Shown here: piece by piece, positions 1 through 64,000 of the stretch
How positions within the stretch are numbered: position 1 is the first letter of the stretch
How the letters are laid out: each line of letters opens with the position of its first letter
Virus genome (UHGV): UHGV-0038492
Direction: 5' to 3' (one strand)
From: a virus
DNA: 64,000 nucleotides
Position numbers and translations under genes: made by a program
The notes under the pieces: generated by a model
Database searches by the model: none
Told to the model about the DNA's origin: nothing
The model's input: the letters and a program-made list of their open reading frames with translations, nothing else

Positions 1-3000
1 ACACCTTGTGCAAAACGGAGAATGAGTTTGTGGCGATAACGACTTGCAGCAGCCTTAGTCGTACTCCACTCATTATTCCAGGATGTATGGAGTTCATTCT
101 TCTTCGCCATCAGTGAACCACGAGAAAGTTTACGTGGGAAGAATTGTGCTGGTAATTGCCCATCGTGGGAAATCGCCACGCTCCCTTGTCCTGTTGGAAG
201 TGCTATCGTTTCCGTAGGGCAGTAACTTAGCCCGTACTCGTATGTAGTAGGATCAATCAATTTTTGATAGTAATCACCATCTTTACTCTCCGCCAACCAA
301 CCAACGGAAGAGTCCATATACGACTCAAACAGCGAACGTAGATAATGATACTTATCAATATCGATATTACCCGTTTTCGGATCAATTAACGCGTGGTTAA
401 TAACGAGGCAGCATTTTTCACTCAAACCTTTAAACGCCAGCCCCACACCATCACCGGTAAAATAGTCTACCAGATCAAATGGGAACATTATCTCTATTTG
501 TCGTAAATCGATGGTTGTTGAACCAAACTGCGAAAAAGATAGCGCTAAACGTAACACACGCGTACTCACGTTATAGCGATAACGAATCATGCCACGTGGC
601 GCATGGTTTGCAGAGATTTTATCGCCGCTTGTTCCCCAGCCAATCAAATCGAGAATTGATGCGTTTGTTAGTTCTCCATTAAACAAAACATCTTTGGTCG
701 TAATTTCAACCGATGTTTCACTTCCCGCATCCATTAACATCGAACCATTATTCTTCTCGAAGCTCTTATGCCAAACCTCTGAAGAAGAAACGGCACCTAC
801 ACCCACCTTACAAGTTTTGCTAGTAAGATCAATCCGCACATAGCGACGACCCACTGTACTACCTTGTGAGCCTGCGCAGAGAATAAGATCAGGGGCTACG
901 GATAATGCCTTAGTACCTCCAATATCGTCAACATCAAAGACGAAAGAACCTTCAAATGTTGGCGCATTATTTTCTTTCGGATTAAACGGTGTAAACCAAC
1001 AATAGGGTGTCGCACCCTCTGTTGAAAATATCAACTCTAAATCGGTTTTAACATTTAATCCGTGAGAATAAGAAAAAAGACCACGACTTAAACTACAAAT
1101 TGTACCGCCGCTGCCGCTACCTAACATTTTTTGGTATATTAGAGCTCTCGGTTCCGGGGTAGCACGGTTTAATAACGGCAACCGTGGGTTATCCGTTAAC
1201 GCCCAGTCTACAGAACTGAGTCCGTGTGCTTTACGCGTGTCAATGTGCTCACTAACCTCGGCACTTTTCCCGAAATCAAACGTGGTTTCGAACCCTACCG
1301 TTTTATTCGCGTAATTCTCACCAGCAACAACATCAACGTAACCGATATAACCACGTTCAGGATCAACTGCGATGCTCTGAATCGGTTCAGCACGCGAATA
1401 TAGAGAGCCCGTGAGCATGTTAACGTACAGATAGTGACGAATCCCTACGTGCGTGGTAACAAACTCCTGGAGAAGCTCTACGCGCGTTTCAGGGCCACTG
1501 AAGTAAACAGGGTAATTCCCATCGTAAACTTCAAACTGTACCGCTGCGGACTTAGCCGTATCGCTACATTCGGCTTTAACCGCTACTGTGTAGTTTTCAA
1601 CGTCTGATGACGTTTCGTACACTGCAACGAGCGGAGACTCGCCTGACGCTGCCAGGACACCGTTAATGTAAACCGTAACTGGACCGCCCCCTGCGGCATA
1701 AACCCAGAGCTTCGGTTGGTACGCCCTTACACGCGTCTTTGCCAGTACCGTAACAACTGACTGGTCACCCATCTGCGTGGCAGTCTTACCTACCGGGACA
1801 GACTGGAACCCCATCAATGGCGGTTCTTCAATACCCGTCCAGTTGATCCCCGTACCGTTACTGACCTTACCCGTAGGCCAAGTCAGTTCAAGCTGGTTGT
1901 TCGGTGAGAACCAGTTAAACATCGGGGTGGTTTGCAGGTCAATCGCACCGGTAACGGTACTGTCACCTTTCGTGCCGTCCAGCAAATAGAAATATTTCAA
2001 ATCCTGAACGGAGATTGACGTACCCTGGCTATTAAAACGCCAGTCTGCCCCTTTCACAGCAGCGAAGTCAGTTACCGTGCCTTCTTTCGCGTTTGCAATT
2101 GCAGCAGCGACCACATCTAAACGGGCTGAAAGCTCTTTTAGGATGTTCGGTACCACTGCACGGTTTTCAACTAAGCCGTTCTGGTTAGTTGCGTAACGAC
2201 CAATACCGTAAACCGTCTGCGAGGCTTTATAAATACCTAACTCTGACCAGTCGTGATGGTGACCGACGTCTGCTAAACCACTAACCGAAGCATTCAGTGC
2301 GGTAGACAACGGTTTGTCAAGGTCTGCGGTGTTATCCGCTTGCCCTAATCCCAGGTCAGCTTTCGTGATTGTCCTGGAACCGTCATTCATCGGCTTACCG
2401 TTAATCATGGTCGTTTTAGTCACGTACCCTGATAAGTCGGTTGAATACGGCGTTAATGACGCAGGGGTTGCTGCAACCCCAACCGTTTCTGTGCCTTTAC
2501 CGGTTTTGAGTTTTACAACACCTTTTTCAGCGGTGGTCGCTTTCGTCGGGTCGATAGTCCCCACGATAGGATCGGTACGAGAACCTTTACCGGTAAAACT
2601 AATCCCGTTACGGCCTTCGATATACACTTTGGAGTCATCAGGATCGCTACCGCCGCCACCTGCATCTGGGTCTTGCTGATACTCCATCAGCGCTGTGGTG
2701 GTTAGCAACGGGTTACCGTTCAGGGTGAGTTTGTTCATTCCTAAAGCGTCACCGGTTGACTCGATGCGTAAAACATTGTTACCCGCACGCCAGTTAATGT
2801 AACGTCCCGCACCTGTGCCTTCCAGATGACCTACCGCTAATACCACAGAACCGTTGGATTTTAACGTAAAGCCATCATTCGCAAAAATGATTTCTGACTC
2901 ACCGTTTTTCGAACGGAACTGCGCACGGTTTCCTGACACTGTACAGTTAAACACACCCCGTACTTCCGAAGAAATCCAGTGGGAGATATACGTGTCAATA

Positions 3001-3746
3001 ACTGACTGTGGTAAACGAAACGCTTTCAGTTCTTCCGTTAACGCTTTCAACTTTAACCCGTACGCCATAAAGGTATCAGGTGTTTTCAGGTTAACGGGAT
3101 GAGCATTAATTTGTGCGTTTGTGGTTTCGTGTGGGTTCGTTGCGGCGATATGTGCTGGGTAGTTAAACGCTTCAATTTCTTTCCCCAACGCAGTCACTAG
3201 CGCTTTAACTTCGGCTAATTTATCTTTAATTAGCTGGTTAGCGTCATCGGTTTTCAACTCAATGTCGTGAATCGCCGACGCTAAGTATTTTTTGTTCAGC
3301 AAATCCGCCCAGGACGTTGCCGCAGGCGTAGCTGGGTATAACGACGGTCTACCGTCTAACAACAGCCAGTCTGCACTGACTGGGTTATTCAAATATTTCA
3401 CCAACTCGTCGAGCATGTCAACGAACGGGTCGTAGAACGTACCGCCGAGCATTTGTCCTTCAAAGGTTACGATGCCTTTGATGGATGGGTTGATAAGGTG
3501 TACCCCACAATACACGTTGGCTGCTACCGAGTCATCCAGTTCCGTCAGCTGATATTGCAGTTCGTAGTCCACCCCACGGCTCAGTGGGGTGGTTGAACCT
3601 GGTTGTCTGACGACTAAGTCTTCAAAGAACGGGCGATGGTCTAAAATCACCACCCGGTCATTGTTGTTTTCTGACCCGATGATACGCTCCTCTAAGAAGT
3701 GATTCTCGGTTTTCGTCCCCCGAGGATCGTAAGGATACGCTTTCAT
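1..3746 (-). CDS. tail fibre protein, N-terminal >1240 aa (partial; ORF continues beyond window start)
   Basis: Minus-strand ATG at 3744-3746, 9 nt downstream of AGGAG; N-terminus MKAYPYDPRGTKTENHFLEERIIGSENNN; the track reports no complete minus ORF here, consistent with one frame open to position 1; segment ATTAEKGVVKLKTGKGTETVGVAATPASL (around 2450-2540) resembles the short repeats of T4-type tail fibres. Confidence 0.6.
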   Translation of the reverse strand, partial: MKAYPYDPRGTKTENHFLEERIIGSENNNDRVVILDHRPFFEDLVVRQPGSTTPLSRGVDYELQYQLTELDDSVAANVYCGVHLINPSIKGIVTFEGQMLGGTFYDPFVDMLDELVKYLNNPVSADWLLLDGRPSLYPATPAATSWADLLNKKYLASAIHDIELKTDDANQLIKDKLAEVKALVTALGKEIEAFNYPAHIAATNPHETTNAQINAHPVNLKTPDTFMAYGLKLKALTEELKAFRLPQSVIDTYISHWISSEVRGVFNCTVSGNRAQFRSKNGESEIIFANDGFTLKSNGSVVLAVGHLEGTGAGRYINWRAGNNVLRIESTGDALGMNKLTLNGNPLLTTTALMEYQQDPDAGGGGSDPDDSKVYIEGRNGISFTGKGSRTDPIVGTIDPTKATTAEKGVVKLKTGKGTETVGVAATPASLTPYSTDLSGYVTKTTMINGKPMNDGSRTITKADLGLGQADNTADLDKPLSTALNASVSGLADVGHHHDWSELGIYKASQTVYGIGRYATNQNGLVENRAVVPNILKELSARLDVVAAAIANAKEGTVTDFAAVKGADWRFNSQGTSISVQDLKYFYLLDGTKGDSTVTGAIDLQTTPMFNWFSPNNQLELTWPTGKVSNGTGINWTGIEEPPLMGFQSVPVGKTATQMGDQSVVTVLAKTRVRAYQPKLWVYAAGGGPVTVYINGVLAASGESPLVAVYETSSDVENYTVAVKAECSDTAKSAAVQFEVYDGNYPVYFSGPETRVELLQEFVTTHVGIRHYLYVNMLTGSLYSRAEPIQSIAVDPERGYIGYVDVVAGENYANKTVGFETTFDFGKSAEVSEHIDTRKAHGLSSVDWALTDNPRLPLLNRATPEPRALIYQKMLGSGSGGTICSLSRGLFSYSHGLNVKTDLELIFSTEGATPYCWFTPFNPKENNAPTFEGSFVFDVDDIGGTKALSVAPDLILCAGSQGSTVGRRYVRIDLTSKTCKVGVGAVSSSEVWHKSFEKNNGSMLMDAGSETSVEITTKDVLFNGELTNASILDLIGWGTSGDKISANHAPRGMIRYRYNVSTRVLRLALSFSQFGSTTIDLRQIEIMFPFDLVDYFTGDGVGLAFKGLSEKCCLVINHALIDPKTGNIDIDKYHYLRSLFESYMDSSVGWLAESKDGDYYQKLIDPTTYEYGLSYCPTETIALPTGQGSVAISHDGQLPAQFFPRKLSRGSLMAKKNELHTSWNNEWSTTKAAASRYRHKLILRFAQG

Positions 3747-3759
3747 CAAAAAATTCTCC

Positions 3760-6700
3760 TTAATCGCGAATGATTACCGCCTGCACTTTATTGTTGGTGT
3801 CGATAAACGACATTACGCGCTCCTTGTTAAGATAAGGAGGTATCGGTAACGCAGCGTAATCCGCCAGGTTGTTATTAAACTCGGTTGCCACTAGCGCATT
3901 AAGCGTTTCGGGGTCTGAGCTTGTCCCGGCCAATTCCATAACACGTACACGATTTAACGAGGAGTAGTTGCTGATATAATCCAACAGCGTACCGTAGAGT
4001 TTATTCCCGGTTATGCTGTCCGCCGTAGAGCGGATATTGGCACGCACTTCGTCCTCATAAAGTCCCCCTAATCCGTAGTAAATAGGGGTGTACGGATCGT
4101 TAACGATAGGCGCGAGGTTGAACCCGGTTAAACGGTCGGTCAGCGAGATTTTCTGCGTAGTACCACCTGCCGCCGTACAGCTTACGTATTTATCTGCCGC
4201 AGACAAATACACCACAATGGTGTAAACAGTACCTGCTAAGGTCAGCGTTGCGTTAAACGTTAATTCGTTATTCGCACCACGCGTGTGGGTAAATGACACG
4301 TCAGGTTGTAACGTACTCCACGGTGCTGGGGTAACACGTTTGGTCGGCGTGAAGCCTAACACCACAGATCTCCCGTTACCGAAGTTTAAACCAAACCCGG
4401 CGTAACAATACTCACCGTTACTGTCGGTTAAACGATAACCACGGGTGATAAGTAACGACAATCGCATAAACTCGTCATCGGTATTTTTCCAGCAACCCAG
4501 GACGGTTTCTAGCACCGTACCGGTTTTTGCGTTGCTTTCGGTTTCCCAACTGACACGCATCCCCGCATTGTTAAATACCGGGAACAGGTTGTGGATAAAT
4601 CCGTGAACGTTATCACTTACCCCTTTCGCATCAAACACCCACTTCGACGCAAGCTGGTCGTATTTCACACCATCGAGTGCTTTATATTCGTCACCAACCA
4701 CATAACGCCAGTCTGCTTCGCCACGCGCAACCGCTTGAAGTCCAGAAGCCCAGCAGGGCGCACCTACTGTTAAATTGCTTAACCCCAGCACTGCGCGCGA
4801 AGCAGAACGCTGAATGTGTGCGTTGTCATTGGCGATGTGGTCTTTCAGCTCACGGAAATCACCTAACCGTGTCACGTTACGTAGTTCAGTAACGAACACT
4901 TCAGAAAGGTCGTTAATACCGATCAGCCCCACGCGCGTCATGGTATCCGTTTCAGCCTGACTGTAGCTGTCGTGAATAATGTACTTCGCTTTGTTATCGA
5001 CAATGTCAACAAAAATCCCTGCGTAAACTTCCTTATTCAGATTTGGGAAACGTTCAGTGACGTTAACCGACATCAACGGCACGTCGTACGTTTCACCGCC
5101 AATGAAATACGTGGAAGCAGGAAGTGTCACCAGGATATTGTCTTTAACCGTAACGTCGATTAAGTCGTTACCGGACTTACCAAAGCGAATAATGTCAACG
5201 CGCGCACCCGAGTCAACCCCGCCGACGGTGTTCTCCAAATTTTCAATCTGGGAAGTCTGCGCCATCACCACACTACTATCGAGTGCTAAAGTGGCATCAT
5301 CCACATCCAGACCGAATTTAATCAGACCCCGTTTCGTGGTGTCTGCGTTTTCAACACCGAACACAGAAGACGGGTGTTGGTGAACCTTCGGTGAGTATTT
5401 GTCTAACTCAGTCTGTTGTGCAACAGAAATCGGCAGGTCGAGGTCCGGGGTATTCGCAACGTTACCTAAACCAAAGGTAATTTTGTCGATAGTGACCGAA
5501 CTGGTAAGCTGCATCTCGTTGATGTACGACTTGGCAGCAACCAACTTACCGGTAAACTCTGCGTCCAGTTTTTCAATTAGCGCAGGAGTCGCCGCGAGGT
5601 TTTCAGCCGTACCAAACTCGTCAGTCAACTGCCAACATGCTAACGTCGTGACGTCATTGGCAACCGGAAGGATAAACGTTGCGACAAACGGCGATGCTTT
5701 AATCCCGCTACCCGTAAGTTCCACGGTAGACGTCGACGCACCGTAGAACAGTCCTGTACCGCCTGCGGTATTACCCGGCAAATACGGCCCGACCGTAGTG
5801 GGGTCTAAGAGCTTCTTACCACGCCACAACAGTCCACGGTCATCGGGGTATAGCACAAGCTGGTTACCGCCTGCTTGTAACGTAACAGGGTTATTACCCA
5901 CGTTAACATCGGTGGAGCCTTGACCAATGAACTTAATGGATTTCGGATCAACGACGAACTGGGCACCTAAACGTTTTTCGTCAACTACACCAGGGGCCTT
6001 TTTGATGGTGACGTAGTTTCTGCTGTGGGAAGACTGGATACTGACCCTATCTGCAACGTTATTGATAAATCTCTTGAAGTGATAACGGTTTTCCAGTGCT
6101 TCTAACTCGGCATCCATGTTGTCGAAATTGACACGCGCACTGTAGGTTTTCCCGTTTACCGTAACGATAACGTCAAAAAGATTACCGGTTCGTTTCATCT
6201 GGAAACGTAACGTGAAATCACCATCAGGTATCACCGGGTCGGGTGCTTTGGAGATATAACGGACTTGTGGTACTGTACCGACGCCATATCCGCTAAGCGA
6301 CACTTCGATAGAAAGGCTATTCCCCCAGAGTGAGCCCTCCAACTCGACAAACTTACCAGAGTCGGTGCCCGGATTCTCGTAGAATCGCATCTGTACCGCA
6401 CCGACCGGTGAGTTATCTCCTGCAACTCTTGTACCCGTTACAATAAAGTCGATATCTTGTAAATCAGCGGGAACGCCGTTAAAATAACATCCGAATCCGT
6501 TTCTAGTTCCGCTGTAGCGAAGCGCCCCGTGGTATCTAATTCCGTCCGAAACGTAATATTCGCTAAAATACTGACTAACGTATTTCGACATCGACACAGG
6601 GTCGACTTCGGTAGTAAATGACGTAAAGCCAGGAAGCGTCGTAATCGTGCCGTTAGCGTTCTTGCTCGCCGATTCACGAAGCAGTTTTCTCTGGGCGGTT

Positions 6701-8085
6701 AGCGTTGCCTGTGTTGGGTATTTAGCGTTAACGTAGTCCGTTAACTGTTGCTTGGTTTTCCCGTAGGTTAACGCTGCATCGGACGCAATGCCGTTTAACT
6801 CTAACGCACGAATCGGACCCCAGGTGTCAGCGTGTGGGTTGTCTTTACGAGTGACGTGTTCGTGCGCAGGTGCGTTACGATAGAGCTGTTCTACTAACTG
6901 ATGGTACTTAACGATTAGCTGATAAACGTCATTACTTACGTCAGCTTCTGGCGCACCAGGTAACGCAAGGAATTGTGCATAATCGTTTTCAGCCGCCCAC
7001 CAGTTTAAGTTAACGTTGGTTTTGTATTTCAGCCACTTCGCAACATCCGTTTTGGTGTAACCTGCTGAGAATTCGTCTGGCGGTGTGTCAACGTTAAAGG
7101 TGTAGTCCATGGACTGTTTGTTGGTCGTCACCTCGATAACGTATACACCGTTACCCGGTTGACGGACAACGCTAAACGTTAACTCGCCTTTTAATTCGTC
7201 GTCGGTCAAACCGTTGATTAACGTATAATCGTAATCGGTCGAACCACTGCCTAACGCAACGGTCAGACGTAGGAAGATCTTACGTTGTTTTAATTGGAGA
7301 CGAAGGATACTTGCACCACCATTCGCGTAGCACAGCATCCAATCGATTTGTTCGTTCGGGTTAATACTCCCCATGTTCGGAAAAATAGCCGGGATACGGT
7401 ATTTCATCGACAGGGAATATTCATTTAACGTGGTGGTTTTGTACGTAACGGAGAAACGACGTTTAGCGGTATTGTAGGTATACCCACCTTTGTTGTCGTA
7501 CGTTGCGTACTGTTCAGACGTGATAACCGTACCATTAGCACGATGTTCGATATCTAACGTGTTACGCGCAATCGGGTCTACCCGATTCACCACGTTACCT
7601 AACGAATCACCTAAGCCCGCAATGGCCTGCATTAATTCCAGTTCGCCTTTCCAGTTTTCCCAGTCGAACTGAATGTCGACCGGTGGAAAGTAAACATCGC
7701 CGATAACGGTATCCCATTGACACGCAGACGGGTATTTATCTTTATTGAGTTCGCGTTCTGCGGTAATCTGTTCTTGGGTCGCTTCACCACAACCTACGGC
7801 GTGGTAATCTACCGTGAAATTCGATTTGTATTTGTCGTTAACAATCCAAATCATCCCGTGCACGAGATAGGCTGTGCGCAACATACCGGTCTCGTACGGG
7901 TGTGTAATAACGTAATCGTCGCCTAAGGTCAGTATTTTGCCGCCGCTCTTGACCACCAGGGATGTGGTGAAAAAAGGGGCGTGGGCAGGTACCAACATTC
8001 GGTACTTCGTACCAATGACGGCGACCGCTTCACCGGTTATTTTATTCCCCGGTTCTTTGAAGTGTGGGTCTAGGACGACAGCCAT
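3760..8085 (-). CDS. large virion structural protein (1441 aa), putative tail fibre / tail spike component
   Basis: Complete 1441-aa ORF in track; its stop lies 14 nt upstream of the start of the downstream tail-fibre gene (same strand); function inferred from size and neighbourhood only. Confidence 0.75.
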   Translation of the reverse strand: MAVVLDPHFKEPGNKITGEAVAVIGTKYRMLVPAHAPFFTTSLVVKSGGKILTLGDDYVITHPYETGMLRTAYLVHGMIWIVNDKYKSNFTVDYHAVGCGEATQEQITAERELNKDKYPSACQWDTVIGDVYFPPVDIQFDWENWKGELELMQAIAGLGDSLGNVVNRVDPIARNTLDIEHRANGTVITSEQYATYDNKGGYTYNTAKRRFSVTYKTTTLNEYSLSMKYRIPAIFPNMGSINPNEQIDWMLCYANGGASILRLQLKQRKIFLRLTVALGSGSTDYDYTLINGLTDDELKGELTFSVVRQPGNGVYVIEVTTNKQSMDYTFNVDTPPDEFSAGYTKTDVAKWLKYKTNVNLNWWAAENDYAQFLALPGAPEADVSNDVYQLIVKYHQLVEQLYRNAPAHEHVTRKDNPHADTWGPIRALELNGIASDAALTYGKTKQQLTDYVNAKYPTQATLTAQRKLLRESASKNANGTITTLPGFTSFTTEVDPVSMSKYVSQYFSEYYVSDGIRYHGALRYSGTRNGFGCYFNGVPADLQDIDFIVTGTRVAGDNSPVGAVQMRFYENPGTDSGKFVELEGSLWGNSLSIEVSLSGYGVGTVPQVRYISKAPDPVIPDGDFTLRFQMKRTGNLFDVIVTVNGKTYSARVNFDNMDAELEALENRYHFKRFINNVADRVSIQSSHSRNYVTIKKAPGVVDEKRLGAQFVVDPKSIKFIGQGSTDVNVGNNPVTLQAGGNQLVLYPDDRGLLWRGKKLLDPTTVGPYLPGNTAGGTGLFYGASTSTVELTGSGIKASPFVATFILPVANDVTTLACWQLTDEFGTAENLAATPALIEKLDAEFTGKLVAAKSYINEMQLTSSVTIDKITFGLGNVANTPDLDLPISVAQQTELDKYSPKVHQHPSSVFGVENADTTKRGLIKFGLDVDDATLALDSSVVMAQTSQIENLENTVGGVDSGARVDIIRFGKSGNDLIDVTVKDNILVTLPASTYFIGGETYDVPLMSVNVTERFPNLNKEVYAGIFVDIVDNKAKYIIHDSYSQAETDTMTRVGLIGINDLSEVFVTELRNVTRLGDFRELKDHIANDNAHIQRSASRAVLGLSNLTVGAPCWASGLQAVARGEADWRYVVGDEYKALDGVKYDQLASKWVFDAKGVSDNVHGFIHNLFPVFNNAGMRVSWETESNAKTGTVLETVLGCWKNTDDEFMRLSLLITRGYRLTDSNGEYCYAGFGLNFGNGRSVVLGFTPTKRVTPAPWSTLQPDVSFTHTRGANNELTFNATLTLAGTVYTIVVYLSAADKYVSCTAAGGTTQKISLTDRLTGFNLAPIVNDPYTPIYYGLGGLYEDEVRANIRSTADSITGNKLYGTLLDYISNYSSLNRVRVMELAGTSSDPETLNALVATEFNNNLADYAALPIPPYLNKERVMSFIDTNNKVQAVIIRD

Positions 8086-8152
8086 TATCTACTCCTATAG
8101 TCCGTGGGCGTCGAGTTCATACTATGACTTGAATCTATTGAGGAAAAGAGCT

Positions 8153-9415
8153 GTGACTACTGCTTATCAAGTGCGGCCTGACAGCGCTTTTGGCTTCTCT
8201 CGTGAGACCCGTACCTGGGGAGCCATCGACGTCACGCAACCCTTAGAAACCTTGTGTTCTGATTACCATATTTTCGAAGTCGGTCTGAGTGCGCTTGGTA
8301 GAGACTATACGTTAATTAGCCAATATCACCTCGCTGACTTACAAAACCGTACCGATACATTACAAGACTGGCTGAATGAAAAAGCCGGTGTGGTTATCTC
8401 TGCATTAAAAGACGGTTTACCGACGTTAGAGTTTGATTGGGCACACTACCAATCGATTAATGCCGACGTTCCAGTAGAAACCTACCTGTGTCCTCCCGGT
8501 TATCATTACAGTCAAGATTTCAGTACAGACGATGCTGACGACGTTGTGGTGGTGTGTGAAGATAAATGGAAAGACAAATACCGTAACGGGGTGTTGTACA
8601 ACATCAACGGACAGTGGGTGCCGCATCAATCCGATACTGTTGGCGTACGTTTACCGGGTGCGGGTAAGATAGTACGTCGTGCGGGGACACCGGATATCGG
8701 GTGTATGGTCTTTAGTAAATTGGGGAATGTTAAGACGTACCCCATTGCTAATTTGACCTTAAACAAACTCGACACCACCCGTGACTATTATTCCACGTTA
8801 ATGATTTCTTTACCGGAATCTATTACAGATAAAACCGTGGGGTTTGTTATCGGGGGACTGATACACTGGTTACCGGTTACTGGGTACTTCTCCGACAAAG
8901 CCATTATGGTGTCGCTACCGAACTTTGACGTTGCGCGTACTGTGTTAGAAACCCGACGTTATTACGACTGGGACAGCATTGGTGTGGGTGATTTGTCATC
9001 ACCGACCAACGTACAGCGTATCCGTAACCCAGAAACGTTAAAGGCGCTTTTAACCCACGAGTCGTCGTTTATCTTTACGGTGGATAATCCGTATCTGGAA
9101 GAAGAAGTTGTGGGGGTTTCTCACAACGCTATCTGGGGACGTTTATACCTTAAAGATCCTACCGACCCTGATGGGGAAAAACAACTGGGGTATCTGTTAA
9201 ACCGCTTCGGTAAAACCGTTGCCTATTGGCCGACGTGGGAAGAAGGGGAATGGGTATTTAACACCACGGAGTTTGACAGTCAAAACTACGTGTTCCGTGA
9301 AGCCCGTTGGTATAACCAGAAGAAAATTAACGATGCACAGGCAATCGTAGGGCCTTTCGGTCCCTGGGAAAAAGTCTATTTAGAAATGCATCGTTTCCGT
9401 GCAAGAAAAAAATAA
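8153..9415 (+). CDS. hypothetical protein (about 420 aa)
   Basis: Track ORF 7937-9415 trimmed to the first start codon clear of the divergent minus gene: GTG at 8153 preceded by GAGGAAAAGAG (alternative TTG at 8138); followed by a hairpin terminator. Confidence 0.6.
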   Translation: MTTAYQVRPDSAFGFSRETRTWGAIDVTQPLETLCSDYHIFEVGLSALGRDYTLISQYHLADLQNRTDTLQDWLNEKAGVVISALKDGLPTLEFDWAHYQSINADVPVETYLCPPGYHYSQDFSTDDADDVVVVCEDKWKDKYRNGVLYNINGQWVPHQSDTVGVRLPGAGKIVRRAGTPDIGCMVFSKLGNVKTYPIANLTLNKLDTTRDYYSTLMISLPESITDKTVGFVIGGLIHWLPVTGYFSDKAIMVSLPNFDVARTVLETRRYYDWDSIGVGDLSSPTNVQRIRNPETLKALLTHESSFIFTVDNPYLEEEVVGVSHNAIWGRLYLKDPTDPDGEKQLGYLLNRFGKTVAYWPTWEEGEWVFNTTEFDSQNYVFREARWYNQKKINDAQAIVGPFGPWEKVYLEMHRFRARKK

Positions 9416-9420
9416 ATAAC

Positions 9421-9462
9421 CTCCTACCCTCTTAGAGGGTAGGAGTAGCACGTTTTTTTTTT
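9421..9462. terminator. bidirectional intrinsic terminator hairpin (CTCCTACCCT / AGGGTAGGAG, 10-bp stem)
   Basis: Perfect 10-bp stem 9421-9430 / 9436-9445 with 5-nt loop; T-run 9453-9462 on plus strand; on the minus strand the stem is followed by GTTATTTATTTTTTT; sits between convergent gene ends 9415 (+) and 9466 (-). Confidence 0.7.
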
Positions 9463-9465
9463 CAC

Positions 9466-9675
9466 TTAGTCTTTTTTGTAGACGATCGCGTTACCGTGCA
9501 GTTTGTTGTTACCGGAAATACCGATAACTTTAAACGCTTCACCGCCGATCTTTTCAGCTTCGACAGCCAGCTTAGCAGTAACGTCGTCTACGGTGTCACC
9601 GAAAGCACTTACGTTACCAATTTTCTTGAACTCTTCAGGAATGTGTTCAGCAGAAGAGAATTCTTTAATAGCCAT
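9466..9675 (-). CDS. DUF1471 (YhcN / BhsA-like) domain protein, 69 aa, no signal peptide
   Basis: C-terminal FKVIGISGNNKLHGNAIVYKK matches the conserved end of enterobacterial DUF1471 proteins (BhsA-like ...TLHGTAVIYK, recalled from memory); N-terminus is hydrophilic with no hydrophobic leader. Confidence 0.6.
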   Translation of the reverse strand: MAIKEFSSAEHIPEEFKKIGNVSAFGDTVDDVTAKLAVEAEKIGGEAFKVIGISGNNKLHGNAIVYKKD

Positions 9676-9735
9676 AGCTACTCTCCAGTTAAAGAAAGGA
9701 AGGACTGTATCGTGTTACAACCAAAGCATAAGATA

Positions 9736-9755
9736 GCTCCTCCCTTCTGGGAGGA
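9736..9755 (-). terminator. candidate hairpin terminator downstream of the 321-aa minus gene
   Basis: 8-bp stem CTCCTCCC / GGGAGGAG with 4-nt loop, about 120 nt past the stop at 9876; weakly U-rich on the minus strand. Confidence 0.3.
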
Positions 9756-9875
9756 GTAGAGTGCGCGAAAAAAGTGGCCTGCTTAACTAAACGATGAGGT
9801 TTAAGAAAAGTGTTGATAAGAAGCTTACCAACGTCAGGTCACAATATATAATACCAACGTAAGAAAAAGGGGAAA

Positions 9876-10841
9876 TTAGCGCGGGCCTGAAGTTGGACCA
9901 TGTACACCGTCGTGGATGTGTACGCTGAAGGTAATACCGGAAATCACCGCATCCTTAACTGTAAAGACGCCCACACCTTCACCCGTACCACCGTATTTGA
10001 AGTTCTTAGCAACTTCCAAATTACCGGTGAACATCGCCTCATTACCTTCTTGCTTAAAGTTCGGCGTTTTATACGTTGTGGAACCAGAGGCTTCGGTTAG
10101 CCACGTTTCTGTTTTAAAGGTAACCGATTTCGACGCTTCGGTATTCCGAACTTCGCATTTCTCATTAATCGTTTTCGTTTCCAGGTTAATCGAACGTTTT
10201 GCGTAAATGAACGCATCTTCTTTGTTGATGTTCACCTTCGAAAGCATCGCGTTCTCAAAACCTAGATCGTCTTCCACCGAGTTAATGTAATACTTATTCC
10301 CTTTATGGTCAACGCACTGCCACGATCCGTTAGCGTTATCGAATTGGAATAACCACGCCGCTTTCTCCCCGTTCACCATGCTTGTTCTTAGGGTAACGTG
10401 TTTGTCAATCGTTGAGACGTTTAACACATACGCGTTCGACAAGTCATCCGCCATCTGGTTTTCAGGGTCAGCAGACCACGCGTAAACCGCATCCTCTAAT
10501 CGCTTAACGTTAGCGAAATTCAAATCAATCCAAAAATAAATATCGGTTTGCCCTAGACGTAGCAAGATAACGTAATCTTCACGCTTAACGTCTGGGGAAT
10601 TAATTCGGTTGGAATTAAACTTCCACCACTTTGCAGTAATCGTGTTACCGGTTTTAATCGTTAGGTTGTCGGTAGCACCCCCGGCTTCGTGTACCTTTTC
10701 AGCGGTTGAGGAAACCGATTGTACAACGGTAGGGTTCGCAAAGTTGGTTTCAATGGGAATAACACTCACCCGATCCGTACCACGAGGTTTATCTTCCGCG
10801 ACGATACCAATCGAGAAAAAGTCAACGCTGGATTTCTCCAT
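9876..10841 (-). CDS. hypothetical protein (321 aa)
   Basis: Track ORF; minus-strand ATG preceded by AAGGAA with 7-nt spacer. Confidence 0.65.
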   Translation of the reverse strand: MEKSSVDFFSIGIVAEDKPRGTDRVSVIPIETNFANPTVVQSVSSTAEKVHEAGGATDNLTIKTGNTITAKWWKFNSNRINSPDVKREDYVILLRLGQTDIYFWIDLNFANVKRLEDAVYAWSADPENQMADDLSNAYVLNVSTIDKHVTLRTSMVNGEKAAWLFQFDNANGSWQCVDHKGNKYYINSVEDDLGFENAMLSKVNINKEDAFIYAKRSINLETKTINEKCEVRNTEASKSVTFKTETWLTEASGSTTYKTPNFKQEGNEAMFTGNLEVAKNFKYGGTGEGVGVFTVKDAVISGITFSVHIHDGVHGPTSGPR

Positions 10842-10895
10842 TAGGTCGTTCCTTAGATCGGAAATGTAATCAGATATATTTTACTTAAGTGAATA

Positions 10896-10920
10896 GGGGC
10901 TGAACTCGCACTTCAGCCCC
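10896..10920. other. 9-bp stem-loop (GGGGCTGAA / TTCAGCCCC) in the divergent intergenic region
   Basis: Perfect 9-bp inverted repeat 10896-10904 / 10912-10920 with 7-nt loop; no adjacent T-run, so more likely a regulatory or processing structure than a terminator. Confidence 0.4.
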
Positions 10921-10973
10921 TATGGGCACGTTTCTTTCGAAACGGAGTTACCACGTGATTAGGAGACAGACCA

Positions 10974-11051
10974 ATGTCTACTGAGAAGAAAAGCGGATTG
11001 AACGAAGTAATCGTACTGTTCAAACGCGACAACCCGGCTATTCCTCGGTAA
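10974..11051 (+). CDS. small ORF (25 aa, MSTEKKSGLNEVIVLFKRDNPAIPR)
   Basis: ATG 10974 preceded by AGGAGA with 7-nt spacer; too short for the track; real-gene status uncertain. Confidence 0.2.
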   Translation: MSTEKKSGLNEVIVLFKRDNPAIPR

Positions 11052-11229
11052 TCATAGTATTACTTAAAATTTACAGATTATCCCTTTATTCTGCTACTCG
11101 GGATACCGGTAGGGGGTAGGGGGCAATATGTATACGGATATAAATAGCGGAGGTATACGTAGTATACCGACATACTCTTCCCAGAGGAACGTAGTGACTT
11201 CCTTATTCCTTTTTAGGAGAATAAACCCC

Positions 11230-11964
11230 ATGAGAGAATTGATTGACGATATCTTTACCAATACCAGTTTAGAACTTTCTTCTACGGTGGTTAACGATCT
11301 AATAGGACAACCGTATCCTGCTAAGTTAATGTCAGTCGGTACCATTAAACCTGAAGATTATCCAGACAATGACATTATCGACTGTATAATTGACGAATAC
11401 ACGATAGCCAGTTACGCCAGTCGGGTCTTCTTTGTTCTTAATAGCGAAACCAGTGTCATTTTAATCTATAAGTTGATTAGTGGTGCTGAACTTGAAGTTG
11501 TAGCCGACCACATTCGTCTTATTGCGAGCACGATTGATGATTTCGCTGATGCGCTTTTTGGAGACAGTTGGCCTTTGCAACCCCTCTTCTCTTACTTCCC
11601 TCTATTTAAACATGGAATAGGGTTAATCCGACATGCAGAAAACCTTCCCGATAACGTAGAGCTATCGCTGCTTGGACCCGGCATCGATCTTTATCCATTA
11701 GAAGACGAGGGCACGCTATATGGTTTGCGCATTTATGTTTCTGTGTTAGAGGGATACCGCGTTATTGAATTGATTGCATCAGATTTAGCAAAACAGATCC
11801 CTGAAGCAGAAACGATTTCTAAAGCCACCCACCTGGTTGAGTTTAACCCAGCCGATCCGTTATTAAAATATCACAAAGAAATTGACATTCGTAAAATCGC
11901 CACGGTAAGAGGGTGGGGTTGTGTTGAGATTACGAATAATAACCTGTTACTAGTACGTAAGTAA
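11230..11964 (+). CDS. hypothetical protein; divergent member of the GW...LLF C-terminal-module paralogue family
   Basis: Track ORF 11128-11964 trimmed to ATG 11230 preceded by AGGAGAATAAA; C-terminus IATVRGWGCVEITNNNLLLVRK aligns with the module of the next three genes. Confidence 0.6.
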   Translation: MRELIDDIFTNTSLELSSTVVNDLIGQPYPAKLMSVGTIKPEDYPDNDIIDCIIDEYTIASYASRVFFVLNSETSVILIYKLISGAELEVVADHIRLIASTIDDFADALFGDSWPLQPLFSYFPLFKHGIGLIRHAENLPDNVELSLLGPGIDLYPLEDEGTLYGLRIYVSVLEGYRVIELIASDLAKQIPEAETISKATHLVEFNPADPLLKYHKEIDIRKIATVRGWGCVEITNNNLLLVRK

Positions 11965-11987
11965 AAAACCTAAAAGGAGAATATACC

Positions 11988-12542
11988 ATGTTTCAAACTG
12001 AACTGAAAAATGAAATTATCCAATCCCTTGAAAAAGGCGTAGGCGAACATTTCTTTGTCTGTCCTTATACTGTACTGACCAATACCATTATTCAGCCAGG
12101 CGCGATGATAGTAGGGGTGAGTGTACAAGCTGTGGAGGAAACCCCGCTGCGTCGCAACATCACTCGTAAAAACCATATTCCATTTAGAACGGGTTTTACA
12201 GATTACTTTCAGAGCTTACTGAAAGATAGCGTTTGGAAAACAGGTAGTTTCTTCCACGAAGGGAAAACATCCACGCTGGTTTATAAAGAGAATACCAAGT
12301 ATCTGGTTGATTTTCTCTTAGCGCGTCAATACGCTTTCTTTCCTTCACCCACCGGTCTCACCCCAGACAATCCGAGTAAGCTGTTAAACCAAGACGAAGC
12401 CGAAGCACTGCGTGCACAACTAAGAAAAGAAGGTTGTGATGTCGATGACTGGGAAACGTTGATCGCAGTCGCTAAAGCACACGGTTGGTATACCGTGCGT
12501 AATCTCGGTCAGCAATTGTTGTTCTTAGCTTACCCTGCTTAA
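11988..12542 (+). CDS. hypothetical protein (184 aa); GW...QLLF module family
   Basis: Track ORF; RBS AAAGGAGAA; C-terminus IAVAKAHGWYTVRNLGQQLLFLAYPA. Confidence 0.75.
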   Translation: MFQTELKNEIIQSLEKGVGEHFFVCPYTVLTNTIIQPGAMIVGVSVQAVEETPLRRNITRKNHIPFRTGFTDYFQSLLKDSVWKTGSFFHEGKTSTLVYKENTKYLVDFLLARQYAFFPSPTGLTPDNPSKLLNQDEAEALRAQLRKEGCDVDDWETLIAVAKAHGWYTVRNLGQQLLFLAYPA

Positions 12543-12571
12543 GTAACGAAAAACCCTAAAGGAGAGTAAAG

Positions 12572-13723
12572 ATGCGAAATATTATTTCTAAACCAGGACA
12601 TGCCAAGATCCTAAAAGAACTGATGGACAGATGCTATAATCAGACTTGGCCTCTGCCAAGCTTAACCATCGAGTCTTCATTACAACGCGAGTTGTTTGGT
12701 TATAACTTGGGCTGCTGTGTACTGAGTGAATACGATGAGATTATCGCGCCTGTCGATGTTTGTACTTACGATGAAGAAATTGAAGGTTACCAGTTCGCGG
12801 TTTACTCAAATTGTGGACTAAATTACCGTAAACTCGTTGTTAGAGAAAAGAGTAGCGGCAGGAAGATTATGTTTAAGGTCTTCCCAAGTGGTAAAGTCAG
12901 CAATTTATGTTTTCAGCTTGAGCAAGTGCCGTTTCACGGTGCAGCTATTTTAACTAAAGCAGAACGTGCGTTATTAAGCGGGTTAATCGGCTTTGAAGCA
13001 AAAACCATCAAAGTAGAACAGGAACTCACACAAAACGATTTCGGCTCGACCTGGTACGAAAGTTTCTTCCGCTACGAAATATTAAGTGATAAAGCTATCA
13101 AACTCACTTACCGTTCTACCGACGATCTCGTTTACCATATTTTAGTTAGCGGTGAACCCCACCTGATTATTGAAGACAAAGGAGAAAATCAAATGTCTGC
13201 CTTAAAAGACGAATTAGCCCAATTCATTCGTGATGTTGAAGAGAAAAGCAAGAGCGATCACATTTTCTCACAACGTTATCCTGAACTTATTGACGAAACC
13301 ACCGATAGTGTCGTCGACGGTATACGCATTTTCCCAAGTGGTCTTGCAATTTACCGACTGCCTAGCGTTAACCAGCTTAAAGTCATGGAAATGCTAAAAG
13401 ACGTTTTAGCAGAAGCGGGTTGGGAATATCGCTTCGATTGCAATTTCGAAGGGATGGCGTTATTCGTTACAAAGAAAAATTATACGTTGTCAATCGATCT
13501 ACCTAAAAGTCAATATTACAGTTTCTTCCCGAAAGCGGATGACCGCACTGAAAAAGAACCTGCATTGTTACTTGATGCGGCAGAATCCAATACGCTAATG
13601 ATGCGTCTGCGGATGGTTGACAAAAAATTAAATACCGGTCATCTAACGACGATCGGTAAAGATTACGGTTGGAAATCTGTCGAACCGTACGGCAGTCAGC
13701 TGCTGTTTGTTGCTGACCTTTAA
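12572..13723 (+). CDS. hypothetical protein (383 aa); GW...QLLF module family
   Basis: Track ORF; RBS AAAGGAGAG; C-terminus TTIGKDYGWKSVEPYGSQLLFVADL plus a degenerate internal copy (LAEAGWEYRFDCNFEGMALFV). Confidence 0.75.
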   Translation: MRNIISKPGHAKILKELMDRCYNQTWPLPSLTIESSLQRELFGYNLGCCVLSEYDEIIAPVDVCTYDEEIEGYQFAVYSNCGLNYRKLVVREKSSGRKIMFKVFPSGKVSNLCFQLEQVPFHGAAILTKAERALLSGLIGFEAKTIKVEQELTQNDFGSTWYESFFRYEILSDKAIKLTYRSTDDLVYHILVSGEPHLIIEDKGENQMSALKDELAQFIRDVEEKSKSDHIFSQRYPELIDETTDSVVDGIRIFPSGLAIYRLPSVNQLKVMEMLKDVLAEAGWEYRFDCNFEGMALFVTKKNYTLSIDLPKSQYYSFFPKADDRTEKEPALLLDAAESNTLMMRLRMVDKKLNTGHLTTIGKDYGWKSVEPYGSQLLFVADL

Positions 13724-13749
13724 TAAGTGAAACTACACTTTCTCTAACT

Positions 13750-13775
13750 GCCGCGCTTTAGTCGCGGCTTTTGTT
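13750..13775 (+). terminator. intrinsic terminator (GCCGCG / CGCGGC stem + TTTTGTT)
   Basis: 6-bp GC stem 13750-13755 / 13763-13768, 7-nt loop, T-rich tail; between genes ending 13723 and starting 13791. Confidence 0.55.
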
Positions 13776-13790
13776 AAGAAGGAAATAGAA

Positions 13791-14564
13791 ATGAAAGTCC
13801 AATTAGACGACCTCTTTAAAACTGAACCGTATATGATTAAAGGTTCACTGGCTTCACTGTTGTTAGATGATAGATTTCATCGAACGCTCCAATTACAATC
13901 GGTCGAATCCGCACCAACAGAAGACGCGAGTCTTTATCAACGTATCACTTACACACGCGGAGAATATCGGCGATATAAACCTGATACGCTAACCGTTAAG
14001 CTCTGGCAAGTGGCCACAGGCAAAGTATTAACTTATCGCACTGTTGGTCTATACTACGTTGAACGTGCCTACGCGTGGTTAGAAGAAGTTAAAGAAATGG
14101 ATTACGACCGCTTAAGCAAAAGACTGCGCGATAACAACGCCAGTTTACCGATACGCAATTATTTCTCCACAATTGAAAATAGTCGTTGTTTCGTTTCACG
14201 CGAATCCATGATATTGCCTGGGGCTGATGTTCAGACGACACTAAAAGATGTGGTTGTGAGGAAAATCTTTCATGAATCTGAACACGTTGGATTTCGTATC
14301 TATTTAACGCACAAGAGGCCATTTACCGTGATTCATGTTGTTACCGTACCCGAAGGCTCATCAGTCGTTCGTGAGCTTCCTGACGCACGTGATCGTAGTC
14401 CTAATGAGCCACTTTACTTAATGTCAGGAACAAAATCAGAATCTTTGATGTCCCGTTACAGCATGGTTGATGTTGTTGATACTGCTATGAAGTTAGGTTG
14501 GAAAGAAGTACAGCAGCACGGCAAACAATTGCTGTTTATCGCAGATGTAAATCTCAATAACTAA
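13791..14564 (+). CDS. hypothetical protein (257 aa); GW...QLLF module family
   Basis: Track ORF; RBS AAGAAGGAAA; C-terminus VDTAMKLGWKEVQQHGKQLLFIADVNLNN. Confidence 0.75.
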   Translation: MKVQLDDLFKTEPYMIKGSLASLLLDDRFHRTLQLQSVESAPTEDASLYQRITYTRGEYRRYKPDTLTVKLWQVATGKVLTYRTVGLYYVERAYAWLEEVKEMDYDRLSKRLRDNNASLPIRNYFSTIENSRCFVSRESMILPGADVQTTLKDVVVRKIFHESEHVGFRIYLTHKRPFTVIHVVTVPEGSSVVRELPDARDRSPNEPLYLMSGTKSESLMSRYSMVDVVDTAMKLGWKEVQQHGKQLLFIADVNLNN

Positions 14565-14576
14565 AGAGGTGGTACC

Positions 14577-15155
14577 GTGTACCGATTAATAGAAATGAGA
14601 AAAGACGTTTGGTTGGAAAACCTCGTCGATGGGGAGCTCGAGGGAATAGAGCTTTCCTTACCAGAGAGAGCGGACACGGTATTGGCCTTTCTGGTAAAAC
14701 AGGCAGACCGTGAACCGGTAGGAATCTTCACTGTGGACTATAAAGATCCACGAGGAATTCATTTACGGAACATTTGCAGTGGTTTGGAAAGCTTACCGGC
14801 TAACCCTTTCTTAAACTACGCAAAACGTAAACTCCAACCGGGACAACACCTCTGGGTAACGTTATCGCCTGACGTTAGAATCATACGTGACGATTACTCG
14901 GCGTTTGTACAGGCAACGAAAGTCAGTCTGTATAACCCGAACGCAGAGCGTACCGATATGCCGTTTATAATTACCTTAGAAGACGATGGAACGCAAGAAG
15001 GTATTGAGGCAATTACGGAATTAGTAAACTCTTATCCGGTTGCCACTATCGAGTTAGAAAACCCAAGCCGACTACCGTTGGGTGACCTGCTCGAATGGAT
15101 CGAACTGAATACAGAATTCTTAATCAGTTCGCGTCAGTATCGATTCGATGTATAA
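14577..15155 (+). CDS. hypothetical protein (192 aa)
   Basis: Track ORF, GTG start preceded by AAGAGGTGG; followed by a strong terminator. Confidence 0.7.
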   Translation: MYRLIEMRKDVWLENLVDGELEGIELSLPERADTVLAFLVKQADREPVGIFTVDYKDPRGIHLRNICSGLESLPANPFLNYAKRKLQPGQHLWVTLSPDVRIIRDDYSAFVQATKVSLYNPNAERTDMPFIITLEDDGTQEGIEAITELVNSYPVATIELENPSRLPLGDLLEWIELNTEFLISSRQYRFDV

Positions 15156-15159
15156 CAAC

Positions 15160-15190
15160 GGTGGGGTGTAAGCCCCACCTTTTATTTTTT
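15160..15190 (+). terminator. intrinsic terminator (GGTGGGG / CCCCACC stem + TTTTATTTTTT)
   Basis: 7-bp stem 15160-15166 / 15173-15179, 6-nt loop, immediately followed by a T-run. Confidence 0.8.
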
Positions 15191-15195
15191 GTTCG

Positions 15196-15226
15196 CTGAC
15201 ATTAAAAATAATCTCAGATATATATT
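15196..15226 (+). promoter_or_regulatory. sigma70-like promoter candidate (-35 CTGACA, 17-bp spacer, -10 TATATA; also contains TATATTAC)
   Basis: CTGACA 15196-15201, 17-nt AT-rich spacer, TATATA 15219-15224; lies between the terminator at 15160-15190 and the first gene of the secreted-protein cluster; the polymerase that would use it is unknown. Confidence 0.35.
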
Positions 15227-15284
15227 ACCTAGGGGAGAGTTAAGATTAACTCTTTTACTTGTTAACCCCACGAGGAGCAAAACA

Positions 15285-15746
15285 ATGAAAATCTTCACTT
15301 CCTTTTTAATCGCCCTTTTCGCAATCGGATTCAATACTGCAAACGCTGCAATCAATAGTTGGGAACAATTACTGAACCCAGGTCAGGCTGTTTACGAAAT
15401 TGAAGACATCGCCGGAAACGGACTGTCTATCAACTGTGACACTGAAACTGCGAATCGCAAATTTTACGGTCGGATGGTTTGGTATTACGGGGAACCTGTA
15501 GGCGCAACTAACGCTGAAGATAACACGATGGATATCGTCGTAAATGGCAAAACCTACAACATCCCTACGGTGGATGGTAGTGACAAAGCAGAACACGCTT
15601 GGGTGGCTTTCGTTAATGCTATCGGTAACGCCAAAACTTTCAGTGTGAATATCAATGGTAACGAAGCCGCTAACTTTACCGTAGAAGGCGAACGTCTGTC
15701 TGAAACTTTCTTCCAGAACTGTGGACACACCCGTCCTAACAAATAA
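15285..15746 (+). CDS. small secreted protein 1 (153 aa precursor, Sec signal peptide)
   Basis: Track ORF 15189-15746 trimmed to ATG 15285 preceded by GAGGAG; N-terminus MKIFTSFLIALFAIGFNTANAA is a typical signal peptide; two Cys in the mature part. Confidence 0.7.
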   Translation: MKIFTSFLIALFAIGFNTANAAINSWEQLLNPGQAVYEIEDIAGNGLSINCDTETANRKFYGRMVWYYGEPVGATNAEDNTMDIVVNGKTYNIPTVDGSDKAEHAWVAFVNAIGNAKTFSVNINGNEAANFTVEGERLSETFFQNCGHTRPNK

Positions 15747-15768
15747 GTAATAATCTTTTTTAGAGTGC

Positions 15769-16161
15769 GTGAAAATGAATATCAGAACTATACTTTATAC
15801 CATCATTATTTTCTGTGCAGTCGGTATTACCGGCACTTATGCTTTCGGCGATTCGGACGTCCGCCATTACGAACCGGCTCCTGACTCACCCATTATCAAC
15901 CCGGATGAGTCACCTACGTTAATGCGTAGTTTCGGTAAACTGCAAGTTTATCGCTTAGTGCGTGGTGAAACGTGTACCGGATTACTCATTGCTGACACCC
16001 GTGCACAAGTCTATCAACGTCTGACGGATATCGCCTGCGAACAACCAAAAGTCATGTCGGTCAGTATTCATCCGTTAGAGGTCGGTAACTATACTGCTGT
16101 GGACTTCTTCCATAATGCAGAACTGATTGGCCGTATTACTTTAAATCGTAGCGCTGAATAA
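15769..16161 (+). CDS. small secreted protein 2 (130 aa precursor)
   Basis: Track ORF, GTG start; hydrophobic N-terminus ILYTIIIFCAVGITGTYAFG; two Cys in the mature part. Confidence 0.65.
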   Translation: MKMNIRTILYTIIIFCAVGITGTYAFGDSDVRHYEPAPDSPIINPDESPTLMRSFGKLQVYRLVRGETCTGLLIADTRAQVYQRLTDIACEQPKVMSVSIHPLEVGNYTAVDFFHNAELIGRITLNRSAE

Positions 16162-16179
16162 TTTAATGGAGAATTTACA

Positions 16180-16662
16180 ATGAAACGTTTACATACCCTG
16201 ATGTTCTTCGTGGCTATTCTGTTCACAGGCTTTACCTTTAACGCAGAAGCGGCTACCGTAAAACAAGCACTTAGCTGTAACCCGGAAGCCTGGGCTGAAC
16301 AACCTGGTGCGTGTCCTGATATCAATACGCTCTATACCGACGATGCTACTTATAAAGCCGCAATCGATAAAGCGTTGAAACCTGTCGGACTGGACGGAAT
16401 GTTCGGTAAAGATGGTGTGATGGATGGTCCTGGCAGTGATGTTATTCCTGTGAAAATCAACGGCAAAGTCTGGCTTGAAGCTACTGGTTGTAAAAGCAAC
16501 GCCTGTGGCTGGGAATATATCACAACGCTTTATAACCCGCAGACCCATGTCGTGGTAGGTTACTATTACAACGTCGACCCAGGTTACCTGGTTTGGTTCG
16601 GCGATATCGGCGTTAATGAATTCGCTTATCTGGTTAAGAAATACGTAGCTACGGTTAATTAA
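16180..16662 (+). CDS. small secreted protein 3 (160 aa precursor) with an Ivy-like C-K-x3-C loop
   Basis: Signal peptide MKRLHTLMFFVAILFTGFTFNAEA; mature part has GCKSNACGWEY, same Cys spacing as the CKPHDC loop of Ivy-family periplasmic inhibitors but without the His. Confidence 0.7.
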   Translation: MKRLHTLMFFVAILFTGFTFNAEAATVKQALSCNPEAWAEQPGACPDINTLYTDDATYKAAIDKALKPVGLDGMFGKDGVMDGPGSDVIPVKINGKVWLEATGCKSNACGWEYITTLYNPQTHVVVGYYYNVDPGYLVWFGDIGVNEFAYLVKKYVATVN

Positions 16663-16677
16663 TTTAAGGAGTCTATC

Positions 16678-17088
16678 ATGAAAACGTTTATCAAAACTTT
16701 ACTCGTTGCTGTAACTGTTCTGTTCTCTCTTAACGTGGCAGCAAAAACAGTAAAACTACCGGCGGGTATCAAATACGTCAACAGTACCGATGAATTCTAC
16801 TGCACAGAAATTGACGGTCTGTATTGCCAGACAAAGAATTTGTTTGAATACAAAGGTAACAGATATGTTTTCGTTGTTGAGCAAGGCGGTGCCTGGTGCT
16901 ACGACAGCCCTATGTCGGTACTCAACCTGGAAACTTGGAAAGCACAGAAAATTGAATACAAAGATAACCAACTGTGCTCAGGCGAAAACAAACCGTTCTT
17001 CAAAATCAAAAATGGTGTGCCGACTGTAGGTGTTATCGACACCTCTGGAGCACCAATCGTTGTAGCTCAGGACAAACTTAAAATCTAA
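16678..17088 (+). CDS. small secreted protein 4 (136 aa precursor)
   Basis: RBS AAGGAG; signal peptide MKTFIKTLLVAVTVLFSLNVAA; four Cys in the mature part. Confidence 0.7.
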   Translation: MKTFIKTLLVAVTVLFSLNVAAKTVKLPAGIKYVNSTDEFYCTEIDGLYCQTKNLFEYKGNRYVFVVEQGGAWCYDSPMSVLNLETWKAQKIEYKDNQLCSGENKPFFKIKNGVPTVGVIDTSGAPIVVAQDKLKI

Positions 17089-17098
17089 GGAGTAAACC

Positions 17099-17488
17099 AT
17101 GCGTCTTATCTGCGCTTTGTTGGCGTTTTTCTCAATCGGAGTTATGGCTTCTACACACATCGACGATTTATTACTTACCCCGGCAACGAACACAGACTAT
17201 CACTACAACCCACCGGGTTTTGAAGTCTGCGAAGGTGATGCAGGCGAATGCCAAGAAGTTGGCGCAGATGGACGCTATATACTCGTAAAAGCAGACGGCG
17301 GGACAACCTGCCCTGCGGGTTATTATTTCGTACTTGACTCTGTAGCAAAAGAGGTGCTTCCTGTAACGACCAAAACGTGTGACCCCACAGTTGTACTAAC
17401 GCTTGCGAAAAGCAAATCACGTGACCGTCATCTTATCGTCATCGAAGAACGCGGTGAGATGCTAGGTGCTATTGAATTAGATTACTGA
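17099..17488 (+). CDS. small secreted protein 5 (129 aa precursor)
   Basis: RBS AAGGAG; signal peptide MRLICALLAFFSIGVMAS; five Cys in the mature part. Confidence 0.7.
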   Translation: MRLICALLAFFSIGVMASTHIDDLLLTPATNTDYHYNPPGFEVCEGDAGECQEVGADGRYILVKADGGTTCPAGYYFVLDSVAKEVLPVTTKTCDPTVVLTLAKSKSRDRHLIVIEERGEMLGAIELDY

Positions 17489-17499
17489 TGTGTAGTCTT

Positions 17500-17548
17500 G
17501 ACCCCGGTTCGTGCCGATTCGTCCGGGGTCCTTTTTACGACTTGTTTT
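17500..17548 (+). terminator. intrinsic terminator (GACCCCGG / CCGGGGTC stem + CTTTTT...TTTT)
   Basis: 8-bp stem 17500-17507 / 17523-17530 with 15-nt loop, followed by a T-rich tract; closes the secreted-protein operon. Confidence 0.65.
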
Positions 17549-17567
17549 ACCTAAAGGAGAATTAAAA

Positions 17568-18044
17568 ATGCGTTTATCTAATGTTTATCAAGCAGCCCAA
17601 TTCCATCACGAACTGACGGCTAAGCCTGAATATATTCGCCACAACTTAACGGTGGCTTGGAAACTGTTATTGATTGCTGATGCTGCACGGCACAACGACC
17701 AGGAAACTATTATCAAAACTGTGCGTACTTTACGCCCTATTGACCTGGAAACGATTTGGTCGTTTGACTTAACTCGAATTTATCATCGTCGTTTTAATGC
17801 GGCGGTGGATGCTATACGTCCTTATTTCCACTATTTGCAAGCAACATCGGACTGTGGTCCATCCTTAGAGTGGGTCTTGGTACAAAGCGTATGGAGCGAT
17901 TACATTTATCTCCTATCTTTAGAGACGGGTGAATGCATTATCGCTAACGAGGTATTCTCAACCAACGCTGAAATGTATCGTTCCCACGCTACTATCCAGG
18001 GTGTCTCACAGCCTATCTTATCACTCACGCACTTAGGGCTGTGA
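17568..18044 (+). CDS. hypothetical protein (158 aa)
   Basis: Track ORF 17511-18044 trimmed to ATG 17568 preceded by AAAGGAGAA. Confidence 0.65.
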   Translation: MRLSNVYQAAQFHHELTAKPEYIRHNLTVAWKLLLIADAARHNDQETIIKTVRTLRPIDLETIWSFDLTRIYHRRFNAAVDAIRPYFHYLQATSDCGPSLEWVLVQSVWSDYIYLLSLETGECIIANEVFSTNAEMYRSHATIQGVSQPILSLTHLGL

Positions 18045-18052
18045 TTAGCCCG

Positions 18053-18080
18053 GCCCCGCTGTGTACGGGGCTTCTTTTTT
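18053..18080 (+). terminator. intrinsic terminator (GCCCCG / CGGGGC stem + TTCTTTTTTG)
   Basis: 6-bp GC stem, 7-nt loop, T-run. Confidence 0.7.
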
Positions 18081-18098
18081 GCCCAAGGAAACTGAAAC

Positions 18099-18707
18099 AT
18101 GAACGAAATTACTTTGGTTCGTTTTATCGAAGCGATGCATCGAAACGAAGCTAATCCACACTCTCCATTATTCATCGATTTAATGGAGGAAGAAGTCGAA
18201 GGGTTCTTAGCGTACCCGCGTTTGAAAGCGTATTTTGAACGTAAAACACCAAGCGCTTACGAAAAGCTGATGTACGCGTTAGATAACCGTACTACGCTAA
18301 ATAATACGCCGTTTAAAGCGCTGGAAGCAATAGACCCTACCGGGGGTGCAGGTATCCCACAACGCGTTGTGTTCTACTACATCGACAACGGCCGTATTAA
18401 AGCCGACGTTGTAAACTGGATCTCCGAAGGGGAAATCCCGGAAACGCGTACTTTTAACCTCTGCCCGGTAGAAGAAGGTTGGGTCGCAGGAACGCATTAT
18501 TCCTATCCGTATCAAAGCATCAAATCACCTTATCTGTATCCGGTGTATTTAGATGACGTTACGCCAGGGAAATGTATTCCCGTTACCAATCTGATTTGTT
18601 TACTGACGATGGAAGTTGTTGCGTCAGATGCAGGCCAGGCTTGGGTTGAGCAATCGAAAAATATCCAAAACTGGCAGGAGATGGGCTACAAGCTCTATCA
18701 GCCGTAA
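18099..18707 (+). CDS. hypothetical protein (202 aa)
   Basis: Track ORF; RBS AAGGAAA. Confidence 0.7.
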   Translation: MNEITLVRFIEAMHRNEANPHSPLFIDLMEEEVEGFLAYPRLKAYFERKTPSAYEKLMYALDNRTTLNNTPFKALEAIDPTGGAGIPQRVVFYYIDNGRIKADVVNWISEGEIPETRTFNLCPVEEGWVAGTHYSYPYQSIKSPYLYPVYLDDVTPGKCIPVTNLICLLTMEVVASDAGQAWVEQSKNIQNWQEMGYKLYQP

Positions 18708-18713
18708 TACCAC

Positions 18714-18762
18714 GAGAGAACCTTCGGGTTCTCTCCCTTCTCTTTTATTTTTTTTCTTTTTA
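18714..18762 (+). terminator. intrinsic terminator (GAGAGAACC / GGTTCTCTC stem, TTCG loop, long T-tract)
   Basis: 9-bp stem 18714-18722 / 18727-18735, tetraloop TTCG, followed by CCTTCTCTTTTATTTTTTTTCTTTTT. Confidence 0.85.
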
Positions 18763-18791
18763 CACCACGCTCCGTGAATATGGAGGTGGAC

Positions 18792-21296
18792 ATGTTAAAA
18801 GTTGAACGTATTGTACTTAAAGGATTTACCGGAATGGGATTACACGAAATCGAAACCTTCGATTTTACTATCCATTCCCCGACCACCATTATCCTCGGTG
18901 GTAACGGCTGCGGTAAGACCAGCTTACTGTCCGTGTTTCTACCTATCGCACCTTCGAAATCCGAATTCCGTGACGGGGGTTCCTACACCAATATCTGTTT
19001 GGTTAACGACCATCGTTACAAGTTTAAAGTTGCACGTAAAGGCAACTCACTGGTTTGCGATATCGAGAACCTGACGACGGGTACCAAAATCGTCGAGCAA
19101 GGTAATGCGAAAGTGTACAACTCTCGCGTGGAAGAAATCACGGGTATTACAAAAGAGATTAAAGAGTTACTGAACGGAGAAGTGCTTTTAACGGATGCAG
19201 GAACGGAACTGCGTCGTAAGTGGTTCTACCGTTTAAGTACATCAGACTTAACGTACGCGTTAGGTTTTTATCAACGTTTACGAAAAAACCTAACGATGTT
19301 AAACGGCGGTATTGAAATCACCAGCCGCAAAATTGCAGAGTTGCGTACCCGCGTGATTGATAACGAGGAAGAACGTCAGCAGTTAGCAACACGGTTAAAA
19401 GCATTAGAAGCGGATTTACGTGAACTCAACAAACAGATCGAACAGCTGCCAGGTCTGAATCGTGACGTTACGGTGGCAACGATTCAATCGCTATTGCTTA
19501 AAATCGAAGCACCGATTAATGCTATCTTGGAACACCGTGGCGGATTACCTACGGAAGAACAGGTAGAGGAAGCACGACGCGTTGAAGCCACTGCCCGTGA
19601 AGCGGTGGTCTCTGCTGAAACAGAGCTGTCTATGCTAAACAAAGATTTGTCTTTGTTGATGGACGAGTCTACCCGCCAAGATTACCTGATGCGAAATCAT
19701 GAAGGGTTAAAAAACACGGTTGCGAAACTGCGCGAGTTATTAAAGCAGTGGGACACCGAACACCTTTTCCCTGAACTGTTTGCAGAGACCGTTAACATCG
19801 ACCAGCTTAAAGCAGCGACGGATGCGCGTGTCTGGGGACAACGTTTAGGAACAACGCTGGACGCCATTAAGTCAACGGAGCGGTTGAACGTACTGGAAGA
19901 GAAGCTGTTGACCTTAGACCAAAACTCGTCTGGGTTGCGTGACCGACTACAACGCGTTGAAAACGTATTGCAGAACCTCAACCACGAACGGAATCACTAT
20001 TTGGAAACCGCCGAGGTTGATTGTCCGCAGTGTCAATTTAAATTCCGTCCGGGTGTGCGTCGATCGCTGCCTGAATTGGAAGAAGCCATTCGTGGGCAGA
20101 TGGAGCAACGTAATACGTTACAGACTCAGCTTGATTCCGTGTTGCGAGACCGTACGGAATTAGAATCGGACGTTAATTACATGCGTCAAGTACGGGAAAT
20201 CGTTTTAACGTATTCGAAAGACCCGGTATTGAGTTTGTTCTTTAAACGTCTCCAGGAGCGGAATGTCTTTACGGATAACCGCAGTCAGTTCGGCAGTTTG
20301 TGCGCGGAGTTCGATCGTGAACTTTATTCTGCAATTGAGTACCACGAAACGATACACCGTTTTGCTAAAGCGGAAAAAGAGTGGGAAAATGCAGTTGCAG
20401 CGGTAGGTAACGTTGACGGTGCACTACAGCAGAAAATTGCCTTCCAGCAGGAACGTTTGGGTAAGGCGACAGAAACGCTCTCAGAGCGCCGTAGAGAGCA
20501 CGCAGTTGCTAATGATACCTTTTGTTATCTAAACGAACTTAAAGCCACTGTAGACAATTTTAATGCGGTTTTTGAGCGTTTAGAGAACGATGTTAAGGTA
20601 ACATTAACCAACACGGTGGTCGAAACGTTATTAAACGCCCGAGAAAACAAGTTGGATGCGTTCACCACAGCACGGGAACGGTACCGTCAAATGGAAAACG
20701 AACTCAACCAACTTACTGCGTTAGAAAAGGAGTTATCAGATTTACAAGCGCAGCAATTTAATAACAAACTGATGATTCAAGCGTTCTCACCTGAGAAAGG
20801 GGTGTTACGCAAATACTTCTACAACGCTATCGTGAGAATCACGGAATTGATGACGCGGTATATCGAACAAGTCTGGACCTACCCTATGCGGGTCATGCCG
20901 TGTGACTTAACCGACGGTGACTTAGACTACACGTTCCCAGTGCAGTTGAAAACCCATCCTGAACCGGTACCTGACGTACGGAAAGGGTCGAAAGCGCAGC
21001 GAGCCATCTTTAATTTGATGTTTCGTTTAACCGCTTACAAGGCCCTGAAACTTCATCAGTATCCGCTACTGTTGGATGAACCGTCAGAAGGGATGGATGA
21101 AGAACACCGAAATAACCTCGTTGGGTTTATTAAAACCTTGGCGAATTCTGGTGAGTTCTCTCAGTTACTGGTGGTGTCTCACGAAGCAGAAATTCATTCA
21201 AAACTTAACGAAGCCGCATACTGTGTTATTGAACCTGAAGGCGTAACACTGCCTGCGGTTTACAACGAAGGAGTAAAAATTGTCTACGCAAACTGA
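18792..21296 (+). CDS. Rad50 / SbcC-like ABC ATPase with coiled coil and CxxC zinc hook (834 aa)
   Basis: Track ORF 18774-21296 trimmed to ATG 18792 preceded by GGAGG; N-terminal Walker A GGNGCGKTS; central coiled-coil-like region with CPQC; C-terminal Walker B LLLDEP and H-loop VVSHEA. Confidence 0.8.
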   Translation: MLKVERIVLKGFTGMGLHEIETFDFTIHSPTTIILGGNGCGKTSLLSVFLPIAPSKSEFRDGGSYTNICLVNDHRYKFKVARKGNSLVCDIENLTTGTKIVEQGNAKVYNSRVEEITGITKEIKELLNGEVLLTDAGTELRRKWFYRLSTSDLTYALGFYQRLRKNLTMLNGGIEITSRKIAELRTRVIDNEEERQQLATRLKALEADLRELNKQIEQLPGLNRDVTVATIQSLLLKIEAPINAILEHRGGLPTEEQVEEARRVEATAREAVVSAETELSMLNKDLSLLMDESTRQDYLMRNHEGLKNTVAKLRELLKQWDTEHLFPELFAETVNIDQLKAATDARVWGQRLGTTLDAIKSTERLNVLEEKLLTLDQNSSGLRDRLQRVENVLQNLNHERNHYLETAEVDCPQCQFKFRPGVRRSLPELEEAIRGQMEQRNTLQTQLDSVLRDRTELESDVNYMRQVREIVLTYSKDPVLSLFFKRLQERNVFTDNRSQFGSLCAEFDRELYSAIEYHETIHRFAKAEKEWENAVAAVGNVDGALQQKIAFQQERLGKATETLSERRREHAVANDTFCYLNELKATVDNFNAVFERLENDVKVTLTNTVVETLLNARENKLDAFTTARERYRQMENELNQLTALEKELSDLQAQQFNNKLMIQAFSPEKGVLRKYFYNAIVRITELMTRYIEQVWTYPMRVMPCDLTDGDLDYTFPVQLKTHPEPVPDVRKGSKAQRAIFNLMFRLTAYKALKLHQYPLLLDEPSEGMDEEHRNNLVGFIKTLANSGEFSQLLVVSHEAEIHSKLNEAAYCVIEPEGVTLPAVYNEGVKIVYAN

Positions 21297-21480
21297 TTGG
21301 TGGCGTCAGTTACTAAGCGTTTTAGGGTTTAGCGTCATGGTGCTGGTTGCCATTCTGTACGTGCTATTTTGTATAACGGCGATTTTATGGGTGGTCTTAG
21401 CGTACGCGATTAGACTCGCCTGGGGTTCAATTTGGCACCAACGCGAATGTGAGTGGCGGTGTGTTGGAGGGAAGTCATGA
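21280..21480 (+). CDS. small membrane protein (66 aa)
   Basis: TTG start preceded by AGGAG, overlapping the end of the ATPase gene; very hydrophobic, about two transmembrane segments. Confidence 0.45.
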   Translation: MSTQTDWWRQLLSVLGFSVMVLVAILYVLFCITAILWVVLAYAIRLAWGSIWHQRECEWRCVGGKS

Positions 21481-21587
21481 TTGAGGGTATTCTGTTAACA
21501 CTTGGGTCGTTGTGGATTATTGGGAAATCCCTCAACTGGCTGATTAAAAAGTACGGATGGGCTTTCAAAGGCTCTACGCACAGTTAA
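21477..21587 (+). CDS. micro membrane peptide (36 aa, MIEGILLTLGSLWIIGKSLNWLIKKYGWAFKGSTHS)
   Basis: ATG overlaps the preceding stop (ATGA); one predicted TM helix; too short for the track. Confidence 0.3.
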   Translation: MIEGILLTLGSLWIIGKSLNWLIKKYGWAFKGSTHS

Positions 21588-21595
21588 GTTAGAAC

Positions 21596-21625
21596 CCCCT
21601 CCTGGGTAACTGGGAGGGCGTTTTA
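21596..21625 (+). terminator. weak hairpin terminator candidate (CCCTCC / GGAGGG + GTTTT)
   Basis: 6-bp stem with 10-nt loop and a short T-run. Confidence 0.3.
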
Positions 21626-21637
21626 CGAGGGAAAACC

Positions 21638-21766
21638 ATGACTGTTGTCAATACTACCAATGCTGCAATTGGCGCTTTATACAACGCGGAACTAACATGG
21701 GGTGCGGGATTTATTACCGTACTGCTTCTTGCCGCAGCCGCTTTTATCATTGGACGTTGGTTTTAA
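21638..21766 (+). CDS. micro membrane peptide (42 aa, MTVVNTTNAAIGALYNAELTWGAGFITVLLLAAAAFIIGRWF)
   Basis: ATG preceded by GAGGGAAAACC; one predicted TM helix. Confidence 0.35.
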   Translation: MTVVNTTNAAIGALYNAELTWGAGFITVLLLAAAAFIIGRWF

Positions 21767-21799
21767 TTTCAATCTTTTTGCGTCTGTAAGGTCTGATAA

Positions 21800-22243
21800 A
21801 TGGAAATTTATTTGTTGAACGCACTTTCTAAAATCGGTGAAGAACAAGCGAAAGATTTACTCGCACTTCATTACCGTTACTTAGATCACCAAGCAACGAT
21901 GCTGAAAATCAAAACCGCTGTACCGAAATTAAACGTGCGTCAACTGATCGAAGGCAACTGTGTTGTTCTGATTTATATCGACGATGTTGCGGTGGGTTAT
22001 TGCAGTTACCGTAATCGCAACGGGGTACTCAAAATTCGTTCGTTATACGTGCTACCCGATTACCGTCAGCGCGGGGTAATGAAAGAAATCTTCAAAGCGA
22101 TAGCCGCTGATGAAACATTCGGTGAAATTGCCATTGGGATGTACACGAAGTGCAAAGAAGCGAAAGAGTATTTCATTCGTCGTGGCTACAAAGCAACCTA
22201 TTCTCACGATAAAGAATGGGTGGATTTCAGCAAAACTTTCTAA
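21800..22243 (+). CDS. GNAT-family N-acetyltransferase (147 aa)
   Basis: LKIRSLYVLPDYRQRGVMKEIFKAI resembles the GNAT acetyl-CoA-binding motif region. Confidence 0.7.
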   Translation: MEIYLLNALSKIGEEQAKDLLALHYRYLDHQATMLKIKTAVPKLNVRQLIEGNCVVLIYIDDVAVGYCSYRNRNGVLKIRSLYVLPDYRQRGVMKEIFKAIAADETFGEIAIGMYTKCKEAKEYFIRRGYKATYSHDKEWVDFSKTF

Positions 22244-22253
22244 AACAATAAAG

Positions 22254-22304
22254 GCTCTCTTGACGTTCCTCACTATGAGTGTGAGATTTTTACGTCAGGA
22301 GAGC
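22254..22304 (+). promoter_or_regulatory. stem-loop that base-pairs the Shine-Dalgarno of the gene starting at 22310
   Basis: 12-bp stem GCTCTCTTGACG (22254-22265) / CGTCAGGAGAGC (22293-22304) with one G-U pair, enclosing a smaller CTCAC / GTGAG hairpin; the right arm contains the AGGAG ribosome-binding site. Confidence 0.4.
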
Positions 22305-22309
22305 TACTT

Positions 22310-22546
22310 ATGTTAAACAGTTTCGGTGTAGGTGGAATGGATACAAGCATTTGCTGGAAAGAATACGAACGCGCAAAAGCATTTCTCCAGCATCCCAACG
22401 TGGGTAAGATCGGTCAGGTGTGTTTTGGTAAACCTGCACTGACAGCCTGTATTCAAGGTGCGTTAGGAACGCTGCCACCTGAATCACCTTTCGAGCCTAA
22501 GGAGAATCCAGATGTTACCAGGAACCCAAACCCCGTATCTATTTAG
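22310..22546 (+). CDS. hypothetical protein (78 aa)
   Basis: Track ORF; RBS AGGAGAG; overlaps the next ORF by 35 nt in another frame. Confidence 0.5.
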   Translation: MLNSFGVGGMDTSICWKEYERAKAFLQHPNVGKIGQVCFGKPALTACIQGALGTLPPESPFEPKENPDVTRNPNPVSI

Positions 22547-22886
22547 TGAACCACTGGATAACAGCGACATCTTACAAATCTGTTATCAGTGTCACGAAAT
22601 CGGTGGCAGTGAACTTACGCGGGTTAATAAACTACTGTGGCTGATTCCAGAAATCGAATTACCGTTCGTTAAGCCGAGTTTGTGGCGTCGTGGTGCGTGC
22701 CGCGAAGCGTATATGCTGTCAAGATTTAACATTAATCTGGAGAAGGTCTGGGAGAAAATGAATGACGCCCAAACCCGAGAACAGATTACGCACACGCTAG
22801 AATTGCACCTTGCCATGAATCGCCTCGGTCTCGAACACGAAGGGCTGGAGTCCGTTATCAGTCAATGGGTGAAAAGGAATCGTTAA
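22512..22886 (+). CDS. hypothetical protein (124 aa)
   Basis: Track ORF; RBS AAGGAGAA. Confidence 0.55.
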   Translation: MLPGTQTPYLFSEPLDNSDILQICYQCHEIGGSELTRVNKLLWLIPEIELPFVKPSLWRRGACREAYMLSRFNINLEKVWEKMNDAQTREQITHTLELHLAMNRLGLEHEGLESVISQWVKRNR

Positions 22887-22993
22887 TGTCTAAAACGTAT
22901 ATAGCGATTTTGGTTGAGTTGGCGATTGGCGGAACGCGGTTTATCCCTGTGCATCAATTATGCTTACCTCACTCGGTAAGACCGTTATGTTAA
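22886..22993 (+). CDS. small ORF (35 aa)
   Basis: ATG overlaps the preceding stop (TAATG); RBS AAAGGAA; overlaps the start of the macro-domain gene; real-gene status uncertain. Confidence 0.25.
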   Translation: MSKTYIAILVELAIGGTRFIPVHQLCLPHSVRPLC

Positions 22994-23484
22994 CGATACT
23001 TCCAGAATCGGATATTGACAACGACCTGTTTAATGCGCCTGAGCGCTTCAAGGTCGTTACGATAAATTGCGTAGGGGCAATGGGTCGGGGTATCGCTTTA
23101 GCGTGCAGAGAACGCTATCCTGGGCTTTATCAGGACTACCGAGAACGTTGCTTCGCTAACGAAATACGAATAGGGAATGTGTATGTTTATCCCGAGGAAA
23201 ACTGCATTCTCTTACCAACCAAAACACATTGGAAACTAAAATCCCAGGTTTCTTATGTTATCGCGGGTATCACCGCGTTGGCAGATGCCGCAGAAAATTT
23301 AGAGGGTGGGGTGGCTTTACCGCCGTTAGGGATGGCTAACGGTTGGTTGACAAAAGCTGAACGTCAACAAATCTTTTTGTTTATCGAAAAGAAACTCGTA
23401 CCGAGGAGACAACATTACCGTTTCTATTTACCCGATACGCTTTACCAAGAAGCAAAACCTTTAATTCCAAACCTTTTTAAATAG
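22987..23484 (+). CDS. putative macro-domain (ADP-ribose binding / hydrolase) protein
   Basis: VVTINCVGAMGRGIALAC resembles the Gly-rich ADP-ribose-binding loop of macro domains and LPPLGMANGW the second conserved Gly motif; alternative start at 22960; assignment is motif-level only. Confidence 0.5.
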   Translation: MLTILPESDIDNDLFNAPERFKVVTINCVGAMGRGIALACRERYPGLYQDYRERCFANEIRIGNVYVYPEENCILLPTKTHWKLKSQVSYVIAGITALADAAENLEGGVALPPLGMANGWLTKAERQQIFLFIEKKLVPRRQHYRFYLPDTLYQEAKPLIPNLFK

Positions 23485-23584
23485 ATATTATCATTAGGGC
23501 ACACAACAAAGGAGTACCAGCTGTCCGCGCCGTGATTTCGTTCTACGGAACACGGAAATGTATAAATCCAACTGGAGAACTAGT

Positions 23585-24271
23585 ATGTTTCGTACCTTCT
23601 TTCTTTTACTGGTAACACTTTTCGCGTTTAACGCATACGCATCCAAATCCGCACCCAGTGCCAAACACCATCGTGAATTCGAAATGATTCAAGACCGTTT
23701 CGAACGTGTAAAACCGTTGATTGTGGAAATCTCCCGAAAGCAGGGTGTTGATCCTAAGTTGATGACCACGCTAATCTATCGAGAATCACGGTTTAATCCG
23801 AAGGCGTATAATCGAACGTCTAAAGCGCACAGTCTGGTTCAGATGCTACCGAGCACAAAGCGTAATTTACTAAAACTCTACGGCAACGAAATCGGACTTA
23901 GTCGTAACGCGGATTTGTATAATCCTCGTAATGCGGTGCTATTGGCTTCCGTCTACGTTAAACATTTAGAAAAGGGGTTGACTAAACGACTCAAACGCAA
24001 GCCCACTATTGCAGAAATTGCATTGGCTTATCACTGGGGTGAAAGTGGTGCACACGCCAGGATTAAAAGCAAGTCTCGGGCGGCACAACGAGAAATGGCG
24101 AGCTTTATGAAAGATGCAACGTTCTACAGTGCGAAAATCGACAAGCCTGTAGCATCTCGTCAGCTTGCGTTTGCGAAGAAACCAGAACGCCAGATTCAGT
24201 TAGCGGAAGTTAACCGAATTTGGGATACGATAAACACCAGTTTTCCATTTAAACAAGGAGTCACCCTTTGA
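23585..24271 (+). CDS. secreted lytic transglycosylase (SLT-domain, candidate endolysin)
   Basis: Track ORF 23558-24271 trimmed to ATG 23585 preceded by GGAGAA; signal peptide MFRTFFLLLVTLFAFNAYA; SLT family-1 signature YRESRFNPKAY...AHSLVQM. Confidence 0.8.
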   Translation: MFRTFFLLLVTLFAFNAYASKSAPSAKHHREFEMIQDRFERVKPLIVEISRKQGVDPKLMTTLIYRESRFNPKAYNRTSKAHSLVQMLPSTKRNLLKLYGNEIGLSRNADLYNPRNAVLLASVYVKHLEKGLTKRLKRKPTIAEIALAYHWGESGAHARIKSKSRAAQREMASFMKDATFYSAKIDKPVASRQLAFAKKPERQIQLAEVNRIWDTINTSFPFKQGVTL

Positions 24272-24777
24272 GCATCGTTGTAACCGATTGGTATAAAGGT
24301 ATCACTAAGGCTACCCAACTCACTGCCCAGGACGTATATAGCATCGTTCGTAGCAGTAGCGAAGACCAGATAAAGTCCGACGAAGACTTTGCAACGCGTC
24401 ATGAGTTTTACGATGCCCTTAAAACGGCTTTCGGTGATGACGAAGAAGAAGGTTTAGAGTTTGACTGGAACGTCAACCTTGCCTTGTTGTGGATTTGCGG
24501 ATTACGTCCGAGTGTGAAAGACACGGAGCAAGGGAAAGTTCTGTTGTGGCACTACACCGGTAAATACAATCCGAACCAGGTCTTTAAAGAAGCGTATATG
24601 GAAGCCACTGTAGAGTTACAGAATCTGCTGTTGGGTGAGAACACCTACTGTCAGCGTAGCTTCCTGACGATTCTGGAGAAACTGGCGACTACGCACAAAA
24701 TCTGGCGACAGGCAGATGCCCCTGAACACATCTTCGTTCTGGAATTTACTGTGATTCCAAACCAACCGTTCTTTTAA
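24268..24777 (+). CDS. hypothetical protein (169 aa)
   Basis: Track ORF, TTG start preceded by AAGGAG. Confidence 0.6.
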   Translation: MSIVVTDWYKGITKATQLTAQDVYSIVRSSSEDQIKSDEDFATRHEFYDALKTAFGDDEEEGLEFDWNVNLALLWICGLRPSVKDTEQGKVLLWHYTGKYNPNQVFKEAYMEATVELQNLLLGENTYCQRSFLTILEKLATTHKIWRQADAPEHIFVLEFTVIPNQPFF

Positions 24778-24783
24778 TACTTG

Positions 24784-24822
24784 CCCCTAATCCAATCGGA
24801 TTAGGGGTACTTTCATTTATTC
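24784..24822 (+). terminator. hairpin terminator, CCCTA...TAGGG family (CCCCTAATCC / GGATTAGGGG)
   Basis: 10-bp stem 24784-24793 / 24798-24807, 4-nt loop, moderately T-rich tail. Confidence 0.55.
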
Positions 24823-24840
24823 CCCTAAAGGAGCAAAGGT

Positions 24841-25320
24841 ATGTTGAAGTTTATCTGGCGTTACCCAACCCGCTTTTGGTTCGTGGTATTAGAGGTAATC
24901 ACCGTTCTACTGTTAGTGACGTTCGTAAACGTCCCTACGAAACAAATGGTGATTTTCTGTGTATTCGTGGCTATACCGCTGTGGGTGTTTGCAAAGATTA
25001 TTAAGTTTTGCATGATAAGCTGGGCGAACTACACCTGTCCATTTAAACCCAGAGAAATCATGAATTGGCTGATGTATATCGAAGACCGTTTACCCGCTCA
25101 GTCTAAAACACTGGGCTGGGAATCGATGTTGGATATTGCGCTAGAAACGAATGCAAAATTCCCTGGGTCAAAGAATCCCTATTTGCTGCTGGCCGTTATT
25201 GTTGCCCAGCAGAAACGTGCGGGTGAACGCTGGCTACCGGAAGAAGCGAAAGACTATATTCGTAAGCACCCGAAGGCTTTCTATTCCGTAGGTCAATGGC
25301 GTAACCTCCCACTCTTTTAA
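24841..25320 (+). CDS. membrane protein (159 aa, two N-terminal TM helices)
   Basis: RBS AAAGGAG; hydrophobic segments FWFVVLEVITVLLLVTFV and MVIFCVFVAIPLWVFAKII. Confidence 0.7.
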   Translation: MLKFIWRYPTRFWFVVLEVITVLLLVTFVNVPTKQMVIFCVFVAIPLWVFAKIIKFCMISWANYTCPFKPREIMNWLMYIEDRLPAQSKTLGWESMLDIALETNAKFPGSKNPYLLLAVIVAQQKRAGERWLPEEAKDYIRKHPKAFYSVGQWRNLPLF

Positions 25321-25373
25321 CTTTTTTACAAAACCCTTAGTTGATTTGAACAAACCTAAAGAGGACTATTAAA

Positions 25374-26318
25374 ATGACTTTTCCATCTGAAGTAATCTAC
25401 ACACTGGCTAATATTTTTCGCCGTGGCCATAATTTCCCACAGTTCCGGAAATCAGCAGATGTTACAGCCGACTTTCTGTTTAATTATCTAATTGGTACCG
25501 ATCCTGCAAGCGTTACGCAGGAAACAATTATGGATATTGAACGTGTCTCGGAAATTATCCCGATCGACTACGCCTCAGGGTATCAAGACGGAGTTAAGTT
25601 CAACTTCTCAATGGGTATGCGTCGGACTTCCATTGACATTAAGCCACGCACGAGTAACGAAACCCTTCCAGCAGCAAACTACAATCACGAAGCTCACGGT
25701 AACTGGTTAGTTGTTGTAGAGCAGGGTAAGAATCAGTATGAAGTCGTCGCGGCTAAAGAAGAAAACTATTTCGACCTGGGTCAGATTTCTCGTACTGAAG
25801 AAATCTTTTTTAATGCACGTCAGGGCAATATCGGTGTAACTGGAAGTACGGTTTGTTTCATTCTAAGCAGCTGGCCGCATATTGGTTACGTCTTAACCAA
25901 CGCCTCCAAAACATTCCACACTTTAAAAATAGAGCACAGTCATAAAGTGCTGGGTGATTTGTTTGCTGCCGACGACGAACTACCAGTCCCTGGTACAGAA
26001 GTCGCTGTCTGTGAAAACTACGATGATCTGAAATCTGTGCTCGTTAAACGTGATGTTTTCGAATCGTTAAACCTGGATTTCCCTGGTGACGAAAAAGAAA
26101 TATCCGTAGCTGACCTGGTAGAAGCATTGTGTCAGAAAGACCAAGCTAATGAGATCAGTGACGAAGAAGCGGAACTCTTCCAAGTTCAACAACTCGTCAG
26201 CAAGGTTATCGGCGGCCAGGAAATCGTTGACACCCTTATGGCTTTACCGCCGAAGAAACGTACTCAAAAGTACATTCGTGAACTGGTTCTTGAAAACCTG
26301 GGTCAAGCCAAAAAGTAA
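25374..26318 (+). CDS. hypothetical protein (314 aa); paralogue of the gene at 26379
   Basis: RBS AAAGAGGA; N-terminus MTFPSEVIYTLANIFRRGHNFPQF...FLFNYL parallels MFPSSEYLTHLAYGIRRGSVFRTR...FLFDRL of the next gene. Confidence 0.75.
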   Translation: MTFPSEVIYTLANIFRRGHNFPQFRKSADVTADFLFNYLIGTDPASVTQETIMDIERVSEIIPIDYASGYQDGVKFNFSMGMRRTSIDIKPRTSNETLPAANYNHEAHGNWLVVVEQGKNQYEVVAAKEENYFDLGQISRTEEIFFNARQGNIGVTGSTVCFILSSWPHIGYVLTNASKTFHTLKIEHSHKVLGDLFAADDELPVPGTEVAVCENYDDLKSVLVKRDVFESLNLDFPGDEKEISVADLVEALCQKDQANEISDEEAELFQVQQLVSKVIGGQEIVDTLMALPPKKRTQKYIRELVLENLGQAKK

Positions 26319-26326
26319 TTTAAGTC

Positions 26327-26360
26327 CCCTACTCCTCCGGGAGTAGGGTTATTCTTTTTT
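26327..26360 (+). terminator. intrinsic terminator, CCCTACTCC family
   Basis: 9-bp stem CCCTACTCC (26327-26335) / GGAGTAGGG (26340-26348), 4-nt loop, followed by TTATTCTTTTTT. Confidence 0.8.
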
Positions 26361-26378
26361 CCATCTTAGGAGTATTAA

Positions 26379-26927
26379 ATGTTTCCATCGTCTGAATATT
26401 TAACCCACCTGGCTTACGGTATTCGTCGTGGTTCTGTTTTCCGTACACGTTTAAAGGATATAAATTTCCTGGCTAATTTCTTATTTGACCGTTTGGGAGA
26501 TGGCAATAGCGTTTACAAAAAGATCACCACAACACAACTTTATTCCCTTATAGCAGCGTCTGAAATTGTACCTACAGATATTTGGCGATTCAAACGGTAT
26601 TGCGAGGGAATTACGATCAGTTTTCTTGATCATTCACCGATTACCGTTGAAATCGTCGATCGTGTTGATATTAATAGTGAAGTATCAGGTTGGAAGATTC
26701 TGTTTGATTGTGGCAATCGTTATGCGGTACTTGGTTCTTCTGATGAGCGCGACTTCCCATTCGACAAACCCTACTACTACCTCAACGAAGATGAATTCCC
26801 GGATAAAGAATCCAATATCTTTTTAAACGGGAATACCGTTTACTTCATTTTTCGTACCTGGAACGATGTTGCTGCTATGATTGCTCAAGGCGTCATCGAT
26901 TACCGTAAACTAGAAGTCGACATTTAA
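26379..26927 (+). CDS. hypothetical protein (182 aa); paralogue of the gene at 25374
   Basis: RBS AGGAG; N-terminal similarity to the preceding gene. Confidence 0.75.
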   Translation: MFPSSEYLTHLAYGIRRGSVFRTRLKDINFLANFLFDRLGDGNSVYKKITTTQLYSLIAASEIVPTDIWRFKRYCEGITISFLDHSPITVEIVDRVDINSEVSGWKILFDCGNRYAVLGSSDERDFPFDKPYYYLNEDEFPDKESNIFLNGNTVYFIFRTWNDVAAMIAQGVIDYRKLEVDI

Positions 26928-26937
26928 AATAAAAGCT

Positions 26938-26975
26938 ACCCTACTCCCGAAAAGGAGTAGGGTAATTTCTTTTAG
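26938..26975. terminator. bidirectional terminator, CCCTACTCC family
   Basis: 10-bp stem ACCCTACTCC (26938-26947) / GGAGTAGGGT (26954-26963), 6-nt loop; U-rich flanks on both strands; between convergent gene ends 26927 (+) and 26972 (-). Confidence 0.75.
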
Positions 26976-27595
26976 TTAACTAACCCGTTAGCTTTAAGAA
27001 TCTCTAACATCTGGTTGTTTAACTCTTTTAATTTTTTGTTTTCGTTTGTCAACGAAGTAACTTGTTCCGACAACGGAATAGCCTCTCGAATTTTCCTTTT
27101 CCGAGCTGCTTCCATTTGCAGGTGTTGCTCCTCCGTCACTTTCCCTTCATACTCCATGGTCGTGATTTCGACTTTCGGGTCAATACCCAACGTACGGGTA
27201 AGAATATCCGAAACGTCTTTAGTCATCACCGACACATCTACATAATCCGGTACAAACGATAAGTCCACCACCATCACATTACGCTGATACGCAATTCCCG
27301 ATAAACCAGGACACGATTCTACGTAAGTGTCAGGAATATAAACGACTTGGCCATCGCGTGATTTAAACGTAAGTATTGACGCGTTAACGGTAGCATCAGC
27401 AAGATATTCTTCTCGCTCCAACCCGACGGGCTTGTAATACTCGTTGTAAACATCAATATTCTGACGTACTAAATCTGGGAAGGTACGTGATGCCTCCACC
27501 GTGAAGATAACCGTTTCGGCTAACGTAAACGGTGTTTTTACCTTAAATAAACCCGTTGTGTTGACGGGAACCAAAAGAGGTAAACGCGTAGCCAT
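26972..27595 (-). CDS. hypothetical protein (207 aa), coiled-coil C-terminus
   Basis: Track ORF; second gene of a two-gene minus-strand island. Confidence 0.7.
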   Translation of the reverse strand: MATRLPLLVPVNTTGLFKVKTPFTLAETVIFTVEASRTFPDLVRQNIDVYNEYYKPVGLEREEYLADATVNASILTFKSRDGQVVYIPDTYVESCPGLSGIAYQRNVMVVDLSFVPDYVDVSVMTKDVSDILTRTLGIDPKVEITTMEYEGKVTEEQHLQMEAARKRKIREAIPLSEQVTSLTNENKKLKELNNQMLEILKANGLVN

Positions 27596-27598
27596 TCA

Positions 27599-28972
27599 TT
27601 ACTCCTCGTCGATTTCAGTGTACCATTTCGCTTTACGAGACAGTATACGGTATTCGACGTTATCGTATTCGAACACCCAGAAGTAGTTATCTGGATCGGC
27701 TTCATCAACGAGTTTCACGACGTCCAGACTGGTCTGATACGGATGGTATTCTTCCGCTGCTATTAGCGCCTGGAAGAACAACGCTAACCACTCGGTGGTG
27801 GATTTCGACATTCGTGCAATGTCTGGGTTTGTTGTTGCAATCAGTGCGTAGTCTGGTAACGTTTCGTGTAAGGTATTCTTACGAGTGTCGTTCTCAGGGC
27901 CACTGATAACCACCATGTTCAGCGATTTATACACGGTCGGTAAATCGGTAACATCCGTCGTCGGTTTGCTTACCGTATTACTATTTCTTTCTGCAACAGA
28001 CTGATCAGACCATTCCCCAAACTTTGTAATGGCTTTGACCCAGAAATCATATGGAAGGATGGGGGAATAGAGAGCCGCCACGTCTTCCTCATTCGGTATA
28101 CCACGGATTTTCCACCCCGGAACCATTGTGAATTTCGTGGTGGTAAAGATCTCAGGGAATACCTTCACTCCAATCGGAACCGTAAAGCTGGAGTTTGCAA
28201 GAATATGTTCACGCAACGCTTGCTTTATTTTCGTTGGGTTTTTTCCTGCACGTCCGTAAATGATAACCGACATTGGAACAACCAGTGTTGACTCGTAGTT
28301 TTCTTGGTCATGCCAGGTGTAGTAGTTAGTCTGGATGGCAGTATACGGGAACCCTGCCATTAACTCGTTGATTTTCTTATGGTGTTCGGTAAGGTTAAAC
28401 CCTTCCATCGCTTTTTCAACGACTGACTTCGTGGCCAAAAACGTGTCGATTGGCTCAATCGGCATTTGCACTTCGATTTCATAACCCGTGTAGTCCTGGT
28501 CGAAGTCTTCATCCGAGAACCAAACTATGATTTGGTTATCTACATCAGTGTCATCTTGTACTTGATCTGCTGTTGCTTCATATTTCCAGCTCACCCAACG
28601 TGGGAACCAGTTACTGTTCGTCTGGATCATCGCACCGGACTGGACACCGGAAATGGTTGATTGGAATTGGCCTAATAATAGGCGCTGGAATTCAAGTTCG
28701 TCATTTCTCAGATTCCCCAAGATGGCTTGCTGGTAAATCCATTGAGAAACGGTTAGAATATGATCAGAAAACTCGGCTGGAACAACAACCGTCTGTTTTT
28801 CTCGTTTAGACGTAAATGTCACCAACTGCACTTGCAGATTGGATTTAGTAAACGTCTGTTTACTCTTCGCGTACGAGAGGGTCAAATCAGACAGCTCACC
28901 TACCGGAGCGGTGACGCCGTCCTGATTGTCAAACAGAGCCGGTATCTGAATAAAACCTTGTAAGTCTAACAT
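27599..28972 (-). CDS. hypothetical protein (about 457 aa)
   Basis: Track ORF 27599-29032 trimmed to the internal ATG at 28970-28972, which has GGAG upstream; the 29032 ATG has no RBS and would overlap the divergent plus gene. Confidence 0.65.
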   Translation of the reverse strand: MLDLQGFIQIPALFDNQDGVTAPVGELSDLTLSYAKSKQTFTKSNLQVQLVTFTSKREKQTVVVPAEFSDHILTVSQWIYQQAILGNLRNDELEFQRLLLGQFQSTISGVQSGAMIQTNSNWFPRWVSWKYEATADQVQDDTDVDNQIIVWFSDEDFDQDYTGYEIEVQMPIEPIDTFLATKSVVEKAMEGFNLTEHHKKINELMAGFPYTAIQTNYYTWHDQENYESTLVVPMSVIIYGRAGKNPTKIKQALREHILANSSFTVPIGVKVFPEIFTTTKFTMVPGWKIRGIPNEEDVAALYSPILPYDFWVKAITKFGEWSDQSVAERNSNTVSKPTTDVTDLPTVYKSLNMVVISGPENDTRKNTLHETLPDYALIATTNPDIARMSKSTTEWLALFFQALIAAEEYHPYQTSLDVVKLVDEADPDNYFWVFEYDNVEYRILSRKAKWYTEIDEE

Positions 28973-28997
28973 AATTAAAAATACTCCGAGGTGAGCA

Positions 28998-29501
28998 ATG
29001 GGTTCATTTCTTAAAGTGCTTCCGTTCTTCATTCAGATGTTGATGGAAGCATTTAAACCAGGAGAAGGAGAAAACGTATCAAGAGCAAACAAGATAATGA
29101 CTTTAATCATCACGGTCTTGTTATCCTACTCGGCTTTCGTCTCCTATGCGTACGTAGTGCAGTTTCACAAGCTCGTTACAGTACAATCTCATGATCAATA
29201 CATGTCGCAATCTTACCAAGAGATGAAGCAAGATCGTGACAAACTGAAAGATGATAATGGTAGACTATACGACAAGCTCTTTATTTGCCTCGGCCAGAAA
29301 CCGCCATATGAAAGCGGGTACAGCTCGGTAAAAGAAGACAACTCTACCAAAGATTTAACACCTAAGAAACCAGAAACTCCTGTTAGCCCAGCTTCAACAC
29401 CAGAACAACGCAGAGAAGCTTCGGCGCGACCTGTTGGTAGTCAAAACGCTAACAGTTTCCGTCAGGAGATCATAAAGACGTTATCCTCACCTAAGGAGTA
29501 A
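28998..29501 (+). CDS. membrane protein with one TM helix and coiled-coil region (167 aa); spanin-like architecture
   Basis: RBS GAGGTGA; hydrophobic segment IMTLIITVLLSYSAFVSYAYVV followed by a charged helical region. Confidence 0.65.
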   Translation: MGSFLKVLPFFIQMLMEAFKPGEGENVSRANKIMTLIITVLLSYSAFVSYAYVVQFHKLVTVQSHDQYMSQSYQEMKQDRDKLKDDNGRLYDKLFICLGQKPPYESGYSSVKEDNSTKDLTPKKPETPVSPASTPEQRREASARPVGSQNANSFRQEIIKTLSSPKE

Positions 29502-29504
29502 CTG

Positions 29505-29960
29505 ATGAAATTGCTGTTATTCATCATGATTTTGTGCGTGGGTTTGGTGAGTAATAGCTATGGAGAACCCGGTAAACGGCCATCCTATACTGCGTTACAA
29601 CCTCCGCCAGCGCCGCCTATCATGCTAAATTGGAAAATTGATAAAGACGCGATGCGGGAATATGTTGCGGATGTGAATACATACGCTTATTACGTTTATC
29701 TCTACACACGAAACTTAAATCAACAAGCAGTCAAACGCGGGTGGAATCCACCGATGTTAGCACCTATCTGCGAACGGTTTGAAATTCCTAAATTACATTC
29801 CGTTCCAGAAAAGATGTTATTAGACGACAAAGCGTTAACGCCACAAGAAATCAGTCGGGATTTATCACGTAAACTGAATTCGTTGTTGTGGAATTATCGC
29901 TCTGACCGGCAAGCTTTATTAGACGCCTACGATCAGTATCTGACAACGTGTTTGAACTGA
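29505..29960 (+). CDS. secreted proline-rich protein (151 aa precursor)
   Basis: Start 4 nt after the preceding stop; signal-peptide-like MKLLLFIMILCVGLVSNSYG; PPPAPP stretch; no canonical lipobox. Confidence 0.65.
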   Translation: MKLLLFIMILCVGLVSNSYGEPGKRPSYTALQPPPAPPIMLNWKIDKDAMREYVADVNTYAYYVYLYTRNLNQQAVKRGWNPPMLAPICERFEIPKLHSVPEKMLLDDKALTPQEISRDLSRKLNSLLWNYRSDRQALLDAYDQYLTTCLN

Positions 29961-29965
29961 CAACG

Positions 29966-30005
29966 CCTCCTGTACCCTTCGGGGTACAGGAGGTATTTTC
30001 TTTTT
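29966..30005 (+). terminator. intrinsic terminator (CCTCCTGTACCC / GGGTACAGGAGG, TTCG loop)
   Basis: Perfect 12-bp stem 29966-29977 / 29982-29993, followed by TATTTTCTTTTT. Confidence 0.85.
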
Positions 30006-30047
30006 AACGTTTAACCCCCTTCTAATGTATAGAGAAAGGAGCTTAAC

Positions 30048-30782
30048 ATGACATACCCGAAAACGATTCAACCCACCTTACCGACGCTGGTAATTGGTGC
30101 TGACGCAGAAACCAAATCACTGCGTCCTGATGCGTATTTGTTAACCACAGGCTTAGTTGCCTTTGATGTACCGACTTTAAAAATGGTAGGGTCGTCGTAT
30201 ATGCGTATTGATCCTAATGACCCTAAAGCAAAAGCTGTGTTCCACGAAGACCCACAGACCGTAGGATGGTGGGAAGGTAAAGGGGAACCTGAATACGCAC
30301 CGTCTCGTGAAGCCTACACGGAAGCATGGGGCGGTACAACACCTATGCCGGAAGCGCTGTGGGCAATGCGTAAGTGGTTAGACGAAATCACCGGTAAGCA
30401 CAATTTTGTTATCACCATGCGTGGGCCGGATTTCGATTCGCCTATTTTCATGAACGCGTTCGCACAATGTGACGTCCCTCCAGGTAAATTCCGTAAGTTC
30501 AGCGCGTTAGACAGTGACCGTACCGCAGAACGTTTAGCGTTGGCGTTTGGTTTTGAACCCGACTTGACCGTTGAGCAAGTTTACTGGACGCGCGGTAAAC
30601 CGGCATTTGAACACCATGCATTGTGGGATGCTGCGAAAGAAGCTTACACCACTGCACGTATTTATCACCTTGCACTGATTACCCGCGAGTACGGGTACGA
30701 ACGTGCTAAAGCCTGTCACGAAGAACTGAAGACCGGTGAGTATATTCCACCTCAGATTCGTGATCAGTTAACCAGGGATTAA
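30048..30782 (+). CDS. DEDDh-type 3-prime-5-prime exonuclease (DnaQ-like fold)
   Basis: Exo I-like VIGADAETKSL, Exo II-like RGPDFDSPIF, Exo III-like HHALWDAAKEAY. Confidence 0.7.
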   Translation: MTYPKTIQPTLPTLVIGADAETKSLRPDAYLLTTGLVAFDVPTLKMVGSSYMRIDPNDPKAKAVFHEDPQTVGWWEGKGEPEYAPSREAYTEAWGGTTPMPEALWAMRKWLDEITGKHNFVITMRGPDFDSPIFMNAFAQCDVPPGKFRKFSALDSDRTAERLALAFGFEPDLTVEQVYWTRGKPAFEHHALWDAAKEAYTTARIYHLALITREYGYERAKACHEELKTGEYIPPQIRDQLTRD

Positions 30783-30784
30783 GA

Positions 30785-32296
30785 ATGAAGAACGTTGATG
30801 TTGCTGTACTTTATACCGACGGTAGCCATTTAACCTCACCGATGGGAACAGGCGGTGGGATTCACGGCTACCTGTTTAACAAGGAAGAGATTGTTGACGG
30901 TGGCGTTTATCGCCACCCTACCATTCCCGAAGGGATTACGACCTCTGGTTATCGCCAGATTAACAAAGAGGAAAAACTTCCTGCGTTACCGGACTCCGTT
31001 GAGTTCGTGGACTGCGTTATTCCGGTACCGAAACACCACCACTCTGACGTTGCAGAAATCGTTGCTTTTTTAACCGTTTTCGAAAAAGCACCGTTCGTTG
31101 CAAAGAACTACATTATCTATATCGATGCGTCTTACGTTGTGAATACGTTTAACGATTGGATTGACGGTTGGGCTAAGCGGGACTGGCGGCGGGCTGATGG
31201 AACCCCTATCGCAAACCTTGAGCTGGTTCAACGGATGTGGGAAATTAAGAAACGTCTGAAGAAAGAAGGAAAAGGGATTCGTGTTCTTAAAATCAAAGGA
31301 CACTCTGGTCACTACGGTAACGAACGGGCTGACGGGCTGGCACGAAAAGGATCGTCCATCTCTGCACACGGGGAAGGCTTAGATTATCAGGCGTACTGGT
31401 CAGCAGACGAAATCCCCGAAGAACAGCAGGAAGAAATCGTTAGCGAAGGCGTTAACGTTGCCGCGTTTCCTGATATTTGCGTAACCAAGTTCTGCTACCC
31501 AATGGTAAATGAGCAACACCCTACGGTTAAGGTAAACGGTGAAAATCTCTATTACATGTTCGGGGGTAACCACGCAAAACAGAAGGATGATATTGTCTTC
31601 GTTGGGAAATACATTCCTGATGCGCAGTTCTGTGTGATGTTTACACGTGAGCCGTGGACGAACGTTTACGATTTGGTTAACGCCCACGCTGCTAAAGCCT
31701 GGGAGGGCGTACCACGTTTGCGTCAGTTTGACCCTATCGCTGTTGTGTTCAACCTGTTCGTAAAACGTAAGAAGTTTGCGGAAGCAGCGGCTAACGGTAT
31801 TCCGGTTGACAAAATGCACTTTAGCGAAGACAAGAACCTGTGGATGTACGAAGACTTGTCTATCAGTCGTATTCTGCGTCCCGCGTTATTGTCTTACCGT
31901 TGCATTTCCATTCGTGATGAACTGGCAGAGTGGCTGCGTGACTGTCTGGAAGGGAAATCGAACGTTGTCTTAAACGACATTACCGATTTGCTTTATGACG
32001 AAAAAGGTAAACCCACCAAAGACTTTTACCGAAACGTGGATAAAGGGTTTGACGTCTCCATTAAAATCCCTAACGGGAAGGTTGGCGTTAAAGCTATTTT
32101 GACACGCGCTATCGACCTACCGACGCGTACGGAAATCAACCGTATCAAAGAACCGAATGGACGATTCTACGTCGCTGTACGTCGTCCAGAACGTCAGTAC
32201 GTTGAATACGCGTTAGTGTATATCGGTGAGAAGTATCACGGTCTGTGGTGTGGTTATTATTCAAACAAACGAATATTGACCGATAAGGAACTTTGA
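30785..32296 (+). CDS. RNase HI-domain protein with about 300-aa C-terminal extension (503 aa)
   Basis: N-terminal LYTDGS (catalytic Asp), E in SDVAEIVAF, D in IYIDAS, and KIKGHSGHYGNERADGLA matching the RNase HI GH...NE.AD motif. Confidence 0.8.
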   Translation: MKNVDVAVLYTDGSHLTSPMGTGGGIHGYLFNKEEIVDGGVYRHPTIPEGITTSGYRQINKEEKLPALPDSVEFVDCVIPVPKHHHSDVAEIVAFLTVFEKAPFVAKNYIIYIDASYVVNTFNDWIDGWAKRDWRRADGTPIANLELVQRMWEIKKRLKKEGKGIRVLKIKGHSGHYGNERADGLARKGSSISAHGEGLDYQAYWSADEIPEEQQEEIVSEGVNVAAFPDICVTKFCYPMVNEQHPTVKVNGENLYYMFGGNHAKQKDDIVFVGKYIPDAQFCVMFTREPWTNVYDLVNAHAAKAWEGVPRLRQFDPIAVVFNLFVKRKKFAEAAANGIPVDKMHFSEDKNLWMYEDLSISRILRPALLSYRCISIRDELAEWLRDCLEGKSNVVLNDITDLLYDEKGKPTKDFYRNVDKGFDVSIKIPNGKVGVKAILTRAIDLPTRTEINRIKEPNGRFYVAVRRPERQYVEYALVYIGEKYHGLWCGYYSNKRILTDKEL

Positions 32297-32964
32297 TGCT
32301 GATTGTTTTTAGTCAAGCGTTATCGATGGCACCGAGTTATATCCAGATACGCTTTTCAACAATTGCGCGTCAGCAGTGGGGCTTTAAAGCCCCCTATTCT
32401 GACGACCACTATACACTCGGTGAAATAGCACTTGAACTTGCTTTACGTTCATTGTGGGAAATCATCGCATTGTATAATGCGGGTTGTGATATACCGAAAG
32501 ATTGTTTCCCACAACGGGTGATTGCGCAAGGTACTACGAACACTTACGGTAATCCAGCATTGGTAGAAGAGTGCTTAGGCTACGCTAACCAGTCTGGGGA
32601 ACTGCAACACAACTTTAATCTGGTGATTAACAAAGTCTGGAGTGAGCTGGAAAGCTATCCTGAAAAGATTATCTGGTTTGATCGTAACCAATTCGTTAAG
32701 GAGGTGGCCAGTAAACGACCTGTACGTTTAGTTACCTTAAAACCTACCGATCTTGATTTGAAACAAACGTATCCCTTCCCGGAAGAAATTCGACTTTCTC
32801 CCGAAACTGTAGGTCACACTATTTTCAAACAAGGTGACGCCTGGATATTGCCTCACGATCTAGACCGTTTCCTGCTCAATTCCGATCAGATTCACTCCGG
32901 CTATGATTCTCTCGTAAAAGAGTTTCATATCGATCCCTATTTCACTAAAAACTTTCTTAGATAG
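32293..32964 (+). CDS. hypothetical protein (223 aa)
   Basis: Track ORF; start overlaps the preceding stop. Confidence 0.6.
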   Translation: MMLIVFSQALSMAPSYIQIRFSTIARQQWGFKAPYSDDHYTLGEIALELALRSLWEIIALYNAGCDIPKDCFPQRVIAQGTTNTYGNPALVEECLGYANQSGELQHNFNLVINKVWSELESYPEKIIWFDRNQFVKEVASKRPVRLVTLKPTDLDLKQTYPFPEEIRLSPETVGHTIFKQGDAWILPHDLDRFLLNSDQIHSGYDSLVKEFHIDPYFTKNFLR

Positions 32965-33001
32965 ATATTATTCAGGTGTAGAACCCTCGGAGTTAATCAC
33001 C

Positions 33002-33739
33002 ATGTTGAAAGTTTATGTCCCTCAATTACAACGTATTAATCCCTCGTTGTTCGAGGGATTCTTTTATAAAAACTGGCCACGGTTCTTCGAAGAATCCCTC
33101 AAAGATCCTAAGTGGACGACGATACAGGGGGAATTTTTCTGGACTGCACAATCGGCCTGTACCAACATCTTTGCTAACTTTGTCGGCGAAGTTATCAACA
33201 GTATCAACTCAAATATTCCTTTTGACCTAGAAAACGTAACCGTAGACCTGACCTCGATTTACGACGGGTATGATTGTTCCGATGTTAACTTCGAACATTT
33301 CTCTTCGGAAGAGGTTTGGGAGAAAGTGTATAACTGGTTGGAACATTATGTTAATACGCTGCTCTCACCGTCGATGTTATCGGGGTTCAATAAAGCGATT
33401 CTTCCTATCTACCACGACTTACTGAACGTTAAAGTAACGACGGGTTTAGTAGGGTACTGGTATTCCACCTACGACATGGAAAGCACGTTGTGGGAGAAAC
33501 AAATCAATGCGTACGGTATCGAGTACGGTGACTTTGAAGAAGTCTATCGCGGTTACTGGCCACACAGTTTCTACAGAAACAGAGAAGTGGGCGAACCATA
33601 TCTGTGGTCGTTTTATCGTTGCAACACCACGGGTGTTATTTATCTCGAAGACACCGGTGTGCAAATCCCTAACGGTGCTGATGTGACGTATTGTCAAATA
33701 CGCAAAGACCGGGGACACGTCATTTATAAGGATTATTAA
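33002..33739 (+). CDS. hypothetical protein (245 aa)
   Basis: Track ORF. Confidence 0.65.
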   Translation: MLKVYVPQLQRINPSLFEGFFYKNWPRFFEESLKDPKWTTIQGEFFWTAQSACTNIFANFVGEVINSINSNIPFDLENVTVDLTSIYDGYDCSDVNFEHFSSEEVWEKVYNWLEHYVNTLLSPSMLSGFNKAILPIYHDLLNVKVTTGLVGYWYSTYDMESTLWEKQINAYGIEYGDFEEVYRGYWPHSFYRNREVGEPYLWSFYRCNTTGVIYLEDTGVQIPNGADVTYCQIRKDRGHVIYKDY

Positions 33740-33740
33740 C

Positions 33741-34283
33741 ATGAAATTACTTATTGATTTCTCTCTGAGCTCGTCACGCGACAGGCTAAATAAAATACTT
33801 ACTGAAATGCGAAGTAAGGTGAGGTTAGAACTGCACGACGCAATAGCGGTGTACGAGAGAAAACTGACGAAAGAGAACAACGGGGAAACCGTGGTGATCT
33901 TAGACGCTAAGGCGATGGTGGATTTTCTGGTAAACATGTTAGAAAGGCGGATTCACGCGGTGATAGAGCGACCTTACTTAGTTCGTGTAACTGACCCAGA
34001 CACTACGGTAGAATCAATACTGGAAAAGGCGTTCGTCGACGCAGCACACTATTTACAAAGGCATTCCCCAGACGATTTCGAAACGATTTACGTTGGCGTT
34101 ATACAGCAACAGAATGCTGAAACCAACATCGTGGATACCGTGTGCTGGAGCGATATCCTTACTAATGAAACCATATCTCGTGTCCGGGACATCTTTATTG
34201 AAAATTTGGCATTAGTGAAAAGGGTGTGTAGTTCCGAGATTATTTACTTGTCATCAAAATACGAAAAAACTAAAGGAGTATAA
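33741..34283 (+). CDS. hypothetical protein (180 aa)
   Basis: Track ORF, 1-nt gap from the preceding stop. Confidence 0.65.
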   Translation: MKLLIDFSLSSSRDRLNKILTEMRSKVRLELHDAIAVYERKLTKENNGETVVILDAKAMVDFLVNMLERRIHAVIERPYLVRVTDPDTTVESILEKAFVDAAHYLQRHSPDDFETIYVGVIQQQNAETNIVDTVCWSDILTNETISRVRDIFIENLALVKRVCSSEIIYLSSKYEKTKGV

Positions 34284-34285
34284 CC

Positions 34286-34810
34286 GTGGATATTTTAATT
34301 CAATTTCGTAAGAAAACAACCATTACCACGCCGATTGAGTTAGAGGAGAAAATCTCTAGCGCGGTTGCACGCAAGCTCTGTGGTGCTCACGGCTTCAGCA
34401 GTCATCAAGAACAGGTCGTTACTGCCGCCACATTACACAACTTACGACACACAGTACATTACTGTTTAGTTGACAACGTCACCATCACTCTTGATGATAC
34501 CGCAAAAGTCGACCAACTGCGTCGTGAAATTGACCACAAGATCGGCGTTTATAAAAGACGTTTTGATCGTGCCTGCGCACGTTTAACCGACAACGAGGCA
34601 TTATGGAAACGTTTGAAACTTGAAATTGAGTATGCGGCGCAGCGTTACGGGATTGGCAGTACCGAACCGTTGCTGACCGAACAAGAAATCATGTTAGCAA
34701 TCGAAGTTTACATCACCATTTGTCTCGCCAACCTAAAAGAAACCAACTACGAAATTACAAAAGCGCTGTTAAACACCATTGACAGTCTCTACCCAATCTT
34801 AGGACAATAA
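34286..34810 (+). CDS. hypothetical protein (174 aa)
   Basis: Track ORF, GTG start preceded by AAGGAG. Confidence 0.65.
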   Translation: MDILIQFRKKTTITTPIELEEKISSAVARKLCGAHGFSSHQEQVVTAATLHNLRHTVHYCLVDNVTITLDDTAKVDQLRREIDHKIGVYKRRFDRACARLTDNEALWKRLKLEIEYAAQRYGIGSTEPLLTEQEIMLAIEVYITICLANLKETNYEITKALLNTIDSLYPILGQ

Positions 34811-34811
34811 A

Positions 34812-35297
34812 ATGAACTTAAATGCAATTATCAATCTCTCTAATAGCGACTTTGTCCACGAGTTTCTGAACCACTGCGATCGCACAGAACAGTCTATCCG
34901 TAACTTGTTAGCTCCGAAAACAGTGGACGCCATCTGGATAGCTTCACATGCAGCGAGCGCTATCGTTGCGAGATACCGTGCGATGTTGCTAATGAATCTG
35001 GACAATTTCTTCAGTCATTCAGGTCCTATTACATGGACTTCTATCGGGCGTCGGCTTTACGACGTGCGTATCAAAACCCTACTCTCGATAACTAATGACT
35101 TGCACAGTGGATATATGCCTGACGTGATCGTACCGTACACTGTTCCCGAATGGCGACGCTTTTATAGTCAGATATGGAGTAATGAAAGCGTTTATCATGA
35201 AATAGTGGCTCTTATCAGTGCTGACCAAAACCAACTTGCATATCAGCTGTGGGAGTGGCTAAAAGCTAATTATCCAAACTACGTCAAGATCGACTAA
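34812..35297 (+). CDS. hypothetical protein (161 aa)
   Basis: Track ORF. Confidence 0.65.
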   Translation: MNLNAIINLSNSDFVHEFLNHCDRTEQSIRNLLAPKTVDAIWIASHAASAIVARYRAMLLMNLDNFFSHSGPITWTSIGRRLYDVRIKTLLSITNDLHSGYMPDVIVPYTVPEWRRFYSQIWSNESVYHEIVALISADQNQLAYQLWEWLKANYPNYVKID

Positions 35298-35302
35298 TAA
35301 AC

Positions 35303-35333
35303 ACCCTAGCTTCGGCTAGGGTTATTTTATTTT
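35303..35333 (+). terminator. hairpin terminator, CCCTA...TAGGG family (ACCCTAGC / GCTAGGGT, TTCG loop)
   Basis: 8-bp stem 35303-35310 / 35315-35322, followed by TATTTTATTTT. Confidence 0.75.
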
Positions 35334-35355
35334 AACCATTTTAGGAGCATATACC

Positions 35356-36288
35356 ATGTATTTGTACAAAAGTAAAAAAGTAAAAGGTATTAAAGACTGC
35401 CTTAGACAAATGGGGAGTCAGCATCTAGAAAATGTCATGGAAGAAAACCAAACAAAAGAAAATCCTGTCTCGAAATGGATAAAAAAGAATCGTAACCATT
35501 TAACCAATTCCTTTATACCCTACGACACTGAGTTAGGTCTCAAAGATCCACGTTCCCTTCACGCACAAACGTTGGCAATCGGGTGGCTATATGGCGGGGT
35601 TTCCTTAATATCCAACCAAGCACTTAGAGAACTTGTTTTCGAGACTGAGATGCCCAGTAAATTCCCTGAAGAATGGTTGGACTTTATACCCGCATGGACT
35701 GTGGCAATCGACGTAGGTAAAGAGGATGAGACTTTCTTTCTCGGCTATCGAAAAAATGGGAAGAGAAGGTTTATTATAATCGCTACAAATACTGATTACG
35801 GGTTAACAGAAGGAGTTACCACAATTGCCACTTGTTCGTTAGAGCTTCGTAGTGCAGGGAACGGGCTTGTGGAAATCGACTACGACGACGGTGTGGAGAA
35901 CGAACAAGAAAGGATGTTATGGTTATCTCTGGCCAAAGCCGCCACATCGATGATATTTCTGTGCACGCTAATCCCGCCTAATTACAGGGAGTCTTTTAAT
36001 GATATTAAGTTCAGGGAAATCAAAAAGAACGGTAGTATTAGTTACGACGTTAAACCGCGAGAACGTGATGTTAAGGTAGATATCACACCAGGACAAGTAA
36101 AATATCTAAAAGGATTTAACACCGACTTGAAAGCCATGCAGGGTATCAAACACGCCAAAGCTGCGCACATTCGTCGTGCCCACTGGCGTAGATATTGGGT
36201 TGGCCCAAGAAACGGTGAAAGAAAAAGAAAACTTTGCTGGATTCCACCGACATTTGTCCGAGGCTACGTACCCCACACGCAAGACTAG
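35356..36288 (+). CDS. hypothetical protein (310 aa); HIRRAHW-motif paralogue A
   Basis: RBS AGGAG; C-terminus KAAHIRRAHWRRYWVGP...CWIPPTF. Confidence 0.7.
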   Translation: MYLYKSKKVKGIKDCLRQMGSQHLENVMEENQTKENPVSKWIKKNRNHLTNSFIPYDTELGLKDPRSLHAQTLAIGWLYGGVSLISNQALRELVFETEMPSKFPEEWLDFIPAWTVAIDVGKEDETFFLGYRKNGKRRFIIIATNTDYGLTEGVTTIATCSLELRSAGNGLVEIDYDDGVENEQERMLWLSLAKAATSMIFLCTLIPPNYRESFNDIKFREIKKNGSISYDVKPRERDVKVDITPGQVKYLKGFNTDLKAMQGIKHAKAAHIRRAHWRRYWVGPRNGERKRKLCWIPPTFVRGYVPHTQD

Positions 36289-36298
36289 GAGAATTATA

Positions 36299-37183
36299 AT
36301 GTTAAGACGCAGAATTTATGGAGATACGCTTCGACGTATTAGTGAAGCTATAGAGACTGCACACAAAGACTTGTTTGGTCTGAAAGAAGATCGGTTTCTA
36401 ACGTTTGTCAGGGAACACAAGAGACAACTCCCCGTAACCTTTCTGCCCGTTAACGACCCAACGTACCGTGAGTTCGGCACCACCAAACAGGTGCCGTATT
36501 CTATTCGCCAGTCGTTAGGTTTGGGTTGGCAATACGCAGGTATTGAAATTATCTCTGATAACGAGTTGATGGGATTACTTGCAGACACAGAACGTTTAAC
36601 GGATATTCCGTACGCGTGGATTGAAGCCATCCCATCATTCACCTTTTCCGTGACTGTCAAGATTAATGAACTTCCTGCTACGCTCTTTATCGGTCGTCGT
36701 AAATTCGAAGGTGAAGAAGTATTGTTCGTTTTACGATGGGTGGAGATAAATCAGCGGCACTGTTGGACGACCAAGATTTATCGGTTCAACAGAAAGGCAG
36801 ATGACTTTGTTAGTTTAGAGCCTTACTTTGCTAACGAGTCAAAGGACGAGGAACTTCTGGATGAGGTACATATCGGTTTATATCTTTCCTCGCGGGTGAA
36901 GAAATCGGAACGCGAGAGACGGGAATACCGTGGTAGAACGACACGTTACGTACCTGATACAGAAATCCTTCCACGCAGAGAACCTGTCGTTGTTGACGTA
37001 AGTCCAGTACAACGCGAAGACTTAGAGAAACAACGCAGGGAAGGTAGGAGAATCTGTTTAACGCCGCATCGCGCAGCACACATACGCAGGGCACATTGGA
37101 AACGGGTCTGGTGTGGGCCAATGACAGGACCACGCTGGCAGGAGTGGCGATGGATTGCACCCACCTTTATATCCGGTTTTTAG
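36299..37183 (+). CDS. hypothetical protein (about 294 aa); HIRRAHW-motif paralogue B
   Basis: Track ORF 36176-37183 trimmed to ATG 36299 preceded by AGGAGAA; C-terminus RAAHIRRAHWKRVWCGP...WRWIAPTF; full-length similarity to paralogue A. Confidence 0.7.
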   Translation: MLRRRIYGDTLRRISEAIETAHKDLFGLKEDRFLTFVREHKRQLPVTFLPVNDPTYREFGTTKQVPYSIRQSLGLGWQYAGIEIISDNELMGLLADTERLTDIPYAWIEAIPSFTFSVTVKINELPATLFIGRRKFEGEEVLFVLRWVEINQRHCWTTKIYRFNRKADDFVSLEPYFANESKDEELLDEVHIGLYLSSRVKKSERERREYRGRTTRYVPDTEILPRREPVVVDVSPVQREDLEKQRREGRRICLTPHRAAHIRRAHWKRVWCGPMTGPRWQEWRWIAPTFISGF

Positions 37184-37200
37184 CGTGAAAATAAAGATTA

Positions 37201-37249
37201 CCCCTAGACCACAAGGTCTAGGGGTAGCTTTTACTTTTTATTTTTTGTT
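37201..37249. terminator. bidirectional terminator, CCCTA...TAGGG family (CCCCTAGACC / GGTCTAGGGG)
   Basis: 10-bp stem 37201-37210 / 37215-37224, 4-nt loop, followed by TAGCTTTTACTTTTTATTTTTTG; sits between convergent gene ends. Confidence 0.8.
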
Positions 37250-37993
37250 TGCCTTCAGCGCTTTCAGGCGTTCAGCCGTCACGTTCAGACATTCAATCAA
37301 TTCGTTCACTTGTTTCATGAACAAACCAAACAGTTCAACCCAATCGGATGCAAAGTCTAACATCGCTGTCAGCTCTTTTGCTACGTTAGGATGGATGTTT
37401 TGTTCAGACAGAATCGTTGCAGAGGCTTTAATGGACTCGATGGATTTGTCGATGTTCGTACGAAGTTTCTTCGTAATTTCAACGTTCAGTGCTTTTGCAC
37501 GGTTAAACGCAATATCGATTTCCGTAGCACTGTGGTACGTTTTCTCAATCGGACGCTGATCAATAACGTTGTTGGTGTAGGACTTAGCCAACTGGTTAAC
37601 CAGGTCTTTCGGATTCACGTTACGTAACGGAATGTTAACGTTTTTATAACGGAAGCCGATAGGTAATGACAGTACGCCCACATCATGTGTAAGGGCGGAA
37701 AGTTGCAACTCAACAGGTAAAAGGACACCGTCGTAGATCTTCTGTAATGAACTCCACACCGATTCTAAGCGGTTAATGTGATCCATTACGTAGGTATTGA
37801 AGCCTGGCGGTACAATAACCAACATGCCTGCAAAGTGTAAGAATTTTTCCTGTTGCATCCACTTGGAAACGTCTGACATGTCGTCGTAAGTGGTTAATGC
37901 AATCTCTTGTTGAGGGCCACTGAACCCTTTGGGTAAGATTGCAGACGCTTTAGCGGCAAAGCTAGTTAACGCTGCAAGTGGATTTACGTTCAT
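37238..37993 (-). CDS. hypothetical protein (251 aa), single-gene minus-strand island
   Basis: Track ORF. Confidence 0.7.
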   Translation of the reverse strand: MNVNPLAALTSFAAKASAILPKGFSGPQQEIALTTYDDMSDVSKWMQQEKFLHFAGMLVIVPPGFNTYVMDHINRLESVWSSLQKIYDGVLLPVELQLSALTHDVGVLSLPIGFRYKNVNIPLRNVNPKDLVNQLAKSYTNNVIDQRPIEKTYHSATEIDIAFNRAKALNVEITKKLRTNIDKSIESIKASATILSEQNIHPNVAKELTAMLDFASDWVELFGLFMKQVNELIECLNVTAERLKALKANKK

Positions 37994-38090
37994 TTAAAAC
38001 CTCGGATTATAAGTCAGGGTTACATAGTAAAGTCTTTTTACAGTTCATCCTGAACTTATGACCGAGATTATCTCACAAAGGTAAAGCTCG

Positions 38091-38390
38091 ATGAAAATCA
38101 AATTACTGACTCGAAACACCACGCCTCGTCTGGAACCGGAAATCTATCTTACCCCGGTGAAAAAAGACAAAGAAGGTAAACCTATTCAAGTAGGTAAGAT
38201 TCTTAGCGTGACCTCTTTACCGAACGGTAAGCGCGTGATGGAATTAGAAATCGACGAGCGCAACAAACGTCGTTTCGAGTCTATTGAGAACCCCTATCCT
38301 GAAAAATCGGAAGAAGTTACCGAGTGGGCAGAGACCTACTTTGAATTCTGGCACAAACGCCGTCTTCTTCTTCCGACCAAGAATCGTTAA
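38091..38390 (+). CDS. hypothetical protein (99 aa)
   Basis: Track ORF; RBS AAAGGTAAAG. Confidence 0.6.
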   Translation: MKIKLLTRNTTPRLEPEIYLTPVKKDKEGKPIQVGKILSVTSLPNGKRVMELEIDERNKRRFESIENPYPEKSEEVTEWAETYFEFWHKRRLLLPTKNR

Positions 38391-38405
38391 TTATTGGAGC
38401 GCTAA

Positions 38406-39902
38406 ATGGCAGGCCCAACTAAGCAAGTTATCGGTGAAGTAATTCGTCCTCGTTTTAACGTTTATACCATCATGGACCACGCCTTAGGCAACTACGAAAG
38501 AGGCGAAGATGGTTTATACTACCTTAACGGTGGTTTTGCCCACATCATGGGTTTCGCGGGTCGTGGTAACACCTTCAAATCTACACTGTTGGATTTCTGT
38601 ATCTTCCAAATCCTGCAACGCTATAAAGCAGAGTGGGGTTCGAAATACGATACTGAAGTGTCTGCTGCCCTCGATCGCTTAGAGACCGGTTATATTTCTG
38701 CCATGCACGCCAACGGTATTGACGATGGAACTTCGGTACTGGAACTTATTCACGAAGGTCGTTATAACCTCGTTGGTTCTGACGTGATGCCAGGGGAACA
38801 GTATTACAGTGACTATATTCGTGATGAAGTGGAAAAACGCTTCAAGCAGTATATGTCTGGTAAAACCCGCGTAACGCCGTTCCTTGACCCGGTTCGTCGT
38901 AAGCAAAAAGAAATCCTTGACCCGTGGCTGTATTCTATCGACTCCCTGTCGGAGTGGCACTCGTCTTCTCTGGAAGACAAGCACGCTAAAACAGATATCG
39001 GTGATTCCGATCAGAACATCCTCAACGCCCACGACGCCTTGCAGAAATCGAACATGATGAGTCGTTGGCCGTCTGCGTTTGCCCGTGGTGGTTTCTACAT
39101 GGGCTTTGTTGCACAGATGGCCGATGACTCCGGTAAGGCGATGGCGGGCGGTCGTCAAGGACAGAAAGCAAACGCGAAGCTGTTGGACGATGCGAACGAC
39201 GATCTCAAATTCGCAGGGATTCCTCGTCGTCAGTTAAGCTTCCTGACTAACTCGTTTATTGTTGCGACAAAATCAGGCGAGCTGAAAAAGGACCAGAGTT
39301 ATAACGCGCAGACCGGTGTTAACGAAGAACTTTACCCAACCGCACGTTCAAAAGCCATGAACGCGTCGGTTAACGACCTGAAAGTCATCACCTTTACACA
39401 ATACCGTGCTAAAGGCGGTCACACGGGCGTGAAGTTCCAGATGATCTTCTCGCAAGAGATGGGTCTACTGTACCACCTGAGCTTGTGGCATTACCTGAGC
39501 GACACCCTGAAAAAATCCGAATTTGGCTTTACGTCCAGCGGTAGCGGTGGTTCCATTAAAGAACTCCAGATTCTGCCTGGTGTTAAATTCCAGCGTACGA
39601 CGATTCGTGACATGATCGACGATAACCCGAAACTGCGTCGGGCATTAGAAATCACGGCTGCGATTGCGTACATGCAAAACAACTACCATCGTTTAGAGGT
39701 TAAATATCACCTCACGATGGAAGAAATCTACAAACTCATTGATGAAAAATGGGATTGGAATGAGATTCTGGAGAACACCGTAGAATACTGGATGTTTAAA
39801 GACCAGGAAACGAAAGGCGGTAAACGCACGTTAACTGCCCGTACGATTCTGGGTATGGCCGTGGACGGCCTGGAACCGAAGTTCCTGACCAAAAAGAAAT
39901 AA
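38406..39902 (+). CDS. hypothetical protein (498 aa) with deviant P-loop-like motif
   Basis: GFAGRGNTFKST resembles a deviant Walker A; no confident family assignment. Confidence 0.7.
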   Translation: MAGPTKQVIGEVIRPRFNVYTIMDHALGNYERGEDGLYYLNGGFAHIMGFAGRGNTFKSTLLDFCIFQILQRYKAEWGSKYDTEVSAALDRLETGYISAMHANGIDDGTSVLELIHEGRYNLVGSDVMPGEQYYSDYIRDEVEKRFKQYMSGKTRVTPFLDPVRRKQKEILDPWLYSIDSLSEWHSSSLEDKHAKTDIGDSDQNILNAHDALQKSNMMSRWPSAFARGGFYMGFVAQMADDSGKAMAGGRQGQKANAKLLDDANDDLKFAGIPRRQLSFLTNSFIVATKSGELKKDQSYNAQTGVNEELYPTARSKAMNASVNDLKVITFTQYRAKGGHTGVKFQMIFSQEMGLLYHLSLWHYLSDTLKKSEFGFTSSGSGGSIKELQILPGVKFQRTTIRDMIDDNPKLRRALEITAAIAYMQNNYHRLEVKYHLTMEEIYKLIDEKWDWNEILENTVEYWMFKDQETKGGKRTLTARTILGMAVDGLEPKFLTKKK

Positions 39903-39908
39903 AAGCGT

Positions 39909-39933
39909 TAGGGTAGGGTAATCCCCTACCCTA
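39909..39933 (+). other. CCCTA/TAGGG-family hairpin in inverted orientation, directly upstream of an RBS, no U-tract
   Basis: 10-bp stem TAGGGTAGGG (39909-39918) / CCCTACCCTA (39924-39933), 5-nt loop; followed by GCTAAGGAG and ATG 39948, not by a T-run. Confidence 0.5.
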
Positions 39934-39947
39934 GCTAAGGAGTCGTT

Positions 39948-40247
39948 ATGCGTTATCAAACGGAGATTGTGGAACGCTTAAGTGAAGGTTTAGCCAGCGT
40001 CAGCCTGGAAACAGCAGCGGCATTTCGTGAGACTTTCGCTACTTTCTTTCCCGATCGTGAATCTTTTTGTTTAAAGGTCGGTGAATATTATTCCAAGTTA
40101 CTCGAACACTACGGTTATCCGCCGGTGAAATTCGACGTACCTGAAAACACCGACGACATCAGTTATTGGATTGAAACCCTCGAAGCAGGGACACTATCCA
40201 ACTTGCGTAAGGCGGTAGAAAATGAAACTCGATCCAGCGCGGCGTAA
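39948..40247 (+). CDS. hypothetical protein (99 aa)
   Basis: Track ORF; RBS AAGGAG. Confidence 0.6.
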   Translation: MRYQTEIVERLSEGLASVSLETAAAFRETFATFFPDRESFCLKVGEYYSKLLEHYGYPPVKFDVPENTDDISYWIETLEAGTLSNLRKAVENETRSSAA

Positions 40248-40890
40248 AAAAGCAGAAGCTTACGCCTTACAAATCTTAAACCTGGTTGACCCCTCTGGGA
40301 TTAACGCGGAAGCAGCAAAGAAAGCCTTTGCTCGAATGACGGACGAACAGTTTAATCGTCTTCGTGAAGGGCTACCGATTTACAACCCGGTCGGTAGTAA
40401 AGTTAAAATAGACCACATGCGAAACGTTAAGCTTTGTCGTGTTTTAGGTTTGAACCTGGAACAACGGTTGTGGTTAACTGAACCGAAAACGGGTGTTTTC
40501 CATCGTACTCGCTATCCTCATCTGGTGCTACGTTTACCTGCGCGTCGTCAAACACAGATGCAAGAAAAGAAAATGGCGGTAGCGAAGAACGACAAAGTTC
40601 GTGATAAACTCTCCGGTCAGGTTGTTGGTCCTTCTAAAGCATCTGGTGTGTCCTTCCCAGAAGCGTACATCATGTACTCCGATGGTCACGACTGGACACT
40701 GAAAGAGTTTCTGTGGGCGCGTGGGGGTAACGAAGCGTTACAACGTGCGTTCTATCAATCGTTACGTCAAACCGGTAAGGGACGTATTGACCTACCGGGG
40801 GCAGAACGTACCAGTTCAAAAGCAACACGTACCTGGTCTGCGTATCTGAAAGCGATGCACATTGGTAACAACATAGGCCATCCGTCATGA
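40222..40890 (+). CDS. hypothetical protein (222 aa)
   Basis: Track ORF; overlaps the upstream gene by 26 nt. Confidence 0.6.
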   Translation: MKLDPARRKKAEAYALQILNLVDPSGINAEAAKKAFARMTDEQFNRLREGLPIYNPVGSKVKIDHMRNVKLCRVLGLNLEQRLWLTEPKTGVFHRTRYPHLVLRLPARRQTQMQEKKMAVAKNDKVRDKLSGQVVGPSKASGVSFPEAYIMYSDGHDWTLKEFLWARGGNEALQRAFYQSLRQTGKGRIDLPGAERTSSKATRTWSAYLKAMHIGNNIGHPS

Positions 40891-41609
40891 GATTTTCTCG
40901 ACGTTTTTTGATTGATATCGATGCGTTGTTTGACACCCGAATCGGTTGGGTCAAAGCCATCAAACCTGAAAGATTGGAAATTATGGATTACGACGTTTAT
41001 CGTCGTCGTTTTACGGAGGAATGGGCGACTGTCTTGGGGTTTGAGAATTGGAAAGAGGAGTATCAGAAACGCGATAAACGCGCGTTGATGAATGCGGAAC
41101 CCACCGAACTGTTGTTGACGATGAAGAACGAGTTCGAATGCATGTTACTCGAAATCGAGATGCATTCGCCTATCGAAAAACCGACGCTGACGATCAACAC
41201 CTGGCCGTATACTGACCTTACCGACCAAGAAATGCAAACGTTCTTGCAAATGTTCCGTATCTATTACGATATGGTACAGGTTGAGCTAGTGTCGTGGCCA
41301 CATTCGGAACTCACACCAGGTCGTTTAGCGACAGCTTGGGATTGTTGGATAATGTACGATTGGTTCGCTTGGATTGAACTCAATGCGAAACATCTGAAAA
41401 AGCCTATCCCTAGCTTTACCATTACACACCCTGCCCTGCTAACACCGGAACTTACAAAAGAGACGGTAGAGCAGCTTAAACGCGATGGTGTAAATCCATT
41501 CAAGGAACACATCCGGTTTATGGCAGAGTGGGTCGGTGTCGACCCACGTGATTCTGCGTTATTTAGTCTGGCTCGTCCGAAGAAGGACGCGCAAACGCCG
41601 CAGTCATAA
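40887..41609 (+). CDS. hypothetical protein (240 aa)
   Basis: Track ORF; start overlaps the preceding stop. Confidence 0.65.
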   Translation: MRFSRRFLIDIDALFDTRIGWVKAIKPERLEIMDYDVYRRRFTEEWATVLGFENWKEEYQKRDKRALMNAEPTELLLTMKNEFECMLLEIEMHSPIEKPTLTINTWPYTDLTDQEMQTFLQMFRIYYDMVQVELVSWPHSELTPGRLATAWDCWIMYDWFAWIELNAKHLKKPIPSFTITHPALLTPELTKETVEQLKRDGVNPFKEHIRFMAEWVGVDPRDSALFSLARPKKDAQTPQS

Positions 41610-42027
41610 TGGACTTCACGTCAATTTGTTCGCCAACCGGAGCCAACTCCCCTTCCGAGATTTCGACGTTAGGAATGTCTGGAAGGGTGGGTTGGTAACT
41701 ATTATTTTCATCAGGTTCTTCGTCGTGACGTTTTATTTTCACGTTGCCACGCTGCATCAGAATCGTATTCAGTGCGTTAGCCAAGTCTTGGTTCGCTTCA
41801 CTGTTTTTCTGGGCAGCAGCAACACGACGTTTAGAAATGATTTGCTTATCTAGGTCGTTTAATAACGTCCCGATACGATCCACGGTCTTTAAGTCTTTGT
41901 GAGCATTAGGATCGTCTAAGATTAAATTGACAATTCTGACACGGGCTTGTTGCGTTTGGCGGAGAAGCGATTCTTCGTCGTCTACTTCACCATCTAACGC
42001 CTGGTATTTCACTTCTTCTTCAGCCAT
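41563..42027 (-). CDS. hypothetical acidic protein (154 aa)
   Basis: Minus-strand ATG preceded by GAGGTGG; 3-prime end overlaps the convergent plus gene by 47 nt. Confidence 0.55.
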   Translation of the reverse strand: MAEEEVKYQALDGEVDDEESLLRQTQQARVRIVNLILDDPNAHKDLKTVDRIGTLLNDLDKQIISKRRVAAAQKNSEANQDLANALNTILMQRGNVKIKRHDEEPDENNSYQPTLPDIPNVEISEGELAPVGEQIDVKSIMTAAFARPSSDEPD

Positions 42028-42099
42028 TTAAAACCACCTCATTTTCAAAAAGAAGTCAGACAGATATTATTTACGTGAGACATTCTTTCGGAGTGAATT

Positions 42100-42648
42100 A
42101 TGTTTACAGGATTAATAACGCGTTTTAAGAAACGTCTACAGCAAAAGCGTTTACAGGCTCTCAGAGAGTCTCTAAGGCAGGAGTTTCATAAGAACATCCA
42201 TAACCCCTACGTGAGAACGTTTAGCGGCTTACGGTTGCTTACGTTACCTATAAACGTAGATACCGAACCCTACCACCCCAGCTTACGTGGTAATCTCGAG
42301 TTACGTATCGCTAATCTCGATATTCTTTACCAACGTCTTGGTTTTTATATCAACGAATACCAACGCACGATTAACGGCACGTCTATCGAGTGGTTATCCC
42401 TGCCAGAGTCGTTAAGTAAGCAAAAAGACTCATCAGAAAACCGCTGGTTAGACACTTATTTTGGGACGTCCAATCCGGCGGTTGCCTATTATAAGCTAAC
42501 GCAGTTACTCGAGCTTATCGAACCTTACGAAGATATTTTCTTAAAGCCCAAGACCGATGAAGATCGGGCATTGGTGAATCACTGTGCACATTTGTTTCGT
42601 GAAATGGAGGTACTCATCGAACACTACCTTTTAAACCGACCTGTTTAA
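42100..42648 (+). CDS. hypothetical protein (182 aa)
   Basis: Track ORF. Confidence 0.65.
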   Translation: MFTGLITRFKKRLQQKRLQALRESLRQEFHKNIHNPYVRTFSGLRLLTLPINVDTEPYHPSLRGNLELRIANLDILYQRLGFYINEYQRTINGTSIEWLSLPESLSKQKDSSENRWLDTYFGTSNPAVAYYKLTQLLELIEPYEDIFLKPKTDEDRALVNHCAHLFREMEVLIEHYLLNRPV

Positions 42649-42681
42649 TAACCAGTTAACCCCTTGTAACAAGGTGAAGTG

Positions 42682-43494
42682 ATGGACAACGAAGCAAAAG
42701 CAAAACTGCAACGAGACGAAGACGAACGTGCGGGTAAACCGTTGCAAAAACTTTACTGGGAATATAAAACTCAGATTGGGTGGGAACCTAAAGATTATAA
42801 GCTTGCAGTTGCAAGACACATCCTGTCCCCTGATTTCCGCACACGTTCGAAGGCCGTTCTCGAAGATCGAGTACAACGCATCTCAACGAAACTTACCTCA
42901 GGTAACAACCGTGACTTACCGGTTGACCTTACGTGGCGTGGGTTCACGGAAGGGTTAGTGATTACCGGAGTGGAATCGTTGAGAATCTGTATAACGACTT
43001 ACCGTGGACGTTTCCAGACAAAAACCATTTCTGAAGTCACCACACGAGTGCGTGACGATCTTATCCGCTACGATTTTGAAGACTGTAACGAGAAACCGAC
43101 GGCCAGTGCCAGTACGGAATTAAATCGTTTCTTCCGAGATTGTGCGGGAACCGCAAAGACGATGGAGCACCCCCTTTCGAGACTCCTGTGGACAATCTTT
43201 GCGAATATCAAAATGACTTCGGATTGGTGGCATCGACTTTCAACGAACTATGTTAATAATCCAGAGAACTGTCTTCCTATCTCTTCTAAACGCAATGACA
43301 TGCGGCACAATATGCAGCACAACATGCGACTGAAAAAGAAGCTGTCTTGGAAATGGTTTATGAGGATACTCAAGGCGATTGATGTGAAGAAATTCGATAT
43401 TCTGTTGACGTTAAAACGCAAAAACGACAACAAGATTTACGAAGTCGTTCACACGGTTGACCTCGAGGCTTATCAATTTCGGAGTACAGAATGA
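42682..43494 (+). CDS. hypothetical protein (about 270 aa)
   Basis: Track ORF 42679-43494; ATG at 42682 preceded by AAGGTGAAG. Confidence 0.65.
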   Translation: MDNEAKAKLQRDEDERAGKPLQKLYWEYKTQIGWEPKDYKLAVARHILSPDFRTRSKAVLEDRVQRISTKLTSGNNRDLPVDLTWRGFTEGLVITGVESLRICITTYRGRFQTKTISEVTTRVRDDLIRYDFEDCNEKPTASASTELNRFFRDCAGTAKTMEHPLSRLLWTIFANIKMTSDWWHRLSTNYVNNPENCLPISSKRNDMRHNMQHNMRLKKKLSWKWFMRILKAIDVKKFDILLTLKRKNDNKIYEVVHTVDLEAYQFRSTE

Positions 43495-44765
43495 AACTCG
43501 ATCAGATAACCGGCCAGATTAACAAAGGTCAATCGGCTATCGACAACTCGGTTAATACCGCGAAGAATGCGGTTAACCGAGTACAGTCTACGGTAGAAAA
43601 CGCCGAACGTGGCATTCAGAATACCGTAGATAAAGTCAGTCAGCTTTCCGATCGTGCTGGCGAAACCTTTAACAAACTCATCAGCGGTGGGAGCGAACTG
43701 ACCTCAAAAATCGGTAACCTCTTCGGCGGTAGTGACATTGCCAGCGTAGGGGGTACCAAAACAGCAGGTAGCTCCACCTCCGGTGTTTCCCCAGGACAAA
43801 AAGTTCCTGGGTTTGCTTCTAACACCAAAGAGACACTACCTGTTCTCGACCCGCAGAAGCGCGATGTGTCAGAACCTTTCAAAAAGGTTAATGAGGAAGG
43901 GCTTAAAGCACTAGGATATCTGTCACCGGGTGACTCAGGAAGTTTACTGGGTAAAGGTTGGAACAGTCTTTCGTCGCTTAGTGATTCTCTTCTGTCAGGA
44001 ATCGGTACTGACTTTTCCTCCGTGAAGAAACGTCTCGAAGGAACGCTGAATATCGCAGGCCAACTGGCTAAGCTTCCTTCGGAAATCAGTCATGAAGTCA
44101 ACAACTTTATGTCTGAAGTCAACAGTATGCGTTACCAGATAACCTCGGTTATTGATGACGTACAACACACGTTTGACAGCTACAAAGACCTTGACGATTT
44201 CTTAGCTATCGACAACTTGATTAACAGTTTCAAAGGCAGCGACAGTTTTTCAGCGTTAGACATTAACACATCGTCTGCGCTGATCTACGGTTTGTCTACG
44301 AAACTTAACAGTTACGGACTGCCTGCAAAAATCGACCCGATGATTCAGGCTATTACTGACGATCAAGCAAAAGAGGCGCTTTACGGGGAGTTGATGATTC
44401 AAGCTGCCGCTACCGGTAACTTGGACTCAACGGAATATTACCTGGGCAAACTTCAGGAAGGTCAGGGCAAACAGATTGCGGAAACCGTGATTCAAAACAT
44501 CATGGCTAACTTGCGTGTAGAACCCGGTACGAGCTTTAGTACGTACGGGACACGAATGTTGGCGTTGTTTAAAGCACTGGATGCCAAATGGGATAAAACG
44601 AAAAACGTTACTCCCGAAACTACCGAATTGAAACTCTATACTTACGCAGGCGCTAACGCGATACAAGCGCTGATGACCACCGAAAAACGTAACTACGTTT
44701 TAGCGGCAGGTAGTGTAAGTTATCAGTCTACCGATGAAATCGTGGAAGACTACTTTGCAATCTAA
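43491..44765 (+). CDS. hypothetical Ser/Gly-rich protein (424 aa)
   Basis: Track ORF; start overlaps the preceding stop. Confidence 0.7.
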   Translation: MKLDQITGQINKGQSAIDNSVNTAKNAVNRVQSTVENAERGIQNTVDKVSQLSDRAGETFNKLISGGSELTSKIGNLFGGSDIASVGGTKTAGSSTSGVSPGQKVPGFASNTKETLPVLDPQKRDVSEPFKKVNEEGLKALGYLSPGDSGSLLGKGWNSLSSLSDSLLSGIGTDFSSVKKRLEGTLNIAGQLAKLPSEISHEVNNFMSEVNSMRYQITSVIDDVQHTFDSYKDLDDFLAIDNLINSFKGSDSFSALDINTSSALIYGLSTKLNSYGLPAKIDPMIQAITDDQAKEALYGELMIQAAATGNLDSTEYYLGKLQEGQGKQIAETVIQNIMANLRVEPGTSFSTYGTRMLALFKALDAKWDKTKNVTPETTELKLYTYAGANAIQALMTTEKRNYVLAAGSVSYQSTDEIVEDYFAI

Positions 44766-44775
44766 GAGGCCGGAT

Positions 44776-45597
44776 ATGTCCGAACCACAATTACTGCGTT
44801 CCGTATTGAAGAAAATCAAAAGTCAACGTGAAGACATTCAATCACTGGCTATAACGCTCGGTTATGCGCCGGGTGACTTACGTTCTAAATCCTACGTGAA
44901 CGCGTCAAGCATTGTACTCACACCTGATGAGCGCCTTGCTTATGTCCTGTACCTGAGACGGTTAGGCTATGTTTGTGCGTTACCTGAACAACTCCCGTTT
45001 ACCGATGGGGTGAACCACATCAACTTTTACTCCAACGGCCGTACTACCGTGGGTAAGATGATCAGTAACTTCTACGCGAAACCTGACGGGTCAAAATTCG
45101 ACACGATACACGGTCAGTTCCTGACGTTAGAAGGTTACTATCACTACTTGCGTATCGTTGACTACATGTTACACATGGGTTACTCGATTAAAACGATGGG
45201 TCGTCTGGAAACTGAATTTCCTGATATTCTTCGTTTACGTACGTTAACGGGTACCGAGTGTATTCAGTTAGGTCGTCGATTAAAAGCGGCAATTTACGGG
45301 AAAACGGATTACCGTCCGGGCGAGTTTAGTAGCTACGCGACTGGCGCATTTAAGAATGCACTGCTGCGTAAGTTACACTTATTACAATACGACGGGTCTT
45401 GTTTAGGTAATACCCTGTCTTACTGCCATTCGATGAATCTTCCGTTCTTGCATTACTACGTTATGAACGGTCGGGTGATTACACCACCGCATTCTGAATG
45501 GCTTCCTAATCTGGTGATTTCTATTGTAGAAAACATCGACTATAACGACTCGACGTTCGATATTACGGACGTCAGTGAACGTATGGGATTAATCTAA
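44776..45597 (+). CDS. hypothetical protein (about 273 aa)
   Basis: Track ORF 44734-45597 trimmed to ATG 44776 preceded by AAGAGG. Confidence 0.65.
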   Translation: MSEPQLLRSVLKKIKSQREDIQSLAITLGYAPGDLRSKSYVNASSIVLTPDERLAYVLYLRRLGYVCALPEQLPFTDGVNHINFYSNGRTTVGKMISNFYAKPDGSKFDTIHGQFLTLEGYYHYLRIVDYMLHMGYSIKTMGRLETEFPDILRLRTLTGTECIQLGRRLKAAIYGKTDYRPGEFSSYATGAFKNALLRKLHLLQYDGSCLGNTLSYCHSMNLPFLHYYVMNGRVITPPHSEWLPNLVISIVENIDYNDSTFDITDVSERMGLI

Positions 45598-46256
45598 TGG
45601 GATTGTTCGATACCCTAGCGCGGCTGGATAAAGCGCAGGAAGAAGAAATCATTCGTGTTGCAGGTGAATCCATTAAACACGAAGTCGAAAAGGAATACTG
45701 CGTTTGGGTAAGACCGACGCAAGCGGGATGGGATTGGCTCCACGCACAAGAAGCCAAGATGTTCATGGACATTCTCATGCCGATAGAAGGCGGGCGTCGT
45801 CGTATCCGTATTAAAGAAGACGGAACGGCACAGCTGACGCTTAAGCGTAAATTCCTGGACGGAAAGGTTGAAGAGAATTCGGATATCGGGATTAGTTCCG
45901 CACTCTCTTTTTACAAAGATGGCTATTTGGCACACCTGGTGAAGCGTATTCACTTAAAGCCAGGTGAATTAGCCGACAAAGGCGCTAAGCATTGGGATAT
46001 TGATATTTTCACTATCACCACCGGGCACCCTGCAATTGAAGTTTCGGCTGACTTTAACGATCTCCTCACCGAGATGCGTAGTAGTACCAGCGTCGGAGAC
46101 TGGGTGAAAGTTGAACTGGAAGTCGAGCGTTACGAGATTGCGGATGTGCTGTCTGTAATTCCGTTTGAGTTTGACGGCCACATTCCGGCTACACCAAAAG
46201 ATCCTGAAGACCAAGAATATCTTCGCGATTACTGGGATTCAGTTACCCGTATGTAA
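45597..46256 (+). CDS. hypothetical protein (219 aa)
   Basis: Track ORF; start overlaps the preceding stop. Confidence 0.65.
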   Translation: MGLFDTLARLDKAQEEEIIRVAGESIKHEVEKEYCVWVRPTQAGWDWLHAQEAKMFMDILMPIEGGRRRIRIKEDGTAQLTLKRKFLDGKVEENSDIGISSALSFYKDGYLAHLVKRIHLKPGELADKGAKHWDIDIFTITTGHPAIEVSADFNDLLTEMRSSTSVGDWVKVELEVERYEIADVLSVIPFEFDGHIPATPKDPEDQEYLRDYWDSVTRM

Positions 46257-46261
46257 CACCT

Positions 46262-46300
46262 ACCCTACTCCTGTCTGGGAGTAGGGTATTTTCATTTTTT
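46262..46300 (+). terminator. intrinsic terminator, CCCTACTCC family
   Basis: 10-bp stem ACCCTACTCC (46262-46271) / GGAGTAGGGT (46278-46287), 6-nt loop, followed by ATTTTCATTTTTT. Confidence 0.8.
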
Positions 46301-46320
46301 ACCCTAAAGGAGAATTTACC

Positions 46321-46689
46321 ATGCAAGCTCAGTTTTTTAATACCCCCAACGGGTTCGGTTTTAGATTCCCTGAATTTGTTTTACCAAAACAAGTTATTGA
46401 AGTACCCTTCCCCCGTTATGTGCTATTAGGACTGCGCACTGTACTTGCCAACTTTTCGGGAAAGACTGTGGAAATTCGTGTGTGGTCAGGTTCGGGAAGT
46501 CCTGGTGGTGTTTTGTTTGTCGATTACAATTGGATTAAAACTACAGGTTTTCCGCTTGTACGAAAAGTTGAAGCTGTACACGGATTATCCTTCCACACTC
46601 TACTAGGGGATTTATCGTTTCCTGAAACCGGCGATTATTCTTCTCCTGCGGATGACGAATACCAAATTCATCTTGTCTTGTTGAAATGA
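46321..46689 (+). CDS. hypothetical protein (122 aa)
   Basis: Track ORF; RBS AAAGGAGAA. Confidence 0.6.
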   Translation: MQAQFFNTPNGFGFRFPEFVLPKQVIEVPFPRYVLLGLRTVLANFSGKTVEIRVWSGSGSPGGVLFVDYNWIKTTGFPLVRKVEAVHGLSFHTLLGDLSFPETGDYSSPADDEYQIHLVLLK

Positions 46690-46750
46690 TTTTTACAGTT
46701 GGGAACAGACTTATGTCTCCCCGAACTACATTCAAGCGGAGAAAACGATT

Positions 46751-47299
46751 ATGCGTACATATATTCTCGAACTTGCAATTTCCGTAGAGGAACTTGTGGA
46801 AAAACTCGGTGGTACTGGTCGCGGACTTCATGAGAAGACCAAAAGCATAGCCTATCTTCTCGAACCAAAATACGAACGGAAACTCCATATGATTGCTTCC
46901 GTTCGCAACAAAGCCTCTCACAGGAGAATTCTTCCCGATCGCATAGACGTCTATGAACAGGCTGTGGAAGAAACGAGGCTCTATTTAGAAGAGCTGATTA
47001 AGAAAATTGAAGAACGGAAACGTCAACGGGCTGCGGAAATGAATGCCCGAGCTGCGGAGATAAACGCCAGATATCTAAATCGTGAAGCGTTGTGGAAACA
47101 GGTAGAAGACGAAATCGAACGTAATGAAGTTGAGACAGAACGCATGAGGGCGCAAGCCTTCTCAGCGAATACTGGCTCGTCTACTACGGAAGAGAAGAAA
47201 TGGTCCGATTTGACTGTAGTAGAAAAGATAGGTTGGGGTGCCGGTATTGCAATCATGGGAGCTGCGGTTGCGTACCTTAAAATAAAGTCTCGTGACTAA
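46751..47299 (+). CDS. hypothetical protein (182 aa) with RNxxxH motif, coiled coil and C-terminal TM helix
   Basis: IASVRNKASHRR contains an R-x4-H (HEPN-like) motif; C-terminal IGWGAGIAIMGAAVAYL is hydrophobic. Confidence 0.65.
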   Translation: MRTYILELAISVEELVEKLGGTGRGLHEKTKSIAYLLEPKYERKLHMIASVRNKASHRRILPDRIDVYEQAVEETRLYLEELIKKIEERKRQRAAEMNARAAEINARYLNREALWKQVEDEIERNEVETERMRAQAFSANTGSSTTEEKKWSDLTVVEKIGWGAGIAIMGAAVAYLKIKSRD

Positions 47300-47313
47300 A
47301 TCGGGTATCGGAA

Positions 47314-47859
47314 ATGAAACAAATACAGTTAACTGATCACGTTAATGCGTTTAAACACTTTCTGGATAACGCGGGTATAAAACCCGGCGAACAGACAGAC
47401 GCATGGACTGCACGTGTTTACGGAAGTATCGGCAAAGTCTGTGAATCCACGACGACACACGACGGGTTGTTTGTTGCTAAAGCAGTAGGTATTGCCTTGT
47501 GGGATATTGTCGCTCTAGTTTACGTGATGAATAACGGGGATTTACGTCCCCTTGAAAAATCACTGCACCGACTACTAGCCATTAAGAAATGGAAAAATGA
47601 ACATCCTGAGTCAATCGCGGTTACGTTGATGCCAGAAGCGGTACTTGCTATCAAAGCGGTACGAAGTTGTACCGCTCGCGCACAAATGGAGCGGCGTCTA
47701 CATCTCGCGACGCTCTTTTATCAATTGGCCAGAATTGTAAAGATGAACGGCCTAATCTTCGACCGGGTTCTACAGAACGGACGTATAAGTTGGACAGAAG
47801 AACTAAGTAGTTCTCCGTTCTATACAAAACTAAAACTTAAAGACATTTTGAAGGATTAA
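47314..47859 (+). CDS. hypothetical protein (181 aa)
   Basis: Track ORF. Confidence 0.65.
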   Translation: MKQIQLTDHVNAFKHFLDNAGIKPGEQTDAWTARVYGSIGKVCESTTTHDGLFVAKAVGIALWDIVALVYVMNNGDLRPLEKSLHRLLAIKKWKNEHPESIAVTLMPEAVLAIKAVRSCTARAQMERRLHLATLFYQLARIVKMNGLIFDRVLQNGRISWTEELSSSPFYTKLKLKDILKD

Positions 47860-47860
47860 C

Positions 47861-48169
47861 ATGGAAAACTATTCGGGTTGGGCAATTTCGCAGTGCATTG
47901 GCTATTCTTTACGTTCTTTAGTGCGTACACTTTATAACAAAAACTCGGGTGAAAGCATTTCACCACAGTTACTGGGCAAATTGGAAGTCGAAGTTAACCA
48001 CAAATTAAAACAGTTACTCGACAGCCACGTAAGAACATTGCGTTGGGAGTTTTTGTTACGTGGTAAAAAGCCGTCAATTACCGTTGTAGCAGAAGGCAGT
48101 GAAATCGTTCTCCAATCCAACGCAGACCTGTTTGAAATTTTAACTGAACTAGAAAAGGACAAAATCTGA
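47861..48169 (+). CDS. hypothetical protein (102 aa)
   Basis: Track ORF. Confidence 0.6.
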
Positions 48170-49209
48170 TGAAACAGTATTTAGCATTAATGCAAGACAT
48201 TCTGGATAACGGTGTTGTCAAGAAAGATCGTACAGGCGTAGGGACACTTTCTGTGTTTGGTCGTCAACTACGTTTTGACCTGAAAGAAGGTTTCCCATTA
48301 GTTACTACGAAAAAGGTTCACCTGAAAAGTATCATTCACGAACTACTGTGGTTCTTAGACGGTGACACTAATGTGAAGTACCTGCAAGAGAACGGGGTAA
48401 AAATCTGGAACGAATGGGCGAATGAAGAAGGGGAATTAGGTCCTGTCTACGGACAACAGTGGCGGGAATGGATGGACACCAAAATGCTTTATCTTTGGGA
48501 CGAGCGTAGTAAAGACGTGTTGAGAAAGCGGGGATATCACTACATTGGGACTATTGCAGAGGACAACCCTGAAGAAAGTATCGTTATTTATAGCAAATCT
48601 CACGACCAGATCAGCAAAGTCATCCAACAACTTCGTGAAGATCCTGACTCCCGCCGTATTATTGTTAGTTCCTGGAACGTAAGTGATCTGGACGATATGG
48701 CACTTAACCCGTGTCACAACTACTTCCAATTCTACACAACGGAAATGTCACTACTTGAGAGACTGGAATGGTACGAAGTAAACGAACCGGAAAAAATTGC
48801 GAGCGCACCGCTTATTAAACACGAAGATATTGATGATGAAGAACGACTTCATGTAACTTTAGATCGTGAAGGTATTCCGCGTCGTAAACTTTCGTGTTTC
48901 TTCCTGATGCGATCAAATGACGTGTTCTTAGGTTTACCGTTCAACATCGCTTCGTACGCGTTGTTAACACACATCGTTGCTCAACAACTGAACATGGTTC
49001 CAGACGAACTTGTTTACAGTGGTGTAGATGTCCATCTGTACTCTAACCATCTGGAGCAAGCAAAACTTCAGCTTACACGCGAACCTTACCCGTTACCTAA
49101 ACTCGTTATCAAACGTAAACCTGATTCTATCTTCGAATACAAATACGAAGACTTCGAATTAGTCGGCTATCAAGCTCATCCACATATTGCGGCCCCTGTC
49201 GCGGTTTAA
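48169..49209 (+). CDS. thyA: thymidylate synthase (ThyA family) with two insertions; could alternatively be a dUMP hydroxymethylase
   Basis: Near-identical to bacterial ThyA in the conserved blocks: [51 protein letters not shown], catalytic [29 protein letters not shown]-terminal PVAV; about 35-aa and 45-aa insertions relative to E. coli ThyA (recalled from memory). Confidence 0.9.
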
Positions 49210-49239
49210 ATTACCACCTAATTAAAAGGGTATGATAAA

Positions 49240-49686
49240 ATGTCTAAAACTCATGTTAACTATAACATCGTAGTAGAAGAATTATCAAAAGGTTTAACCG
49301 ATCTGGATTCTAAAGATAACCCGTTTACCGAACGTTATGGTCCCAATGCTTTATCTGAATTTCGTACTATCCGCTACGGTACAGGCAGACAGATGGGGCT
49401 TACAGACTTTGCTGTTGAATTAGCTAAGAACCATAAAGGGAAAGTGTTGTTCGTTAACCCAAAAGGGTTCTTAGAAGACGATGTGCTATTCCGTTTGGGT
49501 CTCGAAGAATTACCGGAGAATATCACACAAATCAGCGGTTACCAAATGGGTACAGAAAAAGAAAAATACAGCCTTGTCATTGTAGACGACGCTGGGGTTT
49601 TCTTTAGCATGTTCCGTTACATGAAGTTCTTCCGCTTACTTGCAAACTCAGTAACTAAAGACGTTGTAATCCATTTAATGGGTTAA
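49240..49686 (+). CDS. hypothetical protein (148 aa)
   Basis: Track ORF. Confidence 0.6.
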   Translation: MSKTHVNYNIVVEELSKGLTDLDSKDNPFTERYGPNALSEFRTIRYGTGRQMGLTDFAVELAKNHKGKVLFVNPKGFLEDDVLFRLGLEELPENITQISGYQMGTEKEKYSLVIVDDAGVFFSMFRYMKFFRLLANSVTKDVVIHLMG

Positions 49687-49717
49687 TTAGAACCTATCAC
49701 ATTCGAGTGGAAATCTA

Positions 49718-49942
49718 ATGAAGAAGCCACGCTTTCACAGCCTGAGATACTTTACAGGTACTCTATATTTTATTGGCTACAACCGTGTACGTAAGGGTCC
49801 TGGTAAATCGAAGATGCGCATCGTGCGATATAAAGAAACGCCGCCAGGTCTAGCACCGATGGCGAAACTTCTGTCGCCGTTCGCTAACCTTAATATCAAA
49901 ACTGTTAACCCCTTTGTAAGAAATTTGGAAACTAAAAAATGA
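49718..49942 (+). CDS. small basic ORF (74 aa)
   Basis: Track ORF; weak RBS; real-gene status uncertain. Confidence 0.3.
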   Translation: MKKPRFHSLRYFTGTLYFIGYNRVRKGPGKSKMRIVRYKETPPGLAPMAKLLSPFANLNIKTVNPFVRNLETKK

Positions 49943-50082
49943 CTGAAGAAGTTAAAGTAGAAACCGTTAAAGAAACTGACGAATTTGCAATCCCTGGCTT
50001 AGACCCGGAAGCGACCGTAGAGAAGGGTGCTGACCCAACTACGGAAGACGATAACTGCTCAGGCGGGGCTTGCAAAATTTAA
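49939..50082 (+). CDS. small acidic ORF (47 aa, ends ...DDNCSGGACKI)
   Basis: ATG overlaps the preceding stop (ATGA); followed by a terminator hairpin; too short for the track. Confidence 0.3.
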   Translation: MTEEVKVETVKETDEFAIPGLDPEATVEKGADPTTEDDNCSGGACKI

Positions 50083-50090
50083 CAGTTCAC

Positions 50091-50130
50091 GGGGTGCTTA
50101 TGTAGCACCCCTAATCATTATTCTTTTTTT
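50091..50130 (+). terminator. hairpin terminator (GGGGTGCT / AGCACCCC)
   Basis: 8-bp stem 50091-50098 / 50104-50111; T-run TTCTTTTTTTG about 10 nt downstream. Confidence 0.6.
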
Positions 50131-50152
50131 GTTAATCTAATGGAGTTTTAGA

Positions 50153-50983
50153 ATGGGCGAACGTTTTGACATCAACGCTATTTACAACATCGTAGTTAAT
50201 CCTGGTCAACACCTGGAAGAAGTTAACGCACAACTGCGTGCTCTGAATGAGAAGGCAATACAGTTCGACGCCATTTACACAATCGGTGTAAACCCTGGTA
50301 CCAGTCGTATTCGCGTGGAAGGTAAACGACACACCGGCACTCAAGAACTGGACATCGAAACGATTGAAGCACCGATTAAACTTACCGACGCCGTTTATAA
50401 CGGTACGGTAATGCACACCGTGTCGGTTCCGGTCTATTCTATTGCGAACTGTGCAGAACATGTTAAAGGCTGGTCTAAAGAACGCGGCATCCTCGATAAC
50501 GGTAAACTGGAAACTCAAATCACGAAATTCTTTGAAGAGTTTGGTGAAATCGCAACAGGTATCAGTAAAAACAAACCTGAACTGATCATGGATGGCATCG
50601 GTGATGCGTTAGTGGTTTTAGTGAACATCCTGGAACTGGGTAAAGACAAACTGTCTGGTGAAATGACAACCGCTGAAATCATCGAGCACGGTTTACAATT
50701 GCAGGTAGATGATGTCGCTGACGTTGAAGAACGTTTTGATGACAACGGGTATCCGCACCATTTGTATCTCCACGCTACCGAAATCTTCGCTACCGCATTT
50801 ATTCGCTCCGATGCTGGGTTCGATCAACTTAACTGGGCTTTGTACCGCCTTGCGAAACTGGCTCTCTACTATCGTCTTGACATTCGTCATTGTTTCTCTC
50901 TAGCCTGGCACGAAATCAAAGACCGTAAAGGCTATCTGAACGCTGACGGTATCTTTGTAAAAGAAGCAGATTTGGCGAAATAA
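50153..50983 (+). CDS. MazG-like nucleoside triphosphate pyrophosphohydrolase with N-terminal extension (276 aa)
   Basis: ITKFFEEFGEIATGI ... DGIGDALVVLVNILE ... AWHEIKDRKG resemble the MazG EExxE / D-loop helices. Confidence 0.7.
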   Translation: MGERFDINAIYNIVVNPGQHLEEVNAQLRALNEKAIQFDAIYTIGVNPGTSRIRVEGKRHTGTQELDIETIEAPIKLTDAVYNGTVMHTVSVPVYSIANCAEHVKGWSKERGILDNGKLETQITKFFEEFGEIATGISKNKPELIMDGIGDALVVLVNILELGKDKLSGEMTTAEIIEHGLQLQVDDVADVEERFDDNGYPHHLYLHATEIFATAFIRSDAGFDQLNWALYRLAKLALYYRLDIRHCFSLAWHEIKDRKGYLNADGIFVKEADLAK

Positions 50984-50991
50984 ATAAAAGT

Positions 50992-51028
50992 ACCTACCTC
51001 CGAAAGGAGGTAGGTTAACTTTCTTTTT
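50992..51028. terminator. bidirectional terminator (ACCTACCTCC / GGAGGTAGGT, GAAA loop)
   Basis: 10-bp stem 50992-51001 / 51006-51015, followed by TAACTTTCTTTTTTTTCTTTTTTT; U-rich on the other strand as well; between convergent gene ends 50983 (+) and 51038 (-). Confidence 0.85.
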
Positions 51029-51037
51029 TTTCTTTTT

Positions 51038-51601
51038 TTAGGCGTCTGGAACGATTCCAGAAGAGATATACGTCAAACCGTCAAGTTCGGTAACTTTAAT
51101 CAGTTTCGAAATATCCTTACCGTCAGACGGCAGTTCAGTTAAGTACACTTCCAACTGACCTGTCCAAGCCAAAGATCTCCCGTTCATGATAATGATGGTT
51201 TTATCTCTGCTGTCTGGTGCAGCCGTTGGGTTCTCAACTTCGTCATCCGTAATCTGCAAGTTATACTTCGTACGGAACAGTTCCAATACTTCAGAAACGG
51301 TAGTAGCGTTCACACCTGCGACAGAGACAACGAAATCACCCAACAGATGTTCCAAATCCAACCGACGATAAATAACGTCAATTTTACCAAACGTTTTTTG
51401 TTCAATAATTCCCTGGACGCTGAGTTGAGTATTTAATCGTGTAAATTGAGTTTCTGGTGTTTCTACTGCGGGGATATGTGCCGGTGTGCCGAAATTCAAT
51501 TTATCGATTGTAATACCTTTCTCTACCAAACCTGGATTCTTTTTTACTAATAACTCATAAACCAGTTGTTTTCCTGATTTACCTAATAGCGTATTAGCCA
51601 T
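51038..51601 (-). CDS. hypothetical virion-module protein (187 aa)
   Basis: Track ORF; last gene of the minus-strand operon with the 2377-aa and 733-aa genes. Confidence 0.7.
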   Translation of the reverse strand: MANTLLGKSGKQLVYELLVKKNPGLVEKGITIDKLNFGTPAHIPAVETPETQFTRLNTQLSVQGIIEQKTFGKIDVIYRRLDLEHLLGDFVVSVAGVNATTVSEVLELFRTKYNLQITDDEVENPTAAPDSRDKTIIIMNGRSLAWTGQLEVYLTELPSDGKDISKLIKVTELDGLTYISSGIVPDA

Positions 51602-51617
51602 TATTTCCTCTCAAACA

Positions 51618-53819
51618 TTAACGTGCTTGCGGCAGGAAGATGTTCGCGATCTGGCGTGCTGGGATAACATCCAGTGCCGAGTTAATAAAACTACCCTGTG
51701 ACCATGCAGATGCCCAGTTTTGTGCCCAGATGCTCGCATTAATCTTGGCACGCGCAATACCGTTAGTACGTTCGTACAACGTAGCACCACCTAAACACGC
51801 CATAAATTCACTGAATTTGTTATCATCATCCCACACACCTGTGTCAGTAACAATGGGCATGTACATAACGCGAGTCAAATCACGAATAGTAACAGAGATG
51901 TCGCAAGACAGTGGGACGGAATCACCTGGCCGCCAACCTAAACCACCCACACCGAACTGTAACGACATCGACGTTACCATCGCATTACGGAACGAGAAAC
52001 GTCCTTGAGAGTAACACTCTAAGTAGAACGGGTGGGTAAAGGATTGTTTACCGGTTGCGAGCGGACACACTGCTGCAATCCAAAACGAAAGCGGAACTAA
52101 CAAATCCTGGAAAATATCCAGGTCGTTACCCGACCAACAACGTAAAGGAATGGTTAAAGTAATGTCGTCTCCTGATGCGTCAGAACTATCCCAGACTTCT
52201 GGGAAGTCTATCACCGAGGAGTTGTACAACGACATTATCCCTGTCAAATGTAGGGTGTCTGCAACGCCTCGCATCGCTGACTTAATACCGGAAACTAAAG
52301 CATCGACCGCACTAAAACCGGTTTGTCCACCCGACAGGTTAACCTCCAACGAACGCGCTTTTGCTGTTGCGGAGTTTACCATCCCGGAAATTTCAGGTTC
52401 TTTCGTGGAGTTAGAGAACGAACGCGAAACGGTGTCTTTACCATCAATACGCCAAGTAACCCATTGTGAACCGTTCTTAATCTCTGACAGGACGTTATCG
52501 CCAACATCCGCAACCATATCGGTAAACTCTTTAAAGAACGTTCCTACTTTGGATTCATCTTTACCTTTGTTCATCCAATCTTGAACTTCGACAATATCGC
52601 CCTCAGTAAGATCCTCCGGGTTCTTTTCATCCAACGTAGAATTCAACTGCTTAGCTGCTGCCGCACGTTTCTCCATAGCCTGACGGGTTTTTTCCTGCTC
52701 TGACTGGATTTCTGCGGCTTGCTGTTGTAGTTCATTAGCGGTACCACCCACCACCAGGCTATTACTCATCTGTCCGATGAGCTGGTCTTCCTGACTGTCA
52801 ATATCCTGTATCGGAGAAGCGTAACCACCCTTTTCACTTCTGGCAACTTTTTCCAAGTCGTATAGTGAGACTTCGAACTGTTCTGCTTTTAGACGTACGT
52901 TATCGCTGTAAGTAGCATTATAGTAAAACGCACGTAAGCGACTAGCAAACAATTCTTCATCGTCACCGGATTCTACACGAATCGCATCGATAGTTTTAGC
53001 CTGATAGTTCGCCAAGGTCTGGTAACGGTTAATCATTCGGTAAATGTCAAACTCACCGTTCGCTTTCCAGACTTCGGGTAAGGATTTATACCACTCTTCA
53101 CGATCTTTATGGTAACTATTTTCTTTGCTTTCGGTATCGTAGCCCAACGCAAAAGTCCCTAACACCCCTGTAGGTACCAAACGACGGTAAATTAGCTGGG
53201 TATTCAGGATGTTTTGCACCGCGCGCAAATACAGATGCATTGTGGGCTTAACGTAATAGTATCTTGACGTTTCTTTATTCAGCGCTGCCGAAAGAATTCT
53301 CGGTGTAATCAGAATCACCGCAAACGCTACAGTACCCACCGTCGCCCAAATAGCAGCCGCACCGATATACGATGCTGCTGTTCGAATAATTCCTGGATAG
53401 TCACCTGTACGCGCAAGATACGCCAGGTTAGAATCGTACATGTTCGCAAAGAACGAAGCCATACCCAGATACTTCGGTTTACCGAAACGGCAATGAACGT
53501 AAAATGAGTTCTGGCTGATACTTTCGTAGTAATACGTCCCTAAGCGATAAGACCCTGCGGCTGAGGAGTTATAAAGAGACTCGGTACCGCTCTTAGTCGT
53601 GTCGGGTTGTGCAAACGCGCCTGTTGAGGAAGGGTCTGCAAAAAGTGTAAACTGGGGCGGTGTGTTAATCGCTTTACTGCCACCAACTGTGGTGTCTTCA
53701 AACGACATCATACCACCGGAATAGCGGCGCAAGGCCAGGAAACGTTCATCTCGGCCATCGACTGCGCCATTAAATAGGTTTTTGACCCAGCTTGAGTCGT
53801 TAACTGTTCTAGCGTCCAC
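51618..53819 (-). CDS. putative virion structural protein (733 aa)
   Basis: Track ORF; immediately downstream of the 2377-aa gene on the same strand. Confidence 0.75.
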   Translation of the reverse strand: MDARTVNDSSWVKNLFNGAVDGRDERFLALRRYSGGMMSFEDTTVGGSKAINTPPQFTLFADPSSTGAFAQPDTTKSGTESLYNSSAAGSYRLGTYYYESISQNSFYVHCRFGKPKYLGMASFFANMYDSNLAYLARTGDYPGIIRTAASYIGAAAIWATVGTVAFAVILITPRILSAALNKETSRYYYVKPTMHLYLRAVQNILNTQLIYRRLVPTGVLGTFALGYDTESKENSYHKDREEWYKSLPEVWKANGEFDIYRMINRYQTLANYQAKTIDAIRVESGDDEELFASRLRAFYYNATYSDNVRLKAEQFEVSLYDLEKVARSEKGGYASPIQDIDSQEDQLIGQMSNSLVVGGTANELQQQAAEIQSEQEKTRQAMEKRAAAAKQLNSTLDEKNPEDLTEGDIVEVQDWMNKGKDESKVGTFFKEFTDMVADVGDNVLSEIKNGSQWVTWRIDGKDTVSRSFSNSTKEPEISGMVNSATAKARSLEVNLSGGQTGFSAVDALVSGIKSAMRGVADTLHLTGIMSLYNSSVIDFPEVWDSSDASGDDITLTIPLRCWSGNDLDIFQDLLVPLSFWIAAVCPLATGKQSFTHPFYLECYSQGRFSFRNAMVTSMSLQFGVGGLGWRPGDSVPLSCDISVTIRDLTRVMYMPIVTDTGVWDDDNKFSEFMACLGGATLYERTNGIARAKINASIWAQNWASAWSQGSFINSALDVIPARQIANIFLPQAR

Positions 53820-53864
53820 TTTCTACCTCTTTAAGATGGGGGTGGTTTCCCACCCCCGTATGTA

Positions 53865-56800
53865 TTAACCTGCACGTCTAACGTTAAGCTGTCGTGCTGG
53901 CTGTTCAACGGACATTTGTCGTGATGCTGAACCTGCTGGTGCCGTAGGTTTAGACGATACAGTGTTTTGTACCGGCTGCGGGCGTTGTTTAAGGATCGTG
54001 ACAATCTCTTTGAGATAACCCGCCGATTCTTTTGCAACAGCCAACTGTTGAACACTAATCGGATCACCACTGCTGAGAGTAGGCCCGTTTTGTGCATCAG
54101 AAGTAACCGCAGGTGCCGGTTTACTCGTCGCTGCTGCACGCTGCACAGCACCTTCTTTCACCTTCTCGACATCCTCTTCCGGCAACCCTTCATTTCTGGC
54201 TCCGGCTGCAACAGTCTCCCCAATCACTGAGGCATCACCGCCTGCACTACTACCGCCAGGTGACGGTACTGCTGGGCCACCACTGGTTGCGGCTTTGACG
54301 TTGTCAGCACCCATCGCGCCTTTCTCTGCTAACGCATCGTCACGACGCTCAGCATTCGATGCAGGTAGGTTATCAGCCGGATCAGAAATCGACGGATCAT
54401 TAGCTGCTCCTGCTGCTACCGCCGGAGAGGAGGCAACCGCAGGCGTTAGCCCTTTCACCATGTCTTTCGTTGAAGCCGGATTAGCCGCAATTTCGTTTGT
54501 CGCCACAGCACCCATGCGGCGGTTCAGTTCATTAATAACTTCACCAACAGTACGAATACGAACAATCTGTTTGCCACGCATTTCGTAGAAGACCCCCTTA
54601 TTACCTCTAAGGATTTGAGGAGTAATGCCTTCTGCTTTGTCGGCTGGCATGTTCGGATTCTGACGCCACGCATTAAGGAACTTCTTACCACCGCCTGGAC
54701 CCAAGAAGTGATACAGATACGCAACAGCCGGAGGCGGCTCTACACCACCCAGGTCTTTCTGCGCCTGCATGATATTGTCACGAATAAACTGTACGCCGAG
54801 GATGGTATTTGCCCACGGGTCATACTGGTTTACTTGCGGTATACCGTACCGACGAGAATATCCTTTCATCATTCCAGACCACGTTTTGTCAATGAACTGG
54901 AACAACCCTGCTGCCGACGCACCTGGGTTCTTGACACCGTATTTGAAACCAGATTCGGCGTTCGCCATCGCAATCGCGACCGCAGGCGGAACACCTAAGG
55001 TATTTGCGACATCCGCAATCATCGCTTTAACGCCGTCTACGTTAGGTGACTCACCACTACCCAGTTTACTGATTGGATATTTCTCAGCCAAGGTTTTGTA
55101 GTCACCCTCTTTGACGTCTCCGAGTTTAATCCCAGATTGGCCCGTAGAGAACTTCGCGTAATTGCTAATACCCATCTCACCCACAACTTGAGACAAGTCG
55201 CCCGGAGTACCGTAAGACGCACCACCGTTTGGCAAGTACCCATCGTTAGACGCTGTACCCCAATCAACGACACCTTTGAAACGATCTTTGGTGTCTTCGT
55301 CGGTTTGGTACATTCTCGTCGCACGATCGGCTTTCTGCCACTTCGCACGTTTACCCGCTGCGGGTGTAGACCGCAGGGTATTACGAACAGCCAGGTCAGG
55401 TTCTTTGGACAGTTCTTTCAGGTTGGCAAGTTCGGTAGCAACAGAACCTGCGTCGGTGTTTGCTTCTTCACCCAGTGGGTTGAATGGAATCTCCCACACG
55501 GACTGACGAATACCACCCTTCATGTTGTAAGCGCCACGAATCATCAACGCCAATTCGTACATGAACCCACCGGATACTTTCAGTTCGGTAGGGTCTGCTT
55601 GCGGAATGTAACGTTTCAGACCAACAACGTAGGTCATATACGCCGGTAAGAAACGGTTGTAGAACCAGTTCTTACAACGCTCCTCTTTAGGGCCACCTAT
55701 CAGGTCAGGCGAGATAACCGCAATGGCTTCTTTCCAGTTGCCTTTATAGGTACAGTTCTTCACATCAATGTCTTTCAACACGTTCTTCTCTAACAGCGTG
55801 AAAAGATTACGTGTTGTTTGGTTGATAGTAACTGCGCCATAGGTCTTCCACCTGATCGATTCCAGGTCTTCCAAATCGCTTTTCTTCGGTAACGAATGCC
55901 AATCAACTTGGATTTGAACCTGCTCGGTTCCATCTTCCCAACCTTCAACCTTCGCAACTTTCTCGTTACGTTCAGCATCCGCATTCGCCAGTACCTGACT
56001 GGTTTCAGCAACAGACGCAACTTTATGTCCTTCGACAGCGTCACGCATACCCGAACGTTGTTTCCGTTTGTCGTCAGTACGCATGTTGATTGACCGCCAC
56101 ACACGTTCCTGTGCTTCGACAACCTCTTCCCCTGACAAGAACTCTGCCGGAGTAAAGGTAACGAAGTCCCACGCTTTAGAGAACCAACCCTGGTTAACTT
56201 TACGCGGGTCAGTCAACGAACGGAACTCCGCAGAATCTTTACCCATCTTCATTTTGTTGTAGAGGGTAATCATGTCCGCTTTCGACACTTTCTTCGGATC
56301 ACCGACATCTGCTAGAGCGATATCGTTATCCATGGACTTCAGTGCTGAAATCCAGCGGAGGTAAATCGGTGCGAAACGTTGTAGCATAAACGCAGTAAAT
56401 GCTAACATCTCACCACGTTCTTCTAAGTTAACACCGAACCCTTCTGCGAGTTTCTTCACGTCTTCGGAAGACAAGCCACGTAATTGTGCTTCACCCCCTT
56501 CGGTATACGAGACGTAAGGTTTCAAAGCGTCTTCTAAATAACGGGCTTTCATACCGTCTTCAGAAGACCACTGGTCGTAGTCACGGAAACCGTATTGTGC
56601 CAGACGCATATAGTCGAGGTATTGTGCTTTCACACGGGTGGCGCATTTATACGCCCAATAACCCAGACCAGCGACAGTCGCACCGATCGCAATTGCAGGC
56701 CATCCCACCGCCGCTACCACCGTAGACGCAGCCGAGGCTACCGCAGTCACTGCCGGAACCGCTAAACGTTGTACGGCAAACTTACCAACGTTCCACGCTG

Positions 56801-59800
56801 CTTTACCAAGGAACCCGGTGGGTTTAAAAATACCCCACTTCGCAACTTTACCCAGTATCGAACCCACCGTACCTAAGATACTCACGATTGGCCCTACTAA
56901 CGGTAAGTCTTTGAGGAAGTCCATCACCCCGCCTTTACGTCCTTTCTGCTCAGCGGTTTTCTTGGCTTTCTCTTCTTCTTTAGAACGTCTACGACGACGG
57001 AAGAATTGGAAGTAGTCACGTTTTTCATCGTTGGCTGCCGGTTTGTTACGCTGTCCGAACTTACTGAACATCGTACGAATCAGGCCATCTGGTGCACCGG
57101 CTCGCTCCGCAGAATCACGCATGGTGTTAAACCAGGACATTTCCTGAAGGTTAACCATCCGGTTCAAACGTTCCAGTAATGCTGAACCAACACTCTTCGC
57201 TTTCTGCTTACCTTTGTTGATAACGCGTCCTGCGGTATCCGTTGCGGTTTCGAAATCCTCCTTCGCTGCGTTAAACACGCGTGTTGGAGAAACCTTACCA
57301 CGAGCGTACAAGTGTTGGCGGTAAAACTCCGCAACGTCGTCATCACGACCTGCTAAACGCGACTCCGCCCGATAACGTGTGGCAATGTCGTAGCGTGGAT
57401 CACGGAAACTATCTACTGTTTCGCCAAAGCGTCCACGGAAACGGCCAAACCACCCTTTACCCGCAGCACCCCAACGAGACAGTCTATCGCCAACGCCATG
57501 ACGGAAACGTGAGAATCGGTCACGTTGTCTGCCTCGCCAATCCCGGAAATTCTGGAAGTAGTCTTTAAATCCGTCGCGGAAATCCTTAACACGGTTAAGC
57601 ATCCCTTTGATAGATTTCGAGCCAACGTTTTTCTCCAGTTGCTCCGTCCAGGATTCATCTTCAGGCTCACCGTCTAAACGACGGTTAAGGAGTTTATAGA
57701 TACGAATCAGGATATGGTTGGTCTTACGGCCATTCGACCAAGAGAACATGCTGAAGCCACCGCCAGAACCACCTTCCTTACGATTCTGCCACCACCGGGT
57801 AAGCGGGTTGTCAGTCGCTAACTCTTTGAATTTCTCAAAGCCACGTTTTGCATTGTTCCACAAACGAGCAGGCATTCCGGTTACGCGAGAAATCATGCTT
57901 TGTAAACGCGTTTTCTCACTGCCCTCAGGAATCTCATTAAGCCACTCACGCGCTTTCTCGAAGATAGACGCTGCTCTTGGCGAGATTAGTCCAATCAGTT
58001 TCTTCGGTAAGTTAACAGCTTTGTTTACTGCTGTACCTGCTTTACCGGAGATATACTGGAACAGGGCCTGGAGTTTACCGCCTTTATAGAAGCGCAATTT
58101 ACCTGCTGCCGCTAGATCGGCCGCTGCGAGAATCAAGTTCCCGGCTTCGTCGACAATATCACGACCTAGCTTAATGTCGTCTAACGAACGGAGTTGTACC
58201 AGCTTATTAGTCTTAGGGTCAGCCTGATAATACTCACCTGCCTCTAAGCGGCTACCTTGTAAAACGACATTGCCTTTTTCGTCGTAGATGTCTCGAACAC
58301 CAAGAACACCTTTCCCGAAGGCGACCGCTGAATTCCAGCCTGTGGACAATGTACCAGTAACTAAACCTTTCAGTCGTTCAAAAACACCCGGGCCGTCAGA
58401 TGGGCCACCGGAGAATTTCCCACGGATAAAACTGCCCAGTGACTGTAAACGTCCTTTCCCTCTCAGGAACATGTTCTTCGCAAAACGACCTGCACCCGTA
58501 CCGGTGTCCCAAAGTACGCCCGCCCAACGACGGAACAGACCGCTTTCACCAAGCACGATGCGTTTACGCTTGCGTTTGTTACCGGCGCTACCTGCATCTT
58601 CAGAAGTGTCATCCTCACCGTCACGACCACCGCCTAAGCTGGCCAGCAGAATACCCTCCTCATCCATGTTCTTGACATGTTTCAGAATTTCCTGCACGGT
58701 GTTGGATTCGGATTTGTTACGGATAGCATCGACGATTCTATCAAACTGCTGTTCTAGTCCTGCGGTGGTATCAGGGCGTTCACTTAACAGTTCAACAAAG
58801 TTGGTGGATTTTTCACCGTAAAGGACAGCAGCAAGTTGTCGTGCTGACAGTCCACGACCACCACGACCGCCTTTACCTTTAACGGAGTCAATCGTCGACT
58901 CGTCACCGGTTACGGAGGCGTCTACCCCTAAACGACGCAAATAGTCACCTAACGCAGAACCGTTTTTCAGTTTGCGCTGGATTTCTTGTTCACGCGTTAA
59001 CGAACGGCCGGAACGGGTTTTCCCCATGGCCAGGTCATTAAACAGCGTATACGGATCGTTAATGTCTTTATCTACATCAAACCGATCGTTCTTCGCATCG
59101 TACTTAAAGATGCCTGCATCACGTAACGCATTCTCACCGTAGATAATTGAAGCTTCGTCTACCGTGTTTTGACGTGCACGTATCGTTGACTGAATGGCTG
59201 AAATCTTACTAGCAATCTCATTGCTAAGTTCGTGATGACCGCCTGTCAGTTCTGAAGACCGTGCTTCTAAGACCGCCTGAATCGCTTCTACCGCGTTTGC
59301 ATTCATGTAACGATACATGTGCATCGGGTCTTTCAGCAGACTGCCTACGTCGAATGCCTTACCTTCAGACGCACGGGATTCAATATAGTCCGCCAGCGCC
59401 TGGCGAGTTTTCGAATCCAGGGTTTTGTCTTTGTCGATAAAGTCAACGGTTTCGTTAATGTACTGCTGTAAACGCTTCCGCTGTTCATCGTTCGCAACCG
59501 CTTTACGGACACGGTTACCGATAACTTTACGGTCAATCATCCCACGCGTGGTTAAATCGTACACCTGGTCGTGGTGTTCGCCGTACCCGCGACGAATAGA
59601 TTTGTTAATCTCCGTCAGCAAAGTCGGGATGACTTCCGTGATGCTAAGATACGCTTTACGGTCGAACTTCGCGGCGGCGGATAACGCTTCTGCTGAACGT
59701 TCTTCTAAAGCTAATCCCTCACGACGCAGCGGTGTCACTAACCCCATCTCGTGCATTAAACGGAAGACGGTGGCCAATGGGCCGTCTATCTCACCAGCAA

Positions 59801-60998
59801 TCGCCGAGTTAGAGATAGACGATAAGTTACCGAACCCGTATCGTGCCAGCTGAAGCCGTTTCATGACTTCTGGGTTCTTTTCTAACTCACTGCGTGTCCA
59901 GTTCTGTAAACGTTCTACCTGAGGCTGTAAGAATCGTTTTGCTAACCAACTACCAGCAAACCCTGCGACTTTACCTCGGGAGTTCGTACGACGACGTTCT
60001 GGCGACAGCGTAGAACTATCTTCCATGCCGAAGTCGTCTTCCTGACTCATTGACAGAACTTGTTCTAATATCCCGCGTCCGTCGCTGAAGATATTCGAAA
60101 TCTTTTTCTTCGCGTTCTCACGAATCTGATCAATAAAGTTATCCGCGTAACGCAAGGGGTTCATCCATTCGGCAGCTTTACGTTTTACGTTAGCCCAACG
60201 AACTTCAGAGAATTCCTCTTTTGCGTAGTCCGGCAACGCGGTGTTTTTAACAATCGCTTCAAGTGCCGGGGTGTTACGGCTAAACTCATCCTGTTTAAGT
60301 TTAGCAATATCTTGCAACGCGAATAACGTACGGTATTGCAGCTCTAACTGTTTACGCTGAACGTTAAGCATTACCCCACGACTTAAACTGGTCGTCAGGT
60401 TAACGTCTTTCGCAATACCGATAACCGTCTGGAACAGCGCATCGGACTTCATGTCCTTGATGGTGTCGCGAAGACGGTCTTCTACCATTCCTTCCTGAAC
60501 CTCGCGTTGTTGTTCAGGTGTTTGTGGTGTGCCTGCAAAAACAGAGTCTAACTCACGATCCATTAACGCTTGTTTAGGATCGTAATTCCCGTAATCGTAC
60601 TGGTCGCTTTTCGCCCACTTGTCGATCTTACGGGTTACACTGTCAGGCAAATACCGTTTTAGGGTTGGGCCTAACTGACGAGCTTGTGCCTTCACTACAC
60701 GGGAGGTCTTTTCAATCTCGTCTTTCGTATGGGCCAGAATGTCTTGACCTGCGGCTTTGACGTTCTTATAACCTTCATAAGCGTCAGTCGCCGGTTTTGG
60801 CATTCCTTTTAAAATGACCTGATCACGTTTATTTTCGGGCCAGATAGTCGACAACGCCGACTTACGGGCAGCACGAAATGTGTCCATGACCGGGTTACGC
60901 GATTGGTCTTGTTGACGAGGGGGCTCATCAAAATCGTCCCAGTCGTCCATGTTATCAAGATCGATTTCATCGAAATCGTCTTTACCTTTTTTAGCCAT
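53865..60998 (-). CDS. giant virion protein (2377 aa) with internal hydrophobic region and soluble-lytic-transglycosylase domain; resembles phiKZ gp181-type tail / ejection protein
   Basis: Single 7134-nt ORF; N-terminus MAKKGKDDFDEIDLDNMDDWDDFDE; hydrophobic stretch LPLVGPIVSILGTVGSILGKV...AVTAVASAASTVVAAVGWPAIAIGATVAGLGYWAY; SLT motif NAESGFKYGVKNPGASAAGLFQFIDKTW encoded near 54880-54950. Confidence 0.85.
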   Translation of the reverse strand: MAKKGKDDFDEIDLDNMDDWDDFDEPPRQQDQSRNPVMDTFRAARKSALSTIWPENKRDQVILKGMPKPATDAYEGYKNVKAAGQDILAHTKDEIEKTSRVVKAQARQLGPTLKRYLPDSVTRKIDKWAKSDQYDYGNYDPKQALMDRELDSVFAGTPQTPEQQREVQEGMVEDRLRDTIKDMKSDALFQTVIGIAKDVNLTTSLSRGVMLNVQRKQLELQYRTLFALQDIAKLKQDEFSRNTPALEAIVKNTALPDYAKEEFSEVRWANVKRKAAEWMNPLRYADNFIDQIRENAKKKISNIFSDGRGILEQVLSMSQEDDFGMEDSSTLSPERRRTNSRGKVAGFAGSWLAKRFLQPQVERLQNWTRSELEKNPEVMKRLQLARYGFGNLSSISNSAIAGEIDGPLATVFRLMHEMGLVTPLRREGLALEERSAEALSAAAKFDRKAYLSITEVIPTLLTEINKSIRRGYGEHHDQVYDLTTRGMIDRKVIGNRVRKAVANDEQRKRLQQYINETVDFIDKDKTLDSKTRQALADYIESRASEGKAFDVGSLLKDPMHMYRYMNANAVEAIQAVLEARSSELTGGHHELSNEIASKISAIQSTIRARQNTVDEASIIYGENALRDAGIFKYDAKNDRFDVDKDINDPYTLFNDLAMGKTRSGRSLTREQEIQRKLKNGSALGDYLRRLGVDASVTGDESTIDSVKGKGGRGGRGLSARQLAAVLYGEKSTNFVELLSERPDTTAGLEQQFDRIVDAIRNKSESNTVQEILKHVKNMDEEGILLASLGGGRDGEDDTSEDAGSAGNKRKRKRIVLGESGLFRRWAGVLWDTGTGAGRFAKNMFLRGKGRLQSLGSFIRGKFSGGPSDGPGVFERLKGLVTGTLSTGWNSAVAFGKGVLGVRDIYDEKGNVVLQGSRLEAGEYYQADPKTNKLVQLRSLDDIKLGRDIVDEAGNLILAAADLAAAGKLRFYKGGKLQALFQYISGKAGTAVNKAVNLPKKLIGLISPRAASIFEKAREWLNEIPEGSEKTRLQSMISRVTGMPARLWNNAKRGFEKFKELATDNPLTRWWQNRKEGGSGGGFSMFSWSNGRKTNHILIRIYKLLNRRLDGEPEDESWTEQLEKNVGSKSIKGMLNRVKDFRDGFKDYFQNFRDWRGRQRDRFSRFRHGVGDRLSRWGAAGKGWFGRFRGRFGETVDSFRDPRYDIATRYRAESRLAGRDDDVAEFYRQHLYARGKVSPTRVFNAAKEDFETATDTAGRVINKGKQKAKSVGSALLERLNRMVNLQEMSWFNTMRDSAERAGAPDGLIRTMFSKFGQRNKPAANDEKRDYFQFFRRRRRSKEEEKAKKTAEQKGRKGGVMDFLKDLPLVGPIVSILGTVGSILGKVAKWGIFKPTGFLGKAAWNVGKFAVQRLAVPAVTAVASAASTVVAAVGWPAIAIGATVAGLGYWAYKCATRVKAQYLDYMRLAQYGFRDYDQWSSEDGMKARYLEDALKPYVSYTEGGEAQLRGLSSEDVKKLAEGFGVNLEERGEMLAFTAFMLQRFAPIYLRWISALKSMDNDIALADVGDPKKVSKADMITLYNKMKMGKDSAEFRSLTDPRKVNQGWFSKAWDFVTFTPAEFLSGEEVVEAQERVWRSINMRTDDKRKQRSGMRDAVEGHKVASVAETSQVLANADAERNEKVAKVEGWEDGTEQVQIQVDWHSLPKKSDLEDLESIRWKTYGAVTINQTTRNLFTLLEKNVLKDIDVKNCTYKGNWKEAIAVISPDLIGGPKEERCKNWFYNRFLPAYMTYVVGLKRYIPQADPTELKVSGGFMYELALMIRGAYNMKGGIRQSVWEIPFNPLGEEANTDAGSVATELANLKELSKEPDLAVRNTLRSTPAAGKRAKWQKADRATRMYQTDEDTKDRFKGVVDWGTASNDGYLPNGGASYGTPGDLSQVVGEMGISNYAKFSTGQSGIKLGDVKEGDYKTLAEKYPISKLGSGESPNVDGVKAMIADVANTLGVPPAVAIAMANAESGFKYGVKNPGASAAGLFQFIDKTWSGMMKGYSRRYGIPQVNQYDPWANTILGVQFIRDNIMQAQKDLGGVEPPPAVAYLYHFLGPGGGKKFLNAWRQNPNMPADKAEGITPQILRGNKGVFYEMRGKQIVRIRTVGEVINELNRRMGAVATNEIAANPASTKDMVKGLTPAVASSPAVAAGAANDPSISDPADNLPASNAERRDDALAEKGAMGADNVKAATSGGPAVPSPGGSSAGGDASVIGETVAAGARNEGLPEEDVEKVKEGAVQRAAATSKPAPAVTSDAQNGPTLSSGDPISVQQLAVAKESAGYLKEIVTILKQRPQPVQNTVSSKPTAPAGSASRQMSVEQPARQLNVRRAG

Positions 60999-61027
60999 AA
61001 CGTTTAATCCGTATCAGGAGATTTAGC

Positions 61028-62653
61028 GTGAATAAACTTAATTGGGTTGACTTTTATCTGCTCAATGTAAACAAGTCTCTTGTGTCGCGATTACGACCCG
61101 TCACGACCACAGATACTTTTCAAGGGTTGACAAAAAACTTTCACCCTGAAGGGTTATACTCCACGGAGATATTCGGTCTTACGGGAAGTGAAGCCCGAGA
61201 CTCAACGTTTTCTTACATTGATATTAAATTAGATATCATTTCGCCGACGGTGTGTTTGGCGTTATTCCAACTAAAACAACTCTACGAAGAAATTTGTTCT
61301 GGAAAACGCTACGCAACCTGGAGCGAAAAAGAAAAAGATTTTGAACCGGCTTTGCCTGGCGACGCTGGCGCAGATACCGGTTTTAACTTTTTCCTTAGTC
61401 ACTACAACGACTTAAAACCCGGACGTAACGAATCGTTACAACGTGACGAAACGGTGGATTTCTTCGAGAAGTTCCGTCCCGTGAGTCTTAGCCGCTATGT
61501 TCTCGTATTACCCGCGGGCTTACGTGATTTGGTGGTTAGACAAGACGGTAGGGAACAGGAAGAGGAAATCGGCGGGTTATATCGTCGTTTGATTTCTTTG
61601 GCCAGGGCGATTCCTGACCGTGCTACACGGGTTGAATTAACGAACCCTGTGCGATGGAAGCTCCAACAAACCTTTAACGAAATCTGGATGTACTTCTTTA
61701 ACATCCAGGACGGTAAAGGGGGCTTCCAACGTCGTAAAGTGACGTCACGTAAACTGATGAACGGGACACGTAACGTATTGTCCTCATTCTCCACAGGCTC
61801 TAAATGCATGGGGCGTGAGGATGCGATTCGACCAACTGACACCAAAATTGGTTTGTATCAGGGTCTGAAAGCGTTACTGCCGGTTGCGCAATACCAGATA
61901 CGTGAACGTTACCTCGGTAACATTCGTGCTGGCGATGGCAACCTTTACGGCGTAAACACCAAAACGCTTAAACGCGAGTTCTTGGAAGTTGGGGGTCGAG
62001 TTTACGACACCTTTACCACGGACGACGGTATCGAAACATTAATTAACCGGATGGAAGCTCGCGAGCTTCGTCATCAACCGTTAATGATTAACGATACCCA
62101 TTACGTCGCGTTGGTCTACCAAGACAACAAACATTTTAAGGTGTTCTACGATATCGATGAACTGCCTAAAACGTTTGACCGTAAAAACGTCCATGGAATG
62201 ACCCTGGTAGAACTACTCTACTTATCGGGTTACGATCTGTGGAACAACTATTTCGGTTTCGTTACACGTTATCCCGTCACCGGTCGAGGCTCGACGTACT
62301 CATCGACCATAAGATTGGAGACCACCACGTCATCTTTATACTTAAAAGAACTGGAAGATGACTGGGAGACTGAAAAGCCTCGCGGGGCAATCAGTTATCC
62401 TGACCGCTCGGTTCCAACCTTTGTTGAGTCGATGGCACCGCACCCGTCACGACTGGGTGGCTTAGGGGGCGACTACGATGGTGACACCGGTTCACTTAAC
62501 GCGCCTATGTCGCAAGAAGCGCTCGAGGAAAACCGTAACTGGATACACTCGAAGAACTACTGGTTCGATTCTGACGGGAATTTCAAAATCAATCCTGTCA
62601 ACAACGTGATTAAACGTGCGACGCAAGCGTTATTAAAGAATCCAAAAGGCTAA
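61028..62653 (+). CDS. beta-prime-like subunit fragment of a split multisubunit RNA polymerase (N-terminal part incl. catalytic DxDGD), 541 aa
   Basis: GTG start preceded by AGGAG; [14 protein letters not shown] resembles beta-prime [36 protein letters not shown] resembles [44 protein letters not shown] resembles the catalytic [22 protein letters not shown] (E. coli beta-prime recalled from memory). Confidence 0.8.
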   Translation: [541 protein letters not shown]

Positions 62654-62656
62654 TCA

Positions 62657-64000
62657 ATGCTGCTCATTAAACAGTTTAACCAACGCTTCTCTGTGCGTAA
62701 AACAGACGAGTTTGGTAATCCGAGGATTATCCCGCTCGAGAAGCTCCAGATACCACGAGGCTCCATACTGCACGTCGTGGATCTCGATCAGGTGGTCTTA
62801 GCACCACCTGCTACGCTGGAAATCATCCAGCCGTTGGAAAAACCTGCACAAATTCGCCACCACTTTAAACTTCCCGAAGAAGGGATTAGTGGGCATCCAC
62901 GTAACAAACCTGTGCAGGGGCAAGAACGTGCTATCTTTGCGTACCATCGCGCTAACCGTCCAATTCGTCGTCTGACTTCAGATGACCTGATTCGTAAAGA
63001 CTTAAAAGTTCTCCTTATCGAGAACTACACACCGATGTTATCGCACTACTATTATCCAGACACACAATTAGCCTGGTACGATAGACTGCGTAACATCCAG
63101 CTGTTAATGACCAACCAGTTCAAATACGACACGCAGGAATACATGCGTCAGAACTACTTCGTAATTGAGCTGGGGTCAACGTTACCGTCTTTCCAGAAGT
63201 TCCAAACGACGTATAACGATCGCGTTAAAAGCAAGATTGAAAAGTTCCAGGACTTTAACCTGCTGTGGTTGTTGGAACTGTTCGCTTGGGCGTACGGTAA
63301 ACAGTCTGATTCTCTGTTTGCGGGAATGGACTTAACGCAACTGTCTCGAATGAACTTCATCTTCACCCACAACGGCGGCTTTACGTCGATGAACATGGGT
63401 GTCGTGGAGAAGATGCGTAAATCGTCCGGTGGTCGTTTAAGTGACGACCAGATGGCCAGGATGTTCTATCGTACGTTAGTGCGTGTAATGACACAAGCAC
63501 CGTCTAATGCGTACGAAGCTGAATTCCTGACACCGGAAGGTGATGAACGTATCTTTGTTAAAGACATCGAAGAAGAGACGGTTGACGTCGCTGACGATGG
63601 AGACGTTGTTAACGACGCTGTGGTTGAATCGGATAACGCTTTCGATGAAAAAGAAGACCTCGTTATTGAGGAACCGAAAGAAGACGTTAAGCCGACGACT
63701 ATCGTTATCGAAAAAACGATTGCCCACGATGACATTATCAAACAGGAAGCGCAGAAACTGGCTGAGGCGGGCCGCTTAAGCTCTAAAGCGTATCAGTTCC
63801 TGTCTGATTCGACTAAACGTTTCGTTCAGTTACCGAACCCGTATAACCCGAAAGAAACTTACGGTGAAGCATTAACCGTTCACGAAAAAGACATTGCCGT
63901 GAAAGCGGAACCGAAGAAAGTCCAGCGACTGGTTACGGATGAAGGTTGGGCAGAAAACGTCACCGACCAAATGGTGAAACAATACAACCAGACCATGATG
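62657..64000 (+). CDS. hypothetical protein, N-terminal 448 aa (partial; continues past window end)
   Basis: ATG 62657 four nt after the preceding stop; frame appears open to the window end (not in track, consistent with no in-window stop). Confidence 0.6.
   Translation, partial: MLLIKQFNQRFSVRKTDEFGNPRIIPLEKLQIPRGSILHVVDLDQVVLAPPATLEIIQPLEKPAQIRHHFKLPEEGISGHPRNKPVQGQERAIFAYHRANRPIRRLTSDDLIRKDLKVLLIENYTPMLSHYYYPDTQLAWYDRLRNIQLLMTNQFKYDTQEYMRQNYFVIELGSTLPSFQKFQTTYNDRVKSKIEKFQDFNLLWLLELFAWAYGKQSDSLFAGMDLTQLSRMNFIFTHNGGFTSMNMGVVEKMRKSSGGRLSDDQMARMFYRTLVRVMTQAPSNAYEAEFLTPEGDERIFVKDIEEETVDVADDGDVVNDAVVESDNAFDEKEDLVIEEPKEDVKPTTIVIEKTIAHDDIIKQEAQKLAEAGRLSSKAYQFLSDSTKRFVQLPNPYNPKETYGEALTVHEKDIAVKAEPKKVQRLVTDEGWAENVTDQMVKQYNQTMM

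Follow-up and report, generated by a model that had tools for sequence, protein, structure and literature searches.

Giant phages related to phiKZ are transcribed by their own multisubunit RNA polymerases. The ends of their transcripts have been mapped in two cases. In phiKZ, ONT-cappable-seq mapped 61 terminators with a common BCCYCCCC...GGGRRGGB-YTTAT signature, a stem-loop with a TTAT motif (PMC10914365). The corresponding work on 201phi2-1 reported 132 termination sites, motif A being present in 59; eight of the terminators were assayed in vivo with a reporter, strong termination was reported for every one, and the authors speculated on antitermination (PMC11512511). Sequence sharing among terminators is already known, then, from experimentally mapped related giant phages.

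To judge by its sequence, the 64-kb stretch analyzed here (the window) comes from an SPN3US/phiKZ-type giant phage, an SPN3US-like jumbo phage. It is syntenic with Erwinia phage phiEaH2 at ∼75% nucleotide identity and also with SPN3US; among the syntenic genes are some that carry the annotation RNA polymerase beta subunit in those phages. The window was also compared with the relatives L006, L009, L021, L022, L024, L025, L029, L158, L159, and L161.

Hairpins at Gene Ends

An earlier note on this DNA had listed nine intergenic hairpins as a family built on CCCTA...TAGGG stems. All nine were found where it had placed them, with perfect, G+C-rich stems of 8–12 bp and loops of 3–6 nt, often cUUCGg or GAAA (Table 1). 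Their predicted RNA folding energies range from −15 to −27 kcal/mol (z-scores −3.1 to −7.5), they start 4–15 nt past the upstream stop codon, and they rank at the top of terminator scans of the window. The note's remark that most are followed by U-tracts holds for eight of the nine, which have a T-rich tail on the transcribed strand. Several had also been called bidirectional. Four are (9421, 26937, 37199, and 50992), and they occupy all four non-overlapping convergent gene junctions of the window, each with A- and T-tracts; because an A-tract lies ahead of the hairpin at convergent pairs, the same palindrome serves both directions of transcription. The hairpins are thus very probably the phage's intrinsic (factor-independent) transcription terminators and 3′-end hairpins. 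By analogy with the mapped 3′ ends in phiKZ and 201phi2-1, transcripts would be expected to end at them.

Table 1. Hairpins of the window, with predicted folding energy (kcal/mol; z-score in parentheses)
Position	Strand	Element (5′ arm-loop-3′ arm)	Placement and character	Energy (z)	Orthologues and relatives
9421..9445	.	Bidirectional terminator CTCCTACCCTC-tta-GAGGGTAGGAG	Between convergent genes 7937..9415(+) and 9466..9675(-); start 5 nt past stop codon; perfect 11-bp stem; upstream A-tract, downstream T10	−20.1 (−5.1)	phiEaH2 CTCCTACTCCC; SPN3US ACCCTACTCCC
9737..9756	-	C-first hairpin CTCCTCCC-ttct-GGGAGGAG	Minus-strand genes on both sides; perfect 8-bp stem		
13750..13768	+	Terminator-like hairpin GCCGCG...CGCGGC + T-tract	G-first, not CCCTA type; terminator scan		
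15160..15179	+	Terminator GGTGGGGT-gtaa-GCCCCACC + T-tract	G-first; early-promoter-like motif follows at 15214		
18052..18072	+	Terminator-like hairpin GGCCCCG...CGGGGCT + T-tract	G-first; terminator scan		
18714..18735	+	Terminator GAGAGAACC-ttcg-GGTTCTCTC	G-first		phiEaH2 TGGAGACC-ttcg; SPN3US TGGAACCC-ttcg
24784..24807	+	Terminator CCCCTAATCC-aatc-GGATTAGGGG	Start 6 nt past stop codon; then T-rich tail and ribosome-binding site of lineage-specific gene	−20.6 (−5.3)	Loop inverted in L021 (GATT)
26327..26348	+	Terminator CCCTACTCC-tccg-GGAGTAGGG	Start 8 nt past stop codon; left border of lineage-specific gene 26379..26927		Loop inverted in L021 (CGGA)
26937..26964	.	Bidirectional terminator TACCCTACTCC-cgaaaa-GGAGTAGGGTA	Convergent junction, stop codons at distances of 9 and 7 nt; borders gene 26379..26927 on the right; A/U extension of stem	−21 (−6.0)	phiEaH2 and SPN3US CTACCTACTCC; loop TTTTCG in L021, TTCG/TTCT in L009/L024, stem and flanks unchanged
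29965..29994	+	Terminator (G)CCTCCTGTACCC-ttcg-GGGTACAGGAGG(T)	C-first class	−27.1 (−6.4)	Same-site hairpins in phiEaH2 and SPN3US
35303..35322	+	Terminator ACCCTAGC-ttcg-GCTAGGGT	Start 5 nt past stop codon; within lineage-specific four-gene block		Stem and TTCG loop kept in L159 and L161
37198..37227	.	Bidirectional terminator (T)TACCCCTAGACC-acaa-GGTCTAGGGGTA(G)	Borders lineage-specific block on the right, at a convergent junction	−26.6 (−7.5)	phiEaH2 CTACCCACTCC; SPN3US TACCCACTCCC; loop reverse-complemented (TTGT) in three relatives, 91–97% identical
39909..39933	.	Opposite-polarity hairpin TAGGGTAGGG-taatc-CCCTACCCTA	G-rich 5′ arm; upstream A-tract; Shine-Dalgarno 3 nt downstream	−22 (−4.6)	phiEaH2 and SPN3US GGGCGGG-gaaa-CCCGCCC, with T-tract; loop inverted in L158
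46261..46288	+	Terminator TACCCTACTCC-tgtctg-GGAGTAGGGTA	Start 4 nt past stop codon; upstream of lineage-specific four-gene block		phiEaH2 and SPN3US stem CCCTCTCC; loop inverted (TAGACA) in L025 and L022, TGACTA in L029
50091..50111	+	Hairpin GGGGTGCT-tatgt-AGCACCCC	G-first; T-rich tail		
50992..51015	.	Bidirectional terminator ACCTACCTCC-gaaa-GGAGGTAGGT	Convergent junction	−21.8 (−5.7)	phiEaH2 CGAGTAGCCC; SPN3US CGAGTACCCC

A Shared Stem Style

The hairpins form a family in sequence and not in structure alone, as had been proposed. Counted against base composition, CCCTA-N6-22-TAGGG is commoner in the window than expected (seven matches vs. 0.32, a number reached by none of 100 shuffles), and six of the seven matches are the intergenic hairpins. 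An arm-shuffle test on the 13 strong terminator-like stems gave the same picture: CCCTA is present in 7 against 0.79 expected (none of 3,000 shuffles equaled the observed count) and CCTA in 9 against 1.37. The hairpins are also the largest direct-repeat family of the window, and in phiEaH2, CCTAC occurs in 11 of 43 terminator stems, with 1.7 expected. Membership needed correction in both directions. The hairpins at 9421 and 50992 carry CCTAC/GTAGG in place of CCCTA...TAGGG, and that at 39909 has the reverse polarity, whereas two C-first hairpins, at 29966 (CCTCCTGTACCC-ttcg) and 9737 (CTCCTCCC-ttct), had been left out. The latter appears in the terminator scan output on the minus strand, is T-tract poor, and may be a weak member of the C-first class.

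In this C-first style, a 5′ arm of C, T, and A without G pairs with a purine-rich 3′ arm of G, A, and T. G-free 5′ arms make up 21 of 47 in SPN3US, 18 of 46 in phiEaH2, and 6 of 12 in the window, whereas 1 Mb of unrelated viral loci gave 4 of 62 (Fisher P = 4e-6, 5e-5, and 8e-4, respectively). Fifty kilobases of phiKZ hold nine C-first and two G-first hairpins. The polarity is a tendency, strict for bidirectional hairpins only: those are C-first in 24 cases vs. G-first in 3, and 20 of 45 phiEaH2 terminators are G-first. Comparison of these sequences indicates that stems pairing a 5′ arm that lacks G with a 3′ arm rich in purines are a trait of the clade, shared by the window phage, phiEaH2, SPN3US, and phiKZ. 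The SPN3US-like version reads roughly (T)ACC(C/T)(T/C)AC(T)CC-loop-GGAG(T)(G/A)(G/A)GGT(A), and CCCTA...TAGGG (CCCTA/CCTAC) is a local flavor, the form of the clade style favored by this lineage.

Comparison with related phages, which the earlier note had recommended, thus yielded orthologous hairpins in phiEaH2 and SPN3US and the same style in phiKZ. The mapped terminator motifs of phiKZ and 201phi2-1 parallel the window hairpins; however, the strict phiKZ consensus has no match in the window even with three mismatches allowed, and the resemblance to phiKZ lies in style rather than in identical sequence. The note had further argued that conservation beyond what a terminator needs points to an additional role. 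Conservation does exceed composition, but the same phenomenon is seen in the mapped phiKZ and 201phi2-1 terminators. The shared style may reflect what the phage polymerases terminate on best, and similarity might also be maintained by copying of hairpins along with gene cassettes.

Hairpins at Cassette Borders

Among the additional roles suggested, recombination is the only one to have gained any support, and this support is circumstantial. Besides terminating transcription, the hairpins could act as portable linkers like the PeSL elements of T4-type phages (PMC2839356, PMC4122927), their 25–35 nt of shared sequence letting the recombination machinery insert, delete, or swap the cassettes they bracket. 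In the 50 kb over which phages Asesino and phiEaH2 were compared, the sole large indel is a 966-nt stretch with the gp235 gene; Asesino has a copy of the TACCCACTCC hairpin on each side of it and phiEaH2 has one, and the 34 nt by which the alignments on either side of the indel overlap are the hairpin itself. In the window, two hairpins that share the CCCTACTCC stem flank gene 26379..26927, for which no homologue was found in phiEaH2 or SPN3US; cassette 35356..37183, whose first gene is a homologue of Asesino gp235 (29% identical), lies between the ACCCTAGC and TACCCCTAGACC hairpins. Moreover, six of the nine hairpins adjoin lineage-specific genes, hairpins stand at 7 of 14 block borders vs. 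9 of ∼51 other junctions (P ∼ 0.03, a rough count), and a 29-nt module, comprising the terminator tail and the ribosome-binding site, is shared by 24805 and 46284 with 90% identity.

Nevertheless, we hold the linker role to be a tentative and somewhat doubtful proposal. A single clean case of two copies vs. one was found; another indel (a small ORF at window position 49689, relative to L006 and L025) is not bordered by a hairpin, and the hairpins at 9421, 39909, and 50992 sit at conserved junctions. PeSL elements are ∼100 bp long, and the homology offered by the window hairpins is much shorter. The same arrangement would result if a gene entered from a related phage together with its terminator, with no crossover at the hairpin.

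Selection on Stems and Turnover of Loops

Stem pairing is under strong purifying selection: in alignments of relatives 78–87% identical overall, a hand count found 1 substitution in ∼214 arm positions. Stems at orthologous sites differ between phiEaH2 and SPN3US and are perfectly paired in each, with compensated changes. Among close relatives, a given loop is often found in reverse-complemented form. Switching of the template from one arm to the other could account for this pattern, as it would keep stems perfect while loops flip.

Such conservation could also mean that the stem is a site for a sequence-specific protein, for instance a phage antiterminator, a factor acting in termination or processing, or a regulator that binds DNA. 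The excess of sequence sharing over composition fits a site of this kind, as do the clade-specific arm polarity (G-free in only 4 of 62 unrelated viral hairpins), the recurrence in several genera of one 10-bp stem at sites that are not orthologous, and the antitermination raised for 201phi2-1. However, the family has no invariant position or fixed spacing, stems at orthologous sites differ by compensated changes (TACCCCTAGACC/CTACCCACTCC/TACCCACTCCC and ACCTACCTCC/CGAGTAGCCC/CGAGTACCCC), and the same genomes also hold G-first terminators. Stems range from 8 to 12 bp and loops from 3 to 8 nt, and loops differ or are inverted among close relatives with nothing else changed, which speaks against recognition of the loop and against binding of double-stranded DNA by a dimeric protein. 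The protein-binding role proposed earlier is therefore improbable.

Still less probable is that the polymerase does not stop at the hairpins and that they mark sites of RNA processing or, after read-through, stabilize 3′ ends by blocking exonucleases. The high stability of the stems, with their cUUCGg or GAAA loops, would suit that function, as would the 39909 hairpin, which has no T-tract and lies just ahead of a Shine-Dalgarno sequence; but a pure stabilizer needs neither the T-rich tails nor the symmetric A/T tracts at the four convergent junctions. In phiKZ and 201phi2-1, moreover, hairpins of the same style have been mapped as primary 3′ ends, and the eight tested from 201phi2-1 terminate in a reporter assay.

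A total of 36 copies of the exact stem ACCCTACTCC/GGAGTAGGGT were found in IMG/VR; their loops are of many kinds, and they lie mostly in 220–250-kb SPN3US-like contigs or fragments, in differing contexts and in at most five copies per genome. Unrelated viral contigs, too, show a background level of recurring exact 10-bp stems, since the two arms are tied and only ∼10 nt are independent, so recurrence alone is weak evidence. Chance or base composition among G+C-rich stems, to which this recurrence and the barely enriched looser CCTA...TAGG pattern (15 matches window-wide vs. 8.4 expected) might point, is nonetheless refuted as the source of the shared stem by the motif-count and arm-shuffle tests, and the concentration of ACCCTACTCC in SPN3US-like contigs likewise speaks against it.

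Elements Outside the C-First Class

Five terminator-like hairpins, at 13750, 15160, 18052, 18714, and 50091, are G-first and fall outside the CCCTA type. The hairpin at 39909 has no T-tract downstream on the transcribed strand and is doubtful as a plus-strand terminator. The tandem TAGGGGG repeat at 11110–11123 had been taken to carry the half-site of the hairpin stems. The orthologous element in phiEaH2 and SPN3US is GGGGG-N2-4-GGGGG, in which the G-runs alone are conserved, and the tandem thus appears to be a conserved element unrelated to the hairpin family.

Hairpin anatomy and placement

All nine intergenic hairpins described in the earlier note were present, each with a perfect, G+C-rich stem of 8-12 bp and commonly with a cUUCGg or GAAA loop. 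Predicted RNA folding energies ranged from -15 to -27 kcal/mol (z-scores of -3.1 to -7.5 against shuffled sequences), as for a stable stem-loop. The U-tracts reported for most of them were also found: a T-rich tail follows eight of the nine on the transcribed strand, the exception being 39909. That hairpin exists, but it also has the opposite arm polarity to the others. The hairpins at 9421 and 50992 carry CCTAC rather than the CCCTA taken to define the family. Hairpins 29966 and 9737 are of the same class and had been overlooked.

The hairpins start 4-15 nt past the stop codon of the upstream gene and, between co-directional genes, end 14-54 nt ahead of the next start. T-tracts occur on both strands at 9421, 26937, 37199, and 50992, and a hairpin stands at each of the four non-overlapping convergent junctions (9415/9466, 26927/26972, 37183/37238, and 50983/51038). 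At these junctions, an A-tract precedes and a T-tract follows the stem, so that the same palindrome serves both directions. Stem-loop, T-rich tail, and gene-end placement together give the anatomy of intrinsic terminators. The hairpins are very probably best explained as such terminators, written in the stem style of the phiKZ-related giant phages; by analogy with phiKZ and 201phi2-1, RNA 3′ ends of the window phage would fall at them. A search with all Rfam families at gathering thresholds gave no match anywhere in the window.

A 29-nt segment comprising a terminator tail and ribosome-binding site is found, with 90% identity, at two junctions that are not related to each other. phiEaH2 and SPN3US also keep the tail of the 46261 site, despite no detectable similarity of the downstream genes.

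Coordinates of features in the window
Feature	Position	Description
Loop of hairpin 24784	24796-24799	AATC/GATT
Loop of hairpin 26327	26336-26339	TCCG/CGGA
Loop of hairpin 26937	26948-26953	CGAAAA/TTTTCG
Loop of hairpin 37199	37211-37214	ACAA/TTGT
Loop of hairpin 39909	39919-39923	TAATC/GATTA
Loop of hairpin 46261	46272-46277	TGTCTG vs TAGACA
Other terminator-like hairpins	13750, 15160, 18052, 18714, 50091	G-first kind
Tail plus ribosome-binding site	24805-24833, 46284-46312	GGGTAyTTTCATTTwTTmCCCTAAAGGAG
RNA polymerase beta subunit homologues	61028..62653, 62654..64000, 40222..40890	78-87% protein identity to phiEaH2 and/or SPN3US genes so annotated
Minus-strand gene	41563..42027 (-)	47-nt overlap with end of 40887..41609; 60% identical to SPN3US gp046
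Conserved non-coding element	11107-11185	G5-N2-G5, TATGTAT, GCGGA-GGT, 6-7-bp covarying hairpin, ACC-GACATCC; also in phiEaH2 and SPN3US
Early-promoter-like motif	10870-10892, 15214-15236, 42056-42078	TCAGATAnATwTTAC
Early-promoter-like motif, weaker	23474-23491, 32954-32971	
Stem-loop after early-promoter-like motif	10893-10923, 15236-15253	small, variable sequence
Site of extra ORF in relatives	49687-49717	about 150 nt in contigs L025 (5184-5343) and L006; no hairpin at either border

The phage and its relatives

No deposited phage matches the window (64 kb, 45.7% G+C) closely. The window shares synteny, at about 73-76% nucleotide identity, with three Erwinia phages (phiEaH2, Stratton, and Asesino) and, at a greater distance, with Salmonella phage SPN3US. 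All four belong to the phiKZ-related giant phages. Comparing the proteins of the window ORFs with those of phiEaH2 and SPN3US upheld the synteny gene by gene. Relatives 78-97% identical to the window are found only as metagenome contigs in IMG/VR. By protein homology to annotated genes, the window phage carries phiKZ-like multisubunit RNA polymerase genes, the name "RNA polymerase beta subunit" being the depositors' annotation in phiEaH2 and SPN3US. Homology to annotated relatives also identified SbcC-like and UvsX-like proteins. An apparent split gene at 41744..42648 is explained by the phiEaH2 RefSeq record, in which a plus-strand gene call (gp142) across this region is too long; in the window, the gene here is the usual minus-strand one.

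Stem sequence and arm polarity

The sharing of stem sequence proposed in the earlier note exceeds what base composition predicts: there are 7 occurrences of CCCTA-N6-22-TAGGG where 0.32 are expected, six of them being the intergenic hairpins. The hairpins also make up the largest direct-repeat family of the window. For the 13 strong terminator-like hairpins, selected for a perfect stem of 8 bp or more, at least four G/C pairs, and an A- or T-tract, expected counts were obtained by shuffling each arm: 7 of the 13 stems contain CCCTA (0.79 expected) and 9 contain CCTA (1.37 expected). Whole-genome scans returned 43 perfect terminator-like hairpins in phiEaH2 and 49 in SPN3US, many of which have a stem vocabulary in common (TACCTACTCC, CTACCCACTCC, ACCCTACTCC, CCCTCTTACC, and CCTACCTCCC). 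CCTAC appears in 11 of the 43 phiEaH2 stems against 1.7 expected, with a weaker enrichment in SPN3US.

In IMG/VR, ACCCTACTCC/GGAGTAGGGT was found 36 times as an exact stem, with a wide variety of loops and neighbours and mostly in 220-250-kb SPN3US-like contigs or fragments of them. phiEaH2 has three copies, SPN3US and Huxley two each, and some uncultured relatives up to five. Two further scans found identical 8-10-bp stems at background level in unrelated viral contigs, because only one hairpin arm is independent, and recurrence of an exact stem is by itself weak evidence. The weight for the family rests on the concentration of copies in SPN3US-like phages and on the arm-shuffle tests within genomes.

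In the window, phiEaH2, SPN3US, and phiKZ, the 5′ arm typically contains only C, T, and A and the 3′ arm G, A, and T. Compared with unrelated loci, G-free 5′ arms are enriched in the window (Fisher P = 8e-4), phiEaH2 (5e-5), and SPN3US (4e-6). The analysis yields a simple, testable rule, a G-free 5′ arm, that is strict at bidirectional sites. Among hairpins with both A- and T-tracts, 24 have a C-rich 5′ arm (C-first) and 3 a G-rich one (G-first). We rejected the idea that the two polarities mark early and late units; C-first hairpins often precede an early-promoter-like motif in phiEaH2 and SPN3US.

Arm composition and polarity of terminator-like hairpins
Source	G-free 5′ arms	C-first : G-first
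Window	6/12	9 : 3
phiEaH2	18/46	25 : 20
SPN3US	21/47	36 : 9
phiKZ (first 50 kb)	2/13	9 : 2
Unrelated IMG/VR loci (1 Mb)	4/62	27 : 31

Comparison with known terminators

The closest parallels come from Pseudomonas giant phages with mapped 3′ ends. In phiKZ, 133 termination regions were mapped by ONT-cappable-seq (Putzeys et al. 2024, PMC10914365). In 201phi2-1, 132 termination sites were reported, 59 of them with a motif A resembling the phiKZ motif, and all eight terminators tested stopped transcription strongly in vivo (PMC11512511). Like the window phage, both are giant and have their own multisubunit RNA polymerases. Their terminators also resemble the window hairpins in having a stem sequence common to dozens of copies per genome, a 5′ arm rich in C or pyrimidines opposite a 3′ arm rich in G or purines, loops that are short and in many cases TTCG, a T-rich and in part TTAT-like tail, and bidirectional copies between convergent genes. 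ACCCTCC-ttcg-GGAGGGT and GCCCTCCC...GGGAGGGC are stems typical of phiKZ. In the window, a TTAT-like tail start is seen at 26327 (GGGTTATTC), 35303 (GGGTTATTTTATTTT), and 29966 (GGTATTTTC) and is absent or shifted at the others.

However, the stem consensus differs, being TA-interrupted and of the ACCCTACTCC type in the window phage and CCYCCCC in phiKZ, and the clades differ as well, the window phage being SPN3US-like, with enterobacterial hosts. The phiKZ consensus BCCYCCCCHWWDGGGRRGGBYTTATKYYGT had no match in the window with up to three mismatches. Given the same polarity, loop types, and tails, yet no consensus match, the window hairpins are a clade-specific version of a known phenomenon rather than literal members of the phiKZ motif. 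A literature search on SPN3US and phiEaH2 terminators or stem-loops found nothing specific, nor any paper describing these hairpins in SPN3US-like phages.

Canonical Rho-independent terminators likewise combine a G+C-rich stem-loop with a U-tract at gene ends, and bidirectional ones have A- and T-tracts. They have structure in common, not sequence, and their arm polarity is balanced in 1 Mb of unrelated viral DNA. In contrast, the window hairpins are skewed in polarity and reuse a single stem vocabulary. In the giant phages of Pseudomonas, which have their own multisubunit RNA polymerases, 3′-end mapping showed that terminators have a sequence style in common and not merely a fold; the window hairpins extend this observation to the SPN3US/Erskinevirus branch, whose hosts are enterobacterial. 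They can serve as a catalogue of strong and compact terminators, frequently bidirectional, with which to annotate the transcription units of this phage group, and they open a concrete experiment on what unusual phage polymerases need for termination.

A possible role in cassette exchange

The further role beyond termination put forward in the earlier note is unproven, with a recombination linker possible, given the hairpin-bracketed cassettes, and protein binding unlikely. The precedent for a linker is the promoter-early stem-loop (PeSL) of T4-type phages (Arbiol et al. 2010, PMC2839356; Comeau et al. 2014, PMC4122927), a repeated cassette of promoter and stem-loop that borders variable genes and undergoes recombination. 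As with PeSLs, the hairpins here are repeated intergenic stem-loop terminators next to variable, orphan genes: six of the nine adjoin genes without a homologue in phiEaH2 or SPN3US. Suggestively, gene 26379..26927 sits between two CCCTACTCC hairpins, and cassette 35356..37183 has a ACCCTAGC hairpin on one side and a TACCCCTAGACC hairpin on the other.

The cleanest case comes from isolates. In Asesino, the gp235 cassette lies as 966 nt between two TACCCACTCC hairpin copies where phiEaH2 has one, the PeSL-like pattern of two copies around a variable gene and a single copy in a relative. It is the only large insertion/deletion in the 50 kb compared, and the alignments of Asesino (locus L172, 38860-39925) to phiEaH2 (111429-111463) overlap by 34 nt, which is the hairpin. 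The window homologue of gp235 (35356..36288, 29% identical) occupies the same place, also between hairpins.

Against a linker, the insertion/deletion at window 49689 has no hairpin at its borders, and the sequence in common among the window hairpins is short (hairpin plus tail, at most 44 nt). None of the nine has an adjacent early-promoter motif, a neighbouring promoter being the defining PeSL trait, and none forms a promoter and stem-loop composite of about 100 bp. In phiEaH2 and SPN3US, by comparison, hairpin and T-tract are often followed by a conserved early-promoter-like motif, a terminator-promoter composite. Conservation extends over about 25-35 nt here versus about 100 bp in PeSLs, the window stems are C-first whereas PeSL stems are GGGG...CCCC, and the promoters here would serve a phage polymerase instead of sigma-70. 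We consider an added linker role possible but less likely than not.

Loop inversions and stem conservation

In six hairpins, the loop is reverse-complemented, exactly or with one base off, in at least one relative 85-97% identical, with stem and flanks unchanged. At 37199 and 46261, either orientation occurs in at least two independent contigs, which disfavours assembly error. No flips were seen at hairpins with TTCG or GAAA loops, nor in the isolate pairs phiEaH2/Stratton, phiEaH2/Asesino, and SPN3US/SEGD1; many loops in these pairs are of the TTCG type, and in two of the pairs the genomes differ too little to inform. At short inverted repeats, template switching is known to invert spacers and homogenise arms (PMC8794818, PMC8604942). 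The pattern here resembles minute loop inversions by replication template switching in that loops are flipped between unchanged arms that stay perfectly complementary, with changes compensated in a single step. It suggests frequent template switching between hairpin arms, a mechanism that we infer from sequence and of which we found no description for phage terminators in the literature. Any part for the SbcC-like and UvsX-like proteins in loop flipping is speculation. A combined account for SPN3US-like giant phages, in which the hairpins are both cassette crossover points, a PeSL analogue in phages with their own polymerases, and arm-to-arm template-switch hotspots that flip loops at a rate similar to point substitution while keeping stems perfect, possibly with the SbcCD-like hairpin nuclease and UvsX-like recombinase of the phage itself, is possible but less likely than not. 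Cassettes and loop flips bear on accessory-gene exchange in giant phages as leads only.

Protein binding fits the stem data poorly. By hand count, the arms differ by 1 substitution in about 214 positions in alignments of relatives 78-87% identical overall. The orthologous hairpins of phiEaH2 and SPN3US differ in sequence, yet pairing is perfect in each genome and the vocabulary is kept (window, phiEaH2, and SPN3US stems: CTCCTACCCTC, CTCCTACTCCC, and ACCCTACTCCC; TACCCCTAGACC, CTACCCACTCC, and TACCCACTCCC; a further orthologous set is ACCTACCTCC, CGAGTAGCCC, and CGAGTACCCC). No position is invariant across the family, nor is stem or loop length constant. Such a pattern speaks for pairing and compositional style as the targets of selection and against a sequence-specific binding site. 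REP/RAYT-like elements (GTAG motif) are a less likely reading than terminators, to which short, perfect stems at gene ends with T-tracts are better suited.

The TAGGGGG tandem and an early-promoter-like motif

The TAGGGGG tandem, read in the earlier note as a half-site of the hairpin stems, belongs instead to a separate conserved non-coding element in which TAGGG is incidental. Only the G5 runs are conserved in the orthologous intergenic regions of phiEaH2 (TGGGGGACCGGGGG) and SPN3US (CGGGGGTAAGGGGG). After each comes a conserved GCGGA-GGT, a covarying 6-7-bp stem (GGTATAC/GTATACC, GGTGAC/GTCACC, and GGTATCC/GGATACC), and ACC-GACATCC. The element could be a promoter or a 5′-UTR structure. ORF 11128..11964 has its first ATG within the element, so its start was probably called too early.

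phiEaH2 and SPN3US each also have six to seven copies of a second conserved, AT-rich motif, TCAGATAnATwTTAC(y)TAGGTGA. A small stem-loop usually comes directly after it, and in relatives the motif often lies 20-30 nt after a terminator. The motif is probably an early promoter of the virion polymerase with a 5′ hairpin.

In phiKZ-type phages, the late promoter includes TATG. TATG/CATA is strongly depleted across the whole window (observed/expected 0.54), nearly to the extent of CTAG (0.43). If TATG belongs to the late promoter here, the depletion of TATG/CATA could be avoidance of spurious promoters.

Follow-up and report, generated by a model that had tools for sequence, protein, structure and literature searches.

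A 69-codon gene in the virus genome UHGV-0038492 was found to be a new ortholog of a known, annotated phage family, already catalogued as PHROG 8068 and as RefSeq WP_079772428.1 ("DUF1471 domain-containing protein"). The stretch analyzed, 64,000 nucleotides in length, is referred to as the window. The gene encodes a DUF1471 protein without a signal peptide, and such a copy is kept in the baseplate module by a whole clade of nucleus-forming jumbo phages. It is an old and conserved gene, and a recent capture from the host is not supported. We tentatively propose, with somewhat less than even confidence, that the product is an accessory protein of the baseplate module which is separately transcribed and made in the cytoplasm, would reach the envelope by lysis or on the tail and not by Sec, and would bind an envelope component there. 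DUF1471 proteins are numerous in enteric bacteria and respond to stress and biofilm conditions, and we know of no biochemical activity for any of them. One 69-codon gene in the tractable phage SPN3US is therefore a genetic handle on the binding target of the domain, and may reveal an unrecognized accessory step in jumbo-phage adsorption or penetration.

Table 1. Features of the DUF1471 locus in the window.
Feature	Position	Strand	Remarks
DUF1471 gene without signal peptide, 69 aa	9466..9675	-	SPN3US gp172 ortholog; PHROG 8068 member; identical to RefSeq WP_079772428.1
Shine-Dalgarno sequence GGAG	9683..9686	-	7 nt before the ATG; read from the sequence; GGAG/GAGG kept in relatives
TATG motif	9727..9730	-	About 50 nt upstream of the ATG; putative promoter
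Upstream hairpin	9737..9756	-	8 bp, 6 of them G-C; separates the DUF1471 gene from the spike gene
Invariant 12-mer GCCACTTTTTTC	9767..9778	-	3' end of a foldable element of about 80 nt (about 9765-9842)
Bidirectional terminator	9406..9459	.	A-run, 11-bp hairpin (9421-9445), T-run; common with the convergent gene
Central tail spike (cell-puncturing device)	9876..10841	-	Homolog of phiKZ gp164 and SPN3US gp173; Mu gp45-like apex
420-aa baseplate protein	8153..9415	+	Homolog of phiKZ gp130 and SPN3US gp171; convergent with the DUF1471 gene
1441-aa virion structural protein	3760..8085	-	Position of SPN3US gp170; paralog family gp168-170 holds baseplate/fibre candidates

The open reading frame starts with ATG and its product (7.4 kDa, acidic, single-domain) ends in ...GISGNNKLHGNAIVYKKD, which confirms the 69-aa product with a conserved C-terminal end described in an earlier note on this DNA. 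That note had also proposed a DUF1471 domain, and this was borne out by Pfam, where PF07338 (YdgH/BhsA/McbA-like, formerly DUF1471) matched with a score of 40.3 bits (E 3.4e-10; gathering threshold 27 bits). Residues 17-67 correspond to profile positions 2-55 of 55 and the domain is whole; no other Pfam family matched the protein up to E = 1. The C-terminal pattern G-x-N-x-x-H-G-x-A-x-x-Y-K is common to the window protein and the enterobacterial DUF1471/YhcN family (BhsA, YbiJ, YahO, McbA, YhcN, SrfN, YdgH), a family typical of Enterobacteriaceae (PMC4092069). Within this family BhsA and YbiJ were closest by profile score. The nearest NCBIfam models were BhsA (47.4 bits) followed by YbiJ (36 bits), both far below the equivalog cut-offs (90 bits for BhsA, NF047859, and 110 bits for YbiJ), and the alignment to the BhsA profile was limited to positions 30-85 of 85, i.e., to the mature part. 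The match to PHROG 8068 was full-length, with residues 1-69 on profile positions 1-70 of 70 (E 1.1e-31). A PADLOC search for defence systems gave no match, and we found no paper linking BhsA with jumbo phages.

An AlphaFold2 model built from a 20-sequence alignment (mean pLDDT 86.9) has the order strand, strand, helix, strand, strand. The solved structures that best matched the model were YdgH (4evu), SrfN (2ma8), STM1478 (2m2j), STM0082 (2jna) and YahO (2noc), with TM scores of 0.62-0.74. RcsF (2y1b), the closest fold to DUF1471 according to Eletsky et al. (PMC4092069), ranked after them. The protein is thus predicted to adopt the same mixed alpha+beta fold as the enterobacterial DUF1471/YhcN proteins. 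Significant matches in a viral structure library were limited to a 67-aa viral entry (39% identical), which is probably a member of the same phage DUF1471 family, and to a paralog from phage Wellington.

An N-terminal signal sequence is a feature of most DUF1471 members (PMC4092069). The earlier note had the window protein starting directly at the mature domain, and this is in agreement with an in-frame stop 14 codons upstream of the ATG, with the mature-domain-only alignment and with the hydrophilic N-terminus MAIKEFSSAEHIPEEF, where the highest 10-residue hydropathy is 0.4 compared to 1.6-2.9 in the bacterial relatives. The same holds for the phage family as a whole. Within the first 30 residues, the highest 10-residue hydropathy of 13 phage members was 0.3-1.3, compared to 1.6-2.9 for 12 bacterial proteins; none of the 13 phage members had a signal peptide and all were acidic (pI 4.5-5.7), while a clear hydrophobic leader was present in 11 of the 12 bacterial relatives, the remaining one resembling a mis-called start. 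When aligned with the bacterial relatives (80-103 aa), the phage proteins start about where the bacterial signal peptides stop. On the mechanism proposed here the loss would be expected, since phage particles assemble in the cytoplasm. The window protein differs from the enterobacterial family in that it is not exported by the producing cell and is encoded in a phage tail module.

The DUF1471 gene is located directly 3' of the gene for the central tail spike, on the same strand and separated from it by 200 bp. The spike protein matched phiKZ gp164 (PDB 6orj, 9xph) with E 1.8e-23, and its last 55 residues (266-320) gave a match to the apex domain of gp45, the puncturing device of Mu. On the other side, the convergent gene encodes a homolog of phiKZ gp130 (PDB 9xqd), which in phiKZ is located above the sites of fibre attachment and connects the star-lobe complexes in the outer baseplate (PMC13250141); the SPN3US counterpart, gp171, is essential (PMC5105663). 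Flanked by the spike, the gp130 homolog and the virion protein in the gp170 position, the DUF1471 gene lies inside the baseplate module. It is not isolated on the minus strand as first described, since the genes for the spike and for the 1441-aa virion protein are also on this strand and only the gp130 homolog opposes it. The statement that it is transcribed against the plus block stands in part: the gene is convergent with the gp130 homolog but co-oriented with the spike gene. Two open reading frames open a long plus-strand block beyond the spike gene, 11128-11964 (+; 278 aa) and 11988-12542 (+; 184 aa), and neither had a significant Pfam or PHROG match. The start codon of the former is uncertain, since annotations of variants of this phage give it a length of 245-250 aa.

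The distribution of the gene was determined by a tblastn search of the window protein against 50,697 phage records. Matches were obtained in 60 records, all of them jumbo phages of Enterobacterales, with identities of 37-78%. They comprise the SPN3US-like Seoulvirus, Erskinevirus (phiEaH2, Stratton, Asesino), Machinavirus, Wellingtonvirus, Derbicusvirus (CR5, Phobos, Derbicus) and Proteus phage 7. The window protein is 43% identical to SPN3US gp172 and up to 78% identical to the SPAsTU protein. The phage orthologs are 67-73 aa long, and SPN3US gp172 and the other PHROG 8068 members resemble the window gene in length, in the missing signal peptide and in the slot before the gp171 homolog. Nine loci were inspected and all had the same order: spike gene, spacer of 200-310 bp, DUF1471 gene, bidirectional hairpin and convergent gp171 homolog. 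Wellington has two additional genes in this interval.

Relatives of the spike protein were found in 290 records across nucleus-forming jumbo phages. A spike match of E<=1e-40 set apart 64 records, 62 from Enterobacterales phages and 2 from Vibrio phages. The two enterobacterial records outside the tblastn list both belong to phage Caitlin, which has a 69-aa gene that is present but too divergent for the cut-off. Since both Caitlin records also carry the gene, it is fixed in 62 of 62 enterobacterial records of the clade. The outgroups N1M2, SXP01 and OBP have no small open reading frame after the spike gene, and the convergent large gene follows about 50 bp on. The most economical account is one insertion into the ancestor shared by the enterobacterial clade, followed by vertical descent. 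Distant phage members scored 47-55 bits against each other and 45-60 bits against bacterial proteins; because they resemble bacterial proteins about equally, sequence scores do not prove a single origin and it is the synteny that carries the argument.

Between genera the dN/dS of the DUF1471 gene was 0.12-0.24. Seven variants of the window phage, from metagenomes and bacterial assemblies, differed by 1-4 nucleotides in the gene and by no amino acid, and amino-acid changes were present in the neighbouring genes of the same variants. The G+C content is 42.9% in the gene compared to 45.7% in the window. Within the first 25 kb, isolated phages align over no stretch longer than positions 7617-9628, which contain the gp130 homolog and most of the DUF1471 gene. 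Judged by this purifying selection, the silent variation, the ordinary G+C content and the conserved stretch, the gene is functional and long-resident. A word-indexed protein search gave only 4 close matches, an exhaustive search of 1.84 billion representatives gave 16, and no confirmed relative was found among the GTDB species-representative genomes.

Terminators on both sides of the gene had been claimed from the sequence, and hairpins were indeed found at both places. The downstream hairpin is G+C-rich (-23 kcal/mol, z -4.6), can terminate both convergent genes and is kept in all relatives. The T-tract that follows the upstream hairpin is weak in the window and clear in the relatives. The TATG motif was invariant in an upstream-region alignment of seven relatives and present in 10 of the 10 upstream regions read; Phobos, CR5 and Derbicus also have it at the corresponding position. 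The late promoter consensus of the phiKZ non-virion RNA polymerase is TATG, with G as +1 (PMC4666361), and we infer that the motif is a phage-polymerase promoter from which the DUF1471 gene would be transcribed as a monocistronic unit. As TATG is short and not enriched in the window (TATGC was not enriched in its intergenic DNA), the assignment comes from conservation across genomes. A TTTAC block located about 20 nt upstream of TATG in the relatives is missing from the window, and the pattern TTAC-N15-17-TNNTATG had one match in the window compared to 1.6 expected, which was not at the DUF1471 locus.

Invariant blocks were few in a seven-genome alignment of the spacer between the spike and DUF1471 genes. 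They consist of GCCACTTTTTTC, the hairpin (with the following T-run in the relatives) and TATG. The 12-mer GCCACTTTTTTC has a single copy in the window and one per related locus, and the 11-mer CCACTTTTTTC occurs once per locus, always in this spacer. The element of about 80 nt is bounded by a conserved TGTGAC block at one end and, at the other, by an invariant GCCAC with six T behind it. It folded better than shuffled sequence in four of five genomes (z -1.8 to -3.3), into a branched structure with a closing stem that ends at the T-run, and may represent a small RNA or else a branched terminator for spike transcription. An Rfam search at E<=1 of positions 9300-11200 gave only a sub-threshold match to the PyrG leader, located on the terminator hairpin, and an ARAGORN search for tRNA genes found nothing. 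RNAalifold returned no structure for the whole upstream-region alignment, which contains too many gaps. Six relatives have a small conserved hairpin-like block (AGACATAGGGTCT and variants) about 25-45 nt before the start codon, in what is presumably the 5' untranslated region; this block was not recognizable in the window. The spacer also contains a sigma-70-like match on the opposite strand (9825-9852, +; TTACCA, 16 nt, TATAAT; 10/12), reading antisense into the spike gene, which is probably due to chance as the region has 2 such matches compared to 4.5 expected.

SPN3US gp172 is the only phage member of the DUF1471 family for which proteomic data are available. Ali et al. (2017; PMC5694885) identified it in virions purified by CsCl step gradient, where 6 spectra from 4 unique peptides covered 81% of the protein, and termed it the smallest virion protein, with no function assigned. 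It was missing from particles of a gp47 mutant, with the caveat that the low-mass region of the gel was possibly unsampled (PMC5694885). In a later study gp172 was labelled "Tail" (Reilly et al., 2020, Table S2; PMC7411985). The same table lists 6 gp172 spectra for wild type, 3 for am59 grown on supD, 2 for heads and 13 for a crude differential-centrifugation pellet, and none for gradient-purified tailed particles, for the lower CsCl step-gradient band (am59-sup0-SB) or for three purified prohead-plus-tail samples, in two of which gp171 had 39 spectra and gp173 26-27. In the crude pellet the number of spectra relative to protein mass was 1.86 for gp172, 0.13 for gp171 and 0 for gp173 (PMC7411985). 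Tables S3 and S4 and the start of Table S5 of a 2023 study (PMC10052503) list gp171 and gp173 and not gp172, and a text search of its supplementary file for the gp172 locus tag gave no match. Thus, gp172 is certainly translated, and its association with the virion is inconsistent across the published proteomes. The detection pattern fits a well-expressed protein that is weakly bound or carried over, and also fits a low-copy 7-kDa component overlooked by gel-based workflows.

These observations can be accommodated in the following scheme. An ancestor of the clade of nucleus-forming jumbo phages that includes SPN3US, Erskinevirus, Machinavirus, Wellingtonvirus and Derbicusvirus would have acquired the domain from an enterobacterial host. 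This copy would have shed its signal peptide and become fixed just 3' of the central tail-spike gene. With the hairpin terminator, the TATG promoter motif, a strong ribosome-binding site and the bidirectional terminator it would form its own transcription unit, and it would therefore probably be expressed on its own schedule, in larger amounts than its neighbours and in the second half of the infection. The protein is expected to fold in the cytoplasm and to exit with the progeny, either on the tail or baseplate, bound weakly or in substoichiometric amounts, or as free protein upon lysis; a signal peptide would be unnecessary because it leaves the cell in this way. It may then act on the surface of the next cell or within its envelope, the compartment of the host DUF1471 proteins, and would most likely do so by binding one of the envelope components. 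A precedent is SrfN, a DUF1471 protein that binds anionic polysaccharides (PMC4092069). The binding face of SrfN is positively charged, whereas the window protein is acidic.

The accessory protein proposed here has to be weighed against an abundant late non-virion protein, for instance a chaperone for spike or baseplate assembly or a soluble factor released at lysis, with its detection in virions being carry-over. We regard this main rival as only slightly less probable. It agrees with the strong signals for a transcription unit of its own and with gp172 peaking in the crude pellet while being absent from the best-purified tailed particles, from the tail-containing samples and from those 2023 tables named above; the ratio of gp172 to gp173 and gp171 also varies between samples. 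On the other hand, 81% coverage was obtained from CsCl-purified wild-type virions and the authors grouped gp172 with the tail proteins. Gels readily lose a protein of 7 kDa that yields four usable tryptic peptides, a possibility raised by the authors themselves, and chaperone activity is not known for DUF1471 domains. The position of the gene would also fit a cargo or tip factor associated with the spike, carried through the outer membrane to the periplasm of the cell being infected, where it would mimic or antagonize BhsA-like envelope proteins. The gene is directly 3' of the spike gene and co-oriented with it in every member, the same slot encodes a spike-tip protein in phiKZ-like phages (phiKZ gp163.1; the PAAR-motif protein of PA7), delivery by the tail needs no signal peptide and gp172 carries the label "Tail". 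We nevertheless regard this as unlikely: the protein has no similarity to the PAAR protein, the spike already has a fused Mu gp45-like apex, and outgroups with the same fused apex lack a small gene at this place. Moreover, the inferred promoter and the terminator would uncouple the gene from the spike gene, and no gp172 was seen in purified tail samples that gave 26-27 spectra of the spike protein. It is similarly improbable that the tail, and not Sec, delivers the envelope stress domain of host type, carried on or near the spike, to the periplasm or outer membrane of the next host cell, where it would mimic or block BhsA/YbiJ-like proteins; if true, envelope permeability or stress signalling could, for example, be altered at DNA entry.

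The earlier note had likened the gene to a moron or a captured fragment of a host gene, which would imply a benefit for the fitness of the host or no role for the phage. A host-type domain, own terminators, a promoter-like motif and an orientation opposed to one neighbour are all compatible with this, as is the persistence of the phage in bacterial isolates, where it was deposited as a plasmid. Neither patchy presence nor atypical composition, by which a moron is recognized, was found. The gene occupies one position in the baseplate module in all 62 clade records, its domain is complete, it is under purifying selection and its base composition is ordinary. In addition, the best bacterial relative is only about 36-50% identical to the window protein, and without a signal peptide the compartment of the host DUF1471 proteins cannot be reached while the cell is alive. 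We therefore give a moron or recent capture very little credence.

The slot behind the spike gene is used differently in phiKZ-like phages. Their spike is shorter (293 aa), and the tip is a separate PAAR-motif protein of 88 aa encoded 10 bp behind the spike gene (locus L014, 2956-4113). Like the DUF1471 gene, the gene for phiKZ gp163.1 or for the PAAR tip protein of PA7 is small, located just 3' of the central spike gene and co-oriented with it. The PAAR tip protein (PF05488) is unrelated to the window protein in sequence and family, and the 10-bp spacing differs from the gap in the window, which holds terminators and a promoter-like motif. In addition, the window spike has its own apex domain. 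It appears that the spike tip is fused to the spike in some branches of the family and a separate protein in others. Homology of the DUF1471 protein to a PAAR analogue was considered and rejected, as there was no alignment to the PA7 PAAR protein and no PAAR match in Pfam to E = 1.

The window phage (about 222-226 kb) was absent from the collection of isolated phages, where the best match was 76% identical at the DNA level and covered 8% of the first 25 kb. Compared to the orthologs from isolated phages, the window gene thus belongs to a separate phage lineage. The phage matches two circular records deposited as plasmids, one from E. coli 98232 isolated from urine (221,873 bp, 97.2%) and one from Enterobacter ludwigii 51A:C isolated from a gull cloaca (222,441 bp, 95.3%). 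Both records (NZ_CP173450.1 and NZ_CP134650.1) are non-mobilizable and annotated with the identical WP_079772428.1, and these matches support the enterobacterial host that had been suggested from the sequence. In an index of public assemblies the exact 69-aa sequence is present in 1,836 blocks, and 248 of these blocks have contigs over 200 kb. The deposition of the window phage as a plasmid fits with reports of lytic jumbo phages in bacterial assemblies, including the proposed genus "Bapsvirus" of about 220 kb within Chimalliviridae (PMC12768965).

A second, tandem DUF1471 paralog was observed in Wellington, Kwan and pEa_SNUABM_11 and was limited to these phages (five records). In Wellington it corresponds to gp189 (186 aa; 3287-3847, +, of the inspected locus), which has an N-terminal DUF1471 domain (29.7 bits), lacks a signal peptide and carries an acidic C-terminal tail of about 120 residues that appears to be of low complexity and disordered.

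Follow-up and report, generated by a model that had tools for sequence, protein, structure and literature searches.

Nucleus-forming jumbo phages transcribe their genomes with two RNA polymerases of their own, and to our knowledge almost nothing is known about the cis-regulatory RNA and DNA of these phages outside phiKZ. The early promoters of jumbo phages have been described as phage-specific AT-rich boxes of ~10 nt centred near -10, and the late motif of phiKZ as T(-3)ATG(+1) (PMC7598289), and the phiKZ middle promoters carry a TACT centred at -22 (PMC8244752). Premature termination in phiKZ gives rise to abundant short 5'-UTR RNAs (PMC10914365). The literature on SPN3US-like phages yielded no report of a transcriptome or of non-coding RNA, nor was any description found of a stem-loop following the early promoters of phiKZ. 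Here we describe a conserved and hitherto unreported non-coding element found in SPN3US-like jumbo phages, as well as an early-promoter-plus-hairpin signature, for both of which functions are proposed from comparative sequence analysis.

The window, by which we mean the whole 64,000-nt stretch of viral DNA analysed, derives, judging by its baseplate gene, from a member of the SPN3US/Asesino/Caitlin/Phobos group of nucleus-forming jumbo phages (Chimalliviridae). This assignment follows from the protein encoded at 9876-10841 on the minus strand, which is the baseplate assembly protein (phrog_3216, E 4.9e-112) known from phiKZ-like jumbo phages, the product of a late structural gene with homologues in 290 jumbo-phage records. 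At the DNA level, the surroundings of the gap show only a weak match to Salmonella phage SPN3US and its relatives (~72% identity), confined to the baseplate gene. This gene forms the left edge of a divergent intergenic gap (10842-11229) of 388 nt, compared to a median of 32 nt for the gaps in the window (based on crude gene calls); nominally larger gaps are apparently long ORFs missed by the gene caller or belong to poorly called ends of the window. The unusual length of the gap and its position between a minus-strand gene starting at 10841 and a plus-strand gene starting at 11230, to which a preliminary description had drawn attention, are thereby borne out. The plus-strand gene (11230-11964, preceded by the SD site AGGAGA at 11215-11220) is the first in a rightward operon of paralogous genes of unknown function, which extends from 11230 to 15155 and is followed by a terminator (15160-15179) and a second A-type promoter at 15216. 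The homologous gap is unannotated in SPN3US and Asesino. A scan for sigma-70 promoters and intrinsic terminators in and around the gap (10500-11600) gave nothing above chance, and a tRNA/tmRNA scan of the gap was empty. Comparative analyses were performed with IMG/VR relatives, five of them close (L002-L005 and L013; 93-100% amino acid identity in the baseplate protein) and nine distant (56-73%).

When compared to these relatives, the gap is composed of two separable modules, a left one at 10870-11051 and a right one at about 11053-11214. The preliminary description had treated all features of the gap as one unit, and had not seen that the G-rich repeat which it noted forms part of a conserved element of ~125 nt. 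Its broader suggestion of a regulatory hub is consistent with what the gap contains, namely a strand-specific early-promoter motif, a conserved stem-loop, a small ORF and a strongly conserved, structured element. The conservation in related phages which it proposed as a check is also apparent, as relatives with 86-98% identity in the DNA of the baseplate gene share 97-100% in the right half of the gap, and the features of the gap are thus not due to chance. The location of such a constrained element where the late structural genes give way to a block of genes with unknown functions suggests that its role is probably an important one, possibly in regulation, in RNA stability or, conceivably, in replication. 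The element also lends itself, as a well-defined target, to mutagenesis or antisense knock-down.

The left module begins with the A-type early-promoter motif TCAGATATATTTTACTTAAGTGA (10870-10892, plus strand), a conserved motif recurring in relatives, the AT-rich box of which spans 10872-10885. Aligned with the five close relatives, the motif TCAGATATAT(T/A)TTACTTAAGTGA lies directly to the left of a hairpin and is invariant across the six clade members. The box AGATATATWTTACY occurs twice in the window, at 10872 and 15216, and was found in all related phage loci fetched, always on the early-gene strand. The consensus for the SPN3US/Erskinevirus/Derbicusvirus group reads TTTC-AGATATATWTTACY-TAR-GTGA. 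Like the phiKZ-type early promoters, which are served by the virion RNA polymerase, the motif is a short, highly conserved and AT-rich box which recurs on the coding strand ahead of early operons, and no sigma-70 promoter accompanies it in the gap. Its core ATATATTAC presumably also resembles the early box of phiKZ. Unlike the phiKZ early promoters, it has a group-specific consensus, and each copy is followed by a variable stem-loop, often with a short U run. Since the box fits the published description of early promoters (PMC7598289), a rightward early start is predicted near 10889.

The stem-loop after this promoter, ATAGGGGCTGAA/TTCAGCCCCTAT (10893-10904/10912-10923, plus strand), is an inverted repeat with 100% complementarity, a stem of 12 bp and a loop of 7 nt; the hairpin itself had been recognized earlier, with a stem given as 9 bp. 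Among six related genomes, three of its 12 pairs have changed on both sides and yet still pair, 97% of the cells are paired, and the covariation score was exceeded by 3 of 500 shuffles. The compensatory changes concern three different pairs, in L003, in L004 and in L005/L013. This pattern argues that the 12-bp hairpin is under selection. It lacks a T run. A hairpin follows the box in all of the 14 distinct A-type copies examined (this one and 13 further copies in the window and related loci); the sequences vary by site, and most of the hairpins begin 2-5 nt past GTGA. As every A-type copy is followed by one, the hairpin at 10893-10923, at the predicted 5' end of the early transcript, represents the stem-loop with which early transcripts of the SPN3US group would as a rule begin. 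The region yields an early-promoter consensus for the SPN3US/Erskinevirus/Derbicusvirus phages which is tied to an obligatory 5' stem-loop. A second, small hairpin, CGTTTC-TTTC-GAAACG (10929-10944, plus strand), forms in the MFE structure and likewise in the centroid; its stem is constant and its loop variable in the relatives, and it is truncated in L005. The left module (10890-11055) folds with a z-score of -3.1 against shuffled sequence. It is confined to the window clade and missing from more distant relatives, in which the motif described next abuts the baseplate gene, and it therefore behaves as an inserted cassette of promoter and gene.

Within the right module lies the B motif CATAGTATTACTTAAAATTTACAG (11053-11076, no strand assigned), the TACT-A-run-TTAC of which is kept in six of the six clade members. 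It is a candidate for a rightward promoter of the element described next, of the TACT/A-run type and similar to the middle promoters of phiKZ, for a leftward late promoter of the baseplate gene of the type ...ACTATG, or for both. A middle-type start from this motif would fall at about 11084, where the invariance begins. Read on the minus strand, the motif is (A/G)TA(C/G)TATGA, which is similar to the late motif of phiKZ. In the distant relatives, TCATAYTA..TTTTTTACG abuts the start of the baseplate gene, with a minus-strand TATG ~18 nt before the baseplate ATG, and B-like sequences, (A/G)TA(C/G)TATG(A/T), are found upstream of other minus-strand structural genes of the window, at 8117-8125 and around 38030. 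It is plausible that the baseplate gene has a leftward late promoter of the TATG type. To the right, the next A-type promoter in SPN3US, Asesino and L006 is 3.6-4.1 kb downstream of the gap, so that the genes immediately following the gap need a promoter inside it, and the B motif is the only conserved promoter candidate there in these phages. The B motif may be a back-to-back promoter pair. The divergent pair of promoters envisaged in the preliminary description is likely in view of the early-promoter motif and the plausible late promoter on the opposite strand.

The right module is dominated by a conserved, structured and non-coding element (11082-11214, plus strand), here termed the G-tract element and recognized by its conservation, synteny and covariation. 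On the plus strand it consists of a pyrimidine leader CCCUUUAUUCU (11082-11092), hairpin P1 (11094-11112), the G tract (11112-11123), hairpin P2, which is optional across lineages (11127-11146), CGGAGG (11148-11153), the covarying hairpin P3 (11152-11168), CCGAC (11167-11171), hairpin P4 formed by GAGGAA/TTCCTT (11184-11204) and a pyrimidine-rich tail ATTCCTTTTT (11205-11214). The tandem repeat in the G tract, TAGGGGGTAGGGGG (11110-11123), had been reported earlier, and proves to be the sole site on either strand of the 64 kb with two runs of four or more G at most 3 nt apart. G5 runs are generally under-represented in the window (17 and 14 found where about 39 and 41 would be expected). Across genera, the parts of the element follow one another in a constant order. 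In the 5' part, TAC...TTTTTTAC(R) beside the baseplate start is followed after ~20-35 nt, a stretch which is pyrimidine-rich in several lineages, by P1 and GGGG(G)-N2-3-GGGGG, the first G run being a G4 in Caitlin and in the Derbicusvirus phages (Phobos, pEa_SNUABM_38 and CR5). In the 3' part, the optional P2 is followed by (A/G)CGGAG(G), P3 and (C)CGAC-N-UCCUU(U)AUUC, to which the window, L006, L007 and Asesino add P4 (GAGGAA-CGUAGUGAC-UUCCUU) and then a second pyrimidine tail.

The constraint on this element far exceeds that on the neighbouring structural gene. Among the close relatives, 11082-11207 is 96.8-100% identical, compared to 67-96% at the third codon positions of the baseplate gene. 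Compared to the window, L005 and L013 show four and one substitutions in 126 nt, where the baseplate DNA is 86% and its third positions 67-70% identical. Overall the element has accumulated 1-4 substitutions per 126 nt, as against the ~40 expected at the third-position rate. It was found in all 14 IMG/VR relatives as well as in SPN3US, STsAS, Asesino, Caitlin, Phobos, pEa_SNUABM_38 and CR5, and in all relatives checked it is syntenic and divergent from the baseplate gene, down to a baseplate identity of 43%. The element is single-copy, with one match per contig when IMG/VR was searched by pattern and 11082-11214 as the only copy in the window; the other matches of that scan were chance ones in GC-rich DNA. 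A pattern scan of metagenomes likewise gave mostly chance matches in GC-rich DNA, and otherwise near-duplicates of known members. Beside the baseplate gene of SXP01, N1M2, Joad, PhiEaH1, SPLA10 and Deimos-Minion no element was found; in such more distant Chimalliviridae the site does not exist, as the baseplate gene there neighbours SbcC across a gap of ~20-80 nt and the synteny is lost. A comparison of the window gap to Rfam 15 gave BjrC68 as its best hit (12.4 bits as against a threshold of 39, E 3.4), and the Rfam search at the element in six divergent loci gave no match. What the region yields is thus a single-copy non-coding element under purifying selection which is absent from Rfam.

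Some other interpretations of the element were also considered. An ORF from 11128, in frame with the gene at 11230, and a minus-strand ORF at 11078-11173 were rejected as coding sequences, since neither reading frame is intact in SPN3US and other genera. A similarity of the window sequence ACCGGUAGGGG to helix 45 of 16S rRNA (ACCGUAGGGG) is not shared by other lineages and is therefore probably due to chance. The element does not qualify as a CsrA sponge of the CsrB/RsmZ type, in which the loops of repeated hairpins present many conserved GGA motifs, as only CGGAG is conserved, and the GGA in the P2 loop is present in the window and SPN3US and absent in L009, Caitlin, L011 and Phobos. Of the four G runs (each of at least 2-3 G, with short loops) which define an intramolecular G-quadruplex, two are conserved in the element; G5-N2-G5 could in principle form a two-layer quadruplex, but the first run is shortened to G4 in Caitlin and the Derbicusvirus phages.

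The element most likely acts as a rightward RNA, as judged from the behaviour of its stems. Three of the four pairs of P3 show double changes (GC/CG/UA, UA/AU/CG and GC/AU/UA), giving 17 compensatory cells, a value reached in none of 500 shuffles and far above that of slid controls. Compensatory pairs, which mark structured RNA in general, are hence found in both P3 and the 5' hairpin of the left module. In P4, AAGGA/TCCTT in one of Asesino and L007 corresponds to the compensatory GAGGA/TCCTC in the other. P1 precedes the G tract by 0-3 nt in the majority of the 14 lineages examined, with stems unrelated in sequence and loops which are often GNRA-like. The stems of the element are rich in G-U pairs, which on the other strand would be A-C mismatches, and the plus strand folds 5-21 kcal/mol better than the minus strand in 13 of 13 lineages. 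Measured against shuffled sequences, the folding of the element gives modest z-scores, between -3.2 and +1.5 with a mean of about -1. An RNA element in the gap is probable; a small RNA had been among the options named in the preliminary description. Action as single-stranded DNA is conceivable. The fixed blocks (G tract, CGGAG, CGAC and UCCUU) suggest recognition by a protein, the ribosome or another nucleic acid.

Of the mechanisms considered, the one to which we give about an even chance is that the gap is a composite region controlling both transcription and translation, with two independent modules of which the right one is the structured 5' leader of the operon. In the left module, an early promoter of the virion-RNA-polymerase type would fire rightwards, and its transcript would open with the 12-bp stem-loop, presumably a stabiliser, and encode a protein of 25 residues. 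The right module would be an ancient, single-copy element transcribed rightwards, by polymerases which start at the TACT-type B motif or read through from the left module, and its RNA would constitute the 5' leader of the adjacent operon. In this RNA, the G tract could pair with either of two near-identical pyrimidine stretches, the leader CCCUUUAUUCU or the tail UUCCUUAUUCC, and the SD-like purine motifs (CGGAGG and GAGGAA) could pair with the anti-SD-like UCCUU motifs. These alternative pairings would decide whether transcription stops at the weak terminal hairpin and the U-rich tail, leaving a short leader RNA as reported for phiKZ, and also whether the downstream ribosome-binding site is free. 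The start sites, the RNA action of the element and the switch itself are proposals, which build on the observed conservation, synteny, single copy, hairpin covariation and strand bias of the G-U pairs.

In the MFE fold of the window sequence, the leader CCCUUUAUUCU (11082-11092) pairs with GGGGUAGGGGG, with P1 at the tip, and when the leader is left out the G tract pairs instead with the tail UUCCUUAUUCC. The SD region of the gene at 11230, UAGGAGAAUAAA, is complementary at 11 of 12 positions to 11085-11096 in the leader, and the leader sequence UUUAUUCUGCUA is also complementary to the differing SD regions of L005 and L013. GAGGAA likewise has two possible partners, UCUUCC upstream or UUCCUU downstream, the latter forming P4. 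The tail TTATTCCTTTTT resembles the tails of real terminators in the window phage. The terminal hairpin P4 is weak (-4.9 kcal/mol, two G-C pairs) and falls short of an intrinsic terminator, which has a GC-rich stem of at least 5 bp directly before a T run, and no canonical terminator was called downstream of the element when the window, L011 and Caitlin were scanned. The long-range helices of the G tract lack covariation support since their bases are invariant; the changes in the G tract and the tail of L005 are non-compensatory in the simplest register.

Two kinds of known systems may be compared to such a leader. The short RNAs detected by ONT-cappable-seq in the 5'-UTRs of phiKZ and other virulent phages (PMC10914365) are, like the element, promoter-proximal, structured and non-coding, are located before a phage gene, end in a hairpin and a U-rich tract from which a short RNA could be released, and are conserved among related phages. 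The element differs from these in its blocks (G tract, CGGAG, CGAC and UCCUU), which are fixed across several genera, and in being known from sequence alone. With attenuators based on alternative pairings it shares a repeated pyrimidine segment, a purine tract which fits either copy, and SD-like motifs paired to UCCUU and, as in anti-SD attenuators, its leader is complementary to the downstream SD. Unlike known attenuators, the element is uncoupled from the next gene in some lineages, and the competing helices are without covariation.

Alternatively, the right module may be a stand-alone, trans-acting small RNA of ~110-160 nt rather than a cis leader, which we regard as unlikely, if the foremost of the alternatives. 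Its unpaired motifs (the G tract, CGGAGG and the anti-SD-like (C)CUCCUUUAUUC) would then serve to bind either a protein or mRNAs at their ribosome-binding sites, an action to be rated no higher. In Phobos, pEa_SNUABM_38, CR5 and L011 an A-type early promoter is located downstream of the element, and the downstream genes accordingly have their own promoter. The element cannot therefore be the leader of the next gene in these four, which favours a stand-alone RNA or a role at the DNA level there. An extra GC hairpin follows the element in L009, Caitlin and L011, the unpaired blocks are conserved in primary sequence, and the tail (C)CUCCUUUAUUC is complementary to the common ribosome-binding site UAAAGGAG(AAU) of the window phage. 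The tail in Phobos and Caitlin presumably matches the 3' end of 16S rRNA, ACCUCCUUA, which we also count in favour of a trans-acting RNA. However, the element runs straight into the next SD and start codon in the window, SPN3US, Asesino, L006, L012 and L014, with no terminator recognized, and the hairpins following it in L011 and Caitlin were not called as terminators.

Somewhat less credence is given to the possibility that the right module works as DNA, either as an upstream control region for a leftward late promoter of the TATG type serving the baseplate gene or as a platform to which a phage protein binds. On this view the conserved blocks would be sites of protein binding. The element starts ~25 nt upstream of a conserved minus-strand TATGA in all distant relatives, this TATGA being itself ~18 nt before the baseplate start, and similar TATG sequences precede other minus-strand structural genes, as noted above. 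In addition, nearly every base is conserved within the clade, which is more than a simple structured leader would need and thus hints at a constraint by protein or at the DNA level. On the other hand, the stems covary while their sequences change freely, as expected of folded single strands and not of duplex sites, and the G-U pairs turn into A-C mismatches on the opposite strand. Moreover, the TATG beside the element has been lost in L005 and L013, where the element is unchanged, and the late promoters of phiKZ reportedly do not depend on any conserved sequence farther upstream (PMC7598289).

A role of the right module as an R-loop replication origin or primer-RNA locus, in which the transcript stays hybridised at the G5-N2-3-G5 run and primes replication, appears improbable. 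G-rich primer RNAs and R-loop origins are known from ColE1 RNA II, phage T4 oriF/oriG and mitochondrial CSB II. As in CSB II and RNA II, the G5-N2-3-G5 of the element is on the non-template strand past a promoter-like motif (by ~30 nt), is flanked by hairpins and is single-copy, and its site in each genome is fixed where divergent transcription meets; we take this likeness to G-rich primer-forming elements to be a resemblance only. GATC clusters in some lineages would also fit an origin, and a 2026 review of jumbo phages mentions no replication origins. However, these clusters (Dam sites) occur neither in the window nor in the Phobos type, the GC skew at the site simply tracks gene orientation, neither an AT-rich unwinding element nor repeated binding sites could be found, and two G runs by themselves are weak evidence. 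Were it true, the element would be a replication origin for SPN3US-like phages, and no such origin appears to have been described for the family.

The remaining feature of the left module is the mini-ORF MSTEKKSGLNEVIVLFKRDNPAIPR (10974-11051, plus strand), which is present where it was first described, with 25 codons and an ATG 7 nt past the SD site AGGAGA (10961-10966). The leader peptide proposed for it earlier, the translation of which would control the downstream gene by attenuation, is highly improbable in spite of the strong SD and short ORF upstream of a structured region and operon, as the ORF is restricted to the clade and missing in all more distant genera, L005 lacks it by a clean deletion and retains both the element and the operon, the stop codon is ~30 nt upstream of the first conserved base, no structure covers the 3' end of the ORF and no alternative pairing is tied to its translation, and the conservation of the peptide exceeds what a pure 'ribosome sensor' would need. 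The mini-ORF is probably a real small early gene, since it is kept in a diverged relative with a coding-like pattern of substitutions, and it looks like a dispensable one. When the 25-aa peptide was compared by tblastn to 50,697 phage records, no match was obtained. The ORF is retained in L002 and L004. In L013 it carries a frameshift in an A7 run, and the removal of one A restores the frame. In L003, 20 of the 25 codons differ from those of the window (differences at codon positions 12/7/14), and the ORF has the same length, start and stop and an SD of its own (GGAGG). The two peptides have in common the residues E4, K6, G8, E11, V12, L15, F16, P21, P24 and R25, and the region thus also provides a candidate early protein of 25 residues.

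The rightward operon that begins immediately downstream of the G-tract element, the conserved, structured non-coding element in the gap, ends in a canonical terminator at 15160-15179 (GGTGGGGTGTAAGCCCCACC plus TTTTATTTTT). On its 3' side lie the second A-type promoter of the window (15216-15229), a copy of the AT-rich early-promoter motif of this phage group, and a 5' hairpin (about 15236-15257) ahead of the gene at 15285-15746. This succession of terminator, promoter and hairpin sets the bounds of the operon at 11230-15155. At least three of the four consecutive genes in 11230-14564, those at 11988-14564, have in common a C-terminal domain of about 65 amino acids and of unknown function, with the pattern ...GW..V....QLLF.A, and two of them match phrog_26772. 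The likeness of the first gene (11230-11964) to this family is by eye only. Members of the family are also found after the element in the other genera.

Within the element itself, the more distant relatives L009, L010 (Caitlin) and L011 carry three to four clustered GATC (Dam) sites (locus about 3800-3990, minus strand), placed in GATCGATC at the 5' end, in GGATCT 3' of the G tract and in AGATC closing the P2 hairpin. No GATC site occurs in the element of the window or of the Phobos type. To the left in the gap, the 25-codon mini-ORF (10974-11051) has a homologue in the close relative L013 (IMGVR_UViG_3300045988_113438, about 3800-3880, minus strand) that is interrupted by an A7 run; removal of one A restores a 25-codon ORF (MSTKKESLNELLKRLKDYTPFSTFR). 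The interruption could mean that the sequence was misassembled, that the ORF is a pseudogene or that slippage is at work.

The genes 3760-8085 (minus strand) and about 8135-9415 (plus strand) diverge, and in the gap between them the near-palindrome CATAGTATG/CATACTATG (8117-8127) yields one TATG per strand and looks like a back-to-back pair of late (TATG-type) promoters. Flanked by structural genes of the phage, the gene at 9466-9675 (minus strand) encodes a 69-aa protein with a YdgH/BhsA/McbA-like domain (DUF1471; Pfam E 3e-10). The fold is that of bacterial stress proteins of the periplasm, and SPN3US carries the same gene.

Terminators at 24782-24840, 26327-26378, 46290-46320 and 50110-50150 share a characteristic tail of (T)TATTC/TTTCATTT, a T run and then ACCCTAAAGGAG, the latter being the ribosome-binding site of the next gene, and the stem sequence GGGAGTAGGG/CCCTACTCC is common to several terminators of the window. 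In the region 35298-37183, two long plus-strand ORFs, 35356-36288 and 36176-37183, lie in different frames and have about 110 nt in common. The overlap could point to a frameshift, to an intron or to a wrong gene call. By crude gene calls, further fairly long ORF-free stretches lie at 21481-21799 (319 nt) and 49943-50152 (210 nt).
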